In this document: positions 1-48,754 of the stretch, one piece after another | Position numbering within the stretch: position 1 is the stretch's first letter | Layout of the letters: every line of letters starts with the position of its first letter | Source of the DNA: an uncultured Bifidobacteriaceae bacterium | GTDB taxonomy: Bacteria > Acidobacteriota > Vicinamibacteria > Vicinamibacterales > UBA2999 | Direction of reading: 5' to 3' | Length of the DNA: 48,754 bases | Assembly: GCA_964526235.1 (NCBI GenBank) | Contig: CAZGLC010000004.1 | Location: 1 to 48,754 of the forward strand | Program-made: the position numbers and the translations under genes | The notes under the pieces: generated by a model | Told to the model about the DNA's origin: nothing | The model's input: the letters and a program-made list of their open reading frames with translations, nothing else | Databases searched by the model: none

Positions 1-55
1 GAAAGCGTCTTGTCCCGTAAGGGGCACGTGGGTTCGAATCCCACCCTCTCCGCCA
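1..55 (+). tRNA. 3' two-thirds of a tRNA-Ser (anticodon NGA; the 5' part lies outside the window)
   Basis: The end of the anticodon loop (GA-AA) is at 1-4, followed by the anticodon-stem 3' half GCGTC. A long variable arm TGTCCC-GTAA-GGGGCA forms a 6-bp stem with one G-U pair. The T-arm is GTGGG-TTCGAAT-CCCAC, the acceptor 3' half is CCTCTCC, the discriminator is G, and CCA is encoded at 53-55. The long variable arm, G73 and a GGAGAGG-type acceptor indicate a class II tRNA-Ser. Confidence 0.85.
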
Positions 56-71
56 TTCTTTCAGCCAATGA

Positions 72-228
72 AATTGGGCCGCCGTCTCGCTGCTCGAAAA
101 CGGTGTGTCGATCGACAATGTGCCGGTTCTCCTGGGCCACTCGTCCGTTCGCATTACGGAGCGGGCACTACAAGCCGTGGGTGAAAACGCTGCAGAAGAA
201 GCTCGAAGACGAGGTCCGGAAGGCTGGG
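72..228 (+). pseudogene. Tyrosine recombinase (phage-type integrase) C-terminal fragment, 5'-truncated and frameshifted
   Basis: Frame 3 from 72 reads NWAAVSLLENGVSIDNVPVLLGHSSVRITER. Frame 1 from 166 continues HYKPWVKTLQKKLEDEVRKAG. Together these give the LLGHSS..T..Y box II motif containing the catalytic Tyr. One extra G in the run CGGG at 162-165 breaks the frame. The roughly 300 N-terminal codons are missing, because a stop sits at 69-71 and the tRNA lies immediately upstream. Confidence 0.7.
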
Positions 229-258
229 GCTAACTCTGCTACTCTGAAAGCAACCGAT

Positions 259-576
259 ATGAAGAAGAAAACCCCAACCCTGACGCGGGCCCGAATTCTC
301 AAGGCTCTGCGGGATCACGACGAGACGCTCAAGAAGTACTCGGTCGAGCGGATTGGGCTCTTCGGCTCGTACGCGCGGGGCAAGCCGAAGCGCGGCAGCG
401 ACATCGATTTCCTCGTGGAGTTCGAGAAGCCGACCTACGACAATTTCTACGATCTCATCGTGTATCTGGAGAAACTGTTTGGCAGGAAGGTCGAAGTCCT
501 AACCCCGGACGGCGTCGACAGTATCAGGGTTCCCGAGGTTGCTCAGAGCATCCGTGACAGCGTCGTCTATGTCTGA
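259..576 (+). CDS. MntA-like nucleotidyltransferase (type VII antitoxin family, minimal NTase fold)
   Basis: The ATG at 259 lies inside ORF 10-576. The motif GLFGSYARG....SDIDFLVEF is the GS-x9-12-DxD signature of minimal nucleotidyltransferases that pair with HepT/DUF86 toxins. Confidence 0.8.
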   Translation: MKKKTPTLTRARILKALRDHDETLKKYSVERIGLFGSYARGKPKRGSDIDFLVEFEKPTYDNFYDLIVYLEKLFGRKVEVLTPDGVDSIRVPEVAQSIRDSVVYV

Positions 577-723
577 GCGCGGCGACGTTCCCGCTCTGAA
601 GCGTGTTGGCTCTCACGTTAATCCGTAATTCCCCCGACCGATCTGCTCGGATTCTCCCAGTCACGAAATAGCTGATCGCTGAGCGCAGCGTGAGAAGGCG
701 TTCAGGCTCCTCGATAGGGAGCG

Positions 724-912
724 GTGCAGGCGCTCAACGTGTGGTTCGATGATCCGCAGAAAGAGCACGTCTCGGAAGAGACATCCGAAGAGGTCATCCT
801 TGTCAAGGACAAGGACGGAAAACTCATCGGCTTCGAGGTGCTGAACTACCTGTCTGCGGACGAGGCGAAGAATGTCACGGTGCTTTCGGTTGAAAGCGCG
901 GTCGTGAGCTGA
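724..912 (+). CDS. DUF2283 family protein
   Basis: This is a 62-codon ORF with a GTG start directly after in-frame stops. The segment ...SEEVILVKDKDGKLIGFEVLNYL matches the conserved D.dG.lvGiEil core of DUF2283 (recalled from memory, not searched). Confidence 0.55.
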   Translation: MQALNVWFDDPQKEHVSEETSEEVILVKDKDGKLIGFEVLNYLSADEAKNVTVLSVESAVVS

Positions 913-930
913 AAAAGGGAGCTGCCTCGG

Positions 931-1127
931 ATGTCTGCTGACGACGCGAAGAACGAACCGAACGGGCGCATTCATCGCATCTTCCTTGAGGAGGGCACTT
1001 GATCGACGAGGCACTCGCGCAAGGCGTGCGCGAGGCGATGCTTCGCCACAAGAAGGACGGTCTCCCGGTCGTGATCTATCGCGATGGAAAGACCGTGTGG
1101 GTCAAGCCAGAGGACCTCGGCTTTTAG
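931..1127 (+). pseudogene. Small gene apparently split by a frameshift (hypothetical, antitoxin-sized)
   Basis: ATG 931 to TGA 1000-1002 encodes MSADDAKNEPNGRIHRIFLEEGT. This overlaps a second ORF from TTG 999 to TAG 1125-1127, which encodes LIDEALAQGVREAMLRHKKDGLPVVIYRDGKTVWVKPEDLGF. The two read as one about 65-aa protein if 1 nt is removed near 1000. Confidence 0.3.
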
Positions 1128-1139
1128 GATGGCATTGTG

Positions 1140-1244
1140 ATGAACCTCGGATCCACCGTCCGGATTCTCAAGGAAGATGGCACCTTCATCGCGCACGTCC
1201 CGGAGCTTGACCTTTCGAGCTGCGGCGACACGGAGTCGGCCTGA
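1140..1244 (+). pseudogene. HicB/UPF0150-like antitoxin, N-terminal fragment only
   Basis: The 34-codon ORF MNLGSTVRILKEDGTFIAHVPELDLSSCGDTESA matches the eedG.y.A.vPeL.gc...GdT.eEA core of HicB-like proteins. It stops inside the conserved helix. Confidence 0.45.
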
Positions 1245-1267
1245 ATTCTCCCACTCAGCCTGGCACG

Positions 1268-1296
1268 TTGACACATTTACGTATTGGTGCCAATGT
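1268..1296 (+). promoter_or_regulatory. Putative sigma70-type promoter of the RHH-antitoxin/MazF operon
   Basis: A consensus -35 TTGACA lies at 1268-1273, followed by a 17-nt spacer and a weak -10 CAATGT at 1291-1296. The inverted repeat CCAAT-N4-ATTGG at 1290-1303 overlaps the -10. A GGAGG lies 8 nt before ATG 1316. Confidence 0.3.
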
Positions 1297-1315
1297 GGAT
1301 TGGAGGTTGAACCCG

Positions 1316-1573
1316 ATGCCAACTACCCAACCCGATCGAGCGCGGCTGAGCATTGATGTTCCACGCGAAGCGCGGCGCCGCATTCACATCGCGGCGGCGA
1401 AGCGCGATCAATCTATTCGGGACTACGTGTGGGAGGCCGTCGAGGCGCGCTTGAAGCACGATCTTGCCGACGAGTTGTCGGCCGCCGATCTGGTCGCCCT
1501 CAACGAACGCGCCGATCCGGTGTTAGCGGACCTTTGGAACAACCCAAAGGACGCCGCGTATGACAAGCTTTAG
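1316..1573 (+). CDS. Ribbon-helix-helix (CopG/MazE-like) antitoxin
   Basis: The ATG is preceded by GGAGG. The N-terminal RLSIDVPREARRRIHIAAAKRDQSIRDYVWEAV has the RHH beta-strand/helix pattern. The gene overlaps the downstream toxin gene by 14 nt. Confidence 0.7.
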   Translation: MPTTQPDRARLSIDVPREARRRIHIAAAKRDQSIRDYVWEAVEARLKHDLADELSAADLVALNERADPVLADLWNNPKDAAYDKL

Positions 1574-1898
1574 TCGGGGCGACGTCGTCCTGGTCAAGTT
1601 CGTCTTCGCGGACGAGAAAGGCGCCAAACAGCGTCCTGGTCTGATCGTGAGCACCGATCGATATCATCGAGGCCGGCGAGAGACGATCATGGCTGCCGTC
1701 ACGAGCAACGTCGGCCGCCTCTTGGTGGGAGACTACAAGATCAAGGCGTGGCGCGAATCGGGCCTGCTGTCCCCTTCGATCGTCACGGGCATCGTGAGAA
1801 CGATCAAACACGACATGATTGCCTGGACGATGGGCAAGTTACCGGCTTCAGAGCTGCACTCGGTCGAGGACAAGCTTCGAGAGATTCTGGCGTTGTGA
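1560..1898 (+). CDS. PemK/MazF family type II toxin (mRNA interferase)
   Basis: The start RGDVVLVKF......KQRPGLIVS....... and the later ...AAVTS... motif are typical of the MazF/PemK SH3-like fold. It is 112 aa and is translationally coupled to the upstream RHH gene. Confidence 0.85.
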   Translation: MTSFSRGDVVLVKFVFADEKGAKQRPGLIVSTDRYHRGRRETIMAAVTSNVGRLLVGDYKIKAWRESGLLSPSIVTGIVRTIKHDMIAWTMGKLPASELHSVEDKLREILAL

Positions 1899-2042
1899 TT
1901 CGACACACTTCGCTCACGCTTGGCAACGCGTGAGCTACGGTTGGCAAGCCACGCGAAGGTTGTCCGCCGTAGCGTCAGCGAAGGCGGACTCGTTGGACGG
2001 CTCGCCACGAGCGGGCACGAATTCCGCCATCCGGTGTCCCCA

Positions 2043-2071
2043 TTGACGCAGTCAATGCCGTTCTCTATAGT
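2043..2071 (+). promoter_or_regulatory. Sigma70-type promoter
   Basis: TTGACG (2043-2048), an exact 17-nt spacer and TATAGT (2066-2071) lie 24 nt upstream of ATG 2096, in an otherwise G+C-rich context. Confidence 0.6.
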
Positions 2072-2095
2072 GCATGCCTCGGCTCGACAATTCAC

Positions 2096-2299
2096 ATGGC
2101 CAAGCGACCGTCCGGTCGCCGCACGCCGCCAGGCGCCGGCGCGGCGCGGCGACGATGTCCCGCGTGCCGTTCGTCCGCGTCGACGATTGTCGAGCGCGTG
2201 ATTCGCGGCCAGCGAGGCGAACTGGAAATTACCTGCCGGAAGTGCGGCCGGTCGTGGACGGCGCCGGTTCCGCGCGCGAAGCGATCCAAGGCGGTCTGA
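2096..2299 (+). CDS. Small basic zinc-ribbon protein (hypothetical)
   Basis: The 67-aa ORF lies directly behind the promoter at 2043-2071. It has two CxxC pairs (CPAC ... CRKC) about 27 residues apart. Confidence 0.45.
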   Translation: MAKRPSGRRTPPGAGAARRRCPACRSSASTIVERVIRGQRGELEITCRKCGRSWTAPVPRAKRSKAV

Positions 2300-2334
2300 C
2301 CGCCGACAATGGCATAATCGACGCCCGCATCCCC

Positions 2335-2703
2335 ATGGCGAACACGGAAAGTCCGCCGCCCTCAGGTCGCAACCGTCGGAGCACCGTTCGCGTCCCCCTC
2401 GCGCTGCGTGTCCGCGTCAATTCGTTCACCGAAGGCTACCTGATCGATCTCAGCGAAGGCGGCGCGCTGCTGCGTCTGCCGCGGGCGCAGCAGGCGAACC
2501 GCCAGGTGACATTGACCGTCGAAGGCCAAAGCGAGACGGTACACCTGGCCGCCACCGTCGTCCGCTCGTCGGCCGTGACGGTTGAAGGCGCTGCGCCGGC
2601 CCGAACGGAATATGACGTGGCCATCCAGTTCCTCGATTTTGGCGCGGATACGGCCGCGATGGTTCGCCGCGTCGTCCACGCGCACCGCGTGCAAGGCGCA
2701 TGA
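2335..2703 (+). CDS. PilZ domain protein (predicted c-di-GMP receptor)
   Basis: The internal ATG at 2335 lies within ORF 2074-2703. The RRSTVR (RxxxR) and DLSEGG (D/NxSxxG) motifs are present at PilZ spacing. Confidence 0.75.
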   Translation: MANTESPPPSGRNRRSTVRVPLALRVRVNSFTEGYLIDLSEGGALLRLPRAQQANRQVTLTVEGQSETVHLAATVVRSSAVTVEGAAPARTEYDVAIQFLDFGADTAAMVRRVVHAHRVQGA

Positions 2704-2906
2704 TGCGTCTGCTGCTGTCGCTGGCTGTCGCCGCTGCCGGCTGTGCCGGCGAGCGGACGCCGGCAGGACCGTCGGGTGCATCCTTCGGCGTCTTCGTCAC
2801 GAGCGTGACGAGCACCACCGGGAATCTCGGCGGCCTGGCGGCGGCCGGTTTTACTGCTTCGCGCGCTGACGTCGCTACCGGCTACCGACTACCGGCTACC
2901 GACTAG
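2700..2906 (+). CDS. Small putative lipoprotein (hypothetical; C-terminus encoded by a 7-nt tandem array)
   Basis: An ATGA overlap couples it to the PilZ gene. The signal and lipobox are MMRLLLSLAVAAAG-C. The last 11 codons fall in the GCTACCG array, so the authenticity of the 3' part is uncertain. Confidence 0.4.
   Translation: MMRLLLSLAVAAAGCAGERTPAGPSGASFGVFVTSVTSTTGNLGGLAAAGFTASRADVATGYRLPATD
2874..2906. repeat. Tandem heptamer array (GCTACCG/ACTACCG), about 4.7 units
   Basis: The units are GCTACCG 2874-2880, GCTACCG 2881-2887, ACTACCG 2888-2894, GCTACCG 2895-2901 and ACTAG 2902-2906. The array lies exactly at the convergent junction of ORF 2700-2906 and the MBL gene, and it contains both stop codons. 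Confidence 0.75.
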
Positions 2907-3754
2907 TTCGACGGCGGATTCTTCTTCTGCTCCGCCATCAGCGTGTTCCAGTTCCTTTCCATGTTGTCGACCCACGCGCGGAAGCCGGCAGGATCGATGT
3001 AGGGGTTGGTCGCGCCCGTCCCCAGCCGCGTGTACTTGCCCGCGAGGTCGAAGAACCAGCTGTGCGCCGCCAGGAACACGTCCGGCTTCATCGTCTTGTA
3101 CTTCTTGATGCTCTGAAGGAAGTGATCGGCAACCTCCGGATAATTCTTGTTGTTGACCAGCCGCGCGTCTTCCTGCAGGCCGCCGCACGCGATCACCACG
3201 TTGTACGAGCGGCTGCCCTCCTGCACGGTCGTGTCCCACGTCGTGCAGCCGCGCGTGTGTCCCGGCGTCAGATGCGCGGTCAGCGTGGCTCCGCCCAGCC
3301 GCACCTGCTCGCCGTCCTTCAGCACGCGGTCGATCGGATGCGGCTTCCCGCTCGGGGCTTTCATCGCCTTCAGCCCCGGCACGTCCTGTTCCATCGCCAT
3401 GACCTGCGCGCCGCCCGTCAGCTCCTTGACGATGGCGTCGGCCTGCATGTGGTCGCCGTGGGCGTGGCTGCCGAGGATGATCTTGATGTCGCGCAGCTGG
3501 AACCCGAGCTTCTCGATCGACTGGCGCAGCAGCGGCACCGTCTCCTCGAAGTTCGTGTTGATGAGGATGTGCCCCTCGGGCGTCGTGATCAGGTACGAGT
3601 TGAGCGTCCCGGTGCCGACGTAGTGGAGGTTGCCGATAATCGTGTGCGCCGGAAACGCCACCCGGTCCTGCGTGCGATCTTCGGTGGTCTGGGCGTGGGC
3701 GAGCACCGGCATCAGCATCACAGCGGCCGCGAGCGTCGAGGTCTGCAATCTCAT
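2903..3754 (-). CDS. Subclass B3 metallo-beta-lactamase, secreted
   Basis: The signal peptide is MRLQTSTLAAAVMLMPVLAHA. The HAHGDH motif matches HxHxDH. The motifs YLITTPEGHILINT, TPGHTRGC and a later His (AAHSW) are in B3 arrangement. The protein is 283 aa. Confidence 0.9.
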   Translation of the reverse strand: MRLQTSTLAAAVMLMPVLAHAQTTEDRTQDRVAFPAHTIIGNLHYVGTGTLNSYLITTPEGHILINTNFEETVPLLRQSIEKLGFQLRDIKIILGSHAHGDHMQADAIVKELTGGAQVMAMEQDVPGLKAMKAPSGKPHPIDRVLKDGEQVRLGGATLTAHLTPGHTRGCTTWDTTVQEGSRSYNVVIACGGLQEDARLVNNKNYPEVADHFLQSIKKYKTMKPDVFLAAHSWFFDLAGKYTRLGTGATNPYIDPAGFRAWVDNMERNWNTLMAEQKKNPPSN

Positions 3755-3760
3755 GACGCC

Positions 3761-3770
3761 ATCATATAAT
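3761..3770. promoter_or_regulatory. Overlapping divergent -10 elements (TATAAT on +, TATGAT on -)
   Basis: On the + strand, TATAAT at 3765-3770 lies 25 nt before ATG 3796, with GGAGAGG as the SD. On the - strand, TATGAT (complement of 3761-3766) lies only 6 nt before the MBL ATG (3754-3752). Confidence 0.4.
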
Positions 3771-3795
3771 TGACCGTCCTTTCGGAGAGGCGATC

Positions 3796-5112
3796 ATGAG
3801 CGAGACGGCGACAACGACCGATCGACTGCGAGAGAAAACGGCTGCCGTGCCGCCCGTCCGGCTCCACGAGGACTGGACGGCGGTCGTCCTCGGCGCGACG
3901 GTCCTGGGGCTGGTCCTCCTGGGTCTCGTGCCCGCGCTGCCCGGCCTGCGCTGGATCGACGCCGCATCCGCGGCACGGCTCGTCACGCCCGGGGTGCTTG
4001 GCGCCTGGATCGCTGCGGGTCTCGGCGTGGGGATTCTGGCGGCGGTCGGCCTGGCGCTCGAGGGCGGCGACGTCGCCCGCTTTACGCGCGGCTATCCCGT
4101 CGTGTTTGCGCTCGCCTGGCTGTCGCTCGTGCTCGCCGGCCATGCGGCGCCGATGGCATGGGGCATCGAGTACGTCATCTTCGCGCTCGCGATGGGCCTG
4201 CTGGTGAGCCATCTCGGTGGTGTCACCGAGTCGATTCGCGCCGCGGCCCGCTCGGAGCTCTTCATCAAGACGGGCCTCGTGATCATGGGCGCCACGATCC
4301 TCTTCGGCGACATTCTGCAGGCGGGCGCGCTCGGCATCGTTCAGGCGGTCGCGGTCGTCGTCGTCGTGTGGTACGTGTCGTTCTGGCTGGCGAAGCGCTT
4401 CCGCGTCGACGACGAGCTGGCCGTGATGCTCTCGACCGCCGTGTCGATCTGCGGCGTGTCGGCCGCGATTGCCGCGTGCGGCGCCATCCAAGGCGATCGC
4501 CGCAAGCTGAGCTACGTCACGGCGCTCGTGCTGGTCGTCGCCGTGCCGATGATCATTCTGATGCCGTGGATCGTGCGGCTCGCCGGTATTCCTGACGCCG
4601 TGGCGGGCGCGTGGATGGGCGGCACGCTCGACACCACGCCGTCGGTCATCGCCGCCAGCGCGCTCGTGAGCGACGTGACGGTGAGGATCGGGACCATCGT
4701 GAAGTTCTCGCAGAATGTGCTCATTGGCGTGGCGGCCCTCGTGCTCTCGATGTGGTGGACGATGCGCCAGGCGAAGCCGGGCGGCGAGCGCGCGAGCGGC
4801 GCGTCGGTCATCTGGCAGCGGTTCCCGAAGTTCGTGCTCGGCTTTCTCGCCGCCTCCCTCGTCTTTTCCTTCCTGCTGGGGCCGGAGCTCGTCAACCGGA
4901 CGAAGGATGCGATCGGATCGGTGCGCACGCTCTGGTTCGCGCTCGCCTTCGTCGCGATCGGCCTGGAAACGCGGCTCGGCAACCTCGTGAGCCTCGACGA
5001 GGGCCGTCCGCTCGGCGCGTTTCTCCTGGCGCAGGCGTTCAACGTGGTGTGGACGCTCGTGCTCGCGTGGCTGATCTTCGGCGGCATCCTCTTCGCCTTA
5101 CCCGTGCTGTAA
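3796..5112 (+). CDS. YeiH/UPF0324 family membrane protein (putative sulfate exporter family transporter)
   Basis: This is a 438-aa polytopic membrane protein. The motif STAVSICGVSAAIAA matches the conserved G.sICG.SAi motif of the family. Confidence 0.8.
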   Translation: MSETATTTDRLREKTAAVPPVRLHEDWTAVVLGATVLGLVLLGLVPALPGLRWIDAASAARLVTPGVLGAWIAAGLGVGILAAVGLALEGGDVARFTRGYPVVFALAWLSLVLAGHAAPMAWGIEYVIFALAMGLLVSHLGGVTESIRAAARSELFIKTGLVIMGATILFGDILQAGALGIVQAVAVVVVVWYVSFWLAKRFRVDDELAVMLSTAVSICGVSAAIAACGAIQGDRRKLSYVTALVLVVAVPMIILMPWIVRLAGIPDAVAGAWMGGTLDTTPSVIAASALVSDVTVRIGTIVKFSQNVLIGVAALVLSMWWTMRQAKPGGERASGASVIWQRFPKFVLGFLAASLVFSFLLGPELVNRTKDAIGSVRTLWFALAFVAIGLETRLGNLVSLDEGRPLGAFLLAQAFNVVWTLVLAWLIFGGILFALPVL

Positions 5113-5115
5113 CCA

Positions 5116-5144
5116 CCCCAACGCGCACAAACCGCGCGTTGGGG
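5116..5144 (+). terminator. Stem-loop terminator candidate
   Basis: CCCCAACGCGC-acaaacc-GCGCGTTGGGG forms a perfect 11-bp stem. It starts 4 nt after the stop at 5110-5112. No U-tract follows. Confidence 0.5.
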
Positions 5145-5333
5145 GCCCCGGCTAGGCGCACGCCGCGTCCGCACGGTCCTCCACACAGAATTTGCCGAGC
5201 GGCGGCGGTTCCTGTAACCGGCCGCCTGGCCGCGCCGCGGACGTTCATCGGCCCAGGCCACGCAAGCGCCGCTCTCTGAGGCACTTGAGACGCACGGCAC
5301 GCACGCCTCCGCCACAGGCATGGAACTGGCACC

Positions 5334-7457
5334 GTGCCAGCCGACACCGCCATGGATACCGCCATTGCCCGTGCGCCACGGTCTCACGCGCCCATCTTCG
5401 AGGACGGCCTCGGCAAGCGCTATCACGTCCCTGGGCCCGGCGGCGAGAAGCTCGAGGTGCTCGCGCTCCACGAGTCGCTGACCGCGTCCTCCTCATTCGA
5501 GTTCTCGCTGCGCGAGCGGGTGGGCGCGCTGGCGGCCTTTCAGAACCCTGCGTTCGCGCGCGTGCGTGGCGTCCAGCGCCTCGGCCAGGAGGCGGCGGCG
5601 CTCGCCATCGTCTCCGAGTGTCCCGCGGGCGCGCGGCTGTCGAACGTGCTCGCCGTCGCCGAGCAGCAGCTGCTGCCGCTCGACGTCACCGCGGCGCTGC
5701 ATCTCGTCCGGCAGCTCGTGCACGCCGTCGCCGCGCTGCACGAGCAGATGCACGGCATCTCGCACGGCGCGATCGCGCCCGAACGCCTCGTCGTGACGCC
5801 GCACGGCCGCCTCGTCGTCGTCGACCACGCGCTGGGCGCGGCGCTCGAACAGCTCCACTTCACACACGAGCGCTACTGGAAGGAGTTCGGCATTCCGCTG
5901 CCGAATCCGGCCGGCACGCCGCGCTTCGACCAGCGCGCCGACGTCCTGCAGATGGGCGCGGTGGCGCTGGCGCTCATCGTCGGCCGTCCGCTCTACAGCG
6001 AAGAATTTCCGGACCGGATCGGCCCGCTCGCCGAGCGCGCGTGGGGCCTCACGGCGGCCGGCGGCGTGGAGCCGCTGCCCGCGGCCGTGCGCACGTGGCT
6101 CGCCCGCGCGCTGCAGCTCGATGCGCGCCAGTCGTTTGCGACGGGCGTCGAGGCGCGTGCGGAGCTCGATCGCGTGATGGGGAGCGGCGATTCCGTGGCG
6201 GCACTCGCCGCGGTGCGCGCCTTCCTCGCGCAGTACGCGACACACGCGGCGCCGGGGGCCGCCGCGGCCGATTCGCCGCCGCCCAAGCCGGCAAAACCCG
6301 CGACCGCCATCGTGCGTGCGGCGGCCGCCGCAACCGCGGCGCCTGTCGTGGCAGCGGCACCAGCGGTTGCGGCACCTGCGCCGGCGCCGTCCGCACCGGC
6401 TCGCGTCGTGGCGGCGCCAGCACCGCCGGCGCGCGTCACCGAGCCGCCGCCCGCGGAGCGGGAGGAAGCGCACGACCCGATGACGGAGATCGCGCCCTGG
6501 TGGCGGCGGCGATGGATCGCCGCTGTCGTGGTGCTCGGCGTGCTGGCATCTGCCGGCCTGCTCGCGGGACGGTCGTATCTGACGCCCCCGGCCGCCGCCG
6601 AAGCGATGGGCACACTCATCGTGGAGTCGAACCCGGCCGGCGCCGCGGCGCTCGTCGACGGCCAGCCGCGTGGATTCACGCCGCTCACGCTGGCACTCTC
6701 GCCCGGCGCGCACGTGCTGGAGGTGGTGAGCGGCGCGGAGCGGCGCACGATTCCGGTGACGCTTGCCGCCGGCAACACGGTGTCGCAGTTCCTCGATCTG
6801 CCGGCGCCCGTGCAGCCGGCCGCGGGCCTGCTGCAGGTGCGGACCGACCCGGCGGGCGCGCGTGTCACGGTGGACGGCGTCGCGCGCGGCCAGACGCCGC
6901 TGACGATCGACGGGCTCGAGTCCGGCGCACACACCGTCGTGCTCGCCAACGATCTCACGTCGATGACCCACGAGGTGGTCGTGGAGGCGGGCGCGACGGC
7001 ATCGCTCGTCGTGCCGATGGCCCCGCCGCAGGGCGTGCCCGTGTCCGGGTGGATTGCCGTGGCTGCGCCGGCGGACGTGCAGGTCTACGAGCGGGAACGG
7101 CTGCTCGGCAGCAGCCGGAGCGATCGCATCATGGTGGCGGTCGGCCGGCACGAGCTCGACATCGTGAACGAGGCGCTCGGCTTCCGCGCCACGCGCGTCG
7201 TCACCGTCGCGCCGGGGCAGGTGGCGGCCGTCAAGCTGGAGTGGCCGACCGCGTCGATGGCGCTGAACGCGCAGCCCTGGGCCGAGGTCTGGATCGACGG
7301 CGAGCGGATCGGAGAGACGCCGATCGGCAACGTCGCCGTACCGATCGGCCCGCACGAGGTGCTGTTCCGCCATCCCGAGCTGGGCGAGCGTGCCGTGCGG
7401 GCGACGGTGACGCTCACCGCGCCGACCCGCCTGAGCGTCGATATGAGGAAGCCGTGA
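5334..7457 (+). CDS. Membrane-anchored protein-kinase-like pseudokinase with four periplasmic PEGA domains
   Basis: The N-terminal roughly 280 aa have a Hanks-kinase-like layout but degenerate motifs: VLAL for VAIK, HGAIAPERL for HRDxKPxN, and DHA for DFG. An Ala/Pro-rich linker follows, then one TM segment (WIAAVVVLGVLASAGLLAG). Four PEGA-like repeats come next, for example LIVESNPAGAAALVDGQPRGFTP and LQVRTDPAGARVTVDGVARGQTP. The start may be GTG 5334 or ATG 5352. Confidence 0.8.
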   Translation: MPADTAMDTAIARAPRSHAPIFEDGLGKRYHVPGPGGEKLEVLALHESLTASSSFEFSLRERVGALAAFQNPAFARVRGVQRLGQEAAALAIVSECPAGARLSNVLAVAEQQLLPLDVTAALHLVRQLVHAVAALHEQMHGISHGAIAPERLVVTPHGRLVVVDHALGAALEQLHFTHERYWKEFGIPLPNPAGTPRFDQRADVLQMGAVALALIVGRPLYSEEFPDRIGPLAERAWGLTAAGGVEPLPAAVRTWLARALQLDARQSFATGVEARAELDRVMGSGDSVAALAAVRAFLAQYATHAAPGAAAADSPPPKPAKPATAIVRAAAAATAAPVVAAAPAVAAPAPAPSAPARVVAAPAPPARVTEPPPAEREEAHDPMTEIAPWWRRRWIAAVVVLGVLASAGLLAGRSYLTPPAAAEAMGTLIVESNPAGAAALVDGQPRGFTPLTLALSPGAHVLEVVSGAERRTIPVTLAAGNTVSQFLDLPAPVQPAAGLLQVRTDPAGARVTVDGVARGQTPLTIDGLESGAHTVVLANDLTSMTHEVVVEAGATASLVVPMAPPQGVPVSGWIAVAAPADVQVYERERLLGSSRSDRIMVAVGRHELDIVNEALGFRATRVVTVAPGQVAAVKLEWPTASMALNAQPWAEVWIDGERIGETPIGNVAVPIGPHEVLFRHPELGERAVRATVTLTAPTRLSVDMRKP

Positions 7458-8350
7458 GAACGGGCGCGGCGCGAATTCTGGTAGCGTGCGTCGCGATCCT
7501 GCTGGCCACGGCCCCGCGCCTTCATACTCAGGAGCCGCTCGCCGTTGCCCGCCAGCTGTATGCGGCCGCGGAATACGAGGAGGCCCTGCAGTTGCTCGAC
7601 GGGCTCCCGGCGGCCGCAGTGGGGGAAGAGCAGCAGGCGGTGGAGTTCTATCGCGCGCTGTGCCTGCTCGCGCTGGGGCGCCGCGCCGACGCCGACCGCG
7701 CCCTCGACGCGCTCGTCACGCACGATCCGATGTACCGGCCGGCCGACGATCTGTCGCCGCGGCTGCGCGCCGCGGTGAGCGATGCGAAACGCCGTGTGCT
7801 GCCGGCGCTCGTGCAGCAGCAGTACCACGACGCCAGGACGGCCTACGACCGCAAGGCGTTCGCCGACGCCGCGACCGGCTTCCGGCGTGTCGTCGACGTG
7901 CTGAACGATCCGGACATGAGCCAGCCGGCCGCGCAGCCGCCGCTCTCGGATCTGCGGACGCTCGCGTCGGGCTTCCATGATCTGACCGTCAAGGCGATGG
8001 CGCCTCCGCCTCCGCCGCCCCCGCCTCCCGTTCCGGTCGTCCTGCCGCCGCGGATCTATACGGGCGAGGAGCGCGGCGTCGTGCCGCCGGTCGCCATCCG
8101 GCAGGACCTGCCGCGTTTTCCCGGCGCCGTCCGGCCCGGCGGGATCAGAGCGGTCGTCGAGGTCCTCGTCGACGAACAGGGCAACGTCGAATCGGCCGTC
8201 ATGCTGGTGTCGGCCGTCCCTGCCTACGACAAGATCCTGCTGACCGCCGCGAGCCGATGGCTGTACTATCCCGCCACAGTCGACGGCACGCCGGTCAAGT
8301 TCCGGAAGCGCATTCAGGTCACCATCAACGAGCCCTCCGTTCAGCGCTAG
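7454..8350 (+). CDS. TPR-like / TonB C-terminal domain protein
   Basis: A GTGA overlap couples it to the upstream stop. It has an N-terminal signal/anchor and TPR-like helices. A poly-Pro linker (PPPPPPPPPVPVVLPP) follows. The C-terminal region PP..I.Q..P.FP......G.v.v.v.VdeqG.V......s has the TonB_C pattern. This is the only real part of track ORF 5192-8350. Confidence 0.8.
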   Translation: MRTGAARILVACVAILLATAPRLHTQEPLAVARQLYAAAEYEEALQLLDGLPAAAVGEEQQAVEFYRALCLLALGRRADADRALDALVTHDPMYRPADDLSPRLRAAVSDAKRRVLPALVQQQYHDARTAYDRKAFADAATGFRRVVDVLNDPDMSQPAAQPPLSDLRTLASGFHDLTVKAMAPPPPPPPPPVPVVLPPRIYTGEERGVVPPVAIRQDLPRFPGAVRPGGIRAVVEVLVDEQGNVESAVMLVSAVPAYDKILLTAASRWLYYPATVDGTPVKFRKRIQVTINEPSVQR

Positions 8351-8386
8351 CGGTATAGTGGCCCTCGCACGAAGAAGGAGGGCGTT

Positions 8387-8710
8387 ATGCCGAAGTATCT
8401 GATTGCGGCGTCGTACACCACCGAGGGCGTCAAGGGGCTGGCGAAGGAAGGCGGCACCAAGCGGCGTCAGGCCATCGAAGCGGCGCTCAAGAGCGCGGGT
8501 GCCCGACTCGAGGCGCTCTACTTCGCCTTCGGCGATCACGACGCCTACGTCATCGTCGACGCGCCGGACAACGCATCGGTGGCGGCGGTGTCGAGGACGG
8601 TCAATGCGAGCGGCGCCGTGCACGCCAAGACGGTCGTGCTGCTCACGCCTGAAGAGATGGATCAGGCGACGAAGAAGAGCGTCACCTACCAGGCACCCGG
8701 CCGCGGATGA
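8387..8710 (+). CDS. GYD domain protein
   Basis: The sequence MPKYLIAASYTTEGVKGL....... and ...FGDHDAYVIVDAPD are typical of the GYD family. An AAGGAGG SD lies 6 nt upstream. Confidence 0.85.
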   Translation: MPKYLIAASYTTEGVKGLAKEGGTKRRQAIEAALKSAGARLEALYFAFGDHDAYVIVDAPDNASVAAVSRTVNASGAVHAKTVVLLTPEEMDQATKKSVTYQAPGRG

Positions 8711-8730
8711 ACGTCCAGCCACCGTGAAGG

Positions 8731-8757
8731 CCTGGGTCCCTCGGGGGAGGATCCAGG
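8731..8757. terminator. Hairpin between convergent genes (possible bidirectional terminator)
   Basis: CCTGGGTCC-ctcggggga-GGATCCAGG forms a 9-bp stem with one G-U pair. It lies between the GYD stop (8710) and the stop of the minus-strand gene (8789). Confidence 0.35.
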
Positions 8758-8788
8758 CTGGGCCGGTGGGAAAGGCGCTGGGCGCGCG

Positions 8789-10957
8789 CTACCGCGCCAG
8801 CGGATCGTCCCTGAGTTGGAAGCGCATTGCGATGGGTGGCGTGCCCTTGCCGGTTTCCATGTGGAACGGCGTCCGGCTGCCGACGGTTGCCCAGAGCCCG
8901 CGTCCCTTCCAGCCGCCGTTCGGATAATCGATCCGCCCGTCGAGCCACTTCGCGTAGAAGCCCATCGGATACGGTACGCGCAGCACGACCCACCGGCCGT
9001 CATCGAGCGCGAGGAAGGCGTCGGACTGGTTGCCCGTGGCGATCGGCGTGTTCGGACCCAGTCCCAGCGTGTCGAACTGATCCACCCACGCGAAGTAGCT
9101 CCCTTCGACGCTGCCGTTCTCCTGCACGTTCTGGAACTGCGGCAGCGGTTGCGCATGGAGCGTCCAGCCTTCCGGGCAGTGCCGCCCCGTGGCCTTGGGT
9201 CCATTGAGCGGCCCGCGGCACGTGCGCCGATCGAAGCTCGCCAGGTGCCCGCTGCCGAGCGCCACCCAGGCGACGCCGTTGCGGTCGACGTCCATGCCGC
9301 GGGGCGAGTATCCCTGAATCGGCGCGGCGGCGTCCTGCCACGGTACTTCGTACCGCTCGGCCAGCGAGGTTTCGGTTGGATTGGGGCCGGGCACGAGGCG
9401 AACGATCGCCCCGGGGAAGCCGAGGACCGATCCCCAGACCGACCCGTCGGGCGCCGGGTTGACGCTGTAGGGCGCGTCGGGGATCCGCGTGTCCTTCGAG
9501 AGATCGAGCGGCTGACCGACCTCGACGTACGCGTCCCGCCGCCCGTTGCCGTTGGTGTCGAGGATGAGCGCCGTCCACCCCTGCGCTTTCTCCTCGTCTC
9601 CGGTCTCGTCGAAGACCTTCGTATCGATCCAGCCGAAATACGGGCTGCCGTACCCGTTGAACCAGAGCGTGTTGTTCCCGTCCTCGGCGAACATCAGGTG
9701 GTGCGTGTCGAAACACGTGCTGATCTGAGTGAGCTGCTTCGTCTTCGGGTCGTACACCGCGGCATGCCGTGCGGCTGTGTCGATGGGGAAGCGGCGCGCC
9801 GACGGATGGGTCGACCCCTTGCGGCAGTAGTCCGGGTTCCGTGGCGGCCGCGTGCGCGCCGTCAGCCAGAGGCGCCCCTGCCCGTCGAGCATCGGATTGT
9901 GAACGTCCATCCGGCTGCGCCAGATCGGCTCCGCCCCCCAGTACGGCGACGGCTGCAGCACCGTGCTGGACAGGTACGGCATTCCCTTGTCGGTCCACAG
10001 GTAACGTCCAATCGGGTAGCGCACCGTCAGACCAATCCTGCTCGGGGTATGCGTCGTCGGATCGAGCACGGGGATGTAATCGGCGCTCAGCTCGGGCGCG
10101 CCGTAGATCGGCCCGTTGGCGTTCACCGTCGGATTCCGGCGATCGGTGGAGACCTGGTCGTGCAGGTACGTCTGCTGCTCGGCCCAGTGCCACTGGGTGA
10201 TCACCACGTTGCGCTCGACGCCCTGCGGCCGGGGCGGCGCGGGCGGCAGCTCCCCCTTCGCGATGCGATCGGTCCAGTCGGCGAACATGTCGATGGCGTG
10301 CGGCCCGAACAGCCCGATTTCGCGCAGCATGTCGGCGCCCGCCTGCCCTGACTGGATGCGCCGGATCCACGCTTCCCGGGACGAGGGGAACACGCCGAGC
10401 TCCTTCGGGATCTCACGCGTCGCCTTGTTGCCCAGCTGATGACAGGTGTAGCAGCTGCCGTTTTTCAGCCACGCCAGCCATTGCGCCCGCGTCCTCATGC
10501 CCGGTGCGATGCCGTTGCCCTGCGGGCCGGTGCCGGGAAATTCCGACTCGTGCGGGATTCGCAGCAGCGACGCCCAGTACCCGGCCGGATAGTACTGGGC
10601 GGCGGCACGCGCGTCGGGCGCGGGAACGGCCGTGACCGTCAGCCGCCGGCCCGGCCGTGTCTCCACCTTCTCCGAATCGATCAGGCCGTACCCGCGCACC
10701 CAGACCCGGTAGGCGGCGTCGGGGAGGTCGGGAACGACGAATCGACCCTGATCGTCGGTGACGACAATCTTGACGAACCGGGTCGGCAGGCTTCCTGTTT
10801 CGGCAATCACCCAGACGCCCGCTTCCGGGCCGGAGGCGCCGGTCACCACGCCGCCGATGTCGTCACCGTCGATCGGCACGTCGTCGGCATCGGGTTGTCG
10901 GGCGCAGGCCGCGACCATCAGCGCCGCGTACACCAGCAGGGCGGGTTTCACGTGCAT
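8789..10957 (-). CDS. Lipoprotein with a CarboxypepD_reg-like domain, one CxxCH haem-c motif and a large beta-rich C-terminal region
   Basis: The start is ATG 10957, with GGAG 7 nt upstream; the longer track ORF to 11158 is rejected. The lipobox is LMVAA-C. The CarboxypepD_reg-like segment reads GVVTGASGPEAGVWVIA...VTDDQGRFVVPDLPDAAYRVWV. The motif CYTCHQLG is present. Confidence 0.75.
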   Translation of the reverse strand: MHVKPALLVYAALMVAACARQPDADDVPIDGDDIGGVVTGASGPEAGVWVIAETGSLPTRFVKIVVTDDQGRFVVPDLPDAAYRVWVRGYGLIDSEKVETRPGRRLTVTAVPAPDARAAAQYYPAGYWASLLRIPHESEFPGTGPQGNGIAPGMRTRAQWLAWLKNGSCYTCHQLGNKATREIPKELGVFPSSREAWIRRIQSGQAGADMLREIGLFGPHAIDMFADWTDRIAKGELPPAPPRPQGVERNVVITQWHWAEQQTYLHDQVSTDRRNPTVNANGPIYGAPELSADYIPVLDPTTHTPSRIGLTVRYPIGRYLWTDKGMPYLSSTVLQPSPYWGAEPIWRSRMDVHNPMLDGQGRLWLTARTRPPRNPDYCRKGSTHPSARRFPIDTAARHAAVYDPKTKQLTQISTCFDTHHLMFAEDGNNTLWFNGYGSPYFGWIDTKVFDETGDEEKAQGWTALILDTNGNGRRDAYVEVGQPLDLSKDTRIPDAPYSVNPAPDGSVWGSVLGFPGAIVRLVPGPNPTETSLAERYEVPWQDAAAPIQGYSPRGMDVDRNGVAWVALGSGHLASFDRRTCRGPLNGPKATGRHCPEGWTLHAQPLPQFQNVQENGSVEGSYFAWVDQFDTLGLGPNTPIATGNQSDAFLALDDGRWVVLRVPYPMGFYAKWLDGRIDYPNGGWKGRGLWATVGSRTPFHMETGKGTPPIAMRFQLRDDPLAR

Positions 10958-11036
10958 GGTGGCTCCGTTTCCCCTGGATGATATCGGATCGCATCCCTTT
11001 GGCCCGCCGCGGCGCTGACAGTAAGATACGGGGCTC

Positions 11037-12221
11037 ATGACGCACACGCTGATCTCGCGTCGCGGCGCCGTCAAGGCGCTCGGGGCGGCCGCGGGCGCCG
11101 CGCTGGCCATCGGCGATCTGTTCGCGCAGCAGCGCCCGGAGCCCCGATCGACCGTCACGATTCCTCCGCGCGACTTCGACGATCCGACGACCTACTTCAA
11201 CGATCCGGACGTGCTCACCGTCGATCCGCAGTTTGCCGCCTACGTGCAGCCGCAAAACGCGATCCGGCGGCTCTGGACGGGCGGGCAGTGGCTCGAGGGT
11301 CCGGCGTGGAGCGGCCAGGGAAAGTATCTCGTCTTCAGCGACATCCCCAACAACCGGCAGATGCGCTGGAGCGAAGACGACGGCCACGTCAGCGTGTTCC
11401 GGTTCCCGGCCAGCAACAGCAACGGCAACACGTTCGACTTCCAGGGACGCCAGCTCTCCTGCGAGCACCTGATGCGGCGCGTCGTCCGCTACGAGCACGA
11501 CGGATCGGTCACCATCATCGCCGACAACTTCGGCGGCAAGCGGCTCAACTCGCCCAACGACGTGGTGCCGCATCCCGACGGCAGCTACTGGTTCACCGAT
11601 CCGCCGTACGGCGGCGGGTTGTTCGAGGGGCAGCCGGACGAAGCGGGCGGACCGACCAATCCTGCCGGACGCCTCAACCCGCGCCTGGGCCAGCCGCCGG
11701 AGCTGGGGCGCTTCCGCCGCGAGCTGCCAACGGCCGTTTACCGCGTCGATCCGAGCGGCAAGGTCGACATGGTGATTGGCGAGGATCAGCTCGCCGACCC
11801 GAACGGCCTCGTGTTCTCGCCCGACTACAAGCGCATTTACGTGATCTCGACAGGGCGAGGGCCGGGCGACAAGGGGCCCGGCGGGACGCGCGAGATGTAC
11901 GCCTTCGACGTGCAGAACACGCGCCTGGCCAACCGGCGTCTCTTCACCAACTTCATGGTCGACGGCGTGACGTGCGGCCCCGACGGCGCCCGGTGCGACG
12001 TCGACGGCAACGTCTGGTGCTCGAGCAACGCCGGGCGCGCCGTCGGCTACAACGGCGTGACGGTCTGGAATCCCGATGGACGCCTCCTCGGCCGCATCCG
12101 GCTGCCTGAGGTCTGCGCGAACGTCTGCTTCGGGGGCCCGAAGCGCAATCGGCTCTTCATGACGGCGAGCCAGTCGCTCTACGCCGTCTTCGTCAACACG
12201 CAGGGCGCCGCGCCCGGATAA
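11037..12221 (+). CDS. SMP-30/gluconolactonase/LRE family protein, Tat-exported
   Basis: The twin-arginine signal is SRRGAVKALGAAAGAALA. The motifs EGPAW....YLVFSDIPNN and NSPNDVV.HPDGSYWFTDP are typical of the family. Confidence 0.85.
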   Translation: MTHTLISRRGAVKALGAAAGAALAIGDLFAQQRPEPRSTVTIPPRDFDDPTTYFNDPDVLTVDPQFAAYVQPQNAIRRLWTGGQWLEGPAWSGQGKYLVFSDIPNNRQMRWSEDDGHVSVFRFPASNSNGNTFDFQGRQLSCEHLMRRVVRYEHDGSVTIIADNFGGKRLNSPNDVVPHPDGSYWFTDPPYGGGLFEGQPDEAGGPTNPAGRLNPRLGQPPELGRFRRELPTAVYRVDPSGKVDMVIGEDQLADPNGLVFSPDYKRIYVISTGRGPGDKGPGGTREMYAFDVQNTRLANRRLFTNFMVDGVTCGPDGARCDVDGNVWCSSNAGRAVGYNGVTVWNPDGRLLGRIRLPEVCANVCFGGPKRNRLFMTASQSLYAVFVNTQGAAPG

Positions 12222-13085
12222 ATGGAGATCGGTTTTATCGGGCTGGGCGTCATGGGACGCCCGATGGCGCTGCATCTCGTCAGGGCCGGCTATCCGGTGC
12301 GTGTGTACGCCCGCCGGCCCGAGGCGGCGGCGCCGCTCATCGAGGCTGGGGCCGCGCGCTCGGCCACGCCCGCCCAGCTCGCCTCGCAGTCCGACGTCGT
12401 CATCACGATGGTCACGGCCACCTCGGACGTCGAGGACGTGCTGCTCGGATCCGACGGCGTCATCGACGGCGCGAAGCCTGGCACCATCGTCATCGACATG
12501 AGCACGATTGCGCCGCAGGCGACCCGCCGGATGGCCGAGCGGCTGGCCGGGCGGCAGGTGCGGATGCTCGACGCGCCGGTGACCGGCGGGCCGGCGGGCG
12601 CCGAGTCGGCGACGCTCACGATCATGGTGGGCGGCGACGCCGCGGTGCTGGAGGAGGCGCGCCCGATCCTCGAGCGGCTCGGCCGGCAGATCGTGCACAT
12701 GGGCGGACACGGCGCGGGGCAGATCGCGAAGGCGTGCAACCAGCTCGCGCTGCTCGTCAACGCGGAGGGCGTGGCGGAGGCGCTGGCGCTCGGCGCGCGC
12801 TGCGGGCTCGATCGGCGGCGGCTGCGCGAGGCCCTGCTCGGCGGCATCGCAGCGAGCCGCGTGCTCGACGTCTTCGGCGCGCGCATGGCGGAACGCCAGT
12901 TCACGCCGGGGATGGCGACGCGGCTCTACGACAAGGACCTGTCGATCGTGCTCGATCTCGCCCGCGAGGCGGGGCAGGCAGTGCCGGCGGCGGCTGTCGT
13001 CCGCGCGCACCTGGACCGGATGGTGAGCGACGGCAGGGCCAATCAGGATCTGGCGGCGCTCATCGAGATCGTCGAGCGCATCTGA
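12222..13085 (+). CDS. NAD(P)-dependent 3-hydroxyisobutyrate/2-hydroxy-3-oxopropionate reductase family oxidoreductase
   Basis: The ATG follows directly after the upstream TAA. The Rossmann motif IGFIGLGVMG and the motifs DAPVTGG and GAGQIAKACNQ match the family. Confidence 0.9.
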   Translation: MEIGFIGLGVMGRPMALHLVRAGYPVRVYARRPEAAAPLIEAGAARSATPAQLASQSDVVITMVTATSDVEDVLLGSDGVIDGAKPGTIVIDMSTIAPQATRRMAERLAGRQVRMLDAPVTGGPAGAESATLTIMVGGDAAVLEEARPILERLGRQIVHMGGHGAGQIAKACNQLALLVNAEGVAEALALGARCGLDRRRLREALLGGIAASRVLDVFGARMAERQFTPGMATRLYDKDLSIVLDLAREAGQAVPAAAVVRAHLDRMVSDGRANQDLAALIEIVERI

Positions 13086-13092
13086 GGCGCGA

Positions 13093-14709
13093 TCACCAGC
13101 CGATCGCCAGGCCGTCCTTGCGCGGGTCGGATCCCCCTTCGATGACGCCGGTGCGCACATCGAGCCGCACCGCCTGGTAGCCCCCCATCATGCCGCGCCC
13201 GTCGTGAACGGCGTGTCCGCGCGCGCGCAGCGCGGCGCGAACGGATTCGGGCACGCCTGACTCGACCGCGAGCCCGTCCTCGACGTGCCGCACGCGCGCC
13301 ACCTCGCCCGCGTCCTGCACGTGCATCCCGAAGTCGACCATGTTGACGACCACCTGCGCGTGGGCCTGCGCCTGGTTGTCGGCGCCCATCACGCCGAAGG
13401 CGGTGACGCGCGCTCCGTCGATCAGCATGGCCGGAACGAGTGTGTGCGCCGGGCGCTTCCCGGGCGCGAGGCGGTTCGGATGGCCAGGCGCAAGCGTGAA
13501 GCCGGCGCCGCGCGAGTGCAGCGCGATCCCGGTGCCCGGGACGACGATCCCCGACCCGAAGCTGTCGAAGAGTGAATTGATGAGCGAGACGACCATGCCG
13601 GAGCGGTCGGCAGCGGCAAGATAGACCGTGTCCCCCCGGCGCTCGACCGCAGGCGCCGCGGGCGTGTACGCGGCAGCGGCGCGGCGCGGATCGATCTGCA
13701 TCCGCCGGTCCGCCGCGTACTCCTTCGAGGTGAGCAGCGCGAGCAGCTCCGCAGGCACGCGATCGGGATCGGCGAGATAGGCCGCGCGATCGGCAAAGGC
13801 GATCCGCTTCGCCTCGCTGTAGACGTGGAGGAAGTCGGCGCTGTTGTGCCCCATTGCGCGTACGTCGTATCCCTCGAGAATGTTGAGCATCTCGAGCGCG
13901 ACGAACCCCTGCGTGTTGGGCGGCAGCTCGTAGACGGTGCGGCCGCGGTAGGTCGTTGCAATCGGCTCGATCCAGTCGGCGCGGTGCGCGGCAAAGTCCG
14001 CGGCCGTGAGAAACCCGCCAAGGCTTGCCATGTGCGCCGCGATCGCGGCGCCGATCGGGCCCTTGTAGACGACGTCGGGACCGCCGTTCGCGATCTGTTC
14101 CAGCGCCGAGGCGAGATCCGGATTACGGAACACGGTGCCCGCGCCGGGCGCCTGCCTTCCCGGCAGCAGGACCCGCGCGGCCTCGGCGTCGGTGGCCAGC
14201 CGCGGCGCGACCGCCTCCCACTGCGCCGCCACGATCTCGGAGACCGGAAACCCCTCCCGCGCGTAGCGGATGGCGGGCGCCAGCGCCCGTGCCAGCGGAA
14301 TCGACCCGTGCGCCCGGAGCAGCCCGGCCCAGCCGGCGACGGATCCCGGGACCGTGACCGTCAGCGGTCCGTGCAGCGGCAGACTCGTCGCCCCGCGCGC
14401 CGCCAGCGCGTCCGCATCGGCGCCCGCGCCGGCCCGTCCGCTCGAGTTGAGGGCCGTCACCGCACCGCTCCGTCCGTCGCGAACGAGCGCGAAGAGATCC
14501 CCGCCCACGCCGGTCATCGTCGGTTCGACGACCGCGAGGACCGCCGCGGCGGTCACCGCGGCGTCGGCAGCGTTGCCGCCCTCCTGCAGCACCTGCAGGC
14601 CGGCGGCCGAGGCGAGCGGCTGGCTGGTGGCGATGACGCCGTGCGTGGCGCAGACCGGCGACCGGGTCCCGTGGATCCGGCCGTCCGGGCGATCGCCCGA
14701 GGCGGTCAT
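13093..14709 (-). CDS. ggt: Gamma-glutamyltransferase family protein (no signal peptide)
   Basis: The start is ATG 14709, in an ATGA overlap with the upstream gene. The motifs ATSQPLASAAG..VL..GGNAADAAV and the nucleophile context GDTVYLAAADRSGMVVSLINSL match the family. Confidence 0.9.
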   Translation of the reverse strand: MTASGDRPDGRIHGTRSPVCATHGVIATSQPLASAAGLQVLQEGGNAADAAVTAAAVLAVVEPTMTGVGGDLFALVRDGRSGAVTALNSSGRAGAGADADALAARGATSLPLHGPLTVTVPGSVAGWAGLLRAHGSIPLARALAPAIRYAREGFPVSEIVAAQWEAVAPRLATDAEAARVLLPGRQAPGAGTVFRNPDLASALEQIANGGPDVVYKGPIGAAIAAHMASLGGFLTAADFAAHRADWIEPIATTYRGRTVYELPPNTQGFVALEMLNILEGYDVRAMGHNSADFLHVYSEAKRIAFADRAAYLADPDRVPAELLALLTSKEYAADRRMQIDPRRAAAAYTPAAPAVERRGDTVYLAAADRSGMVVSLINSLFDSFGSGIVVPGTGIALHSRGAGFTLAPGHPNRLAPGKRPAHTLVPAMLIDGARVTAFGVMGADNQAQAHAQVVVNMVDFGMHVQDAGEVARVRHVEDGLAVESGVPESVRAALRARGHAVHDGRGMMGGYQAVRLDVRTGVIEGGSDPRKDGLAIGW

Positions 14710-15920
14710 CGGGCGGCGACGAGGGGCAGGGCCGGCACGCGTCCGTGCGGCACGTCGGCGTAGTGCGCGCGCAGCAGGTCCTCGCCGAAGTCGCCGTTCT
14801 GATAATCGCGCCACACCGAGTGGGCGTGATTGCCGTTCCCGTTCATGTACTCGATGAGGAACGTCGGCCCGTGCACGCGGTAGTAATAGGGGAAGCCGAG
14901 CGGGATGCACTCCCAGCGGGGATCGCCCGGCTCGCAGCCGAAGCTGGCCGTGGGCTTGGGCGCGTCCTCGGCGCGCGTCGCGCCAATCCAGGCGAAGCGG
15001 ATCCGGTCGAAGTCCGCAGTCACTTCACGCGCGCGCGTCGCGGCAATCTCGTCGGGCATGCGGCCCATATAGACGTCGACGAGCGCCCGCAGCAGCTGCT
15101 TCTGCGCCGCGGTCATCTGCGCCGCGGCGAGCCCCTCGTGTGGGAGCGGCTCTGGCTGCCGATCGAGCCCGATCGGATTGAGCTGCGATCCCAGGTCGGG
15201 CGCGCGGTCGTTGCCGGTCATGATGTCGGTCGGCAGCTTCGTCCCGACGACGGCCGCCGACCGCTGCTGCGCGTCGAGCGCGTCGATGAGCGCGCGCGCC
15301 TTGTCCTCCCCCGCGCCGAGCACGCGCAGACCCTTCAGCGGACCGCCCTGCACCTCGGCCGGCTCCGCGCCGAAGAAGAGCGGCGTGTTGGACACGGCGT
15401 TGTCGTCGACGCGGCCGCCGGCAATCGTGAAGTTCACCGAAACATGGTGTCCCTCGATGCGCCAGCCCCACGGGCGCTCGCGCGACGGCGTGCCGAAGAT
15501 CGACACGTAGTAGTTCTCCGGGTCGCGCACCATGGGCATCGAGCCGTTCTTCTCGCGCTCGAGCAGAATCCGCTCGAGCCGCATGATCTGCTGCGCCGTC
15601 TCGTACCCCGACGCGCTCAGACCGGACCTGAGCAGCTCGAGCGCCAGCGTCTTCTGCGCCGGCGCCAGCTCGCGCAGCGACAATCCCTTGCGCATCCGCG
15701 GAATGTAATGCCAGTTGTACCGCTCCAGCGTCTCGAAGGTGAAAAGGAAACGCGCCTTCTGCTCCGCCGGAAACGCCGCGAGCAGTCGCGTCGCGGTGTC
15801 GGTCATGGCGCCGGCCAGCCGCATCTGGGCGACGCCCTCGGCGACGAGCAGCGTCAGGACCGGAATCAGCACGACGGCACTGCTGATGACGAGGCGTCGG
15901 TGGGCGGCCAGGAAGCTCAT
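14706..15920 (-). CDS. DUF3500 domain protein, secreted
   Basis: The start is ATG 15920; the track ORF extension to 16343 is rejected. The signal/anchor is MSFLAAHRRLVISSAVVLIPVLTLLVA. The motifs WGWRIEGHHVSVNF and PLFFGAEPAEV are typical of DUF3500. Confidence 0.8.
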   Translation of the reverse strand: MSFLAAHRRLVISSAVVLIPVLTLLVAEGVAQMRLAGAMTDTATRLLAAFPAEQKARFLFTFETLERYNWHYIPRMRKGLSLRELAPAQKTLALELLRSGLSASGYETAQQIMRLERILLEREKNGSMPMVRDPENYYVSIFGTPSRERPWGWRIEGHHVSVNFTIAGGRVDDNAVSNTPLFFGAEPAEVQGGPLKGLRVLGAGEDKARALIDALDAQQRSAAVVGTKLPTDIMTGNDRAPDLGSQLNPIGLDRQPEPLPHEGLAAAQMTAAQKQLLRALVDVYMGRMPDEIAATRAREVTADFDRIRFAWIGATRAEDAPKPTASFGCEPGDPRWECIPLGFPYYYRVHGPTFLIEYMNGNGNHAHSVWRDYQNGDFGEDLLRAHYADVPHGRVPALPLVAAR

Positions 15921-15927
15921 GGCCGTA

Positions 15928-15934
15928 TATAGTA
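15928..15934. promoter_or_regulatory. Shared back-to-back -10 region (TATAGT on +, TACTAT on -) of two apparently leaderless divergent genes
   Basis: Only 21 nt separate ATG 15920 (-) from GTG 15942 (+). On the + strand, TATAGT lies at 15928-15933, followed by an 8-nt spacer and then GTG. On the - strand, TACTAT is the complement of 15929-15934, followed by an 8-nt spacer and then ATG. Confidence 0.4.
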
Positions 15935-15941
15935 CCCCGGC

Positions 15942-16466
15942 GTGTCGCAAGAACCGCAGCAGGTCTGGTCCCAGTACATCTACCAGGCGCTCACAGAGGC
16001 GGAGATCGGCCAGGTCGCCTACGTGCCCGACGCCGGCCACAAGGATCTGATCGCGCTCTGCCACGCGGATGCGGCGATGCGCGCCGTCTCGCTGACGACC
16101 GAGGAAGAAGGGATCGCGCTCGTCGCCGGCGCCTGGCTGGGCGGCGTGCGCGGCGTCCTGCTGATGCAGTCGAGCGGCGTGGGCAACTGCATCAACATGC
16201 TGTCGCTCGTCGAGGAATGCCGCTTTCCGCTGCTGCTGATCGTCACGATGCGCGGACAGTGGGGAGAGACGAACCCGTGGCAGGTGCCGATGGGGCAGAC
16301 GACGGCCGCCGTGCTCGCCGCCAGCGGCGTGATCGTCCAGCACGTCGAGACGGCGCGCGATCTCGCGCCGAACGTCGAGGCCGGCGCGCAGCTCGCCTTC
16401 ATGTCCAATCGCGCCGTCGCGCTGCTCGTCGCCCAGCGGCTCGTCGGCGCCAAAAAGTTCGAGTGA
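15942..16466 (+). CDS. ThDP-dependent decarboxylase, alpha (PYR-domain) subunit, ComD/sulfopyruvate-phosphonopyruvate decarboxylase-like
   Basis: This 174-aa protein has the motifs VPDAG...L........R.V..T.EEEG.A...GA.L.G and LMQSSGVGN. These are typical of the N-terminal ThDP pyrimidine-binding module of split decarboxylases. Confidence 0.8.
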   Translation: MSQEPQQVWSQYIYQALTEAEIGQVAYVPDAGHKDLIALCHADAAMRAVSLTTEEEGIALVAGAWLGGVRGVLLMQSSGVGNCINMLSLVEECRFPLLLIVTMRGQWGETNPWQVPMGQTTAAVLAASGVIVQHVETARDLAPNVEAGAQLAFMSNRAVALLVAQRLVGAKKFE

Positions 16467-17044
16467 TGCTCGATCGCCGCGACGCCGTCGCCGCCATCCT
16501 CCGCGCCCGCGAGCGTGCGCTCATCGTCACCGGTCTGGGATCGCCGACGTGGGACGTGGCGGCCACCGCCGATTCGCCCCACAACTTCTATCTCTGGGGC
16601 GCCATGGGCGCCGCCGCGATGGTCGGTCTCGGGTTGGCGCTGGCGCAGCCGTCGCGCCGCGTCGTCGTCATCACCGGGGACGGCGAGCTGCTCATGGGCC
16701 TCGGCAGCCTTGCGACGATCGGCGTGGAGCGTCCGTCGAACCTGTCGATCGTCGTCATCGACAACGAGCGGTACGGCGAGACCGGCATGCAGGCGTCGCA
16801 CACGGCGCGCGGCGTCGATCTGGCCGCCATTGCCCGCGCGGCAGGATTTCCCGACGCGGCAACGGTCGCCACCGCCGGGGACCTCGCTGCCTCCCTGCCG
16901 GCGATTTACACCCGCCCGGGCCCGGTGCTGCGGGTCGTGAAGGTGTTCGCGAACCAGCCGCCGCTGCGGGTGCCGCTGCGCGACGGCACGCACATCAAGA
17001 ACCGGTTCCGGGAAGCGCTGCTCGGGCCGAAGGCGTTCGAATAA
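16466..17044 (+). CDS. ThDP-dependent decarboxylase, beta (PP-domain) subunit, ComE-like
   Basis: A TGATG overlap couples it to the alpha subunit. The ThDP-binding motif is GDGELLMGLGSLATIG...NLSIVVIDNERYGETG. Confidence 0.8.
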   Translation: MLDRRDAVAAILRARERALIVTGLGSPTWDVAATADSPHNFYLWGAMGAAAMVGLGLALAQPSRRVVVITGDGELLMGLGSLATIGVERPSNLSIVVIDNERYGETGMQASHTARGVDLAAIARAAGFPDAATVATAGDLAASLPAIYTRPGPVLRVVKVFANQPPLRVPLRDGTHIKNRFREALLGPKAFE

Positions 17045-17056
17045 TAGGGACGTGAC

Positions 17057-18223
17057 GTGGTGATCACCGAGCAGGTCGAGCTGCACCGGAGCCTGCGGCA
17101 GAGCATCCGCGAGATCTCGGCGCGCTTTCCGGACGTCTACTGGCGGCGACTGGACGCCGAGCGCGGGTACCCGGAGGCATTCGTCCGCGCGCTCACGGAG
17201 GCGGGCTTTCTCGCCGCGCTCATCCCCACCGAGTACGGCGGCTCGGGCCTCGGCATCGCGGAAGCGGCCGTCATCCTCGAAGAGATCAACCGCAGCGGCG
17301 GCAATGCCGGCGCCTGCCACGCGCAGATGTACATCATGGGGTCGCTCCTGCGTCACGGGAGCGACGTGCAGAAACGCGCGTACCTGCCGGCGATCGCGAA
17401 CGGCACGCTGCGGCTCCAGGCGTTTGGCGTCTCCGAGCCGACCACCGGTTCCGACACCACGCAGATGAAGACCATGGCCGTGCGCCAGGGCGATCACTAC
17501 GTGGTGACCGGGCAGAAGGTCTGGATCTCGCGCGCGGAGCATTCCGACCTGCTGCTGCTCATGGCGCGGACCACGCCGCTCGAGCAGGTGAAGAAGCGGA
17601 CCGACGGGCTCTCGATGCTGCTCGTCGACATGCGCGAGGCGGCCGGCCGCGGCCTCACCATCCGTCCGATCCGGACGATGATGAATCACGCGACGACGGA
17701 GCTGTTCTTCGACGGGTTGCAGGTGCCGGTGGGGAACCTCGTGGGGGAGGAAGGGCAGGGCTTCCGGTATCTGCTCGACGGCTTGAACGCCGAGCGCATT
17801 CTCATTGCCGCCGAATGCATCGGCGACGGCCGCTGGTTCATCGAACGCGCCGCCCGCTACGCGAAGGAGCGCGTCGTCTTCGGGCGGCCGATCGGCCAGA
17901 ACCAGGGGGTGCAGTTCCCGATCGCCCGCGCCCACGTGAACGTGGAGGCGGCGGATCTGATGCGCATCCGCGCCGCCGGGCTCTTCGACCGCGGCGAGCC
18001 GTGCGGGGCCGAGGCGAACATGGCGAAGCTGCTGGCTGCCGATGCCTCGTGGGAAGCCGCCAACGTCGCCGTGCAGACGTACGGGGGCTTCGGGTTCGCG
18101 GAGGAGTACGACGTCGAGCGGAAATTCCGCGAGACGCGGCTCTACCAGGTGGCGCCGATCTCGACGAACCTGATTCTCAGCTATGTGGCCGAGCACGTGC
18201 TCGGCCTCCCCAGGTCTTACTAG
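17057..18223 (+). CDS. Acyl-CoA dehydrogenase family protein
   Basis: The 388-aa protein has GVSEPTTGSD, VTGQKVWIS, and a C-terminal ...LGLPRSY typical of the family. Confidence 0.9.
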   Translation: MVITEQVELHRSLRQSIREISARFPDVYWRRLDAERGYPEAFVRALTEAGFLAALIPTEYGGSGLGIAEAAVILEEINRSGGNAGACHAQMYIMGSLLRHGSDVQKRAYLPAIANGTLRLQAFGVSEPTTGSDTTQMKTMAVRQGDHYVVTGQKVWISRAEHSDLLLLMARTTPLEQVKKRTDGLSMLLVDMREAAGRGLTIRPIRTMMNHATTELFFDGLQVPVGNLVGEEGQGFRYLLDGLNAERILIAAECIGDGRWFIERAARYAKERVVFGRPIGQNQGVQFPIARAHVNVEAADLMRIRAAGLFDRGEPCGAEANMAKLLAADASWEAANVAVQTYGGFGFAEEYDVERKFRETRLYQVAPISTNLILSYVAEHVLGLPRSY

Positions 18224-18330
18224 GACCGTATCAACTGATGCACCACGAATTGCGGCAGCCTTTCGACCGAGGTTCCCCTGGCCGCGACAACGGCGCGGCC
18301 AGGCGCGTTGTGGGAAGGACGTACCAGTAG

Positions 18331-19704
18331 ATGACGCCTGAAGCCGCGCGCCTGGCTGAGTTCGTGGCGCGTGCGGCGCCGCCTCGGGCGGCGCGTGCGC
18401 GCGCGGCGGCGGCCATCCGCGACACCCTCGGCGTGATGCTCGCCGGCGCGCCCGAGCCGGCCGCGCGCCTGGTGCAGGCGATGGCCCTGGAGGAGGGCTC
18501 TGGGCCGTGCGCGCTCCTCGGCACCCCAGGGCGGGTGGGGGCGAGCTGGGCCGCGCTCGCCAACGGCGTGGCGGCGCACGCGCTCGACTTCGACGACATG
18601 TGCTTCGTCTCGCTCGCCCACCCGAGCTGCGCGCTGCTGCCGGCGGCGCTCGCGGCAGGCGAGCTCGCACGCGCGCCGGGCGCGGCGCTCCTCGACGCGT
18701 ACGTCGTCGGCTTCGAGATCGAGTGCCGCCTCGGCCTCGTGATGAACCCGCGGCACTATCACGAGCGCGGCTGGCACTGCACGTCGACGATTGGGACGGT
18801 GGGCGCCGCGGCGGCGGCGGCGCGTGTGCTGGGGCTCACGCCGCAGGAGACGGGACACGCGCTCGGCATTGCCGCCTCGTCCGCGTGCGGGCTCAAGGAA
18901 AATCTCGGCAGCATGGTGAAACCGCTGCATGCGGGCATGGCCGCGCGCAACGGCGTGGTGGCCGCACGGCTCGCACGGCGCGGCTATGCGGCGAGCGAGC
19001 GGTCGCTCGACGGCCCGCAGGGATTTCTGGCCGCCATGGACGCGCAGCACCCCACGCTGGAGCGCGCGTCCGCGGACCTCGACTCGCACTGGGAGATCCT
19101 GACGACCGGCATCACCGTGAAGCTCTATCCGTCGTGCGCGGCGACGCATCCGACGATCGACGTCCTGCGCGACCTGCAGCGGCGCGAGGGCATCGCGGCC
19201 GAGGAGGTCGAGGCGATCGAGGTCGAGGTCGACTCCATGACGCCGCGCCTGCTGACCTATGACCGGCCGGCCACGGGGCTCGAAGGCAAGTTCAGCATGC
19301 CGTTCTGCGCGGCGGCGGCGATCGTCGACGGCGACGTCGGCATCGCGACATTCGACCCCGAGCGGATGCAGAGGCCCGCGATTCAGGCGATGCTGCCGAA
19401 GGTCGCCATGCGCGTCGATCCGGCGTTCGATCGGGAGGCGCCGCTGTCGCACACGCGCGTGACGATGCGGCTGCGCGGCGGGCGCGTGGTCACGGGGTCG
19501 GCCGCCGGGGCGCGCGGCTACCCGGCGCGGCCCGCGAGCGAGGAGGAGCTGGCGGCGAAATTTGCGGCGTGCGCGCGCCGATCGATCTCCCCGGAGGCCG
19601 CCGCGCGGGCATGGGCGACGCTCGCCGACATCGAGCGGATCGCCGACCTGTCCGCGCTCGCCGATGTCCTGACCCCGGTGGCTGCGAGCGTGACGTCTCT
19701 CTAG
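18331..19704 (+). CDS. MmgE/PrpD family protein (paralogue 1)
   Basis: The 457-aa protein has D.LG....G, the HALDFDD motif and a C-terminal PrpD-type domain. Confidence 0.9.
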   Translation: MTPEAARLAEFVARAAPPRAARARAAAAIRDTLGVMLAGAPEPAARLVQAMALEEGSGPCALLGTPGRVGASWAALANGVAAHALDFDDMCFVSLAHPSCALLPAALAAGELARAPGAALLDAYVVGFEIECRLGLVMNPRHYHERGWHCTSTIGTVGAAAAAARVLGLTPQETGHALGIAASSACGLKENLGSMVKPLHAGMAARNGVVAARLARRGYAASERSLDGPQGFLAAMDAQHPTLERASADLDSHWEILTTGITVKLYPSCAATHPTIDVLRDLQRREGIAAEEVEAIEVEVDSMTPRLLTYDRPATGLEGKFSMPFCAAAAIVDGDVGIATFDPERMQRPAIQAMLPKVAMRVDPAFDREAPLSHTRVTMRLRGGRVVTGSAAGARGYPARPASEEELAAKFAACARRSISPEAAARAWATLADIERIADLSALADVLTPVAASVTSL

Positions 19705-20141
19705 GCGGGGACGGTCAGCGGCGATCCCTTCTTCGCGAAAATCATGGCAAGCAGGCGCGCGGGCTGCGTCTGGCTCGCGTTCTTCGAGACCTCGTGCGTC
19801 GCGCCGGGCTGTTCGTAGAACATCTGGCCGGCGGTATACGTCTGTTCCTCGCCCTGCCCGGAGATCCTGGCGATGACCGTGCCCTCGAGCACGTACACGA
19901 GCACGAAGCCGGGATGACGATGCCGTACGCCGACGTGGCCTGGTGCGTAGTCGACATTGTTGACCGTGACTTCCCAGTCCTCCAGCGTCACATTCGGCAG
20001 GTCCTGCTGGAAGACCGGCCGGCGAGGGCCCGGCGACGGCGCGGTCTGTGCCTGCGCGGCAGCGGGACCGCCGAGCGCGAGCCACTCGGCCAGCAGCGCG
20101 AATGAGGCAACGGCGTCTCGACGATTCATGATGGTGGCCAT
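19701..20141 (-). CDS. Cupin domain protein, exported (Tat-like signal)
   Basis: The signal is MATIMNRRDAVASFALLAEWLALGGPAAAQA. The cupin motifs are HRHPGFVLVYVLEG and GATHEV. A consensus TATAAT lies 7 nt upstream of ATG 20141 on the minus strand. An alternative start is ATG 20129. Confidence 0.8.
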   Translation of the reverse strand: MATIMNRRDAVASFALLAEWLALGGPAAAQAQTAPSPGPRRPVFQQDLPNVTLEDWEVTVNNVDYAPGHVGVRHRHPGFVLVYVLEGTVIARISGQGEEQTYTAGQMFYEQPGATHEVSKNASQTQPARLLAMIFAKKGSPLTVPA

Positions 20142-20148
20142 GGTCCGA

Positions 20149-20154
20149 ATTATA
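20149..20154 (-). promoter_or_regulatory. Consensus -10 (TATAAT on the minus strand), 7 nt from the cupin ATG
   Basis: Plus-strand ATTATA at 20149-20154 reads TATAAT on the minus strand. It is followed by TCGGACC and then ATG. It is embedded in the inverted repeat GGTCCG-N7-CGGACC (20142-20160). Confidence 0.45.
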
Positions 20155-20192
20155 CGGACCCTCGCAGATTTGTGGCATCCTGTGCGGGCATC

Positions 20193-21551
20193 ATGGAGCG
20201 GCGCGATCTTCTTCTGAGTGGCATCACGCTTGCGGCCGCTTTGCCGTTTCCGAAGTCAGCTCACGCGCAACCGGCCGGCACCCTCGCCGTCAAGTCGGTC
20301 GAACGGCTCGCAGGCAGTGCGACGAGCTACGCCTACGCGATCAAGGCGGGACCGTGGCTGTTTCTGAACGGGCACGAGGCGTTCGACTTCGAGAAGGGGC
20401 TCGCGCCCGACGTCGAGGGGCCCGCCGCCAGCCGGCTGAGCGGCCGGCCGCCGCTGCGCCGGGAGGCCGATTACATCCTGCGGCGCATGCGAGCGATTCT
20501 CAAGGAGTTCGGCTCGGATTTGCCGAACGCCGTGCGCCTCGACCAGTACTACACGTCGGGCGCGGCGGTCTCGGCCTACCACCTCGCGCGGTTCGCCGAG
20601 TTCGGCGCCTACATCCCGCCGAGCACGTCGATCATCATGGATCGCTGCTTCAGTGCGCGCGCCAATACGCACACCTCGATGATCGCGGTGGTGCCGGGCC
20701 CGGGCTGGACGCTCGAGCGCATCGGCCTCCCTGGCGAGCCGATCTCGGCGTCCGGGTACACGCCTGCCGTGGTGGTCAACGACTTCGTGTTCGTCGCCGG
20801 CAATCAGGCGCTGCAGCAGAACGGCCGGCTCGCGCCGGGTGTGGAAGTACCGGCCATCAGCCGCTGGCAGGGGGAGACGAGCTTCCGGCGCCAGGTGCAC
20901 TACGTCATCACGCAGCGTCTCGTGCCGTCGCTCGAGGCTGCCGGATCCTCGCTCGCGCGGAGCCTCAAGGCGCAGGCGTATGTCCGGGGCGTCGAACATT
21001 TTCCCGATTTCCTCGACGTGTGGTCGCAGTACTTCCGTGACATCCCGTGCGCGATCACGGTGGTGCCGGCCAGGGACTACTCGAGCTCCGAGAGCATGCT
21101 CGAGATCAACCTGATCGCGCTCAGGAACAGTGCGACGCGGCGCAAACAGGTGGTCGAGACCGGCGTCCCGCCGACCGCGACCTACGGGCCGTGCGTGCGT
21201 GCGGGGGAACTCGTCTTCCCGTCGGGTGTCATGGCGGTCGGGCGCGACGGCGCCGTCCCGTCGATTGAGAACGCGGCGGCGCTCGATGGCCTGAGCCTCC
21301 GCGGCCAGGCGCAGGGCGCAACGGTGCTCTCATACGCCGAGATGGTGTGCAAGGCCGTCGGCCGTTCCATGCGCGACGTGGTCCGGGCGCAGTACTTCCT
21401 GACCGACATCAGGGATTTCGCCGGCATCTCGGCCGCGTGGTCGGATCGCTATGGCCGGCAGCCGCAGCCGTTCGCGGCGGTTCAAGTGCCAGGCCCGCTG
21501 CCGCCGTCCGGGGCGTCGGTGGTTGCCGACTTCTGGATGTACGGAGGGTGA
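20193..21551 (+). CDS. Tat-exported protein made of three tandem RidA/YjgF/L-PSP domains
   Basis: The signal is MERRDLLLSGITLAAALPFPKSAHA. Three RidA-like modules of about 130 aa start near YAYAIKAGPWLFLNG, YTPAVVVNDFVFVAGN and YGPCVRAGELVFPSG. An alternative start is GTG 20172. Confidence 0.8.
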   Translation: MERRDLLLSGITLAAALPFPKSAHAQPAGTLAVKSVERLAGSATSYAYAIKAGPWLFLNGHEAFDFEKGLAPDVEGPAASRLSGRPPLRREADYILRRMRAILKEFGSDLPNAVRLDQYYTSGAAVSAYHLARFAEFGAYIPPSTSIIMDRCFSARANTHTSMIAVVPGPGWTLERIGLPGEPISASGYTPAVVVNDFVFVAGNQALQQNGRLAPGVEVPAISRWQGETSFRRQVHYVITQRLVPSLEAAGSSLARSLKAQAYVRGVEHFPDFLDVWSQYFRDIPCAITVVPARDYSSSESMLEINLIALRNSATRRKQVVETGVPPTATYGPCVRAGELVFPSGVMAVGRDGAVPSIENAAALDGLSLRGQAQGATVLSYAEMVCKAVGRSMRDVVRAQYFLTDIRDFAGISAAWSDRYGRQPQPFAAVQVPGPLPPSGASVVADFWMYGG

Positions 21552-22837
21552 TGTCTCCCTATCGCTGGGTCATTCTGATCTTCGGAATCCTCGCCTACGC
21601 GACGAGCCATTTCGCGCGGCAGAACTACACCGGCATCCAGCGGTTCATGCAGGCCGACTTCGAGCTCGACCGCGGCATGCTCGGCCTGCTCGGCGCCGCG
21701 TTCTTCTACGCCTACGCGCTGTGCCAGATGCCGTGGGGCATCGCCGCCGACAAGTTCGGCAGCCGCAGTGCCGCCACGCTGGGCATCCTGCTGATGGCGG
21801 TGACGATGGCGGGGTTCGCGACCAGTCAGTCCGAAGGTCAGCTCCTCCTGTGGCGCGTCGCCGCCGGCGTCGCCGCGGCTGCGGCGTACGTGTCGGTGTC
21901 GGGCGGTGTGGCGCGTTGGTTTCCGCCGCACGAGCGCGGCTTCAGCCAATCGGCGTTTGGCGGCATGGGCGGCGCCATCGGCGAGGGCGCCGCGTACTTT
22001 CTGCTCCCTGTGCTGGCCCTGTCGTTTGCATCCGGATGGCGGCAGGCGACCAATATGATGGCCATCGCCCTTGTCGTCATCGCCGTCGTGTGCTTTGCCT
22101 TTTTACGGTCGGCGCCCGAGGGCCAGCCGGCGACGACGAAGAAGCCATTTGCGTGGCGTCTGCTCGCCGACCCCTCGCTGTGGTGCTACGCGGCGCTCTT
22201 CGCCGGATTCATGGTGGGCACGCGCACGGCGCAGGCGTGGATCTCGATCTACATGGCCGACGTGTATTCCGCCGCCTACGGGTACCAGACCAATGCCGCC
22301 GTCGTCGCCGGCGGGTTGTTCGCGACAGTCGCGTTTTCGCTGGTCGGCCGCGGCCTCGGTGTTCCCGCCGCCGGCAAGCTGTCCGACATCCTCGTCCGGC
22401 GCGGCATCTCCCGCATGGCCGTCGTCATCGGTTGGCTCATTCTCAGCATTGCGCTCTTCCAGTTGCTGTCGATGCAGGTGACGGGGTTCTGGCTGCTCGC
22501 CATCGTCGCCGTGCTCGCCGGAACGGCCGTCAACTGCTTTACGCTCATCACCGCGACGGTGTCGGACACGTACGGTCCAGAGAAGACCGCGTCGATCACC
22601 GGCTTCGTCAACATGTGCGGGCAGCTCGTCGGCGCCACCTCACTCGCGTGGAGCGGTTATCTGGGCATTGCGTTGAGCGGCGGCGACACCAGTCCGCTGG
22701 CGGAGTATCGGGGCGTGTGGCTGTCGGGGGTGCTCACGGTGTCGCTGACAACGGCGATCGGTACAGGGATTTATCTGACGATACTCAAGACTGGTCGAGT
22801 GCCTCTCGCACCTGCCGCCGCAGCTCACGCGCCGTGA
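21551..22837 (+). CDS. MFS transporter
   Basis: A TGATG overlap couples it to the upstream gene. It is a 428-aa protein with about 12 TM segments, and the loop motif is GIAADKFGSR. The 3' end overlaps the convergent kinase gene by 53 nt. Confidence 0.85.
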   Translation: MSPYRWVILIFGILAYATSHFARQNYTGIQRFMQADFELDRGMLGLLGAAFFYAYALCQMPWGIAADKFGSRSAATLGILLMAVTMAGFATSQSEGQLLLWRVAAGVAAAAAYVSVSGGVARWFPPHERGFSQSAFGGMGGAIGEGAAYFLLPVLALSFASGWRQATNMMAIALVVIAVVCFAFLRSAPEGQPATTKKPFAWRLLADPSLWCYAALFAGFMVGTRTAQAWISIYMADVYSAAYGYQTNAAVVAGGLFATVAFSLVGRGLGVPAAGKLSDILVRRGISRMAVVIGWLILSIALFQLLSMQVTGFWLLAIVAVLAGTAVNCFTLITATVSDTYGPEKTASITGFVNMCGQLVGATSLAWSGYLGIALSGGDTSPLAEYRGVWLSGVLTVSLTTAIGTGIYLTILKTGRVPLAPAAAAHAP

Positions 22838-24344
22838 ACGGCTTGGTCACGACGCGGCTTGTCGCGTCCAGCACGCCGCGCCGGAGCAGGGCATCGGCGG
22901 TGTAGCCGGTCGTGTAGAGCACCTTGATCTCGGGCCGCAGCCGCCAGACGCGCGAGGCGAGCTCGCGTCCGTTCATGCCCGGCATCACCACGTCGGTCAG
23001 CATCAGCTGAATCGTGCCGGTGGACCCTTCCAGCACCTGCAGCGCCTCGGCGCCGTTCGCGGCGGTGAGGACGCGGTACCCGGCTGATTCGAGCATGCGC
23101 CTGGTCAGCCCGCACACGGCGGGTTCGTCCTCGACCACGAGAATCGTTTCGTCGCCGCGAGCGTCGGTATCGGCGGCGGCCGAAGGCAGCCTCTCGGTCG
23201 CCGCCTCGACGCGGGGAAAGTACATCGTGAACGTGGTGCCCGCACCAGGATGGCTGTCGACCCAGACGCTCCCGCCGCTCTGCTTGACGATCCCGTAGAC
23301 GGTGGAGAGCCCCAGCCCAGGTCCCTTGCCGACGTCCTTCGTGGTGAAGAACGGCTCGAACACCCGCTTGCGCGCCGCCTCGTCCATGCCGATGCCGGTG
23401 TCGCGCACGGCGAGCATGACGTGCGGGCCAGGCGGCAGCGGCCCGTGCGCGGGCGGCCCGGCGGCGACATCGCGCGTCTCGATCGTCAGCGTCCCGCCAT
23501 CGGGCATCGCGTCGCGCGCGTTGACTGCCAGGTTGAGGATGACCTGTTCGACCTGACTCGGGTCCGCCTTAATGTGTCCCAGGGGCTCGACGAGCGACAG
23601 CTTCAACGAGATGTCCTCGCCAATCAGTCGCTGCAGCATCCCCTGCACGTCCAGCACGATGGCGTTCAGATCGACGATCTCGGCCCGCAGCAGCTGCTGG
23701 CGGCTCATGGCGAGCAGCTGCCGCGTCATGGCGGCCGCGCGCTCGCCCGCCTGGCGGATCTGCTCGAGGTCCTGGCGTAGCGGGCTGCCGCCGTGCAGCC
23801 CGGCAATCGCCAGGTCCGCGGTGCCGTTGATGATCGTCAGCAGGTTGTTGAAGTCGTGCGCGATCCCGCCCGCCAGCCGCCCGATGCTCTCCATCTTCTG
23901 CGCCTGAATGAGCTGCGCCTGGAGCTCGGTGCGATCGGTGATGTCGCGCGTGATGCCCAGCAGGGCGGTAACCGTGCCGCGCTCGTCGCGCAGCGGCACG
24001 GCGTGCGTCTCGAGCCACCGCGGCGTGCCCTTGAGGCCGACGATCCGGAACTCAAGCGCCCCGCTTCCGCCGCGAAAGACGCGCTCCACCAGCGCCTCGA
24101 AGGCGGCGCGATCCTCCTCGACGACGAGCGGGTACGCGCACTGGCCGCGCACCTCTTCGAGGGACTCGGCTTCGATCATCCGCAGGCCCGCCGGGTTCAT
24201 CAGACGCAGTGACCCGTCCGGGCCGAGCAGCTTCACGCACTGCGGCTCCGCCTCGAAGATCGCGCGGAGCAGCCGGCCGCGCCTGGCGTGCACCAGGTCC
24301 GCGAACGCCTGGTCGGATCCTTCGCCGCCCGGGTCAGAAGGCAT
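22785..24344 (-). CDS. Cytoplasmic hybrid sensor histidine kinase (PAS - HisKA - HATPase_c - REC)
   Basis: The PAS region is LLGPDGSLRLMNPAG...ITDRT. The H-box is IAHDFNNLLT. The G boxes are DTGIGMD and GLGLSTVYG. The C-terminal receiver is ILVVEDE...LMLTDVVMPGMNG...K. Confidence 0.9.
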   Translation of the reverse strand: MPSDPGGEGSDQAFADLVHARRGRLLRAIFEAEPQCVKLLGPDGSLRLMNPAGLRMIEAESLEEVRGQCAYPLVVEEDRAAFEALVERVFRGGSGALEFRIVGLKGTPRWLETHAVPLRDERGTVTALLGITRDITDRTELQAQLIQAQKMESIGRLAGGIAHDFNNLLTIINGTADLAIAGLHGGSPLRQDLEQIRQAGERAAAMTRQLLAMSRQQLLRAEIVDLNAIVLDVQGMLQRLIGEDISLKLSLVEPLGHIKADPSQVEQVILNLAVNARDAMPDGGTLTIETRDVAAGPPAHGPLPPGPHVMLAVRDTGIGMDEAARKRVFEPFFTTKDVGKGPGLGLSTVYGIVKQSGGSVWVDSHPGAGTTFTMYFPRVEAATERLPSAAADTDARGDETILVVEDEPAVCGLTRRMLESAGYRVLTAANGAEALQVLEGSTGTIQLMLTDVVMPGMNGRELASRVWRLRPEIKVLYTTGYTADALLRRGVLDATSRVVTKPFTARELRRQVREALDQS

Positions 24345-24408
24345 GACAGGGTGACGGAAGGGTGGATTCTAGCGGATCTCGGCCGGGGCGGCCGGCCAAT
24401 CTTGCGCG

Positions 24409-24810
24409 CTACCGCGGGCGGCTGCGCAGCCGTGGGCTGTTGCGGACCTGTTCGAACGCGAACCCGTCCGCGGGGCGGTCGAGCCGCTCGACATACAACT
24501 TGCGCGCCTCGAGCCGCGCCGGGCTGCCGACGACGACGATCCGGTCGCCCGCCTTGAAGGTGGTCTCGGTGATGCCGATGTCCGCCAGCTCCCGTCGGTT
24601 ATCCAATTCGAAGTACCACTTCTCGGCGGTCCCGCCGCGACGGACTTCTACAATCATGTACGGATGCGGGTTGACGTACTGATATTGCGCGATGGTCCCT
24701 TCGACGGTAACAGGCTGGGCGGTGTCGTAGACGCCGGAAATCGAGTGGTGCGCCAGAGCCGACGGACATGCCGTCAGAACGAACGCTCCTGAAACGAGCC
24801 AGCGCATCAT
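24409..24810 (-). CDS. DUF6152-like small secreted protein (copy 1)
   Basis: The signal peptide ends PSALA, followed by HHSISGVYD. The motifs VEGTI..YQYVNPHPYMIVEV and KAGDRIVVVG match the family. An AGGAG SD lies 6 nt upstream. Confidence 0.7.
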   Translation of the reverse strand: MMRWLVSGAFVLTACPSALAHHSISGVYDTAQPVTVEGTIAQYQYVNPHPYMIVEVRRGGTAEKWYFELDNRRELADIGITETTFKAGDRIVVVGSPARLEARKLYVERLDRPADGFAFEQVRNSPRLRSRPR

Positions 24811-24864
24811 AGCAATCTCCTACGGAGAACACGATAGCACCGATCGGTAGTAGACTCACGCGCT

Positions 24865-25641
24865 ATGCCATCGCTCATTCTCGGACTTCTCCTGGTGCTG
24901 GTCCTTCCGCTGCAGAGCGCCGATCTGGCGCCCACCGGCACGCTTCGCGCGTCGTTCATCGAGAACAACCCCAACCAGGGGCGGGTCGACGCGACGACCA
25001 AGGCGATCACCGGACCCGCGGCCGATCTGGTCCGCGAGCTGGCGCGCCGGCTGGGCGTGAAGTACGAGATCACGCCGCTGCCGTCGGCGGGTGCCGTCCT
25101 TGAAAGCGTGCGGAGCGGAAAAGTCGACATCGGGTTCCTCGCCTACGAAGCGGACCGCGCCACGCAGGTGGATTACGCCGACGACTATTCAATAACCGGC
25201 AGCACCTATGCCGTCCGCGGCGATTCCAGCCTCGAGCGGTCGGCCGACGTCGACCGCGCTGGCGTCACGGTGGCGGCCATCCGCGGACAGAGCCCGGAGG
25301 TCTATCTGCGGGAGCATCTGAAAGCCGCGCGGCTCAACTCGCTGCCGACGGCGCCGCCGAACGCGGAGCTGGCGAAGATGCTGCTCGGCGGTCAGGCCGA
25401 CGCGGTGGGCGCCAACCGCACGCGGATGGAGGAGCTCGTCCGCGAGTTCCCGACGCTTCGCGTGCTGCCCGACGACTTCACGCAGACGACGCAAGCGATT
25501 GTCGTCGCGAAGGGGAAGGCCTCGCAGGTGGCATATCTGAATCGGTTCCTGGTGGAGGCGCGCGGCTCAGGATTCGTGAAGGCGTCGCTCGCGAAGGCGA
25601 ATCTGGTGGGCGTCGACGTGGCGCCGCCGACGAAGCGCTAA
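24865..25641 (+). CDS. Family-3 (amino-acid-type) periplasmic substrate-binding protein, orphan
   Basis: The protein has a signal peptide. The motifs G..DIGF........R...VDY and V.A..G have an SBP_bac_3-like layout. No ABC permease or ATPase gene lies nearby. Confidence 0.75.
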   Translation: MPSLILGLLLVLVLPLQSADLAPTGTLRASFIENNPNQGRVDATTKAITGPAADLVRELARRLGVKYEITPLPSAGAVLESVRSGKVDIGFLAYEADRATQVDYADDYSITGSTYAVRGDSSLERSADVDRAGVTVAAIRGQSPEVYLREHLKAARLNSLPTAPPNAELAKMLLGGQADAVGANRTRMEELVREFPTLRVLPDDFTQTTQAIVVAKGKASQVAYLNRFLVEARGSGFVKASLAKANLVGVDVAPPTKR

Positions 25642-25669
25642 TGTATATTCACCCGCGCGGAGGAGTGTC

Positions 25670-26986
25670 ATGAATAAAACGGTCACCGTGCTGTTGGCGC
25701 TGGCGATCGGTCTTGCCGCCGGTATTCCCCTGGGCAGCCGCCTGATGTCACCGGGCGCGGAAGCCGAAGGCGCGGCAGCCGCCGCGTCGGCCGCCGCTGT
25801 GGCCGAGGCGATCGGCGCGCAGGATGTCTCCGGTCCCTACGACGTGGCGGAAGGGTGGCCGAAGGATCTCGCCACGCTCCCCGGCCACGAGACGTGGACC
25901 TACGGCGGCGCGCGCGGGATCTTCGCCGAGAGCCCCAACCGGGTGTACCTGCTCGGCGGCGGCGAACTGCCGAACCTGAAGCGGCCGCCGGTGAAGCGCT
26001 ATCCGGAGATCGGGCCGAACGTGCAGTTCCCGGTCGGCGGCGTGCCGTGGCGCAACGCCAACCAGGCGACGCCGCCCGGAGCCGGCGGATCGGGACAGGA
26101 TCCGGCGAAGGGGATGGACATCTGGCGCGGCAACGAGCCGCCGTACCGCGAGCTCGGCGTCGACGCCCGCTGGGAGCACTCGGTGGTTGTCGTCAACGCC
26201 CAGGGCGACATCCTCGAAGGGTGGACGCAGTGGGACAAGATGTTCAAGCGCCCGCACGCGGTCTACGTCAGCCCGTACGACGCCGAAAAGCACGTCTGGA
26301 TCGTCGACGATCACACGCACGCGATCTACAAGTTCACCAACGACGGTAAGCAGCTCGTCCAGACGATCGGCACGCCGAACGTGTCGGGCGCCGACGGCAC
26401 CCACTTCAACCGCCCGACGTTCATGGCGTGGCTGCCGGACGGCACCTTCTTCGTGGCCGACGGCTACAACGGCACGCGCGTCGCCAAGTTCGACGCGAGC
26501 GGCAAATTCCTCATGGACTGGGGCCAGCGCGGGGAGTCGGGCAAGGAGACGCGCCCCGGCTACTTCAACAACGTGCACGGCATCGCCGTCGACGTCCCGA
26601 GCCGGCGGGTGTTCGTGAACGATCGCGACAACCATCGCATCCAGATCTTCGACGAGAACGGCAAGTACCTGTCCGAGTGGAAGATCAACGTCAGTCCCTC
26701 CAGCCTCCACATGGTGGAGATCGGCGAGGACGGGACGCTGGCAACCTTCGACCGCAACACGCACAAGATGCTGAAGTACACGCTCGACGGGAAGCTGATC
26801 TTCTCGTGGGGCACGATCGGCGACTTCCCGGGCACCGTGTGGGGCGTGCACGGCATCAGCACCGACCGCGACGGCAACCTGTATGTCGCGGAGGTCGACT
26901 CGGGCCGCTTCCAGAAGTTCACGCCGCGGGCCGGAGCCAATCCCGCGTATCTGATCGGCAAGCCGGTGAAGGCGGTGTGGGAATAG
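25670..26986 (+). CDS. NHL-repeat beta-propeller protein (peptidylglycine alpha-hydroxyglycine lyase-like)
   Basis: The protein has a signal/anchor. NHL-type repeats include FFVADGYNGTRVAKFDASGKF, VFVNDRDNHRIQIFDENGKY and LYVAEVDSGRFQKF. Confidence 0.8.
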   Translation: MNKTVTVLLALAIGLAAGIPLGSRLMSPGAEAEGAAAAASAAAVAEAIGAQDVSGPYDVAEGWPKDLATLPGHETWTYGGARGIFAESPNRVYLLGGGELPNLKRPPVKRYPEIGPNVQFPVGGVPWRNANQATPPGAGGSGQDPAKGMDIWRGNEPPYRELGVDARWEHSVVVVNAQGDILEGWTQWDKMFKRPHAVYVSPYDAEKHVWIVDDHTHAIYKFTNDGKQLVQTIGTPNVSGADGTHFNRPTFMAWLPDGTFFVADGYNGTRVAKFDASGKFLMDWGQRGESGKETRPGYFNNVHGIAVDVPSRRVFVNDRDNHRIQIFDENGKYLSEWKINVSPSSLHMVEIGEDGTLATFDRNTHKMLKYTLDGKLIFSWGTIGDFPGTVWGVHGISTDRDGNLYVAEVDSGRFQKFTPRAGANPAYLIGKPVKAVWE

Positions 26987-26996
26987 ACAGGTAAGC

Positions 26997-27113
26997 CGGG
27001 ATCCGGGATCCGGGATCCGGGATGCGGGATCCGTGGTTCAAACGGTAGACGAGCCTCGCACAGCGAACGTCGAACTTGGAACCCGGATCCCGGATCCCCG
27101 GTCCCGGATCCCG
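26997..27113. repeat. Inverted pair of 7-nt tandem arrays: (CGGGATC)x5 - 50-nt spacer - (CCCGGAT)x4.5
   Basis: The left arm spans 26997-27031 as five units, the fourth being CGGGATG. The right arm spans 27082-27113 as CCCGGAT, CCCGGAT, CCCCGGT, CCCGGAT, CCCG. The arms are reverse complements of each other. The left arm carries five GGG tracts with 4-nt loops. Confidence 0.85.
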
Positions 27114-28502
27114 AGCGTCCGCCTGCTCCTCGTCGTCGCGATCGGGGTCCTCATCTGGCTCCTGCCGCGCCCCGATGCCGTCGATCCCCGCGCCTGGCGT
27201 CTCCTGGCCATCTTTGTCGCGACCATCGTCGGCCTTATCGCCAAGCCGCTGCCGATTGGCGCCGTGGCGTTCGTCGGCATCGCCGCGACGCTGGCGACGA
27301 ACACGCTGACGCTGCAGGAGGCGCTGAGCGGCTTCACGAACGGTCCGCTCTGGCTCGTCATGTCGGCGTTCTTTCTGGCGTCCGGCTTCATCCGTACCGG
27401 GCTCGGCGAGCGCATCGCATACGTCCTGGTGTCGCTCTTCGGCCGGCGCACGCTGGGCCTGGGTTACAGCTTCGTCGCCTCCGATCTCGTGCTGGCGCCG
27501 ATGATTCCCGCCAACACGGCGCGCGCCGGCGGCGTCATCTTCCCGATTCTGCAGTCGCTGGCCCGGACGGTGGTGGCCGGAGAGTCGTCCGATGCGCGCC
27601 GCACGCGCGCGTTTCTCACGCTGGCGGCGTATAACGCCACGGTGATTACGAGCGCCATGTTCGTGACGGCGATGGTCGCGAACCCGCTCATCGTGCAGCT
27701 CGCCGCCGGCCACGGCATCACCTTGACGTGGACCAGCTGGGCGATCGCAGCCTCCGTGCCGGGTGTCATCAGCCTCATCGTGGTGCCGCCGATCATCTAC
27801 GCGCTGACGGCACGCGGTACGGCTCTGCAGGCCGACGCGCCCGAAGCGGCGCGGGCCGCGCTCGGGCGACTCGGACCGATGAAGCCGAGCGAGCGGGTCA
27901 TGGCGACGGTCTCGATCGTGCTGCTGGCGGCATGGATTGCCGGCTCGTCGATCGGGCTCGATCCCACCGCCGCGGCGCTGATGGCGGTGGCGGCGCTCCT
28001 CGTCACCGGGGTGCTCGGGTGGGACGCGGTGGCCGGCGATCAGGAGGCGTGGAACACGTTCGTCTGGTTCGCGACGCTCGTGATGATGGCGAGCTATCTC
28101 GGCGAGCTGGGGCTCATCGCGTGGTTCACCGCGCAGGTGCAGCCGCTCGTCGGCGGCGTCGGCTGGGTAACCGGCTTCAGCGGCCTGGTGTTCGTGTACT
28201 TCTACGTGCACTACTTCTTTGCGAGCATGACGGCGCACATCAGCGCCATGTACGCGCCGTTCCTGGCGGTGGCGCTGGCGCTCGGCACGCCGCCCGTGTT
28301 CGCCGCGCTGGTCCTTGCCTTCGCCAGCAATCTCTTCGCGAGCCTCACACACTACGGCACGGCGGCGGCGCCGATCCTCTTCAGCGGGGGACACGTGCCG
28401 CTCGGCACCTGGTGGCGCGTCGGCCTGATCGTGAGCGTCGTCAATATCGCGATCTGGGTGGGCGTCGGCGGGGCGTGGTGGAGGCTACTCGGGTTGTGGT
28501 AG
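27033..28502 (+). CDS. DASS family (divalent anion:Na+ symporter / 2-oxoglutarate-malate translocator-like) anion permease
   Basis: The 489-aa polytopic protein has P.P......AWRLLAIFVATIVGLI..PLP.GA and PANTARAGGVIFPI motifs. The only canonical in-frame start upstream of TM1 is GTG 27033. That start puts the right-hand heptamer array into the N-terminal tail (GTRIPDPRSRIP), so the start is uncertain. Confidence 0.85.
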   Translation: MVQTVDEPRTANVELGTRIPDPRSRIPSVRLLLVVAIGVLIWLLPRPDAVDPRAWRLLAIFVATIVGLIAKPLPIGAVAFVGIAATLATNTLTLQEALSGFTNGPLWLVMSAFFLASGFIRTGLGERIAYVLVSLFGRRTLGLGYSFVASDLVLAPMIPANTARAGGVIFPILQSLARTVVAGESSDARRTRAFLTLAAYNATVITSAMFVTAMVANPLIVQLAAGHGITLTWTSWAIAASVPGVISLIVVPPIIYALTARGTALQADAPEAARAALGRLGPMKPSERVMATVSIVLLAAWIAGSSIGLDPTAAALMAVAALLVTGVLGWDAVAGDQEAWNTFVWFATLVMMASYLGELGLIAWFTAQVQPLVGGVGWVTGFSGLVFVYFYVHYFFASMTAHISAMYAPFLAVALALGTPPVFAALVLAFASNLFASLTHYGTAAAPILFSGGHVPLGTWWRVGLIVSVVNIAIWVGVGGAWWRLLGLW

Positions 28503-29315
28503 GTTCCCTCGTCGTCGAGAACTGACAGCTTCGATCTCGAAGAGTCGAGGCCACAGCTTTCCCGTAACGAAGAGGCGATTGGTGGCCGCATCGTAAGCGA
28601 TGCCGTTCAGGACGGCCTCGGGATCGAGCCGGTATCCTGTCGCCATCAAACCACTCAGATCAATCCAACGAAGTACTCGCCCTGACTCCGGCGAAATCCT
28701 CGCAATTCGGTCCGTATGCCAGATGTTGGCGTACACCTCACCTCGGATGTACTCGAGTTCGTTCAGATCCCGAACGGGAGCTCCGCCATCGGTGACCGTG
28801 ACACGTCTGACTTCGCGAAACGTGTCCGGATGTAGGAAACGGAGCTGGTCGGTTCCGTCGCTGAGAATGAACCCCTGTTGATCTCGAGTCAGGCCCCAAC
28901 CCTCGCCGGCATATCGAAAGGTCCGACGCATGGAAAAAGTCGCCATGTCGTAAACGAAGGCTATGTTGGACTGCCAGGTCAGTTGCACAAGCTGACCGTT
29001 CCATTCCGCAAGGCCTTCGGCGAAATACGCCGCGTCCACTCGGTGCTGCTGCACGACTTCACCCGTTTCAAGCTGGACCTTTCGCAGCGTCGACTGACCG
29101 TTACGCCCGGTACTTTCGAACAAGAACCCGTTGCGGTAAATCAGCCCCTGCGTGTACGCCGACGTATCGTGCGGATAGCTCTTCACCACCCGGAACGTGT
29201 CCATGGATGCACGCGCTTGAGCAAACAGCCCAGTCCCGTCGCTAGAGACGAGCCATGACGCGGCGCCGGCCAGTGCAAGTGTTAACAGGCCGCGTCTGGC
29301 CGGTGAGATCGTCAT
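28485..29315 (-). CDS. Glutaminyl-peptide cyclotransferase (bacterial/plant beta-propeller type), secreted
   Basis: The protein has a signal peptide. The motifs YTQGL, FESTG, GEGWGLT and LNELEYIRGEVYANIW match the family. Three hand-counted 60-nt lines give 52-63 % G+C, which is A/T-richer than most of the window. Confidence 0.85.
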   Translation of the reverse strand: MTISPARRGLLTLALAGAASWLVSSDGTGLFAQARASMDTFRVVKSYPHDTSAYTQGLIYRNGFLFESTGRNGQSTLRKVQLETGEVVQQHRVDAAYFAEGLAEWNGQLVQLTWQSNIAFVYDMATFSMRRTFRYAGEGWGLTRDQQGFILSDGTDQLRFLHPDTFREVRRVTVTDGGAPVRDLNELEYIRGEVYANIWHTDRIARISPESGRVLRWIDLSGLMATGYRLDPEAVLNGIAYDAATNRLFVTGKLWPRLFEIEAVSSRRRGNLPQPE

Positions 29316-29722
29316 GATTTGATCCGGCTAACGCCCTGCCGCTCAGCCGCGAGCGGCGTGATTAGTCTAGACCGCACCGCGTATAGAGTTCCGCAGCCAT
29401 ACACGGCAGATACACCGCCACCGGAATCGTCGTAACTCGATGATGGGCCAGATGCTAGCACGCGACGTGCACCATCGATCGCGCCCGTCGTTGGCTGCGA
29501 GCCCGTGCCTCGCGGTTCAACCTGGATAGCCGGGCAGGGGCTGCGGCCACGCGCGCGCCGCGGACGTGGTGGCCCGGGATTCGAGCGAGCACCGCACTCG
29601 AAGCACCGCGACAGCGAAGGCGAAGCCCGGGCCAGCACGTCGACAAGCCGGCACGGCACGAATGCAACACAGCGCTTATGTTGCGTGTTTCAGCGTGATC
29701 CGGCGCCTCATGTTTCGTCGGG

Positions 29723-32629
29723 TCAGAAGGTGTAAGAAATGCCCCACTCCAGGACGCGCGGCGGCACGATCAAGGTCGCCGTATTGAACCGCGGGCCCGA
29801 CAACTGCTGCACCGTCAGCACGGTCGCCTTGTTCAGCACGTTGTAGAGATTCAACCGCGCCACCAACTGGTGGCCGCTCGCCAGGTCGAAGCGCTTTTCG
29901 CCGCGCAGGTCGAGCAGGTTGACGCTGTCCAGGCGCCGCGTCCCGATCGGCTCCACGTTGACGGTGAGCGTCGGAATCTGGCGGCCGCCGCCGAACTCCA
30001 CGCGCCGCGCCCACGGCAGGCCGCTCTCGAGGCTGTAGTTCGCCGATGCCAGGATCCCGTAGCGCATCAGATACGACCCGCCGGCGCGGAAGATCCACTC
30101 CCACGTGTTGTCGCTGGCGAAGATCTCCGCGTTCGGATCCTGGGTGTTGATGAACCCTGTCGTGTTGTTGCCGACGTTCGTCACGAGCGGGATGTTCTTC
30201 TTTGTGGCGCTGTACGAGACGCGCGCCTGCCAGTTGTTGGCGTAGCGCCGCGCCACCTGCCACTCGATCGTCTTGAAGGTCGAGTTCGCCGTGTCGTCGT
30301 TGACAACCCAGGGCCGCTGGAACGCGGCGCCCGCGAGCGACGCGGGAAAGTCGTAGTACGTGATCAGGGAGCCCGGGTCGTCGGCGGTGCCGGGCACGCC
30401 GTCAGGGCCGGGATCGCGGTTCGTGATCGGGATGTTGTACACCGCGTACGGGCGCAGCGAGTTCGCCAGCCGCCACTGGTTCTTCGCCTCGGCGTAGACG
30501 CCGGTGACGCGCACCGCCCAGTCGGCCGTCAGCTGCTGCTCGAGCGACAGCAGCAGCTCGTCCTGGTAGCGCTGCGTCGTGTCCGGATTGATCAACCCGC
30601 CGCCGAACGCCGCCCCGATGCCGCGCAAGGTGCGGTCGATGAAGTCGGGGCCGTTCGGGTCGAGGTTGACCTCGCCCGGGTTGTAGTCCCTGTTTCCGTT
30701 GAGGTCGCGCCAGCGGTAGCGCGCCTGCGAGATGGTGTTCTGGTTCGCGATCTGCAGGTCGTCGGAGCTGCGCATGTGGTAGTAGCGGGCCCAACCGCCC
30801 TTGACCACCATCCGGGCGTTCCCCAGCACGTCGTACGCCGCATGGAGGCGCGGCGCGAGGCTCGTGAAGGCAGGCATCTCCTGCCGCTCGTAGCACTCGG
30901 CCGGGAACGTGATGTGTGACGGCGCCTCGGCCGCCTCGCGGCACTGCTCGGGAATCACGGCGGTCTCGTGGGCGAAGCGCGCCCCGAGATTCAGCGTCAG
31001 CCGGCGGGCGATCGTCCAGCTGTCCTGCAGATACAGGTGGTTGAACTGCATCGGCGTGTCGGGCGAGACCGGCGAGTTGAGCAGGATGACCCGATCCGCG
31101 ACGCCGCGGTTGAACTCGAGCGTGTAGTTGCCGATCGGACCGCGCGGCAGCTGGCTCCGCTCCGCGCGCGCCAGGTGCACGTCGAAGCCGGTTTTGACCT
31201 CGTGGCGGCCGGCCGCGCCGCCCGCATTGAACCAGGTGACGTTGCCGCGCGCCTGCCAGCGGTCGATGTTGTTGCGCGAGCCGGTCTCGGCCGCCGCGCC
31301 CCACTGGCGCAGCGTCGTGCGATCCCGCGCGCCGGGCCGCCTGGCCTGGCCGAAGTCGGAGTCGCCTGAACGGACGTAGAAGCTGCCGACGAGGACCGAC
31401 AGCACGAGCCGATCGTTCGGGACCGTCTGGTACTCGCTCTTCCAGACGCCGTCAGCCCCCGGGTTCCGGTAGGTGCGCGTTTCCCATAGCGCGACGGCGC
31501 TGCCGCCCCGCTCGCCGAACCGCCAGTTCGGCTGCGCGAAACCGATGATCTTGTTCGACGGATTGAACTGATACGTCACCTTCGCCGTGATGAACCGCGT
31601 GCGCTCGGTGCCGACGCAGGGCCGGTCGGAGAGCGGTCCGTCCGGATCGTTGTGGTTCACCGGAACAAAGCAGTCGATGATGTTGTCGTGCTGCCGGCGC
31701 TGGCGCGAGGCGCCGAAGAACCAGAGCTTGTCGCGAATCAGCCTGCCGCCGAGCTCGCCGCTCCAGTCGTCGCGCAGCCGCAGCTCGTCGCCCTCCGAGA
31801 TCCCCTGGCGGAGCAAGGTGGGTGTGAGGTTGTTCGACCTGAGATTGTCGCTCGTGCGCGCGTAGTACATCTGTCCGTGGAAATCGTTGCCGCCGCTCTT
31901 GACGACCCCGTTGATCGCCAGGCCGCGGGTCGGCGTGGCCGCGCTGTGGCCCATCACCTGGACCGTCGCCTCTTCCAGCGTCGCGTAGTCGAGGTAGCTG
32001 CCGCTCGGGTTCGATGCCGGGCCCTGCATGATGACGTCTTCGATACCCTGCCACGACTCGCCGAGCTGCCCCATGGTGTGAAACCGTGGCGACTCGTTGA
32101 AGCCGCTGCCGCCGACGTCGAGCCGCACGCTCGTCCGCGCGCTCGGCGTCTGAATCATCAGCGCGTTGAAGCTGTTCCGGCTCGTCGGCAGCAGCTCCAG
32201 CGTCTCGCGCGTCAGCTGCGTCGTCGGCGTCGTGGACGCGACGTCGACGAGCGGCGCGGCGCCCGAGACGGTGACCGTCTCCTGCAGGTTGCCGACGCCC
32301 AGCGTCACGTCGAGGCGCGCGGTGAAGCCGACGGTCAGGCGCACGCCGTCGCGGCGGCTGGTCTGAAAGCCGTTCAGCTCGTAGCTGATCGTATAGGTCC
32401 CGATCGGCAGCGGCGTGAGGCGATAGTCGCCGCGTTCGTCGGTGACGGCGCTGACCTCCGGAACCTGGAGGGCCGGGCTGGTCGCGGTGACGGTGACGCC
32501 GGGCAGGACGGCGCCGCTCTCGTCGGTCACCTGTCCCGTGATGGTGGCGGCCGTGCCCGCCTGCCGGGCGATGGCGTCGGTGGCGGCGAACGCCAAGAGC
32601 AGAGCCGCCGCGACGATCGTTACGCGCAT
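29723..32629 (-). CDS. TonB-dependent receptor with N-terminal CarboxypepD_reg-like domain (TBDR-1)
   Basis: The start is ATG 32629, with GGAGG 5 nt upstream. The signal peptide is MRVTIVAAALLLAFAATDAIA. The N-terminal segment reads ITGQVTDESGAVLPGVTVTATS....TDERGDYRL. It is 968 aa with a C-terminal aromatic residue (...WGISYTF). The track ORF extension to 33715 is rejected. Confidence 0.9.
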   Translation of the reverse strand: MRVTIVAAALLLAFAATDAIARQAGTAATITGQVTDESGAVLPGVTVTATSPALQVPEVSAVTDERGDYRLTPLPIGTYTISYELNGFQTSRRDGVRLTVGFTARLDVTLGVGNLQETVTVSGAAPLVDVASTTPTTQLTRETLELLPTSRNSFNALMIQTPSARTSVRLDVGGSGFNESPRFHTMGQLGESWQGIEDVIMQGPASNPSGSYLDYATLEEATVQVMGHSAATPTRGLAINGVVKSGGNDFHGQMYYARTSDNLRSNNLTPTLLRQGISEGDELRLRDDWSGELGGRLIRDKLWFFGASRQRRQHDNIIDCFVPVNHNDPDGPLSDRPCVGTERTRFITAKVTYQFNPSNKIIGFAQPNWRFGERGGSAVALWETRTYRNPGADGVWKSEYQTVPNDRLVLSVLVGSFYVRSGDSDFGQARRPGARDRTTLRQWGAAAETGSRNNIDRWQARGNVTWFNAGGAAGRHEVKTGFDVHLARAERSQLPRGPIGNYTLEFNRGVADRVILLNSPVSPDTPMQFNHLYLQDSWTIARRLTLNLGARFAHETAVIPEQCREAAEAPSHITFPAECYERQEMPAFTSLAPRLHAAYDVLGNARMVVKGGWARYYHMRSSDDLQIANQNTISQARYRWRDLNGNRDYNPGEVNLDPNGPDFIDRTLRGIGAAFGGGLINPDTTQRYQDELLLSLEQQLTADWAVRVTGVYAEAKNQWRLANSLRPYAVYNIPITNRDPGPDGVPGTADDPGSLITYYDFPASLAGAAFQRPWVVNDDTANSTFKTIEWQVARRYANNWQARVSYSATKKNIPLVTNVGNNTTGFINTQDPNAEIFASDNTWEWIFRAGGSYLMRYGILASANYSLESGLPWARRVEFGGGRQIPTLTVNVEPIGTRRLDSVNLLDLRGEKRFDLASGHQLVARLNLYNVLNKATVLTVQQLSGPRFNTATLIVPPRVLEWGISYTF

Positions 32630-32752
32630 AGCACCTCCGTGCTGAAAAACGGCGCGGGTTGCGTGAGCACGCGGAGTGTATGCGCGCGCGTTGGTGTTGC
32701 GCAACTGCCGACTGCTTGGCGATCGACTCTTCCCTGTGACAGACTTTCGGAC

Positions 32753-33700
32753 GTGCACCGCAGACATCCGGCGCTCGTGCTGCTCGTCGCCGTCGGCGCG
32801 AGCGCGTGCGGCGCCGGCAGCCCCGAGTCGCGCCGCGTCGTGACGCTCGTGACGCATTCGAGCCCCGGCGGCGGGAGCGACGTCTTCCTGCGCGAGATGA
32901 TTCCGCACCTCACCCGCGTGATGGAGGGCACCTTCATCGTCCAGAACATCCAGGGCGGCAGCGGCGCCAAGGCGATGGCGGCCGTCGCGAGCGCACGCTC
33001 GGACGGCACCCTCGTCTATGCGACGACGCCGACGTTTATCTATACGTCGCTGCTGAGCGCTCCGTCGGCGCGGTACACGGATCTCGAACCGCTGGTAAAT
33101 CTGTTCTTCGATCCCGAGGTGCTGTACACGGCAGCCGACTCGAAGTTCGCGACGCTCGGCGACGTGCTCGCCCATGCACGGACCGCCCGCGGCCGCTGGG
33201 GCGCCGCCAATCCGGCCTCGCTCGAGCGGCAGGTGATGGAGCAGCTCAAGCAGAAGGCGGGCGTCGCGCCGGCCATCACCACGTTCGAGGGCGGTGGCGA
33301 CATGCTGATCAACGTGCTGAACCACACGCTCGACATCGGCGTCGGGGAGCTGCAGGAGATCCGGGCGCAGCTCGACGTCGGCCGCCTGCGTCTGCTCGCC
33401 GTCGTCGGCGAGGAGCGGCTGCCGCAGTTTCCGGATGTCCCGACGGTGAAGGAGCAGGGAATCGACCTGGCCGTGCGCAAATTCCGCGGGCTCGCGGGGC
33501 CGAAAGGGATGCCGCCGGAGGCGATCGCCGCCTGGGAGGCCGCGATTCCGAAGCTGCTCGACGACCCTGCGTACCGCAAGCTCTACACCGACAACAGCCT
33601 GCAGCCGGGCTTCATGCCGCACGCCGAATACGTCGCCTTCATGCGTGACTTCGGCGCCCAGACCGAAGCGTTCCTGAAGCAGTCCGGCGTCATTCAGTGA
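32753..33700 (+). CDS. tctC: Tripartite tricarboxylate transporter substrate-binding protein (Bug/TctC family), lipoprotein
   Basis: The GTG start lies within track ORF 31652-33700. The lipobox is VGASA-C. The motifs GGSGAKAMAAVA, FEGGGD and P.VPT..EqG are typical of the Bug family. Confidence 0.85.
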   Translation: MHRRHPALVLLVAVGASACGAGSPESRRVVTLVTHSSPGGGSDVFLREMIPHLTRVMEGTFIVQNIQGGSGAKAMAAVASARSDGTLVYATTPTFIYTSLLSAPSARYTDLEPLVNLFFDPEVLYTAADSKFATLGDVLAHARTARGRWGAANPASLERQVMEQLKQKAGVAPAITTFEGGGDMLINVLNHTLDIGVGELQEIRAQLDVGRLRLLAVVGEERLPQFPDVPTVKEQGIDLAVRKFRGLAGPKGMPPEAIAAWEAAIPKLLDDPAYRKLYTDNSLQPGFMPHAEYVAFMRDFGAQTEAFLKQSGVIQ

Positions 33701-34203
33701 ATCGGGATCTCGCATTCGGCGCCTCGGGCGTGGTCATCGCCGGCGGCTACTACAGGCTCGCCACCTCCATTCCCGACAGCGCGCTCGCGGATGCCGTGGG
33801 CCCGCAGGGGCTGCCAGTCGCGTACGCCGCCGTCCTGGCGCTGCTGTCCCTGATCCTCATCGCACGGTCGCTCCGACCCTCGAACGCAGAACCCGGATCC
33901 CGGATCCCGGATCCCGGATCCCACATCCCGGATCCCGGATCCCGGATCCCGCATCCCGGATCCCGTCTGCTTCGGGTCGCGGGCATGCTCGCCTTCGGGG
34001 CCCTGTACATCGTCCTGGTCCCCTGGCTCGGCTACACCGCGTCGCTCGCCGGACTGCTCTTCGCCGTCACGTGGTACCTGGGCGGCACCGTTCACCGATC
34101 GATGGCCGTCGTCGCAGTGTCCGGCGCCGTTGTCCTCTGGCTGCTCTTCGTGCGGCTGCTCGGCATCCCGCATCCGGCGGGCATCTGGGCCGGGCTCTTC
34201 TGA
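33697..34203 (+). CDS. tctB: Tripartite tricarboxylate transporter small membrane subunit TctB, carrying an in-frame heptamer-array insert
   Basis: A GTGA overlap couples it to tctC, and the gene lies between tctC and tctA. It has four hydrophobic segments. The loop after the second segment is encoded by the array at 33892-33965. Confidence 0.75.
   Translation: MNRDLAFGASGVVIAGGYYRLATSIPDSALADAVGPQGLPVAYAAVLALLSLILIARSLRPSNAEPGSRIPDPGSHIPDPGSRIPHPGSRLLRVAGMLAFGALYIVLVPWLGYTASLAGLLFAVTWYLGGTVHRSMAVVAVSGAVVLWLLFVRLLGIPHPAGIWAGLF
33892..33965. repeat. Tandem heptamer array (CCCGGAT), about 10.5 units, inside tctB
   Basis: The units start at 33892, 33899, 33906, 33913, 33920 (CCCACAT), 33927, 33934, 33941, 33948 (CCCGCAT) and 33955, with a partial CCCG at 33962-33965. 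The array is translated as PGSRIPDPGSHIPDPGSRIPHPGS. Confidence 0.9.
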
Positions 34204-34208
34204 CCGCC

Positions 34209-35687
34209 GTGTCCGCCGACGCGCTCCTGCTGATCGTCCCGTCCGCTGTCGGCGGCGTCATGTGGGGGATCCTCGGCGGCGCGCTGCCGGGCATCTCGCC
34301 GTCGATCACGATGGCGCTGCTGCTGCCGCTGACCTACGGCATGGATCCGACCGCGGCGATCGTGATGCTGGCCGCCACGTACGTGGGTGCCGAGTACGGC
34401 GGGTCGATTCCGGCGATCCTCATTCGCACGCCCGGTACGAACGCCGCGGCCGCCACCGTGGTCGACGGCTACGCGATGAAGGAGCAGGGGAGGGCGGGCG
34501 AGGCGCTCGGCATCTCGCTGTACTCCGGTGTGGTCGGCGGGCTCTTCGGCCTCGGGGTCGTCGTGCTGCTGGCGGAGCCGCTCTCGGCGGTCGCGCTCGC
34601 GTTCACGCCGCAGGCGTACTTCGCGCTCGGCGTGCTGGGCCTCAGTGTGATTGCCTCGCTCGCGCGCGAGTCGCTCCTCAAGGGGCTGATGGCGGGCGTG
34701 CTCGGGCTGATGATTGCCACGATCGGGACCGATCCGGTGACCGGACTCAACAGGTTCACGTTCGGCAGCCCCGAGCTGCTCTCGGGTATCCCGCCGATTC
34801 TTGTCATGGTCGGCCTGTTTGCGGTCGGCGAGCTGCTGGCGGAGAGCGGCGAGGTCGGCTGGCGCCAGGTCACGCCGGAGCGCGCCCGCATCCGCTTTCC
34901 CGGCCCGGCGATGTGGCGGCGGATCGCGCTGCCGCAGATGATCGGCTCGGTCATCGGCGCCTTCGAAGGGATGATGCCGGGCGGCGGCGGCGCGGTCTCG
35001 TCGTTTCTCGCCTACAACGAGGCGCGGCGCTGGTCGCGGCACAAGGAGGAGTTCGGCCACGGCTCGCCGGAAGGGATTGCCGCGCCGGAGGCGGCCAACA
35101 ACACCGTGGCGTGCACGGCGCTCGTCCCGATCCTCAGCCTCGGCATTCCGAGCTCCAACTCCTCGGCGGTCCTGCTCGGCGGCTTCCTCCTTCACGGACT
35201 CATTCCCGGACCGATGCTCTTCGTCTCGAATTCGGACGTCGTCACGGGCCTGTTCGCGGGCCTGCTGACGGCGAACATCGCGATGGTGATCGTCGGCTAC
35301 GTGATGATGGGCCCCTGCATCTGGCTCGTGAGCCGGCCGCGTCCCTATCTGATGGCGTTCATCTACGCGCTCGTCGTCTCGGGCGTCTATGCGATCGAGA
35401 CGAGCCTCTTTCAGGTCGGCGTGGCGCTCGTCTTCGGCCTGGTCGGCTACGCGCTGCGGTACCTCGAAGTGTCGCTGCTCCCGATGGTGCTCGGCGTCGT
35501 GCTCGGCTTCATGGTGGAGTCGAACTACCGCCGCGCGCTCGTGCTGTCGGGAGGCGACCACATGACGTTCCTGCAGGATCCGGTCTCGGCCGGCTTTTTG
35601 ATCGCGGCCACCCTGTTCCTGCTCGGCTCCACGGCTCATCACCTCGTCCGGGGAGGAAAACGCCCCCGGATGGACGTGCCGGCATGA
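34209..35687 (+). CDS. tctA: Tripartite tricarboxylate transporter large permease TctA
   Basis: GTG 34209 lies 5 nt after the tctB stop. The motifs GALPGISPS...ALLLP.TY, YGGSIPAILI.TPG and DGY.M are typical of TctA. The track ORF start at 34071 is rejected. Confidence 0.9.
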   Translation: MSADALLLIVPSAVGGVMWGILGGALPGISPSITMALLLPLTYGMDPTAAIVMLAATYVGAEYGGSIPAILIRTPGTNAAAATVVDGYAMKEQGRAGEALGISLYSGVVGGLFGLGVVVLLAEPLSAVALAFTPQAYFALGVLGLSVIASLARESLLKGLMAGVLGLMIATIGTDPVTGLNRFTFGSPELLSGIPPILVMVGLFAVGELLAESGEVGWRQVTPERARIRFPGPAMWRRIALPQMIGSVIGAFEGMMPGGGGAVSSFLAYNEARRWSRHKEEFGHGSPEGIAAPEAANNTVACTALVPILSLGIPSSNSSAVLLGGFLLHGLIPGPMLFVSNSDVVTGLFAGLLTANIAMVIVGYVMMGPCIWLVSRPRPYLMAFIYALVVSGVYAIETSLFQVGVALVFGLVGYALRYLEVSLLPMVLGVVLGFMVESNYRRALVLSGGDHMTFLQDPVSAGFLIAATLFLLGSTAHHLVRGGKRPRMDVPA

Positions 35688-37045
35688 CGCCGGTGGCTGA
35701 AACGCTGGCGGCGTGGCTCGCCGGTGTCGACGCGAAAGCACTTCCCGCCGATACCGTTGAGACCGCGCGGAAGCTGTTTCTCGACGTTGCGGGGCTGTGT
35801 GTCGCGGCGCGGCGCGAGCCGTATGTCACGGCGACCCTCGCGGCCGTCGATCGCGGCGGCGCATGCACGGCGGTCGGGCACGCGGGTACGTGCGACGCGT
35901 TCGGAGCCGCGCTCGTCAACGGCACCGCCGCGCACGGCGAAGACTTCGACGACACGTTCGAGGGGGGCCCGGTGCACTCGGGCGCCGTCATCGTCCCCGC
36001 CGTGATGGCGGCGTGCGAGCGCGAAGGGCTTGGCGGCGACCGGCTGCTCGTCGGGATCGTCACCGGCGTCGAGCTCCTGTGCCGGTTCAGCCTCGTCGCG
36101 CCGATGGCGACGCACAATGCGGGCTTTCATCCGACGGCCATCTTCGGCGCCCTCGCGGCGGCCGGCGCGTCCGGCGCCTCGCTCCGGCTGCCGCCGCCCG
36201 CGCTGGCGTCGGCCTTCGGCATCGCGGGCAGCATGGCGTCGGGCATCATCGAGTATCTGAGCGAAGGCACCTGGACCAAGCGGATGCACGCCGGATGGGC
36301 CGCGCAGTCCGGCATGCGCGCGGCGCTCATGGCGCGCGGCGGCTTCGTCGGTCCGCGGACGGTGCTCGAGGGGCCGAACGGCGTCTACCGCGCGTTCGCT
36401 CCATCGCGCCCGCCCGACTTCGCGCCGCTTCTCGACGGCCTTGGCTCGCGCTGGGTGATGCCGTCGGTGGCGTTCAAGCCGTACCCGTGCGGGACGATGG
36501 TGCAGCCGTTCATCGACTGTGCGCTGAAGCTCCGCGCCGATGGCGTGCGGGCCGGGGATGTGCGGGAGATCGTGTGCGAGGTGGCGCAGGGCACGGTCCC
36601 GCGGTTGTGGGAGCCGCTCGCGTCGAAGCACCGCCCGCCGACGCCGTACGCCGCCAAGTTCAGCACGCCGTTCTGCATGGCGGTCGCCTTCACCGACGGC
36701 CGCGTCGGCCTGGCGCAGTTCAGCGAAGACCGCATTCACGACCCGGCCGTTCTCGGGCTGGCCTCGAAGATCCGGTACACCATCAATCCCGCCGACGAGT
36801 ACCCGCGCAAGTTCAGTGGGCACCTGCGCGCCGCGCTCGGGGACGGCGGGGAGCGGGAGTACCGTCAGCCGTGCATGCGCGGCGGGGCGGACGCGCCGCT
36901 GCCGCTCGCGGAGCTGGAGGCGAAGTTCATGGACAACGCGCGGTACGGTGGATGGACCGGCGCGACGGCGGAGCGGCTGCGCGAGATGTCGCAGGCGCTC
37001 TTTATCCAGCCGACACTCGAGGTGCTGAAGGAGTTCAGGGGATGA
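35684..37045 (+). CDS. MmgE/PrpD family protein (paralogue 2)
   Basis: An ATGA overlap couples it to tctA. The motifs D..G......R and AAHGEDFDD are present, and the 453-aa protein has a PrpD-type architecture. It is the only real part of track ORF 34130-37045. Confidence 0.9.
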   Translation: MTPVAETLAAWLAGVDAKALPADTVETARKLFLDVAGLCVAARREPYVTATLAAVDRGGACTAVGHAGTCDAFGAALVNGTAAHGEDFDDTFEGGPVHSGAVIVPAVMAACEREGLGGDRLLVGIVTGVELLCRFSLVAPMATHNAGFHPTAIFGALAAAGASGASLRLPPPALASAFGIAGSMASGIIEYLSEGTWTKRMHAGWAAQSGMRAALMARGGFVGPRTVLEGPNGVYRAFAPSRPPDFAPLLDGLGSRWVMPSVAFKPYPCGTMVQPFIDCALKLRADGVRAGDVREIVCEVAQGTVPRLWEPLASKHRPPTPYAAKFSTPFCMAVAFTDGRVGLAQFSEDRIHDPAVLGLASKIRYTINPADEYPRKFSGHLRAALGDGGEREYRQPCMRGGADAPLPLAELEAKFMDNARYGGWTGATAERLREMSQALFIQPTLEVLKEFRG

Positions 37046-37063
37046 GGGAGAACTTACCTGATC

Positions 37064-37813
37064 ATGGCGATGCATAACGAACTGGCCGGCTCCGTCGCCC
37101 TCGTCACCGGCAGCGCGCGCAACATCGGGCGCGCCATCGCGCTGGCGCTCGCGGATGCCGGCGCGGCGGTCATGATCACCGGCCGCCAGGCGCTGGCGGA
37201 TGCGGAGGCTGTGGCGGCCGAGGTTCAACAGGCGGGCGGCCGCGCTACGGCGATGACGGCCGACGTCGGGGATCCTGGCGCCGTGGACGCGCTCGTGACG
37301 GCGACCGTCGAGCGGCTCGGCCGCCTCGACATTCTGGTCAACAACGCCAGCATCCGGCGCGAGGTCGATTTCGCGAGCCTCGACTACGCCGAGTGGCGCG
37401 CCGTGCTCGCCTCCACGCTCGATGGTGCCTTTCTTTGCAGCCGCGCGGCGCTGCCGCACCTCATCGCCTCGGGCCGCGGCGCCATCGTCAACATCGGCGG
37501 GCTCTCGTCGCATACCGGCGCGCCGCGGCGCACGCACGTCATCGCGGCGAAAGCGGGTCTCGCGGGGCTGACGCGCGCCCTCGCGCACGACCTCGCGCCG
37601 CACGGCGTCACCGTGAACTGCGTGGCGCCCGGACTCATCGACACCACCCGCGCGGGACCCGAGCCCGCGCACCACAAGAAGCTGGCATCGCCTGTAGGGC
37701 GCAAAGGACGTCCGGAGGAGGTGGCGGCGCTCGTCCGCTTTCTCTGTGGTCCTGGCGCGCGCTACATCACGGGTCAGATCGTGCACGCCAACGGCGGGCT
37801 CTACATGGGATAG
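37064..37813 (+). CDS. SDR-fold oxidoreductase with atypical active-site region
   Basis: The motifs VTGSARNIGRAIA (TGxxxxIG), NNAS and VNCVAPGLIDT are present. However, the segment NIGGLSSHTGAPRRTHVIAAKAG aligns by eye with the classical NISS...........YxxSKAG. That alignment places Gly and Val where the catalytic Ser and Tyr are expected. Confidence 0.85.
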   Translation: MAMHNELAGSVALVTGSARNIGRAIALALADAGAAVMITGRQALADAEAVAAEVQQAGGRATAMTADVGDPGAVDALVTATVERLGRLDILVNNASIRREVDFASLDYAEWRAVLASTLDGAFLCSRAALPHLIASGRGAIVNIGGLSSHTGAPRRTHVIAAKAGLAGLTRALAHDLAPHGVTVNCVAPGLIDTTRAGPEPAHHKKLASPVGRKGRPEEVAALVRFLCGPGARYITGQIVHANGGLYMG

Positions 37814-37836
37814 TGGAGCTGATGCGTTGGTGGGTC

Positions 37837-38253
37837 TCAGGCCGGGCTCACGCCCTCACGCCGTGCGGCCTCGAGCAGACGGTCGTCAAACGCGACAATC
37901 GTCAGCTCCTCGCCGAGCTCGTCGCGCAAGTAAAGGCAGCTGGCGAGCTGAATGGCATCGCCGGCGCGCAAGGGGTGCTTGTGCAACAGAGCGCGTGCCC
38001 GCGCGCTGATGGCCGACGTCAGTTCGACGACCAGGATTGCCGGGAAATCGACCGCGAGCGCGGCAAGCGCACGATTCCGCTCCGCCGTCGAGAATGCGCC
38101 TTCCCGCGCGCGCCGCTCCAATGCCGAGGCGACCTCCACCTCGGAGAGCCGGCTCGTCGCCGGAAGATCCGCAGAGAGAAGACGGCGAACCCTCATGCTC
38201 CCTGCTTCGCGTATGTACCGCTTGACAAGGGCGCTGGCGTCGAAATACCGCAT
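37837..38253 (-). CDS. vapC: PIN-domain type II toxin VapC
   Basis: The N-terminus MRYFDASALVKRY carries the first acidic residue, and later acidic motifs are D.IQLA and FDDRL. It is 138 aa and shares an ATGA overlap with the upstream antitoxin. Confidence 0.85.
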   Translation of the reverse strand: MRYFDASALVKRYIREAGSMRVRRLLSADLPATSRLSEVEVASALERRAREGAFSTAERNRALAALAVDFPAILVVELTSAISARARALLHKHPLRAGDAIQLASCLYLRDELGEELTIVAFDDRLLEAARREGVSPA

Positions 38254-38540
38254 CAGAACCGGTCGCTGCGATCCTCGAGAACAGCCTCGGCGACCGAGCG
38301 ACCGCGGCTTCGGACCTGGCGGAACGGCCTGAGCGCTCTGTCCGCCGTGCGGGTGACTGCGCCGAGGGCCTTCAGCTTGGCCAGCACGGCGTCCGTGTGT
38401 GTGCCGGCCTCCAACGGGCGCAGCTCGGCAACCGGCTCACCGCGGTCGGTGATGACCAGCGTCCGTCCCTGGCGCACTCGGCGGAGATAGGCGCCCAGGC
38501 GCGCCTTCAGTTCACGCGCCCCGACCAGATTGCGTTCCAT
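38253..38540 (-). CDS. Phd/YefM family antitoxin (VapB-like partner of the PIN toxin)
   Basis: The start is ATG 38540, inside track ORF 38253-38996. The sequence VGARELKARLGAYLRRVRQGRTLVITDRGEPVAEL has the Phd/YefM N-terminal pattern. Confidence 0.8.
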   Translation of the reverse strand: MERNLVGARELKARLGAYLRRVRQGRTLVITDRGEPVAELRPLEAGTHTDAVLAKLKALGAVTRTADRALRPFRQVRSRGRSVAEAVLEDRSDRF

Positions 38541-38560
38541 GTGGTCATTGTGACCACATG
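38538..38560. promoter_or_regulatory. Perfect 10-3-10 palindrome overlapping the antitoxin start codon (probable vapBC operator)
   Basis: The sequence CATGTGGTCA-ttg-TGACCACATG spans 38538-38560. Positions 38538-38540 are the ATG of the antitoxin on the minus strand. Confidence 0.6.
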
Positions 38561-38696
38561 CCACACGTGCGTCAACGCAGGGCCAGCGAGCCCACGGGGT
38601 ATGCCAACCTGCGTGAGTGCCTGGCAACGGCGGGCTCGACATGGGCTGAAACGGGTGCAGTATAGTAGCCGGCATCAACAGCTTGCAGAAGGACGC

Positions 38697-39086
38697 ATGA
38701 AGCATCTGACATGGATCGGCCTGTGCGCGGCTGCGATCGCGCTTGGAATCGTCTCCCCGGCCTATTCGCATCACTCGCACGCGATGTTCGACCACACGAA
38801 GCCGCAGACGGTCACCGGAACGGTGAAGGAATTCCTGTTCCGCAACCCGCACGTTTATCTCTACGTCGACGTCAAGAACGACCGCGGCGACGTGGTGACC
38901 TACTGGGTCGAGATGTCGAACCTCCAGAACATGATCAAGCAGGGGATCAACCAGAACACGCTGAAGGTCGGCGACGTGGTGACCGTGACGATGCATCCGC
39001 TCAAGGACGGGCGTCCGGGCGGCAACTACGAGACGATGAAGACGGGTGACGGCCGGTCGTTCGGCCGCGAGCCGGACCTGAATTAG
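38697..39086 (+). CDS. DUF6152 family small secreted protein (copy 2)
   Basis: The signal peptide ends SPAYS, followed by HHSHAMFD. The motifs VTGTVKEFLFRNPHVYLYV, W.VEM and KVGDVVTVTMHPLKDG match the family. Confidence 0.8.
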   Translation: MKHLTWIGLCAAAIALGIVSPAYSHHSHAMFDHTKPQTVTGTVKEFLFRNPHVYLYVDVKNDRGDVVTYWVEMSNLQNMIKQGINQNTLKVGDVVTVTMHPLKDGRPGGNYETMKTGDGRSFGREPDLN

Positions 39087-39097
39087 AGGCCGCCATC

Positions 39098-40228
39098 ATG
39101 CACGCCATGACAACGGCCATCCGTGCCGGCGCCGCGCTCGTCGTCCTCGCGATGGCGACGCCGGCCGCCGCGCAGACCGCGCAGCGGACGATCTTCACCA
39201 CGCCCGACATTCGCCAGGATCGCGACCTCTGGACCGATCCTGCGTACTACCGCAACAACACCGTCGGCCAGCTCAGAGGCATGGCGATCGGCACCGAGCC
39301 GGGCGGCGGCTCGACGCAGCAGGCCGGCTCGCGGGTCTACGGATCGGCGGGCACGGCCAAGCCCGGCGCGCTCGATCTTTCGACGCCCTATCCGTTCAAG
39401 ACCGCGATGGAGCACTACCAGGCGTGGCTGAAAGAGGCGGGTGGCGGCACCAGACACACCGCGGCGACGATTCCCAACTGGCGCGGGCGCTGGGCGGGCG
39501 GCCCCGCGGGTCTCGGCGGCGGGCCGAATCCGGCCAGCTATGTCGCCTCACTGTTGACGCCGGCGTATCGCGAATACTTCGTGCGCGAGCTGAAGGCATA
39601 TACGGAAGGGCGCATCTGGTCGGCGGGATCGATCTGCCTGCCGGGCGGGTTCTTCGCCGCCGTCGGCGCCGAAGAGTTCATCGTGACGCCCGAACAGGTG
39701 TGGACGCTCGGGTCGTCAAACGCGCAGAACTACATCCGCTGGATCTATACCGACGGCAGCGGACACAGCCCGAAGGATGCCGAGTTCGCCAAGTGGCACG
39801 GCGAGTCGATCGGCTTCTGGAACGGCGATGCGCTGATCGTCCACACGAATCAGATCCACGGATGGAAGGGTGGGCCGTCGGAGTTCACCGACAACCTCGA
39901 GACGGTGGAGCGCTACCGGCGCGTCGGCGACCGGATCGAGGGCGAGATCACGCTGTACGACCCGGAGGTCTTCGTGCGGCCGGTGCACGCGAGGGTTCGG
40001 TACCAGCTCGACACGGAGACGCGCCTCGAGCTCAGGCCGACCTACAACACGTGCACCGACACGAACGGCCCGTCCAACAAGGTGTACATGGACGAGCGCG
40101 GCATCCTGAACGAGCGCATTCCGGGCGACCCGCTGTACTTCGACCCCACCGACCCGCGGCCGTGGCGCACGTACCTCGACGAGAGCGATCGACGGTACGA
40201 GCGGTACCGGAAATCGCAGGGGCGCTGA
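39098..40228 (+). CDS. Secreted protein of unknown function (376 aa)
   Basis: The signal peptide is MHAMTTAIRAGAALVVLAMATPAAAQ. The codon usage is G/C3-rich. It lies 11 nt after DUF6152 copy 2 and 26 nt before the hydrolase. I recognise no motif. Confidence 0.65.
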   Translation: MHAMTTAIRAGAALVVLAMATPAAAQTAQRTIFTTPDIRQDRDLWTDPAYYRNNTVGQLRGMAIGTEPGGGSTQQAGSRVYGSAGTAKPGALDLSTPYPFKTAMEHYQAWLKEAGGGTRHTAATIPNWRGRWAGGPAGLGGGPNPASYVASLLTPAYREYFVRELKAYTEGRIWSAGSICLPGGFFAAVGAEEFIVTPEQVWTLGSSNAQNYIRWIYTDGSGHSPKDAEFAKWHGESIGFWNGDALIVHTNQIHGWKGGPSEFTDNLETVERYRRVGDRIEGEITLYDPEVFVRPVHARVRYQLDTETRLELRPTYNTCTDTNGPSNKVYMDERGILNERIPGDPLYFDPTDPRPWRTYLDESDRRYERYRKSQGR

Positions 40229-40254
40229 TCGACACGGCGTCTGGAGGTGCTGAG

Positions 40255-41415
40255 ATGACTCGGCTCTTTGTGTTCGTGGCGGCGTTGGCCGGCGTCGGTT
40301 CATTGTCGATGCTGCGGGCGGCCCCCGCGGACGACCTCATCTCCGTGGACCACTACGTCCGGATGAAATCCACCGTGCCCGCGTTGGCCGGGCAGGTCGC
40401 GCACGTGTACCTGCGCGAGCGCGCCAATCCGGCGGTGCTGCTCCGCACCGCCACTCTCGCCGACCGCGTCGTCCTGTTCGTCCATGGGGCGGGTACGCCG
40501 GCCGAGGTGGCGTTCGATGTGCCGCACAGCGACTACAGCTGGATGGCGTACCTCGCCGGCGACGGCTTCGACGTCTTCTCGATGGACCAGACGGGCTACG
40601 GCCGATCCACGCGTCCGGCGCCGATGGACGACCCGTGCAATCTGTCGCGCGAGCAGCAGGCGACGCTGGTCCCCCTGCTGATCGCGGCGCCGTGCGCCCA
40701 GAGCCACGGCACCGCCCTCACGACGATGGCGACCGACTGGGACGAGATTGCGGCCGTGGTGGAGTACATCCGCGCGCTGCGCCGCGTCGAGCGCGTGGCG
40801 CTCGTCGCCTGGTCGCGCGGCGCCCCGCGTGCGGGGGGCTACGCGGCGCGCCACCCGTCCACGGTTTCGCGGCTGGTGCTGCTGGCGCCGGCCTACGATC
40901 GCTCCACGCCGGCGGCCGCCGCCGCCGCCCAGCCGGCCGCCGGAGCGGCGATGAACACGCAGTCGCGCCGGGAGTTCATGGCCAACTGGGACCGGCAGGT
41001 CGGCTGCGCGGATCAGTACGATCCCGCGGTCGCCGACGCGGTGTGGACCGAGATGCTGCGGTCGGATCCGGTTGGCGCGACGTGGGGGCCCGGCGTCCGT
41101 CGCGCGCCCAACACCACCGGCACGTGGACGCAGGCGATCGTGAGGAAGCTTGGGGTGCCCACGCTGATGGTCACGGGGGTCCACGACCGGCAGGTCCCGC
41201 CGGAACGCGTGCGGCAGCTGTACGAAGACATCGGTTCGACGGAGAAGGTCTTTGCCGATCTCGGGTGTTCGTCGCACAACGCCATGTGGGAGCGCAATCG
41301 GCTCGCGCTCTTCGAGGCGTCGCGGACGTGGCTCACGACCGGCACCGTCAACGGCATGAAGCAGGGGACGATTCGCCTCGGGTATCCCACTGCGGCGGGC
41401 ACGCCGACCAACTGA
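40255..41415 (+). CDS. Secreted alpha/beta-hydrolase fold protein
   Basis: A GGAGG lies 7 nt upstream, and the protein has a signal peptide. The HG oxyanion motif is LFVHGAG. The nucleophile-elbow-like motif is VAWSRGA. Late Asp and His candidates are VTGVHD and CSSHNAM. Confidence 0.8.
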   Translation: MTRLFVFVAALAGVGSLSMLRAAPADDLISVDHYVRMKSTVPALAGQVAHVYLRERANPAVLLRTATLADRVVLFVHGAGTPAEVAFDVPHSDYSWMAYLAGDGFDVFSMDQTGYGRSTRPAPMDDPCNLSREQQATLVPLLIAAPCAQSHGTALTTMATDWDEIAAVVEYIRALRRVERVALVAWSRGAPRAGGYAARHPSTVSRLVLLAPAYDRSTPAAAAAAQPAAGAAMNTQSRREFMANWDRQVGCADQYDPAVADAVWTEMLRSDPVGATWGPGVRRAPNTTGTWTQAIVRKLGVPTLMVTGVHDRQVPPERVRQLYEDIGSTEKVFADLGCSSHNAMWERNRLALFEASRTWLTTGTVNGMKQGTIRLGYPTAAGTPTN

Positions 41416-41428
41416 CAGAGAACTACAC

Positions 41429-42412
41429 ATGCGCGTGACCGTGACGCTCGCACTTGCGCTCGCGGTGCTCGCCACCGCCTGCAACCCGCGCGAGTTCGCG
41501 CGCGAGCACGGCGGCATCACGCGCCTGTCGATCGCGACGGGGAACACGGGCGGCGTCTATTACCCGTACGGGGGCGGCATCGCGAAGGTCGTCAGTGAGG
41601 CCCTGCCGCGCGTGCAGGTCACCGCGGAAGTCACCGCGGCGTCGGTGGACAACCTCAAGCTCATTCAGCTCGGCAAGGTCGACATCGCCTTCGCGCTCGC
41701 CGACACGCTCGACGACGCGATCAAGGCGCGCGGTCCGTTTGCGAAGACCGGGGCGGTGCGCGCGCGGACGCTCGCGGTGCTCTATCCGAACTACACCCAT
41801 CTCGTGACCGTGGCCGGCAACGGCATCGACCGCATCGCCGATCTGAAAGGGAAGGTGGTGTCGACCGGTTCGGCCGGCAGCGGCACGGAAGTGATCGCGC
41901 TGCGAGTGCTGCGCGCCGCCGGCCTCGATCCCGATCGCGACCTCCGCCGGCAGGCGCTCTCGGTGAACGCGTCGGTGGACGCGTTGAAAGACGACAAGAT
42001 CGATGCCTTTTTCTGGAGCGGCGGCGTGCCGACCGCCTCCGTGCTCGACCTCGCCAGCACCACGGGCATCACCGCGAAGCTGATTCCCAACGACGAGGTG
42101 CTGTCGGCGCTCCAGGCCGAGTTCGGCGCGGCTTTATACCACCGCCTGGTCATGCCGAAGGGCGCGTATCCCGGGCAGGAGGCCGACGTGGCGGTCGTTG
42201 GCGTGCAGAACGCGCTCGTCGTCGATGCCGCGATGGACGAGGCGCTTGCCTACGATCTCACGCGCACGCTCTTCGAGCGGCGCGCCGACCTGGCGGCGAT
42301 CCATCCGGAGGCGCGGCTGCTCGATCCGGCACGCGCCGTCCTCGGCTCGCCCGCCGACTTCCATCCGGGCGCGATCCGCTACTACCAGGAACAGGGTGTG
42401 TGGAAACCGTAG
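41429..42412 (+). CDS. TAXI-family TRAP transporter solute receptor (lipoprotein)
   Basis: The lipobox is LATA-C. The motifs TGNTGGVYYPYGGGIA, SV.N..L...G..D.A and STGSAGSGTE are typical of TAXI proteins. Confidence 0.9.
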   Translation: MRVTVTLALALAVLATACNPREFAREHGGITRLSIATGNTGGVYYPYGGGIAKVVSEALPRVQVTAEVTAASVDNLKLIQLGKVDIAFALADTLDDAIKARGPFAKTGAVRARTLAVLYPNYTHLVTVAGNGIDRIADLKGKVVSTGSAGSGTEVIALRVLRAAGLDPDRDLRRQALSVNASVDALKDDKIDAFFWSGGVPTASVLDLASTTGITAKLIPNDEVLSALQAEFGAALYHRLVMPKGAYPGQEADVAVVGVQNALVVDAAMDEALAYDLTRTLFERRADLAAIHPEARLLDPARAVLGSPADFHPGAIRYYQEQGVWKP

Positions 42413-44364
42413 CGCCCGTCACCACGGCGCCTGAGGACGTCGGGACCGAATCACCCACCAGAGAGCTTCGCGGCATCACCGGCGGCCTCGCCACGGCGCT
42501 CGCGATCGGCCTGTCGCTGTACGCGCTGTACTGGGTCGTCGGCATCGTCCAGCCGTTCATCTATCGCGTCACGTTCCTGTGGCTCGCGCTCGTCCTGAGC
42601 TTTCTGTACTATCCGGCAGGCGTGCGCGACCGCACGCGCACCACGCCGCTCGATTGGGCGCTGATCGTGCTGACGACGATCGCGCTCGCCTGGCCGATCG
42701 TCGACTTCGATCAGTTCATCTATCGCGCCGCCGATCCGACGGCCGTGGACGTGACGGCGGGCATCCTCGTCATGGTGGCGGTGCTCGAAGCCACGCGCCG
42801 CACGACCGGGTGGATTCTGCCGGTGACCGCCGCGGCGTTCCTGGTGTATTCGTTCTACGGGCCGTTGCTCGACCTCGTCGGCCTCAGCCTGCTCGCGCAC
42901 CGCGGCTACGACCCGCCGCGCATCGTCGGCACGTCCTTCATGACGCTCGAAGGGATCTTCGGCGTTCCGATCGACGTGGCGGCCACCTACATCATTCTGT
43001 TTTCCCTCTACGGCGCGATCCTCACCGCATCGGGCGCCGGCCGCTTCTTCCTCGACTGGTCGATGGCGGCCGTCGGCCGATCGGGCGGCGGCGCCGGACC
43101 GGGACGCGCGGTCACGATTGCAGGACTGCTGCTCGGCACCATCTCGGGGAGCGGCGTGGCCAACACGGTCACGCTGGGATCGGTCGCGTGGCCGCTGCTC
43201 AAGCGCGCGCGCTATCCGGCAGAGATGGGGGGCGCGGTGCTCTCGGCCGCGGGCATCGGCGCCATCATCTGTCCGCCGGCGCTCGGCGCCGCCGCGTTCA
43301 TCATCGCCGAGTTCCTGCGCATCAGTTATCTGCAGGTCCTCATCATGGCGGCGATTCCGGCGCTGCTCTACTTCTTCTCGATCTTTCTGATGATCGAGGC
43401 CGACACGCGTCGCGCCGCCGCCGCGCCCGTCGAGGTCTCCGCCGACTCGGTCTGGCAGATCACCCGGCGGTCCGGGTACCACTTCCTGGCGCTCGTCAGC
43501 ATTCCGGCGTTCCTGCTGACGGGGACGACCGCTTTTCGCGCCGTCTTCTACTCGATGGCGATCGCGGTCGCGCTCAGCTTCGTCGATCGCGCCAACGCCC
43601 TGTGGCCGCGGCGGCTGGTGCAGGCGCTCTACACGGGCGCGCGCAGCGTGCTGCCGATTGCCGCGACGACGGCAACCGCCGGGATCATCGTCGGGACGGT
43701 CACGCTGACCGGGCTGGGGCTCAAGATCGCGGGTGTCATCGTGGCGCTCGCCGGCGGGCAGCTCTTTCTGACGGTGCTCTATTCGGCGGTGGCGGTGCTG
43801 ATGCTCGGGCTCGCCGTTCCGGTGACGGCGTCCTACATCATCGCGGCGGTCATGGTCGCACCCGCGATGATTCAGGTCGGCGTGCCGGAGCTCGGCGCGC
43901 ACATGTTCATCTTTTATTACGCGGTGCTGTCCGAGGTGAGCCCACCCACGGCGCTCTCGCCGTTTGCGGCGGCCGCCATCACGGGCGGCCGGCCGTTTCC
44001 GACGATGATGCTCACGTGGAAGTACACCCTGCCGGCGTTCGTCTTCCCGTTTGCATTCACGCTGAGCGAGCAGGGCATGGGGCTGCTGATGCAGGGCGGC
44101 CCTGCGGCAATCGCGCTGGCGACCGGGACCGCGGCGGCCGGCATTCTCGCGCTGGCCGCGGGCCTGGGCGGATGGATTCGCGGACCCGCCACGCGGCTCG
44201 AGCGCGCGCTCGCGGTGGCCGGCGGACTGCTGCTGTTCTATGCGGCGAGCTGGTCGGACGCGGCGGGGGTCGTGCTGTTCGCCGCGGCGGTCGGATTACA
44301 CCTCACGCGGCTGAGGGCGCAGCGCCGGGTCCCCAAGGACCCGGCCTACGCGCGCGAGGTCTAG
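42400..44364 (+). CDS. TRAP transporter fused (DctQ-DctM type) permease
   Basis: This 654-aa polytopic membrane protein overlaps the TAXI gene by 13 nt. The fused 4TM+12TM size is typical of TAXI-associated permeases. Confidence 0.9.
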   Translation: METVAPVTTAPEDVGTESPTRELRGITGGLATALAIGLSLYALYWVVGIVQPFIYRVTFLWLALVLSFLYYPAGVRDRTRTTPLDWALIVLTTIALAWPIVDFDQFIYRAADPTAVDVTAGILVMVAVLEATRRTTGWILPVTAAAFLVYSFYGPLLDLVGLSLLAHRGYDPPRIVGTSFMTLEGIFGVPIDVAATYIILFSLYGAILTASGAGRFFLDWSMAAVGRSGGGAGPGRAVTIAGLLLGTISGSGVANTVTLGSVAWPLLKRARYPAEMGGAVLSAAGIGAIICPPALGAAAFIIAEFLRISYLQVLIMAAIPALLYFFSIFLMIEADTRRAAAAPVEVSADSVWQITRRSGYHFLALVSIPAFLLTGTTAFRAVFYSMAIAVALSFVDRANALWPRRLVQALYTGARSVLPIAATTATAGIIVGTVTLTGLGLKIAGVIVALAGGQLFLTVLYSAVAVLMLGLAVPVTASYIIAAVMVAPAMIQVGVPELGAHMFIFYYAVLSEVSPPTALSPFAAAAITGGRPFPTMMLTWKYTLPAFVFPFAFTLSEQGMGLLMQGGPAAIALATGTAAAGILALAAGLGGWIRGPATRLERALAVAGGLLLFYAASWSDAAGVVLFAAAVGLHLTRLRAQRRVPKDPAYAREV

Positions 44365-44365
44365 A

Positions 44366-44761
44366 TCAGAAGTCGGACGGCGCCGCCGCGCTGTTGCCGT
44401 CCCAGTCCTTGACCGAGCCGTCACGGGCCTTCAGGAACCCGAGCAGGCAGCCGCGCGAGCCGTCGCGCAGCGGATGGCACCGCACCTTGATCGTGTCGCC
44501 CGCCTTGATGTACTCACGGTTGACGCCGATGCGTTCGAGGCCGTTGCGACCGGTCGCTTCGAGCGCCCACATCTGCGGCTCCCCGCTCGCGTCCTTCACC
44601 TCCATGTACACCCAGGAATGCGGAACGACCAGGTGAACTTCCTTCACCACGCCGGTCATGTCCGAAAAGGTGTCCATATAGTTGCCGTGGGAATGATGCG
44701 CGGCCACCGGCAACGCGAAGAACACCGCACAGAGGATCGCGATACTGAATCGAAACTGCAT
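44366..44761 (-). CDS. DUF6152-like small secreted protein (copy 3, divergent subtype with two Cys)
   Basis: The signal peptide ends LPVAA, followed by HHSHGNY. The motifs VPHSWVYMEVKD, IKAGDTIKVRCHPLRDGSRGC are present. It is a close paralogue of copy 4. Confidence 0.75.
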   Translation of the reverse strand: MQFRFSIAILCAVFFALPVAAHHSHGNYMDTFSDMTGVVKEVHLVVPHSWVYMEVKDASGEPQMWALEATGRNGLERIGVNREYIKAGDTIKVRCHPLRDGSRGCLLGFLKARDGSVKDWDGNSAAAPSDF

Positions 44762-44858
44762 GTCAGCCTCCCAAGAACTCCTCCATATTAGCCAAGAAGG
44801 CCGCGCCGCGCTACACTGCGCCGGGCGCGCTTGACGGCCGGCGCGCGGAGGTGGGGGG

Positions 44859-45134
44859 ATGCGCCTGGGACTGATGCTGGCGGGCGTTCTGGCGATGGCG
44901 CCGGGGCCTGTCTTCGCGCAGGACTGGACTGAATTTGCGAGCCGGGAAGACCGCTTTACCTCGATCTACGTGCACGAGAACAGGTTGTACATTATGGAGG
45001 GCACCGTGCCCGACGGGATGCCGGAGCCGGGCCTCTTTCAGCAGTCGCTCGGATGGCGTGACGAGAATGGCGGCTGCATCAGATATTCCGGCATCTACCT
45101 GCACGGGGCGCCGAAGCCGGCGCGCACTCGATAG
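44859..45134 (+). CDS. Small secreted hypothetical protein
   Basis: A GGAGG lies 8 nt upstream. The signal peptide is MRLGLMLAGVLAMAPGPVFA-Q. It is 91 aa and lies between the two inverted DUF6152-like genes. Confidence 0.45.
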   Translation: MRLGLMLAGVLAMAPGPVFAQDWTEFASREDRFTSIYVHENRLYIMEGTVPDGMPEPGLFQQSLGWRDENGGCIRYSGIYLHGAPKPARTR

Positions 45135-45161
45135 ATAGATAGTGAGATAGAGGAGGACATC

Positions 45162-45560
45162 ATGCTGTTCAGACTCGCGCTCGCGTTCGTGTTCGCCGCG
45201 GCGATTGGCGTCCCCATCGCCGGGCATCACTCGCACGGCAACTACTCCGACACGTTCACCGACATCGAAGGGATCGTCAAGGAACTACACCTCGTCGTCC
45301 CGCATTCGTGGGTGTACATGGAGGTCAAGGACGCGCAGGGGCAGCCGCAGATCTGGGCGCTCGAGGCGACGGGCCGCGGCGGGCTCGAGCGGATCGGCGT
45401 CACCCGCGAGTACATCAAGGCGGGCGATCGGATCAAGGTCCGGTGCCATGTGCTGCGCGACGGCTCGCGCGGCTGTCTGCTCGGGTTCCTGAAGGCGGCC
45501 GACGGCACCGTCAAGGACTGGGACGGCGGCGCCAATACGCCGATCCCGACCGATTTCTGA
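45162..45560 (+). CDS. DUF6152-like small secreted protein (copy 4)
   Basis: An AGGAGG lies 5 nt upstream. The signal peptide ends VPIAG, followed by HHSHGNY. Across the mature part it is about four-fifths identical to copy 3, judged by eye. Confidence 0.75.
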   Translation: MLFRLALAFVFAAAIGVPIAGHHSHGNYSDTFTDIEGIVKELHLVVPHSWVYMEVKDAQGQPQIWALEATGRGGLERIGVTREYIKAGDRIKVRCHVLRDGSRGCLLGFLKAADGTVKDWDGGANTPIPTDF

Positions 45561-45627
45561 GTCGGCCCGGTCGCCTGTATAGTACGCGCTCGTTTGTCGG
45601 GGGGTAACTCGCTACAAGGAGTCTGAC

Positions 45628-48561
45628 ATGACACTCGGACGATTGGTCTGGTTGGCCGTCCTCGCCATCCTCGTCCTGCCGCCGCTCGCCGCGGCGCAGG
45701 AAGCCACCCTCAACGGCACGGTGCGCGACAACACCGGCGGCGTGCTGCCGGGTGTGACCGTCACCGCGACGCACGATGCCGCGGGGAGCACGTTCGTCGG
45801 CGTCACCGATCAGAGCGGCGCCTACCGCATCTCGCTGCGCACGGGCGTGTACCGGGTGACGGCGGAGCTCTCCGGCTTCGCGACCGTCGCGAGACCCGGC
45901 ATCGAGCTGCTGCTCGGCCGCGAAGTGACCCTCAATCTCGACATGGGCGTGTCGGGCGTGCAGGAGACCGTCACGGTCACCGGCGAAGCGCCGCTCATCG
46001 AGGTCACCTCGTCGACCGTGAGCGGCAACATCGACCCGCGCCAGATGTCGGAGCTGCCGGTCAACGGCCGCAACTGGATGGACCTGAGCCTGCTGGCGCC
46101 GGGCAGCCGCGCGAATGCAGCGAGTGAAGTGCCGCAGGACCGGCAGGGCTTCTTCCAGGTGAACCTCGACGGCCAGCAGATCACGCAGCTGATCTGCTGC
46201 TCGCAGCAGCAGCCGCGGTACAGCCGGGACGCGATCGCGGAGTTCGAGCTCATCACCAACCGGTTCGACGCGACGCAGGGGCGTTCGCAGGGCATGGTGG
46301 TGAATGCGATCACCAAGTCCGGGACGAATACGCCGGCCGGGACGTTCTCCGGCTATTTCCGGGACGACAGCTTCAACGCGGAGGACTTCATCCAGCGACG
46401 GGTGCTCCCGTACTCCGACCAGCAGTTCAGCGGGACGTTCGGCGGCCCGATCCGACGCGACCGGATCCACGTCTTCGGCAACTACGAGTACGAGCGTGAG
46501 CCGCGTACAGTCACCTTCAATAGTCCGTACCCGAGCTTCAACATCGACCTGCCCGGAACCCGCACCCAGCATACGGGCGGCGTCCGCAGCGACGCGCAGT
46601 TCACGCCGCAGTCGCACCTGACGATGCGCTACGCGAAGTACTACCAGCTGATCCCGCGGGAGGCCACCGGCGGCGCCGCGCTGCATCCGTCCACGTCGCG
46701 GAGCACCCGCCGTGAGAGCAATCAGGTCTGGCTGACGCAGGCCTGGGTGCTGAATGACCGCACCCTCAACCAGCTGAAGGGCGGATTCTCGGATTTCCAC
46801 TGGGCGCTGACGACCGATCCGAAGTGGCAGGGAGGATCCTTCCCGGTCGACAAGGGGATGGGGGGCGCCGCGCCCACCATCTTGTTCACCGGCTACTCGA
46901 TCGGGACGCAACCCTCCAACGCGCCGCAGGACATCTTCGAGCGGATCTGGTCGATTCGTGACGACTTTACGCTGTCGTACACGGCGATGGGCCGCCATGA
47001 TCTGAAGACCGGCGCCGAGTACCTGAACTGGTACGGCAACTGGCTGCACTGGTGCAATCGCTGCGCGGGCGTGTACTCGACCAATTCGCGCCCCCCGGCG
47101 AACGTCGAATCACTGTTCCCGGTCTGGAATGACGTGTCCACGTGGAACCTGGCGCCGCTGTCGCCGCTCATCACGCGCTACGAGGAATCGTTCGGCGACC
47201 ACAGCATGACGCGCCGCCGCAACGTCTTCGCGTTCTGGCTGCAGGACGACTGGTCGGCGACGAGCCGCCTCACGCTGAACCTCGGTGTCCGGCACGATCT
47301 CGACTTCGGGGTGCTCGGCGAGGACATCGAGTTCCGGCCGTGGCTGTCGGGGAACCGTCCGGCCGACACGAACAACATCGCGCCGCGGCTCGGCTTCGCC
47401 TACCAGCTGAACGACCGCACCGTCGTCCGCGGCGGCTACGGGCTGTTCTACACGCAGCTCGAGAGCGACGCGGCGCACCAGTCGGAGCTCTGGACCCGCA
47501 CGGCCATTCCACAGGTGCTGAACAACGGACGGGCCGACTTCGCGGTCAACCCGTTCAACGGCCCGAGGCCGACCTACGAGCAGGTGCTCGCCGGCGCGTG
47601 CGACCAGAACGGCAACAGGCCGGGCTGCTTCCGGCGATCCATCACGATCGAGATCCCCGGCCCGAGCGAGAGCGGGATGGAGAAGCTGCATGAAGTGAGC
47701 TTCAGCCATCAGGCGTCGGTCGGCCTCCAGCGGCAGTTCGGCGGCGTGATGGCGATCGAAGCCAACTACGTCTTCACCGGCGGCCGCGCCGAGGAGGTCG
47801 CGCGCAACATGAACCTGTCGTACAACGCGGCGACGCTGGCGAACAACCCGTTCACCAACGCGGCGCTGCTGCCGTTCCCCGAGTGGGGGACCGTGCTCGG
47901 CGAGTTCATGATCGGCCGGACCAACTACCATGGCCTGGAGATGAACTTCACCAAGCGGATGAGCGACCGCTGGCAGGCCAACGCCACCTACTCGCTGTCA
48001 GGCTTCTACGATTCACCGGGCGAGCCGGTGTTCGTCCAGCCGGACGGCCGCGGCGGCGTCATGTGGAGCCCGCTCGCGTTCCGCGTGTCTCCGGATCTCG
48101 GTGACGACTACTCGCTCGCGGTGACGGATCAGCGGCATCGGGCCACGTTCAACGGGATCTGGGAACCGGGCTACGGCGTCCAGTTGAGCGGGTTGTATTT
48201 CTTCGGTTCCGGCCTGCGGTATGTCACCAACTGGGGCGGCGACCTGCGCAACCTGGGGACGACCGCGGACCAGGGCAGCTGGGGCGCGGGTCGGCTGCGT
48301 CCGGACGGCGCCATCGTCCCACGCAACGACCTCGTCGGCGATCCGATCCATCGCGTCGACATGCGGATCCAGAAGCGGTTCAGGTTTGGCGGTCGCGTGA
48401 CGGCCGACGGGATGGCCGAGGTGTTCAACATTTTCAACCACGCGAACTACGGCTCGTATACCACTGCCGTGAGCAACGCCAACTTCGGCCGGCCGTCGTT
48501 CAACGCGAACGTCGCGTACCAGCCGCGCATCGTGCAGCTCGGCTTCCGCTTCGCGTTCTGA
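45628..48561 (+). CDS. TonB-dependent receptor with N-terminal CarboxypepD_reg-like domain (TBDR-2)
   Basis: An AAGGAG SD is present, and the protein has a signal peptide. The N-terminal segment reads LNGTVRDNTGGVLPGVTVTATH....TDQSGAYRI. It is 977 aa and has a C-terminal ...LGFRFAF. Confidence 0.9.
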   Translation: MTLGRLVWLAVLAILVLPPLAAAQEATLNGTVRDNTGGVLPGVTVTATHDAAGSTFVGVTDQSGAYRISLRTGVYRVTAELSGFATVARPGIELLLGREVTLNLDMGVSGVQETVTVTGEAPLIEVTSSTVSGNIDPRQMSELPVNGRNWMDLSLLAPGSRANAASEVPQDRQGFFQVNLDGQQITQLICCSQQQPRYSRDAIAEFELITNRFDATQGRSQGMVVNAITKSGTNTPAGTFSGYFRDDSFNAEDFIQRRVLPYSDQQFSGTFGGPIRRDRIHVFGNYEYEREPRTVTFNSPYPSFNIDLPGTRTQHTGGVRSDAQFTPQSHLTMRYAKYYQLIPREATGGAALHPSTSRSTRRESNQVWLTQAWVLNDRTLNQLKGGFSDFHWALTTDPKWQGGSFPVDKGMGGAAPTILFTGYSIGTQPSNAPQDIFERIWSIRDDFTLSYTAMGRHDLKTGAEYLNWYGNWLHWCNRCAGVYSTNSRPPANVESLFPVWNDVSTWNLAPLSPLITRYEESFGDHSMTRRRNVFAFWLQDDWSATSRLTLNLGVRHDLDFGVLGEDIEFRPWLSGNRPADTNNIAPRLGFAYQLNDRTVVRGGYGLFYTQLESDAAHQSELWTRTAIPQVLNNGRADFAVNPFNGPRPTYEQVLAGACDQNGNRPGCFRRSITIEIPGPSESGMEKLHEVSFSHQASVGLQRQFGGVMAIEANYVFTGGRAEEVARNMNLSYNAATLANNPFTNAALLPFPEWGTVLGEFMIGRTNYHGLEMNFTKRMSDRWQANATYSLSGFYDSPGEPVFVQPDGRGGVMWSPLAFRVSPDLGDDYSLAVTDQRHRATFNGIWEPGYGVQLSGLYFFGSGLRYVTNWGGDLRNLGTTADQGSWGAGRLRPDGAIVPRNDLVGDPIHRVDMRIQKRFRFGGRVTADGMAEVFNIFNHANYGSYTTAVSNANFGRPSFNANVAYQPRIVQLGFRFAF

Positions 48562-48568
48562 ACACGAA

Positions 48569-48631
48569 GGGGTCAGGGCACAGGGGTCAGGGGTCAGCGA
48601 GTTCGCCCTGCCCCCTCCCCTGACCCCTGAC
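48569..48631. repeat. Palindromic heptamer array (GGGGTCA type) / terminator-like hairpin after TBDR-2
   Basis: The left arm reads GGGGTCA GGGCACA GGGGTCA GGGGTCA (48569-48596). The right arm reads CCCTGCCCCCTCCCCTGACCCCTGAC (48606-48631). GTCAGGGGTCAG (48586-48597) is the exact reverse complement of CTGACCCCTGAC (48620-48631). Confidence 0.8.
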
Positions 48632-48754
48632 GAACCACCGATGTATCTGTTTAGCGGGTCAGCGCTCTGCTGATCCGCTCTTCCGTCCCCACGACACACC
48701 GAGGCACTGAGGCAGCGATACTGAGCACGCTGTATCTCTACCGCGGGCGCGCGT

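Follow-up and report, generated by a model that had tools for sequence, protein, structure and literature searches.

The window, i.e. the whole stretch of 48,754 nt of soil-bacterium DNA analysed here, carries four open reading frames of the DUF6152 family, whose coordinates, strands and translations are as the original prediction described them, together with several neighbouring genes that bear on their interpretation (↓, predicted cleavage site):

22785..24344, (-) strand: hybrid histidine kinase, PAS-HisKA-HATPase-REC, 64 nt downstream of paralogue A
24409..24810, (-) strand: DUF6152 paralogue A, 133 aa; predicted signal peptide residues 1-20, ...PSALA↓HHSISGVYD; codons (-): HHS 24742-24750, PH 24664-24669, Glu48 equivalent 24607-24609
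38697..39086, (+) strand: DUF6152 paralogue B, 129 aa; predicted signal peptide residues 1-24, ...SPAYS↓HHSHAMFD; codons (+): HHS 38769-38777, NPH 38847-38852, Glu48 38910-38912
39098..40228, (+) strand: partner protein, 376 aa, secreted, starting 11 nt downstream of paralogue B
44366..44761, (-) strand: DUF6152 paralogue C, 131 aa; predicted signal peptide residues 1-21, ...LPVAA↓HHSHGNY; HHS codons 44690-44698
44859..45134, (+) strand: 91-aa ORF lying between paralogues C and D; remnant, with an in-frame internal deletion, of a secreted family of ~270 aa
45162..45560, (+) strand: DUF6152 paralogue D, 132 aa; predicted signal peptide residues 1-21, ...VPIAG↓HHSHGNY; HHS codons 45225-45233
45628..48561, (+) strand: Oar-like TonB-dependent-type outer-membrane protein, CarboxypepD_reg + OMP_b-brl_4

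The proposed family membership was borne out by a Pfam profile search, in which all four ORFs matched PF19649 (DUF6152) with 66-92 bits (E 3e-18 to 2e-26) against a gathering score of 27 bits, and an HMM built from the four found no fifth copy when searched over the window. Paralogues C and D are 73% identical, and every other pair is 29-34% identical. Each of the N-termini has one basic residue, no acidic residue and a hydrophobic core (10-residue Kyte-Doolittle maximum of 2.0-3.0), followed in all four cases by the His-His-Ser motif, with residues at positions -3/-1 being A/A in paralogue A, A/S in B, V/A in C and I/G in D. Based on the -3/-1 rule and the family alignment, cleavage is predicted to occur directly before HHS in all four, as originally proposed. 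A caveat to the signal peptidase reading is the lipobox-like LTAC at residues 12-15 of paralogue A, the Cys position of which is not conserved in orthologues of 87-89% identity, while the A↓HHS junction is. The second predicted element, the (N/V)PH motif, is likewise found in the four paralogues, and the three histidines that paralogue A has in total are all invariant family ones.

DUF6152 is a very large family, comprising 13,688 clusters at 50% identity (E ≤ 1e-3), and is uncharacterised as far as the literature searched is concerned, in which it goes unmentioned, in agreement with the earlier assumption. Among the 150 best representatives of these clusters, 145 have His-His right behind an AxA-type site, which argues against a chance occurrence of HHS after the signal peptide; in the remaining five the N-terminal region is missing through truncation or an apparent frameshift. 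An alignment of 142 diverse representatives (50% clustering) shows Ala, Gly or Ser at position -1 in 100% of the sequences, and His1, His2, Pro27-His28, Tyr/Phe7 and Trp/Tyr45 are likewise 100% conserved, with Glu48 at 97% and Ser3 at 94%. The pattern is repeated in 221 sequences at 70% non-redundancy, in which His1, His2 and His28 are again invariant, so that the conservation of the motif, named beforehand as a point on which the prediction could fail, holds in both sets. Two other elements of the original prediction did not survive this comparison. An ATCUN motif (Xaa-Xaa-His) requires His3, while His2 gives an Xaa-His (GHK-type) site, and the DUF6152 N-terminus is not ATCUN-like because residue 3 is Ser; His4, noted as present in three of the window copies, occurs in ~19-27% of the family.

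The AF2 model of paralogue B (pLDDT 90.7, pTM 0.83) has the topology b1-b2-b3-helix-b4-b5, i.e. that of an OB fold, for which Foldseek gave no close solved relative, only generic OB folds with E ≥ 1.6e-3. The N-terminal block is modelled at a pLDDT of 73, with a turn and a beta-bridge suggesting that the N-terminal arm is docked. The b2-b3 hairpin (strands 30-36/42-48 in the AF2 model, with a coupling D34-V42 from a coupling analysis whose noise kept it from locating the N-terminal arm) has a register that places His28 opposite Glu48.

The interpretation preferred here, to which we assign a probability of roughly 55%, is that the DUF6152 proteins are part of a two-part periplasmic module, in which their OB fold carries a metal site resembling a His brace, and are not metal chaperones. 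Removal of the leader by signal peptidase I would make His-His-Ser the new N-terminus, yielding periplasmic OB-fold proteins of ~105-113 residues, in which His1 with its free amine, His2, His28 of the PH motif and Glu48 would, by analogy, most likely constitute one mononuclear site of histidine-brace type for a transition metal. Residue 45, invariantly aromatic, is predicted to cap this site, and the docked N-terminal arm (Tyr/Phe7-Asp8) to hold the ligand set, the candidate metals being, in order, copper and then iron or nickel. With such a redox-active metal, the module would probably act on or capture compounds imported by outer-membrane receptors. In the natural fusions, some 28 in number, DUF6152 invariably comes first, directly behind the signal peptide, which is the expectation if the free amine matters, and in four tandem two-domain DUF6152 proteins no internal domain retains both the HH and the PH histidine.

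The neighbourhood check brought out, as the strongest context signal, an association that is new here and that the original prediction had missed, namely that of DUF6152 with the family of the partner protein encoded at 39098-40228, either as an adjacent gene or as a fusion. A same-strand partner gene lies within 300 nt of 92 of 136 DUF6152 genes, and the partner is found in 58 of 80 loci, in a census biased by the choice of loci, which relied on sequence patterns taken from the window proteins, and with heterogeneous gene contexts called by a crude home-made ORF caller. By subfamily, the partner adjoins 8/9 of the B-like genes, paralogue B being a member of this partner-coupled subfamily, and 33/34 of the "FSAEFD"-like genes; the pair also occurs in the cultured Novosphingobium humi, and in the window paralogues A, C and D, three copies out of four, are without it. 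The partner family is covered by neither a Pfam nor an NCBIfam model and is characterized by the motifs P-D-x3-G-x-W and G-x-S-x-G-x-W-E-G-D-x-L-V-V, along with a Cys pair (C180/C319), R214, E271 and D288-P. Its core is beta-rich and weakly calycin/FABP-like (fold match E 3.6e-3, model pLDDT 72), and no conserved metal ligands were seen in the family. In the preferred two-part module, DUF6152 would in most subfamilies be the metal-carrying half and the secreted, weakly calycin-like partner the other half, encoded next door (paralogue B and 39098-40228 in the window) or fused C-terminally to DUF6152.

The partner core, in its weak resemblance to a small-molecule-binding fold, lends some substance to the quite improbable alternative that the cluster of His-His, His28, Glu48 and the aromatic residue is a site for a small molecule or cofactor of anionic or aromatic nature, e.g. 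a carboxylate, a sulfate ester, a quinone or a haem edge, and not for a metal ion, with the OB domain serving as a lid or adaptor over the ligand of the partner barrel. OB folds are classic ligand-binding modules, and CcmE, a periplasmic OB protein that carries haem via a His, appears among the Foldseek matches of the DUF6152 model at rank 42; the catabolic and transport neighbours (MBL-fold, arylsulfotransferase-like, PQQ dehydrogenases, MFS, TRAP) would also be compatible with it. However, the invariance of the first two mature residues and the strictly N-terminal place of the domain in fusions suggest that the free amine is put to use, a hallmark of metal chelation, His/His/His/Glu is a textbook metal ligand set, and no N-terminal His-His site is known to bind an organic ligand. 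In the preferred two-part module, DUF6152 would in most subfamilies be the metal-carrying half and the secreted, weakly calycin-like partner the other half, encoded next door (paralogue B and 39098-40228 in the window) or fused C-terminally to DUF6152.

The stand-alone "CD-like" subfamily, that of paralogues C and D, is associated instead with dihaem cytochromes c and with outer-membrane receptors of the Oar-like type. Among the 149 nearest non-partner ORFs, Plug or Oar-like receptors number 14, c-type cytochromes 10 and MBL-fold proteins 9. An Oar-like receptor is a recurrent neighbour of CD-like genes and also adjoins P0139, in L002, L003 and L055 the gene immediately downstream of the CD-like one encodes a dihaem cytochrome c, and the ~270-aa secreted family, unrelated to the partner family, adjoins CD-like genes in ~10 loci. 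The genomic context originally proposed is weak, and only the placement of paralogue D ahead of the Oar-like receptor gene is seen again in relatives. The link of paralogue C to the TRAP permease gene is weak, the two being convergent (tail to tail, 1-nt gap), with C divergent from paralogue D on its other side. The link of paralogue A to the kinase is weak as well, since the kinase has no transmembrane or periplasmic segment, its PAS domain beginning at residue 26, and the pairing occurs only in relatives of 87-89% identity.

Outer-membrane receptors also figure in an account, modelled on proposals for DUF4198, CopC/YcnI or CusF, in which DUF6152 would capture or chaperone metal in the periplasm, exchanging Cu, Ni or Zn in either direction with TonB-dependent receptors and transporters; we consider it unlikely. 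The invariant ligand set fits it equally, trafficking-type braces typically include a carboxylate ligand, as YcnI does with its Glu50, CD-like genes lie within 3 kb of an outer-membrane receptor in 7 of 16 cases (paralogue D is 67 nt upstream of one, and co-directional), DUF4198 is likewise found near TonB receptors, and the periplasmic Cu(I)/Ag(I) chaperone CusF also has an OB fold. Against this, the 25 commonest neighbour families include no Cop, Cus, Znu, Nik or Fur-type genes and no P-type ATPase, CopC/D or Zur/NikR/CsoR genes, metal-homeostasis genes are likewise absent from the window, and no Fur-box-like site was found. The heavy expansion (4 copies per 21 kb in the window, as many as 5 in 12 kb at other loci and 7-8 or more within one genome) would be unusual for a chaperone, two thirds of the genes are tied or fused to a partner that does not look metal-related, and Oar-type receptors are not known to import metals.

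The MBL-fold (di-zinc type) neighbours, counted as the commonest non-partner ones and seen in 19 loci by BLAST, bring in a further, very improbable account, in which the His-His end inserts into the active site of another protein, such as the partner or the neighbouring MBL-fold protein, where it would either complete the metal centre or block it, making DUF6152 a regulator or inhibitor and not itself a metalloprotein. The precedent is that of the TIMP N-domains, OB folds in which the zinc of the protease is chelated by the free N-terminal residue, and of the periplasmic serralysin inhibitors, which use their N-terminus in the same way. However, the invariance of the N-terminus is matched by that of His28 and Glu48 within its own domain, making an intramolecular site the better account; furthermore, the top 50 Foldseek matches contain no TIMP or NTR structure, DUF6152 has no conserved Cys1 or disulfide framework, the partner is without metal-ligand motifs, and the MBL association is restricted to some DUF6152 subfamilies.

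Several known systems resemble the predicted DUF6152 site. CusF is likewise small and periplasmic, an OB barrel of five strands whose metal ligands lie on the face formed by b2-b3, with a Trp as cap, but its ligands are His/Met/Met with no N-terminal amine, it is a member of the cusCFBA operon, and a profile comparison with DUF6152, run with an approximate CusF sequence, was not significant (hhalign probability 8.7%). The kinship to histidine-brace proteins (LPMOs AA9-AA17, CopC, PmoB CuB) suggested originally holds as an analogy, given the N-terminal His and a second, distant His, and not as membership, as the OB fold is unrelated and there is no sequence relationship; LPMO braces also lack carboxylate ligands and a second adjacent His, and no polysaccharide-active context was found around DUF6152 genes. 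Some histidine-brace redox enzymes receive electrons from cytochromes or PQQ enzymes, which is echoed by the cytochrome c and PQQ-dehydrogenase neighbours of DUF6152. The free amine and the His at position 2 are shared with the Xaa-His (GHK-type) Cu(II) motif; this and ATCUN are unstructured peptide motifs, unlike the predicted DUF6152 site, which the distant invariant residues His28 and Glu48 indicate to be folded.

The same discovery logic applies to DUF4198, DUF6702 and the anglerases, secreted bacterial proteins found by signal-strapping (Nat Commun 2025, PMC12537917), whose defining feature is a conserved His that becomes N-terminal once the signal peptide is removed, and which are published precedents for metal binding by such a His. 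DUF4198 binds Ni(II) via the N-terminal His and His18, a His-plus-His combination that the predicted DUF6152 site shares, and is found near TonB receptors (PMC12537917). That paper does not mention DUF6152, and its families have beta-sandwich folds, an N-terminal His conserved at 65-79% versus 100% for the DUF6152 His-His, and neither an obligate partner family nor an OB fold. YcnI (DUF1775) of Bacillus subtilis was also a domain of unknown function until its conserved, cleavage-exposed His was recognised; this His binds Cu(II) together with Glu50 and Trp137 in a "monohistidine brace", in which the metal is held by the N-terminal amine, the His Ndelta and the Glu and is capped by the Trp (PMC8424229). 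DUF6152 has the same vocabulary in His1, Glu48 and Trp/Tyr45, but whereas YcnI is cupredoxin-like, membrane-tethered, encoded in cop-type operons (CopC/CopD, YcnK) and without a second or third His, DUF6152 combines a predicted OB fold and the additional invariant His2 and His28, outside any copper-gene context, with a dedicated partner or fusion.

The four open reading frames that the original prediction had placed in the window are borne out with the translations described for them, and all of them match the Pfam family PF19649 (DUF6152), to which they had been assigned, with 66.2-92.5 bits (E 2.9e-18 to 1.8e-26) against a gathering threshold of 27 bits. An HMM built from the four paralogues, here called A to D, detected no fifth copy within the window. 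C and D share 73% identity, whereas every other pair shares 29-34%, so that the window holds three old lineages and one recent duplicate. Its G+C content is 68%, and its nearest genomic relatives are Vicinamibacterales (Acidobacteriota), in which B finds up to 79% identity.

DUF6152 genes of the window and the codons of their His-His-Ser (HHS) motif
A: 24409-24810, minus strand; HHS codons 24742-24750, minus strand
B: 38697-39086, plus strand; HHS codons 38769-38777, plus strand
C: 44366-44761, minus strand; HHS codons 44690-44698, minus strand
D: 45162-45560, plus strand; HHS codons 45225-45233, plus strand

The leader of each precursor has one basic residue near its start, a hydrophobic core and zero acidic residues, as is typical of Sec signals. 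Consistent with the predicted Sec export, the residues at -3/-1 (A/A in A, A/S in B, V/A in C and I/G in D) follow the -3/-1 rule in 4/4 cases, and HHS comes immediately after the predicted cleavage point in all four. Paralogue A, the mature chain of which has exactly three histidines, these being the three that are invariant in the family, also carries a lipobox-like L-T-A-C at residues 12-15, ahead of A|HHS, which competes with the inferred cleavage site; processing at LTAC would turn A into a lipoprotein and leave HHS six residues away from the N-terminus. Among the orthologues of A, the lipobox Cys lies in the same place at locus L086 (VAAC) and at residue 8 at locus L087, its position thus being variable whereas A|HHS is constant.

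When 1.84 billion representative proteins were scored with a profile built from the four paralogues, 13,688 clusters (50% identity) were retrieved at E<=1e-3, of which 6,262 remain at E<=1e-10. HH directly follows an AxA-type site in 145 of the 150 best representatives, 138 of which have HH[S/T]; the five exceptions are truncated or apparently frameshifted and so lack the N-terminal region.

Conservation in an alignment of 142 representatives (numbering of mature B)
Position -3: mostly Ala/Val
Position -1: Ala/Gly/Ser, 100%
Position 1: His, 100%
Position 2: His, 100%
Position 3: Ser, 94%, otherwise Ala/Gly
Position 7: Tyr/Phe, 100%
Position 8: Asp, 77%
Position 17: Gly, 93%
Position 26: Asn, 81%
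Position 27: Pro, 100%
Position 28: His (PH motif), 100%
Position 45: Trp/Tyr, 100%
Position 48: Glu, 97%
Position 59: Gly, 100%
Position 68: Gly, 98%

The pattern was reproduced in a second set of 221 sequences (70% non-redundant). The conservation of HHS across the family, on which the original prediction depended, is thereby confirmed, His1 and His2 being present in 100% and Ser3 in 94% of the 142 representatives, and the His-His motif is a property of the family, a local coincidence being ruled out. His4, which had been put forward as an extra ligand, did not fare as well: only 19-27% of sequences have it, and there it tracks the subfamily-specific His23 and His76, for which reason it was rejected as a general ligand. 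The family ranges over Acidobacteriota, Gemmatimonadota and Alpha-, Beta- and Gammaproteobacteria, with four copies in 21 kb in the window, up to five per 12-kb locus elsewhere and at least 7-8 copies in single Rariloculaceae genomes.

An ORF-level census of 136 DUF6152 ORFs, drawn from 79 genomic loci and the window (80 loci), revealed one dominant neighbour cluster of 86 ORFs in 43 loci (median 288 aa), always adjacent and on the same strand, to which the window contributes 39098-40228 (plus strand, 376 aa), 11 nt downstream of B. With an HMM of the cluster, referred to here as the partner family, similar ORFs are found in 58 of the 80 loci, and a same-strand partner lies within 300 nt of 92 of the 136 DUF6152 genes. 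The partner is a secreted protein with P-D-x3-G-x-W behind the leader, followed by a Cys pair and an Arg, and further conserved G-x-S-x-G-x-W-E-G-D-x-L-V-V, E-R and D-P...P-W motifs; no obvious set of metal ligands is apparent among its conserved positions. It is matched by no Pfam family, even with the cut-off relaxed to E=1, and sequence and profile searches of the PDB gave nothing meaningful; 638 of 638 close homologues are labelled "hypothetical". Its AlphaFold model is of moderate quality (pLDDT 72, pTM 0.75), with an eight-stranded beta core, and gives weak Foldseek matches to FABP, CRBP, lipocalin and avidin barrels, the best of them, to the iFABP 3akn, being weak as well (E 3.6e-3, TM 0.56-0.60 normalised on the target, for a model of pLDDT 72).

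A cultured strain has this pair as well: it is annotated on a plasmid of Novosphingobium humi KACC 19094, in the order GH39-like gene, WP_273620495.1, WP_273620494.1 and TetR gene, where WP_273620495.1 ("hypothetical protein") is the partner (HMM E 2.5e-62) and WP_273620494.1 the DUF6152 protein, the two genes overlapping by 4 nt. About 28 of the 136 DUF6152 ORFs are fusions of 325-400 residues, in which DUF6152 always comes first, right behind the signal peptide, and the C-terminal second domain belongs to the partner family (E 1e-30 to 1e-52). In arrays, as many as five genes for signal peptide-HHS-DUF6152-partner fusions follow one another (e.g. L010:5980-7110 and L059:2200-7002), fusion arrays being found at loci L009, L010, L014, L022, L025, L028, L042, L044, L048, L050, L059, L061 and L064, mostly in Rariloculaceae and other sediment Gammaproteobacteria. 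Gene pairs and fusions appear to define a two-part periplasmic system, a description of which is absent from Pfam, NCBIfam, the PDB and the literature searched. It is counted as undescribed because the partner family is without a Pfam or NCBIfam model; NCBIfam likewise holds no model for DUF6152, for the fusions or for the cluster-1 family described below. DUF6152 is named in no paper of the literature searched, the signal-strapping paper (PMC12537917) among them.

Four representatives (P0242, P0275, P0287 and P0297) are tandem two-domain DUF6152 proteins. In P0242 the internal domain has lost HH and kept PH, those of P0275, P0287 and P0297 keep HHS internally and have lost the PH-His, and the full set of HH and PH-His is thus kept in 0 of 4. 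Together with the domain order of the fusions, these losses form, in what is a small sample, the pattern expected if the site requires the alpha-amine.

The AlphaFold2 model of mature B (134-sequence alignment; pLDDT 90.7, pTM 0.83) is that of a classic five-stranded OB fold, with strands b1 (13-23), b2 (30-36) and b3 (42-48), a helix (52-57), and strands b4 (70-78) and b5 (84-92). The first ten residues (mean pLDDT 73) include a turn at 4-6 and, at residue 7, a beta-bridge, from which it follows that the N-terminal arm is modelled as docked rather than floppy. In the model, His28 lies two residues ahead of b2 and Glu48 is the final residue of b3, and we infer that the two would face each other in the b2-b3 hairpin, the register of which is backed by a D34-V42 coupling. 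That coupling comes from our own mean-field DCA (Meff about 210-250, gap-prone columns dominant), which recovers the b2-b3 and b4-b5 hairpins and is too noisy to position the N-terminal arm, so that coupling was left out of the argument for His clustering. Foldseek against the PDB returned only generic OB domains (best E 1.6e-3, TM 0.5-0.6), such as the LysRS anticodon-binding domain, Rim1/SSB and PriB, with CcmE at rank 42, and PDB searches with the B sequence and the DUF6152 profile gave no meaningful match; no close solved relative was found among PDB entries. The JGI label "Cupredoxin-like copper-binding protein" of the homologue P0086 is treated as an unsupported automatic name, since the fold is OB. 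The OB fold is shared with TIMP/NTR domains, which have an N-terminal Cys1 and a disulfide framework; DUF6152 is without conserved Cys (zero in mature A and B) and TIMP is absent from the top 50 Foldseek matches, and a TIMP-like N-terminus that acts between molecules is very improbable.

The most economical reading of these sequences is a mononuclear metal site that uses the free amine, as suggested by the invariant processed His-His, His28, Glu48, the capping aromatic and the positional constraint in the fusions. The metal is predicted to be bound by the processed N-terminus together with His28/Glu48; that these residues would hold a non-metal ligand instead is improbable.

Coupling to the partner varies by subfamily.

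Gene neighbours by DUF6152 subfamily
B-like (HHSxAMFD): partner-adjacent 8/9
"FSAEFD"-like: partner-adjacent 33/34; MBL-fold gene within 3 kb 15/34
CD-like (HHSHGNY): partner-adjacent 0/16; within 3 kb, outer-membrane receptor 7/16 and dihaem cytochrome c 6/16

B and 39098-40228 are the canonical DUF6152-partner pair of the window, and the order MmgE/PrpD-SDR-B-partner is common to the window and the loci L002 and L003. Between the SDR gene and B, the window has a PIN/antitoxin cassette, which looks inserted, as no gene separates the SDR gene from the B orthologue in L002 and L003:
37837-38253, minus strand, PIN-domain toxin gene
38253-38540, minus strand, putative antitoxin (95 aa)

Overlapping a promoter-like site, the sequence ATGTGGTCATTGTGACCACAT, where the antitoxin begins (~38540-38560), looks like a perfect palindrome. 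The genes for an alpha/beta hydrolase, a TAXI binding protein and a TRAP permease run in the same direction as B and the partner. Promoter and terminator scans found only weak terminator-like hairpins, located immediately behind the partner gene (40249-40297), and at other loci the TRAP genes are not kept beside the pair.

C and D are stand-alone, divergent genes flanking a short frame:
44859-45134, plus strand, 91-aa ORF

In it, ~35 residues from the N-terminus and ~60 from the C-terminus of a secreted family of ~270 aa (e.g. L012:4532-5350) are joined, so that it is the remnant of an in-frame internal deletion. For this cluster-1 family, which adjoins CD-like genes in about 10 loci and has no Pfam model, remote homology to the partner was rejected at an hhalign probability of 1.1%. 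Links of the DUF6152 genes to uptake machinery had been proposed, and that of D stands: an Oar-like receptor gene (CarboxypepD_reg + OMP_b-brl_4) follows D after 67 nt, and a close CD-like homologue, P0139, adjoins such a receptor in six contigs. The link of C to TRAP is weak, since C and the TRAP permease gene are tail to tail and hence not co-transcribed. In Vicinamibacterales relatives, a dihaem cytochrome c (~320 aa, two CxxCH) is encoded directly downstream of CD-like genes, the position after D in the window being taken by the Oar-like receptor gene instead:
L002:10362-11342, dihaem cytochrome c gene
L003:10515-11474, dihaem cytochrome c gene
L055:6492-7451, dihaem cytochrome c gene

The adjacency of A to a hybrid kinase gene, 64 nt downstream, is likewise real; a metagenome scan found it conserved only in syntenic relatives of 87-89% identity and absent in a relative of 40% identity, and the link was dropped on that ground. 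The kinase itself is without a membrane or periplasmic segment, as its PAS domain begins at residue 26.

Pfam census of the 149 nearest non-partner neighbour ORFs
c-type cytochromes: 10/149 (cytochrome c' 4, Cytochrom_C 3, CytoC_RC 3)
MBL-fold: 9/149
Plug: 7/149
CarboxypepD_reg/Oar-like: 7/149
DUF885: 4/149
arylsulfotransferase-like: 4/149
SDR: 3/149
PQQ dehydrogenases: 2/149

None of the top 25 neighbour families is a copper, zinc or nickel homeostasis family, the window contains no metal-homeostasis genes, and no Fur box was found in it within 3 mismatches. A plain metal-homeostasis chaperone is disfavoured by this gene context, and a reading in which the putative site serves metal trafficking alone is unlikely.

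Several other genes of the window deserve mention in their own right. The glutamine cyclotransferase gene 28485-29315 (minus strand; Glu_cyclase_2, E 4e-96) has a third-position G+C of 0.65 against ~0.85-0.93 in its neighbours and may be a recent acquisition. The Oar-like outer-membrane protein of 29723-33715 (minus strand) is unusually long (1330 aa), with ~390 residues ahead of CarboxypepD_reg that match no family. An NHL-repeat protein (25670-26986, plus strand) resembles ScyF weakly, scoring 91 bits where the cut-off is 350, and such proteins lie within a few genes of DUF6152 in 5-11 loci, depending on the clustering, including L022 and L073. The product of 20172-21551 (plus strand, 459 aa) has two RidA/L-PSP stretches. 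Those of 21451-22905 (plus strand, 484 aa) and 34071-35687 (plus strand, 538 aa) have no Pfam or NCBIfam match, the family of the latter recurring in 5 loci near B-like genes.

Taken as a whole, we favour, with a probability of about 0.55, a predicted metal-bearing domain that works with, or is fused to, a ligand-binding-looking partner, in a setting of outer-membrane import and periplasmic electron carriers, the partner being the putative other half of the system, whether encoded by the adjacent gene or fused. Copper is our first guess for the metal, by analogy with the histidine brace and from the cytochrome neighbours. A more far-reaching and quite doubtful proposal is that DUF6152 and its partner, a system that has undergone massive expansion in soil Acidobacteriota and sediment Gammaproteobacteria, represent a class of periplasmic metalloenzymes not recognised before, built from two components that are sometimes fused. 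In such an enzyme, a His-brace-type copper/iron centre on the OB N-terminus would act on an organic substrate held in a calycin-like barrel, with electrons from c-type cytochromes and compounds arriving via TonB-dependent/Oar-like receptors. If metal is bound, the secreted "N-terminal histidine" metalloproteins would gain a very large family in DUF6152 (>13,000 clusters at 50% identity); its site would be the first of this type to sit on an OB fold, and also the first in which a neighbouring second His is conserved as strongly as His1. Soil and sediment bacteria that are poorly cultured have the system in abundance, next to outer-membrane receptors and cytochromes, and the hypothesis is cheaply testable with ~105-residue proteins, clear point mutants and the cultured hosts Novosphingobium humi and Cellvibrio.

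Secreted proteins with an N-terminal His metal site are already known as a kind. In YcnI/DUF1775, Cu(II) is held by the N-terminal His (amine and Ndelta), Glu50 and Trp137 (PMC8424229), and in DUF4198, encoded near TonB receptors, Ni(II) is bound via the N-terminal His and His18 (PMC12537917). The predicted DUF6152 site may function by analogy like a histidine brace or an Xaa-His site. As in the brace, the first mature residue is predicted to be His (+1 His 100%, -1 A/G/S 100% of 142), and the 100% conserved His28 is a candidate for the second, sequence-distant His; LPMO, CopC, YcnI and DUF4198 are immunoglobulin-like, cupredoxin-like or beta-sandwich proteins, whereas the DUF6152 model is an OB barrel, and this different fold places DUF6152 outside those families. 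An ATCUN-like site, also part of the original prediction, is contradicted by position 3, as ATCUN needs His3 (H2N-X-X-His), whereas DUF6152 has Ser there in 94% and otherwise Ala/Gly. The Xaa-His (GHK-type) motif, made of a free amine and His2, is a closer likeness at the level of sequence, His2 being 100% conserved. CusF shares the OB fold class, whereas its His/Met/Met and Trp set is its own, no conserved Met ligands being present among the 142 DUF6152 representatives; homology was rejected, with an hhalign probability of 8.7% for an alignment that is co-linear yet not significant. Compared with these systems, the novelty lies in an OB fold as the scaffold, in a His-His pair of which both residues are invariant, and in a dedicated partner that lacks annotation and forms Rosetta-stone fusions with DUF6152, metal binding itself being predicted.

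Follow-up and report, generated by a model that had tools for sequence, protein, structure and literature searches.

A translated heptanucleotide array in tctB as a probable resident copy of a period-7 repeat class of the Vicinamibacterales

Results

A heptamer array lies in frame within the tctB gene of a tctCBA operon

The window, by which we mean the whole stretch of 48,754 nucleotides analysed here, contains a tctCBA operon whose middle gene harbours the array under study (Table 1). TctB was assigned by a profile match to PF07331 (55.8 bits, for a gathering cutoff of 29.1) flanked by TctC and TctA neighbours. The GTG start of tctB overlaps the tctC stop codon (GTGA), and the same overlap was found in 40 of 47 loci. 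An alternative start exists for tctC, GTG 32753. The tctA gene starts with GTG 5 nt past the tctB stop, as had been proposed from the sequence, and an independent gene call concurs. A codon log-odds model, trained on the window genes and used after a GC3-threshold classifier had failed calibration on tctB, gave identical strand and phase on either side of the array. The original prediction of a 168-codon tctB host, with the array placed after its second hydrophobic segment, was confirmed.

Table 1. Positions of the operon genes and of the period-7 arrays in the window
Feature	Position	Strand	Description and basis
Period-7 array	2874..2905		(GCTACCG/ACTACCG)x4.6; TRF
Left arm of inverted pair	26994..27033	-	(CCGGGAT)x5.4 read on + strand; TRF
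Right arm of inverted pair	27078..27113	+	(GGATCCC)x5; in 5' end of DASS transporter ORF; encodes GTRIPDPRSRIPS
tctC (periplasmic binding protein)	32777..33700	+	Pfam TctC 7e-31; start per gene call on independent contig L196
tctB CDS, 168 aa	33697..34203	+	Pfam TctB 7e-15; coding phase; orthologue alignment A1
TM2-TM3 loop segment, aa 58-93	33868..33975	+	Orthologue loops 45-207 nt, hypervariable; AF2 coil
Heptamer array in tctB	33892..33965	+	(CCCGGAT)x10.6; variants: unit 5 CCCACAT, unit 9 CCCGCAT; sense strand C-rich
tctA (large membrane subunit)	34209..35687	+	Pfam TctA 3e-135; identical product called on L195
Inverted pair, different heptamer	48568..48631		(AGGGGTC)n / (GACCCCT)n; few bases past stop codon

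The array spans 74 bases and reads, in order, four CCCGGAT units, CCCACAT, three CCCGGAT units, CCCGCAT, one CCCGGAT unit and a final CCCG, the longest pure runs being four and three units. TRF described it as a period of 7 with 10.6 copies and 91% matches, and its score of 127 was the highest in the window. This confirms the ten heptamers plus a partial unit, with variants at units 5 and 9, that were first noted. The array is 91% pure, hence it expanded recently. A 14-mer of two units, with up to 2 mismatches allowed, matched the window 27 times versus 1.2 +/- 1.2 times in shuffled sequences, and none of 100 shuffles reached 27.

No stop codon was found in the array in any of the six frames. 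Forward translations are permutations of PGSRIPD and reverse ones of GSGIRDP, and antisense open reading frames spanning the array are present at 33694-34173 and 33750-34010. The seven trinucleotides first listed for the array proved incomplete, as the variant units add CAC, ACA, CAT, CGC, GCA and others, but none of them is a stop. In tctB, the array is translated as approximately 3.7 PGSRIPD heptads following the second hydrophobic helix, three units encoding one heptapeptide. In simulations, gain or loss of one or two units put tctB out of frame beyond codon ~90, whereas three units restored the frame, so that only three-unit changes keep it, as was anticipated. A slip of +1 or -2 units leaves an open frame that would join TctB' to TctA, a candidate programmed fusion. 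We did not retain it, since long open alternative frames abound in DNA of 69% G+C such as this.

The unit recurs in the window and among Vicinamibacterales

Three arrays of the CCCGGAT unit are present in the 48.7-kb window. Besides the tctB copy, these are the two arms of an inverted pair, which was correctly predicted to be built from the same heptamer, and whose arms form a predicted hairpin of -94.3 kcal/mol (z -7.7). The DASS ORF entered by the right arm starts at GTG 27033; its Pfam Na_sulph_symp match begins at residue 29, and the coding signal is in the phase of the ORF. For the inverted pair made of a different heptamer, the predicted hairpin amounts to -43.7 kcal/mol (z -2.9). The GGGATCC/CCCGGAT unit consists of the palindrome GGATCC plus one base, so that even a single array is self-complementary.

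A genome scan with (CCCGGAT)x3 matched at least 114 stretches, and about 64 of those listed belonged to Acidobacteriota/Vicinamibacterales metagenome-assembled genomes (MAGs), often with several per MAG. When TRF was run on 477 kb of these listed stretches, it returned 120 period-7 arrays, of which 66 had units other than CCCGGAT. Arrays of period 6 and period 8 numbered 1 and 10, respectively. Window shuffles, MAG scan and TRF support a genome-wide enrichment of the heptamer. Our literature search turned up no specific account of heptamer repeats in Acidobacteria or Vicinamibacterales.

Tabulated by location, the CCCGGAT copies were mostly intergenic, with at most 12 of 71 elements inside read-through ORFs. 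Many arrays begin a few bases past a stop codon. Among 47 classifiable intergenic arrays, 26 lie between tandem genes, 15 between convergent and 6 between divergent genes, a trend that is not strongly significant. The number of G-tracts per array, in a sample ascertained on at least three perfect units, has its mode at 4 (34/81), followed by 5 (18/81) and 6 (11/81), and reaches 10 or more in only 3 of 81. Eight in-frame hosts were verified by Pfam: VWA, UvrC, an HlyD-type adaptor, CysG-like, ComF-type, M28 peptidase, RimO/MiaB-type and a DnaE2-type PolIII alpha subunit.

Arrays of this class have no fixed ends and vary in length. Inverted pairs mostly have dissimilar spacers, and visual comparison suggested a relation only between those of L040 and L050, both from one MAG. 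A mobile element resembling RPEs or MITEs would fit a dispersed, in-frame family, but the lack of defined ends and of a conserved spacer speaks against it.

Diverse repeats gather in the TM2-TM3 loop of TctB

TctB has been described as a poorly conserved protein with four transmembrane segments and a cytoplasmic N-terminus (PMC5812351). With this topology, the TM2-TM3 loop that contains the array should be cytoplasmic. The AF2 model of TctB, of overall low confidence (mean pLDDT 60.7), has coil at residues 59-87, with pLDDT below 50 at 63-69 and 73-82, and the loop is probably disordered.

Aligning tctB orthologues uncovered repeat-encoded loops of differing lengths at the same position of the protein. 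Over 80 orthologous loci, the loop measured 45 to 207 nt and was never out of frame (0/80), a count that is biased, because tblastn selection ranks intact genes higher. Single heptamer arrays, inverted arrays and REP-like palindromes all occur in these loops. Arrays of period 7, 14 or 21 reach 2.6 per kb in the tctB loop versus 0.096 per kb elsewhere, a 27-fold higher density. Such a concentration in one short loop exceeds what simple tolerance obviously predicts.

Could the encoded peptide itself be what is maintained? PGSRIPD heptads might form a flexible linker of tunable length, by which TctB modulates its interaction with TctA, much as NeuO activity scales with RLKTQDS heptads. Besides this precedent, heptad-type loops persist in many orthologues at 60-74% identity, and length changes come as whole heptads (42-nt steps). 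However, several orthologues (L118, L134 and L149) have a loop of 15-17 residues without any repeat, different lineages fill the loop with unrelated peptides (PGSRIPD, SPEPRA, VRLKPD and EKTPDPF types), and pLDDT falls under 50 in the segment. The variant units, moreover, are non-synonymous (R to H, D to H), which leaves no visible constraint on the peptide. We regard a selected protein linker as very unlikely.

A hairpin is predicted more readily than a quadruplex

At the RNA level, a hairpin of -51.9 kcal/mol (z -3.0) is predicted for the tctB array. In shuffle-based folding, z was below -2 in 23% of orthologue loops versus 3-9% of control segments, so that some selection for nucleic-acid structure is possible in tctB loops; z below -3 was reached by 16% versus 0-1%. 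The median z of the loops was nevertheless -0.17, equal to that of the controls (-0.05 to -0.20), and strong structure was confined to about 20% of them. For these reasons we rejected a universally selected hairpin.

REP hairpins between malE and malF, and between hisJ and hisQ, stabilise the mRNA of the upstream binding-protein gene. By analogy, the array, with its GGAUCC helices and C.C mismatches, and the hairpins of orthologous loops could be selected structures of the operon RNA. They would block 3'-5' decay in the manner of REP elements, or serve as pause sites or attenuators, with the outcome that more tctC than tctBA product is made. The structure would then sit inside tctB because the tctC/tctB overlap leaves no intergenic room. 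The array hairpin, the strongly structured loops, the overlap itself and the preference of intergenic arrays for gene 3' ends all agree with this proposal. Yet the typical loop folds no better than controls, and in many orthologues the loop is short and unstructured or contains a single array that is not self-complementary. A scan for terminators and promoters at the array found nothing, in particular no T-run terminator, and no Rfam family matched anywhere in the window. Besides, arrest of decay within a coding sequence would leave non-stop tctB messages. On balance, we think such a role for the RNA unlikely.

The (GGGATCC)n strand had also been predicted to be a canonical G-quadruplex motif. 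As a motif this stands, since the regular expression G3+N1-7, four times repeated, matched twice on the minus strand of the array. As a folded structure it fares less well. The usual G4Hunter cutoff is 1.2, and all our values were lower: 0.91 for the array, 1.16 for the best 25-nt window and 0.71 for the pure unit. With quadruplexes enabled, the minimum-free-energy fold was still the GGATCC hairpin, the two Cs of the unit pairing with its Gs. The mode of four G-tracts parallels the four-unit preference of the GGGAATC and GGGGA(C/T)T repeats, which form G-quadruplexes in vitro (PMC4692102). But only 51 of 108 other period-7 units have a G3 tract, and the C-rich sequence of the mRNA precludes an RNA quadruplex. 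A quadruplex in the template strand, or an i-motif in the C-rich strand, affecting replication or transcription is therefore a weak reading overall, and one that we hold to be extremely unlikely.

Array length is stable between close relatives

Array length did not differ at any of five orthologous sites whose flanks share at least 98.8% identity. At 92-97% flank identity, differences of 21, 42, 42, 51 and 93 nt were found. Within tctB, the loops of L121 and L122, and those of L130 and L131, differ by 42 nt, and loop length was constant within each of six clusters of proteins sharing 90% identity or more. The exact TctB protein of the window is not on record, and the nearest TctB is 70-74% identical; the protein collection therefore holds no variant of the same species. 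Exact matches to TctA and TctC were found only in two Logan contigs of run ERR4904392 (L195 and L196), from the same population. Both contigs end inside the tctB array, because 31-mers of pure repeat are common to other arrays. At about 10-11 units, the tctB array is among the longest of its class, and it may mutate more readily than the shorter orthologous arrays on which stability was assessed.

These data bear on the proposal of a slip-strand switch, in which gain or loss of a single unit would turn tctB on or off, and tctA with it by polarity or uncoupling, like the AAGACTC tract of neuO. The geometry holds: it is identical to that of neuO, repeat number alters the frame, and only frame-keeping copy numbers give a full-length protein. 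The array is long and fairly pure, hairpin potential on both strands could favour slippage, and heterogeneous alleles would also cause contigs to end in the array. A dedicated switch found no support in the comparisons. Switching here would act on an accessory subunit of a nutrient transporter rather than on a surface or host-interaction gene, and the in-frame hosts of the unit include UvrC, RimO/MiaB-type, DnaE2-type and other housekeeping genes, with no specific association with surface, host-interaction or restriction-modification genes. Most copies are intergenic, no tctB orthologue was out of frame, and near-identical sequences keep equal array lengths. Two interruptions break the tract into short pure runs, and the contig ends are accounted for by the shared 31-mers. 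For the related heptamer class of Xanthomonas and Nostoc, Rehm et al. (2015) judged phase variation unlikely (PMC4692102). A contingency locus at tctB is, in our estimate, distinctly unlikely.

Discussion

We consider it probable that the tctB array represents one resident of a period-7 repeat class that spans the Vicinamibacterales, a group of soil bacteria, and that it is driven by slippage and held in a permissive loop. Arrays of the GGGATCC/CCCGGAT unit are normally intergenic, usually near gene 3' ends, most often with four G-tracts and sometimes as inverted pairs able to form hairpins. In each frame, the CCCGGAT unit encodes a peptide rich in Pro, Gly, Ser, Arg and Asp with a single Ile; because of this, and because no frame contains a stop, an array can survive inside a tolerant gene. 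Replication slippage, probably aided by the self-complementary hairpin, would make the length of the tctB array drift, and selection would purge all changes that break the frame. As frame-breaking changes are removed, those that survive would come in steps of 21 nt. The TM2-TM3 loop would serve as a sink for heptamer arrays, inverted arrays and REP-like palindromes. We infer that slippage is the mechanism, and that the insert is neutral and devoid of a dedicated function.

Rather than a sink, the loop segment of this TctB clade could be a conserved intragenic "intergenic island", which in different lineages repeatedly hosts the intergenic repeats of the genome, including inverted arrays with the G arm first, and always stays in frame. 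The insert would be kept because a nucleic-acid structure at this point tunes the tctC:tctBA ratio, or because slippage tunes or switches TctB and TctA. We give this a low probability; if it were true, heptameric repeats would be functional operon-internal elements that are also translated.

If the sink reading is right, heptameric G-tract repeats, so far detailed only for Xanthomonas and cyanobacteria, extend to the Acidobacteriota. Like Rickettsia palindromic elements, a stop-free and nearly self-complementary unit could then be carried within many proteins without loss of frame. For annotation, a PGSRIPD or GSGIRDP stretch in a Vicinamibacterales protein would be recognised as repeat-derived, and so would the long antisense ORF that covers it. 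Unrelated repeats gathered in one TctB loop would also offer a natural test case for distinguishing repeats that are tolerated from those used as RNA or DNA structure of the operon.

The closest parallel is with the GGGAATC repeats of Xanthomonas and the GGGGA(C/T)T repeats of Nostoc, which are biased towards non-coding DNA, lie near stop codons, are rare between divergent genes, have a mode of four units with occasional inverted stem-loop pairs, and vary in repeat number between related genomes (PMC4692102). The Vicinamibacterales class shares with them a 7-nt unit with a G3 tract, a genome-wide distribution, the non-coding bias, the proximity to gene ends, the four-tract mode, the scarcity of divergent sites, some inverted pairs and repeat numbers that differ among relatives. 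It differs by the GGATCC palindrome within its unit, by a lower predicted quadruplex propensity and by the phylum. The tctB copy, moreover, is in frame within a coding sequence and translated, unlike that class, which is under-represented in ORFs.

The short tandemly repeated repetitive (STRR) sequences of the cyanobacteria Calothrix and Anabaena, which PMC4692102 mentions, are tandem heptanucleotide arrays dispersed mainly in non-coding DNA. The likeness is in the use of several tandem heptanucleotide units, mostly outside genes, within one lineage. The units and the phylum differ, and STRRs are not known to occupy a conserved loop in frame.

As a coding heptanucleotide repeat, in which three units make one heptad and multiples of three keep the frame, the tctB array resembles the poly-psi VNTR of neuO in E. 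coli K1 (PMC3046976). However, the neuO tract is perfect, comprises 2 to 93 copies, occupies the 5' end of a capsule-modification gene carried by a prophage and has been shown to switch at high frequency (PMC3046976), whereas the tctB tract is interrupted, placed mid-gene in a transporter subunit and part of a genome-wide class, with no length polymorphism detected in close relatives.

Rickettsia palindromic elements, too, are dispersed hairpin-forming repeats found in frame, at tolerant positions, in unrelated housekeeping genes (reviewed in PMC10969869). They are defined elements of ~100-150 bp with a conserved sequence, whereas the tctB insert is a tandem array of variable length without defined ends.

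Finally, the array recalls REP/BIME palindromes, in that a G+C-rich hairpin follows the gene for the binding protein in a transporter operon. REP/BIME elements are extragenic and experimentally tested, whereas the tctB hairpin is intragenic and predicted, and any effect on the mRNA conjectural.

The heptamer array is translated within tctB

The array in tctB (see table) is a real feature and the original prediction described it correctly, including its variant units 5 (CCCACAT) and 9 (CCCGCAT). It is the best-scoring tandem repeat of the window in TRF (period 7, 10.6 copies, 91% matches, score 127). Allowing up to two mismatches, a two-unit 14-mer matched 27 times in the window versus 1.2 times in shuffles, and none of 100 shuffles reached 27. 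Translation of all frames revealed no stop codon on either strand, with permutations of PGSRIPD forward and of GSGIRDP in reverse, and the two antisense ORFs named previously are present. A codon log-odds model trained on the genes of the window gave the same coding strand and phase left and right of the array, which is thus read through. The location within tctB agrees with Pfam, and GTG 34209 is the tctA start, 5 nt past the tctB stop, in agreement with gene calling done independently on a different contig.

Features of the window, with matching contigs (L195, L196) and predicted structures
Feature	Position	Strand	Description
Heptamer array	33892-33965	+	CCCGGAT x4, CCCACAT, CCCGGAT x3, CCCGCAT, CCCGGAT, CCCG
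tctB ORF	33697-34203	+	Pfam TctB 7e-15; neighbours TctC and TctA (TctA 3e-135)
TctB'-X-TctA ORF (simulated)	33697-35687	+	N-terminal half of TctB, ~85 out-of-frame residues, full-length TctA
Sense RNA, predicted fold	33880-33980	+	6-bp GGAUCC helices parted by C.C mismatches, -51.9 kcal/mol, z -3.0
Contig L195	33936-36387		100% identity
Contig L196	29777-33918		99.98% identity
Inverted pair, CCCGGAT type	26994-27033 and 27078-27113		Hairpin -94.3 kcal/mol, z -7.7
Inverted pair (AGGGGTC)n/(GACCCCT)n	48568-48631		Hairpin -43.7 kcal/mol
(GCTACCG/ACTACCG)n array	2874-2905		Period 7

A single TctB loop collects unrelated repeats

The 120 best BLASTP homologues of TctB (49-74% identical, 147-187 aa) stem from Acidobacteria-type MAGs and metagenomes. 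When 40 of them were aligned, only the loop between TM2 and TM3 proved hypervariable, and in most close relatives it held a peptide derived from heptamers (RIPDPGSRIPDPG or RTPDPESRIPDSG, for example).

Loop DNA was compared in 80 metagenomic loci, kept as the best of 96 tblastn matches, a sample biased toward intact genes. The loop segment measured 45-207 nt. Some lineages (L118, L134, L149, L160, L161) have a short, repeat-free loop. Single heptamer arrays were found in L115 ((CCCCGAT)n), L116 ((CCCGCAC)3 followed by (CCCGGAT)5), L119, L121 and L122, and hairpin-forming inverted arrays, within the coding sequence, in L128 (CCCGGAT unit), L117, L127, L132 and L136/L178. REP-like palindromes were translated in frame in L125 and in other loci: GTCCGGCTGAAGCCGGAC, read as VRLKPD or IRLQPD, in L120, L147, L157 and L168; a larger CGTAGTG...CACTACG element in L123, L130, L131 and L143; and the CCGGAAAAGGGGTC... 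type in L139 and L153. The palindrome CCGGAAAAGGGGTC.../...GACCCCTTTTCC is translated EKGSG...TPDPF, and a further example, GGTCCGCCTGAAGGCGGAC, PPEGGH. Two palindrome cores recur outside tctB in other loci. The TM3 motif was in frame with TM1-TM2 in 80/80 of these loci, a count that favours intact genes, and arrays of period 7, 14 or 21 reached 2.6 per kb in the loop versus 0.096 per kb elsewhere in the loci (27-fold). With its varied repeats, conserved frame, this density and the cores found elsewhere, the loop thus behaves like intergenic DNA obliged to stay in frame. This concentration of unrelated intergenic-type repeats in one loop is the most interesting remaining point.

In L128 (3001-3465), whose tctB loop has a near-perfect (GGGATCC)n/(GGATCCC)n hairpin, the tctB frame is closed by a stop four codons ahead of the normal C-terminus (GISQP*GL); the locus could be a pseudogene or encode a slightly truncated protein, or the stop could stem from a sequencing error.

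The 40-sequence alignment was used to build an AF2 model of low overall confidence (pLDDT 60.7), which places helices at residues 3-24, 38-58, 88-129 and 134-155 and coil at 59-87, with pLDDT <50 at 63-69 and 73-82. Published work describes TctB as poorly conserved, with four TM segments and the N-terminus in the cytoplasm (PMC5812351), from which we infer a cytoplasmic location for the TM2-TM3 loop. In all six frames the unit encodes a Pro/Gly/Ser/Arg/Asp-rich peptide with a single Ile. Such a peptide would fit a flexible linker, which may be why the unit can persist in genes; that a linker function of the peptide accounts for the array appears very unlikely.

Array length is stable between close relatives

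At five independent orthologous array sites with flanks at least 98.8% identical, the length difference was 0, whereas at 92-97% flank identity differences of 21, 42, 42, 51 and 93 nt were found. A difference of 42 nt, that is six units or two heptads, separates L121 from L122, and likewise L130 from L131. In six protein clusters (at least 90% identity; 13 members, many contigs) with heptamer-derived loops, loop lengths were identical and members varied by substitutions or start-codon calls only. In the window, array units are 91% alike whereas the tctB flanks are ~80% identical to the nearest orthologue, so that the array has turned over since that divergence. These comparisons, made on control arrays shorter than that of the window, indicate a frame-filtered slippage on an evolutionary time scale, and not strain-level hypermutation.

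Simulated unit changes confirmed that only steps of three units keep the tctB frame: with ±3 units TctB stays intact, at 161 or 175 aa, whereas +1 or -2 lead into the tctA frame (a TctB'-X-TctA ORF of 658-665 aa), and -1 or +2 into a third frame, open for >2 kb. Alternative frames being commonly open in this DNA of 69% G+C, we attach no meaning to the fusion, probably a by-product.

From this geometry, a contingency switch toggling tctB by unit gain or loss had been proposed. The true precedent for such a heptanucleotide switch is the neuO tract, which is uninterrupted, sits at the gene's 5' end and demonstrably varies, from 2 to 93 copies (PMC3046976). In the tctB array, the longest pure runs are 4 and 3 units, the host gene codes for an accessory subunit of a transporter, and copies of the unit are scattered over intergenic DNA and housekeeping genes. 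Given also the constant lengths between close relatives and the in-frame TM3 in all 80 loci kept, the switch is not supported by the tests run, and we hold it to be improbable.

A search for a second allele found none: the exact TctB protein had no database record. Exact TctA and TctC searches led to L195 and L196, two Logan contigs independently assembled from the public read set ERR4904392. Both end within the array, at 33936 and 33918. Pure-repeat 31-mers common to other arrays probably caused these breaks, which are therefore not evidence of copy-number heterogeneity.

Predicted structures

The G-rich DNA strand is predicted to form a hairpin equivalent to that of the sense RNA (-32.6 kcal/mol, z -3.6). 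Among 75 non-redundant orthologue loops, 23% had z < -2 and 16% z < -3, versus 3-9% and 0-1% in three control segments of the tctB gene. Median z nevertheless did not differ (-0.17 versus -0.05 to -0.20), so the hairpin typifies a subset of inserts, and was rejected as a conserved loop feature. Since tctC and tctB overlap (xTGA, 40/47 loci), any REP-like barrier to decay that served tctC would need a place inside tctB. The excess of stable folds speaks for such a selected RNA structure and the equal medians against it; there was no Rfam match and no terminator-like T-run, and we regard it as unlikely.

The template strand had also been proposed to form a G-quadruplex. The regex motif is there, but G4Hunter scores were 0.91 for the whole array, 0.71 for the pure unit and no higher than 1.16 in every 25-nt window. 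Allowing quadruplexes in the folding did not displace the hairpin, and the strand present in the mRNA is the C-rich one; a quadruplex is thus not predicted to dominate. By analogy with in-vitro quadruplexes of related units (PMC4692102), and from the four-tract mode of the class (below), a DNA-level role is possible. As an explanation of the array it is highly improbable, and the tests run do not support it.

A lineage-wide class of heptamer arrays

The tctB array is one of a repeat class, not an isolated oddity. As predicted, its unit also builds the inverted pair at 26994-27113, between genes for an NHL-repeat protein and a DASS (Na_sulph_symp) transporter. The sole in-frame start of the latter, GTG 27033, lies in the hairpin spacer and would be buried if both arms were co-transcribed; since its Pfam match starts no earlier than residue 29, the N-terminal tail GTRIPDPRSRIPS is apparently encoded by the right arm. 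The pair at 48568-48631 lies a few bases past the stop codon of a gene ending ...QLGFRFAF.

Scanning one genome per species for (CCCGGAT)x3 gave at least 114 stretches. Among the matches listed, ~64 were in Acidobacteriota/Vicinamibacterales MAGs, often with several array-bearing contigs each, and the others in Streptomyces, Bacteroidota, Verrucomicrobiales and further groups. In 477 kb of acidobacterial loci, TRF found 120 period-7 arrays versus a single period-6 array and 10 period-8 arrays; the loci being selected by the CCCGGAT unit, 54 of the 120 are ascertained, and 66 have other units. CCCGGAT arrays also occur in unrelated phyla, in L010 (Verrucomicrobiales), L023 (Bdellovibrionales, 38% G+C), L003 (Prolixibacteraceae) and L017 (Streptomyces), flanked there too by arrays of other heptamers (e.g. 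GGCAAAT, GGGATAC, GGCATCC, CCGGCAA, CTCGGAC).

Many acidobacterial arrays begin a few bases past stop codons and neighbour further heptamer arrays (e.g. GGGATTC, GGGATTA, GGGATCA, CCCGAGT). The modal G-tract number of the class is four (34/81 arrays), and the 47 intergenic arrays with classifiable neighbours were flanked by convergent (15), tandem (26) or divergent (6) genes. The G-rich arm came first in 8/8 inverted pairs (L022, L040, L046, L049, L050, L054, L067, L094) and in the window pair, the reverse order in 0/9. This order reads identically on either strand and is also that of the tctB loops of L117, L127, L128, L132 and L136.

In the acidobacterial loci, read-through ORFs hold 12 of 71 CCCGGAT elements, and Pfam supports eight of the 12 as bona fide proteins: a VWA protein, UvrC (insert splitting the RNase H-like endonuclease domain), an HlyD-type adaptor, a CysG-like siroheme synthase (inverted pair in the inter-domain linker), a ComF-type phosphoribosyltransferase, an M28 peptidase, a RimO/MiaB-type radical-SAM enzyme and a DnaE2-type PolIII alpha (inverted pair in the PHP domain). 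In single-array cases the sense strand is usually the C-rich one. Translation in housekeeping proteins argues against each copy being a dedicated switch.

The best explanation, which we consider reasonably probable, is that the tctB array is a slippage-driven repeat of this class, held in frame by a permissive loop: its length would change through slippage over evolutionary time, frame-breaking changes would be filtered out, and the TM2-TM3 loop would tolerate the in-frame insert.

Comparison with known repeats

No literature was found on such repeats in Acidobacteria. Rickettsia palindromic elements likewise lie in frame in proteins, resembling translated CCCGGAT arrays (PMC10969869). Rehm et al. 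2015 described heptamer repeats in Xanthomonas (GGGAATC) and Nostoc (GGGGA(C/T)T) that are biased toward non-coding DNA, lie near stop codons, are scarce between divergent ORFs and prefer four units; their inverted pairs may form stem-loops, and quadruplexes form in vitro. The authors considered phase variation unlikely and gave the function as unknown (PMC4692102). Clustered period-7 arrays may be far more widespread than these two groups. The acidobacterial arrays reproduce the distribution traits of the Rehm et al. heptamers, and the tctB array therefore belongs to this known kind of repeat, with a new unit that contains the GGATCC palindrome, making a single array 6/7 self-complementary.

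Follow-up and report, generated by a model that had tools for sequence, protein, structure and literature searches.

The region from 38697 to 48561 of the analysed DNA (the window, 48,754 nt in total) is read here, with moderate confidence, as a mosaic of three adjoining transcription units in an organic-acid-uptake neighbourhood of a Vicinamibacterales-like acidobacterium and not as one envelope-spanning machine. Unit 1 (38697–44364) would begin with a module of a DUF6152 protein and its partner U376, continue with an optional hydrolase and end with a TAXI-TRAP transporter in a variable slot. Unit 2 would consist of two copies of a second DUF6152 subtype, duplicated in inverted orientation around a decayed gene, and unit 3 of a TBDR-like outer-membrane protein under its own promoter. 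In the proposed mechanism, a metal ion would be held by DUF6152 via its N-terminal His-His and His52, DUF6152 and U376, here together with the hydrolase, would bind or convert a periplasmic organic substrate, and the carboxylate product would be imported by whichever secondary transporter adjoins. The lead that remains is the secreted pair of DUF6152 and the widespread U376 family, both partners of which are uncharacterised. Acidobacteriota abound in soil, their biology is poorly understood, and a function for a module present in several copies per acidobacterial genome would be useful.

The DUF6152–U376 module

The first gene of unit 1 encodes D2, a secreted DUF6152 protein of 129 aa (38697–39086, plus strand) and one of four copies of the family in the window. 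With the gathering cutoff of PF19649 at 27 bits, D2 (92.5 bits), D3 (74.7 bits) and D4 (66.2 bits) all score above it, and D1 (approximately 24409–24810, minus strand) was placed by tblastn at 33–35% identity and by alignment only. The second gene encodes U376, the conserved partner of D2 (376 aa, 39098–40228, plus strand), which the sequence-only reading had listed as a secreted protein of unknown family, rightly so, given its signal-peptide-like start and the lack of any match in Pfam, NCBIfam or PDB searches. Its unnamed family is large, with 638 close homologues at 66–91% identity and a superfamily of 2224 clusters (more than 2000 at 50% identity) spread over at least two phyla.

A D2-type DUF6152 gene lies directly upstream of U376 and co-oriented with it in 41 of 53 U376 loci or, counted per copy, directly upstream on the same strand for 42 of 62 copies, and the loci sampled come from Acidobacteriota, Alpha- and Gammaproteobacteria. 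Several pairs show 4-nt start/stop overlaps. Fusion of DUF6152 with a U376-like sequence into a single ORF has occurred at least six times (L006, L008, L037, L047, L075, L148), and a Pfam scan of four of these (L006, L037, L047, L148) confirmed the DUF6152 half in every case. Clustering of the ORFs in the U376 loci revealed no widely shared neighbour besides DUF6152. Conserved gene order, which the earlier interpretation required of the locus as a whole, was thus recovered for the first two genes and not beyond. By sequence comparison, DUF6152 and U376 form a genuine conserved module; their neighbouring genes, coupled translation and recurrent fusion all indicate that they act together, probably as a periplasmic complex. 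The predicted structure of U376 has a pLDDT of 65, its most conserved loops being the least confident parts, and Foldseek returned no match below E = 1e-3; the model possibly contains a calycin-like beta-barrel core with a conserved Cys pair.

A putative metal site in DUF6152

His-His follows directly after the signal peptide in 73 of 73 sampled DUF6152 ORFs and in all four copies of the window. The dipeptide is preceded by a small-residue −3/−1 motif, from which cleavage is predicted at the sequence level, and mature D2 would accordingly begin with the His-rich stretch HHSHAMFDH. In an alignment of the four paralogues with their orthologues, H25, H26, S27, P51 and H52 are invariant, the last of these sitting in an NPH motif. 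The AF2 model of D2 (pLDDT 83) consists of five strands and one helix, with residues 23–26 below a pLDDT of 50, so that a placement of H52 close enough to the N-terminus to complete the site is putative. Foldseek matched this model to generic OB-folds only (best E = 3e-3), a weak TOBE_2 match stayed below cutoff (E = 0.006) and no sequence similarity to solved structures was found; the OB-fold is a prediction. The universal His-His at the mature N-terminus suggests that DUF6152 carries a metal site, which fits the earlier proposal of an accessory, possibly metal-dependent periplasmic protein.

Other secreted families with N-terminal His bind metals, among them DUF4198, a Ni-binding family whose genes adjoin those of TonB receptors (PMC12537917). 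Like the histidine-brace proteins LPMO, CopC and YcnI and like DUF4198, DUF6702 and the 'anglerases' (PMC12537917), DUF6152 exposes a predicted His1, and it shares with secreted N-terminal-His metalloproteins a further invariant His (H52) and a small beta-rich periplasmic build; DUF4198 and DUF6152 also both adjoin genes of the TonB-receptor type. In contrast to the Ig/cupredoxin-like sandwich of LPMO, CopC and YcnI, however, DUF6152 has a predicted OB-fold, another invariant His as residue 2 and an apparently obligate partner, U376, with which it forms a single protein in some loci, and its metal site is putative. CusF and the TOBE-type small-ligand OB domains resemble the modelled DUF6152 in being small five-stranded periplasmic barrels. 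CusF is a periplasmic metallochaperone of small OB/beta-barrel build; DUF6152 lacks its Met/Trp Cu(I) motif.

Features such as an invariant N-terminal His-His have lately pointed the way to new families of metalloproteins. Together with the U376-family domain, DUF6152 might constitute a new two-subunit, sometimes fused, periplasmic metalloprotein, in which the OB subunit would present a histidine-brace-like site of His1, His2 and His52 to the beta-barrel partner. In soil Acidobacteriota and Proteobacteria, it would serve as an enzyme of redox or hydrolytic type, or pass on metal, in concert with secreted hydrolases, PQQ dehydrogenases and cytochromes c; we consider this specific form unlikely. 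A similarly low probability is given to metal handling as the sole task, with DUF6152 (and U376) as a metallochaperone or uptake relay that would take Cu, Ni, Zn or another metal from TBDR-type importers and deliver it to enzymes of the periplasm, for instance hydrolases, PQQ dehydrogenases or cytochromes, and with the carboxylate transporters unrelated. The universal signal-peptide/His-His junction, the invariant His52, the N-terminus of D2, the likeness to CusF in fold and the precedent of DUF4198 all speak for such a role, as does the position of DUF6152 copies beside TBDR-like genes (in the window, L001, L060 and L065), cytochrome c (L004) and metal-dependent hydrolase folds (MBL, amidohydrolase). 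However, the loci examined contained neither a metal transporter nor a metal-responsive regulator (Fur, Zur, NikR or CueR type), U376 shows no recognisable metal motif, and the four DUF6152 paralogues within 25 kb, like the tandem U376 arrays of Micropepsaceae (L023, L036), resemble substrate diversification.

The hydrolase as an optional companion

The third gene encodes HYD, a secreted alpha/beta-hydrolase of 386 aa (40255–41415, plus strand), which scores above the cutoffs of both Abhydrolase_1 (64.8 bits) and Hydrolase_4 (63.4 bits). Its Ser187-Asp311-His341 triad (A-W-S187-x-G, D311, H341) is invariant in 20 homologues, four Cys are likewise invariant, and over 5800 proteins belong to the family. 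Of 33 HYD loci with good flanks, 7 have a DUF6152- or U376-like gene nearby, and since the other 26 have none, the link is statistical and not obligate. Trios of DUF6152, U376 or a U-like gene, and HYD are found in the window, L059, L060, L109, L111 and L096. The order in L064 and L065 is DUF6152, two U-like genes, two PQQ dehydrogenases, HYD and a TBDR. Elsewhere, other hydrolase folds directly follow the DUF6152–U376 pair, namely amidohydrolases (L008, L055, L148), an MBL protein (L147) and alpha/beta-hydrolases (L033, L051). The association of DUF6152, unknown protein and hydrolase thus recurs in unrelated lineages, as judged from gene neighbourhoods, and HYD accompanies the module repeatedly but not always.

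The probable five-gene operon and its variable transporter slot

The fourth gene encodes a TAXI-family TRAP solute-binding protein (41429–42412, plus strand; TAXI, TIGR02122/PF16868), which reaches 289.8 bits against the NCBIfam cutoff of 84.35 for TIGR02122 and 252.9 bits for NMT1_3 and is a probable lipoprotein with a lipobox-like ...LATAC. It is followed by a fused Q+M TRAP permease (42400–44364, plus strand), which reaches 475.3 bits for TIGR02123 (cutoff 320.65) and also matches PF06808 DctM. All nine genes of the locus are present where the sequence-only reading had located them; those from D2 to the permease share one strand, and the stated spacings of 11, 26 and 13 nt and the final overlap of 13 nt were exact. 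Signal-peptide-like N-termini can be read on all periplasmic proteins of the locus. The octamer GTATAGTA, resembling a −10 element, lies at 38660–38667 (plus strand), 29 nt upstream of the D2 start codon, and occurs twice in the whole window against 0.03 expected occurrences; a GTATAGT-like element is kept upstream of the D2 orthologues in L001, L059, L060, L004 and L014, and we regard GTATAGTA as the probable promoter of the unit. No terminator was found between the five genes, all terminator-like matches falling within coding sequence. Tight spacing, the intragenic position of these matches and the conserved upstream element make the proposed five-gene operon plausible, and D2, U376, HYD and TAXI-TRAP probably constitute one. 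Given the tight spacing, this organism probably expresses TAXI-TRAP together with D2-U376-HYD, and a functional link may exist in this lineage.

The TAXI-TRAP system itself is an ordinary transporter with otherwise nothing unusual. Its binding protein aligns over the full length to 1us4 and 8u79 (E ~1e-38) and resembles TtGluBP of T. thermophilus (1US4/1US5), VcGluPQM of V. cholerae and the P. mirabilis TAXI protein in its layout with an adjoining, overlapping fused Q-M permease and in the retained Tyr of the GVY(Y/F)P motif. However, the Gln that contacts the glutamate amino group, Q78 in TtGluBP and Q93 in VcGluP (PMC11574862), is replaced by Leu90, so that glutamate, from sequence, is an unlikely ligand.

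Across relatives, the slot after U376 is filled by SDF, DASS/CitMHS or MFS transporter genes or is empty. Close-relative synteny rests on few loci (L001, L004, L014, L059, L060, L067). Between U376 and the minus-strand DUF6152 gene, L001 has nothing, L004 and L014 carry SDF, MFS and cytochrome c genes, and L059 and L060 have additional genes of the SDF, DASS and X241 kinds. TAXI-TRAP adjoins the DUF6152–U376 pair in the closest relatives only; it is missing from the locus in L001, L004 and L014, whose U376 is 76–83% identical, and neither TAXI nor TRAP appeared in any of 55 broader U376 loci or 33 well-flanked HYD loci. The suggested coupling of TAXI-TRAP to DUF6152, U376 and the hydrolase is hence confined to the nearest relatives.

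The TBDR-like protein and the proposed integrated pathway

Downstream, a TBDR-like outer-membrane protein of 977 aa is encoded at 45628–48561 (plus strand). Its description as a TonB-dependent receptor holds insofar as it is a barrel-type protein, with 297 bits for PF25183 (OMP_b-brl_4) and 60.9 bits for an N-terminal PF13620 (CarboxypepD_reg), but PF00593, the model of the 22-strand TonB-dependent barrel, reaches 24 bits against a cutoff of 27, and a Plug domain (PF07715) was detected neither in the whole protein at E<=0.01 nor in residues ~110–290 at E<=10. The second and last copy of GTATAGTA in the window lies at 45577–45584 (plus strand), 43 nt upstream of the gene, and a conserved leader follows it; the corresponding site of L060 reads TATAAT with the same leader, despite a different upstream gene. 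With a convergent gene intervening and a conserved promoter-like element and 5' leader of its own, the gene is set apart as a candidate separate unit. Its linkage to DUF6152–U376 loci is inconsistent across relatives, and L004 has no TBDR downstream of its DUF6152 pair; the claim that it belongs to the same system as the five genes is not borne out.

This bears on the pathway originally envisaged, in which a substrate would enter through the TBDR, be trimmed by the periplasmic hydrolase and be imported by TAXI-TRAP, with the DUF6152 proteins as accessory binders. If true, it would be a new type of envelope-spanning uptake, and there are arrangements in its favour: all components lie within 10 kb, five of them tightly spaced; L059 and L060 keep the order D-U-HYD, TAXI-TRAP, minus-strand DUF6152 and TBDR; and in the independent lineage of L064/L065, DUF6152, U-like genes, HYD and a TBDR with a Plug domain are clustered and all point the same way. 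The comparative data nevertheless stand against it. Besides the absence of TAXI-TRAP from the broader samples and of the TBDR from L004, which does keep the DUF6152 pair, L001 lacks HYD, TAXI and TRAP despite 83% identity in U376 and 80% in the TBDR-like orthologue, L059 and L060 have other transporter genes between HYD and TAXI, and acidobacterial outer-membrane proteins of the CarboxypepD_reg type are common in these loci anyway. As the components are not co-conserved across relatives, we consider this pathway very improbable. TonB-dependent-receptor-centred (PUL-like) loci likewise combine a barrel, secreted hydrolases and an inner-membrane importer, here encoded within 10 kb, whereas in the window these components are not co-conserved, form separate units with promoter-like elements and include a barrel with no detectable Plug.

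Flanking genes and signs of local turnover

Between the transporter and the TBDR-like gene lie D3 (44366–44761, minus strand), whose stop codon is 1 nt from that of the convergent TRAP gene, S91 (44859–45134, plus strand) and D4 (45162–45560, plus strand). Both DUF6152-like genes announced at this position are members of PF19649, although the first is encoded on the minus strand. D3 and D4 are 73% identical and form the arms of a 376-nt inverted repeat with 78% complementarity. By alignment, S91 is a 91-aa, internally deleted remnant of the secreted X241 family of ~240 aa, with no more than ~35 residues left at the N-terminal end and ~55 at the C-terminal end; full-length X241 copies stand at this position in L004 and L059.

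Upstream of D2, a TctC-TctB-TctA tricarboxylate-type transporter, an MmgE/PrpD-family enzyme and an SDR are encoded at 32699–37813 (plus strand), a block that is syntenic with relatives and directly precedes D2 in L060, L004, L014 and L001. The statement that the locus has no cytoplasmic catabolic enzyme is therefore correct within the region itself, but MmgE/PrpD and SDR genes lie just outside. In the window, a VapC (PIN)/Phd-YefM toxin-antitoxin pair (PF01850, PF02604; 37837–38540, minus strand) stands between the SDR gene and D2. L001, L059 and L060 have no such pair here, and it constitutes an insertion separating the two.

The toxin-antitoxin insertion, the decayed S91 and the inverted duplication are signs of turnover that would also suit pure juxtaposition, in which D2-U376, HYD and TAXI-TRAP were functionally unrelated genes, crowded together in one direction within a region rich in transporters and prone to rearrangement, and any co-transcription was incidental. 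The variable content between U376 and the minus-strand DUF6152 gene (L001, L004, L014, L059, L060) and the lack of all these neighbours around most HYD homologues point the same way. We nevertheless hold this explanation to be quite unlikely and keep to the mosaic with its DUF6152–U376 core: the direct succession of D-U(-like) genes and HYD recurs in L096, L109, L111 and L065, where HYD is only 61–66% identical and the U-like partner comes from a different subfamily, and the 7 of 33 well-flanked HYD loci with a D- or U-like gene are, by rough estimate, several-fold above expectation for rare families.

Results and discussion

In this analysis, the locus is best read as a mosaic, in which a conserved module of a DUF6152 protein and a secreted 376-aa protein (U376), with an optional hydrolase, sits beside an exchangeable carboxylate importer and a separately transcribed outer-membrane protein, with TctCBA, a DASS symporter and MmgE/PrpD–SDR enzymes encoded in the same neighbourhood. 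The sequence-only reading had proposed one envelope-spanning pathway, leading from a TonB-dependent receptor (TBDR) via the hydrolase to a TRAP transporter, with DUF6152 proteins as accessory binders. Its operon and DUF6152 role are plausible and its hydrolase association is real, but neither conservation nor the arrangement of transcription units supports the TBDR-to-TRAP pathway.

The window has a G+C content of ~69%. Its plus strand carries D2, one of four DUF6152 copies (38697–39086; PF19649, 92.5 bits), U376 (39098–40228; no family match), the secreted alpha/beta-hydrolase HYD (40255–41415; Abhydrolase_1 and Hydrolase_4 matches), the TRAP solute-binding protein TAXI (41429–42412; TIGR02122, 289.8 bits) and a fused TRAP permease (42400–44364; TIGR02123, 475.3 bits). 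These reading frames were borne out, with gaps of 11, 26 and 13 nt and an overlap of 13 nt all exact. The two DUF6152 genes proposed to follow both exist, D3 at 44366–44761 (PF19649, 74.7 bits) and D4 at 45162–45560 (plus strand; PF19649, 66.2 bits), but D3 lies on the minus strand, convergent with the TRAP gene. Between them sits S91, a 91-aa ORF (44859–45134, plus strand) without a family match. The 977-aa protein encoded downstream (45628–48561, plus strand; CarboxypepD_reg and OMP_b-brl_4), previously taken for a TBDR, does belong to an outer-membrane barrel family, OMP_b-brl_4, but in domain searches PF00593 scored under threshold and a Plug domain was undetectable; it is called TBDR-like here.

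The uncharacterised DUF6152–U376 module is what makes the locus notable. One genome per species yielded 55 U376 loci, in Vicinamibacterales, Terriglobia, Micropepsaceae, Rhodospirillaceae and the gammaproteobacterial Rariloculaceae. Of the 53 loci whose U376 match is good, 41 have a co-oriented D2-type DUF6152 gene immediately before U376, and several of these pairs overlap by 4 nt; the remaining loci comprise tandem U376 arrays, divergent paralogues and contig edges. When all ORFs within 7 kb were clustered without supervision, U376 and DUF6152 were the only families shared widely, with TctA next at 9 loci. Decisive evidence comes from naturally fused genes: six ORFs of 349–392 aa (L006, L008, L037, L047, L075, L148) join an N-terminal DUF6152 domain, which keeps its preceding signal peptide and HH, to a C-terminal U376-like domain; Pfam confirmed the DUF6152 half in all four that were scanned (L006, L037, L047, L148). 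Adjacency, translational coupling and repeated fusion thus show that DUF6152 and U376 function together, in a role that we infer.

For DUF6152, a confident model (pLDDT 83) displays a five-stranded OB barrel. In Foldseek, the matches were all generic OB folds of nucleic-acid-binding proteins, which are functionally uninformative since DUF6152 is secreted. Invariant residues, judged over the four paralogues plus 31 homologues, are H25-H26-S27, P51-H52 and several Gly. H25-H26-S27 are the first residues past a canonical signal-peptide cleavage motif, and each of the 73 DUF6152 ORFs sampled has His-His directly after the signal peptide. Secreted proteins bearing a conserved His at the N-terminus have repeatedly proved to be metal binders; one such family, DUF4198, is a Ni binder encoded beside TonB receptors (PMC12537917). 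DUF6152 is absent from the families described there, and our literature search found no paper mentioning it. On the basis of this predicted N-terminus, the proposed metal-dependent periplasmic accessory function is plausible.

U376 is a member of an unnamed family that is strongly conserved. All 638 close homologues (66–91% identity) are labelled hypothetical, and a profile search of 1.84 billion representatives reached 2224 clusters at E<=1e-3. A sequence search of PDB with the U376 profile gave zero matches even at E<=10. In the less confident U376 model (pLDDT 65, pTM 0.70), the best-conserved motifs (CLPGGF, GWKGG, NTCTDTNGP) sit in low-confidence loops, and Foldseek found nothing below 1e-3; a weak resemblance to avidin/lipocalin-type barrels (E ~0.05–0.1) is no more than a hint. 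When 20 distant or short superfamily members were scanned with Pfam, the U376 domain matched no family; one of these members bears an added SnoaL domain. P0485, a candidate alpha/beta-hydrolase/U376 fusion, was rejected because the C-terminal half seems to be translated out of frame. Tandem arrays of 3–4 U376 paralogues with at most one DUF6152 gene were seen in Micropepsaceae-like alphaproteobacterial genomes (L023, 2222–5874; L036, 5739–12162), and the Micropepsaceae chromosome OZ252020.1 carries at least five separate U376 loci.

None of the 55 U376 loci carried a HYD, TAXI or TRAP gene, even at E<=1e-4. The window fits the syntenic block of its closest relatives, in which the content between U376 and a minus-strand DUF6152 gene, D(-), varies. 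In L001 (U376 83%, TBDR 80% identical to the window) the order is SDR–D2–U376–D(-)–TBDR, with HYD, TAXI and TRAP absent. In L004 and L014 (U376 75–76%), D2–U376 is followed by opposite-strand SDF, MFS and cytochrome c genes and then D(-), where L014 stops, while L004 continues with X241, a gene of a ~240-aa secreted family, and D(+), then no TBDR. L059 (HYD 84%) reads D–U–HYD–SDF–TAXI–TRAP–D(-)–X241–D(+)–Iso_dh–TBDR, and L060 (HYD 78%) TBDR(-)–TctCBA–PrpD–SDR–D–U–HYD–X241–SDF–DASS(-)–TAXI–TRAP–D(-)–TBDR. This stretch is evidently a slot receiving shuffled carboxylate/anion transporters. The TAXI protein of the window aligns full-length with TtGluBP, and the pair is a standard TAXI–TRAP system except that Leu90 replaces the Gln contacting the glutamate amino group in TtGluBP and VcGluP (PMC11574862). 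Judged from this substitution, a non-amino carboxylate would be a more likely ligand than glutamate.

The proposed association of DUF6152, U376 and the hydrolase is real. HYD belongs to a large family with >5800 matches; its Ser187-Asp311-His341 triad and four Cys are invariant among 20 homologues compared. We sampled 80 metagenomic HYD loci, of which 33 have at least 6 kb of flank. DUF6152- or U376-like genes occur in ~10 of the 80 and in 7 of the 33, PQQ dehydrogenases in 5 of the 33 and TAXI/TRAP in 0 of the 33; among all 80, TAXI/TRAP was present only in L067, a short contig from an 82%-identical relative. Trios of DUF6152, U-like and HYD genes were also seen in L096, L109 and L111. Directly 3' of the module, other loci carry an amidohydrolase (L008, L055, L148), an MBL-fold protein (L147) or a different secreted alpha/beta-hydrolase (L033, L051), which makes a hydrolase a recurring yet facultative companion. 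A Terriglobia HYD homologue (L062) shares no neighbours with the window. A 66%-identical homologue lies in a co-directional cluster on the metagenome contigs L064/L065 (1–9465), ordered DUF6152, U-like proteins of 247 and 318 aa, two PQQ dehydrogenases, HYD, an 83-aa ORF and a Plug-containing TBDR. The dehydrogenases are soluble and score best with the glucose/quinate/shikimate family; their D-x-D motif in L065 was dropped as a lanthanide signature, being non-diagnostic for this family. The cluster, which also includes DUF4154 and peptidase M49, looks like a periplasmic oxidation locus, whose TBDR might import PQQ or a substrate.

Concerning transcription, the octamer GTATAGTA occurs twice in the whole 48.7-kb window, with 0.03 copies expected, at 38660–38667, ending 29 nt before the D2 start codon, and at 45577–45584, ending 43 nt before that of the TBDR-like gene. 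We read both copies as -10 elements; a shared regulatory site, which the same two copies could constitute, is a possible alternative. A GTATAGT-like element is kept upstream of D2 orthologues in five relatives, with either upstream neighbour, an SDR gene or a toxin–antitoxin insertion as in the window, and the L060 TBDR orthologue retains TATAAT and the same leader despite a different preceding gene. The single match of a promoter consensus scan is that of the antitoxin gene, every terminator-like hit within the operon is intragenic, and Rfam scanning of 37000–48754 found no riboswitch or other RNA family. The -10-like elements and the intragenic-only terminator hits support two predicted units, one running from D2 through the TRAP permease and the other holding the TBDR-like gene, and together with the tight spacing they render the five-gene operon plausible.

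Immediately upstream of the locus lie TctC–TctB–TctA, an MmgE/PrpD-family enzyme and an SDR, so that the claim of no cytoplasmic catabolic enzyme fails for the neighbourhood. Apart from the strand error and this incomplete view of the surroundings, the earlier observation was largely right. Between the SDR gene and D2, VapC (PIN) toxin and Phd/YefM antitoxin genes overlapping by 1 nt are inserted (37837–38540, minus strand), a pair not found at this position in L001, L059 and L060; the palindrome GTGGTCATTGTGACCAC is located at the antitoxin gene start. Downstream, D3 and D4, which are arranged divergently, make up an inverted repeat of 376 nt (44396–44771 and 45152–45527, 78% complementary). 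Since L004 and L059 share the D(-)–X241–D(+) layout, this duplication is old. S91 is an in-frame, internally deleted X241 remnant with ~150 central residues gone. The X241 family has no Pfam model, showed no relationship to U376 in profile–profile comparison and recurs beside DUF6152 and U376 genes in at least eight loci from several phyla.

The more divergent fourth copy, D1 (~24409–24810, minus strand; SP-HHSISG), lies directly upstream of a hybrid kinase with PAS, HisKA, HATPase and receiver domains (22785–24344, minus strand) and is divergent from genes for an SBP_bac_3 protein, an NHL-repeat propeller and the DASS symporter (27033–28502). No D1 neighbour belongs to the NCBIfam PQQ-catabolism-associated families. 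A 1330-aa minus-strand ORF (29723–33715) is over-extended: its CarboxypepD_reg domain does not begin until residue 391, and what precedes this overlaps a TctC gene on the plus strand (32699–33697) that is 86% identical to that of L060. The real content is therefore a TBDR-like gene of ~960 aa and, divergent from it, a complete tctCBA operon. The window's two plus-strand MmgE/PrpD-family genes (18331–19704 and 35684–37045) share 34% identity. Genes further upstream encode an acyl-CoA dehydrogenase, a 3-hydroxyisobutyrate-type dehydrogenase and an SGL gluconolactonase-like protein, and all of these together lend the region a general flavour of organic-acid catabolism.
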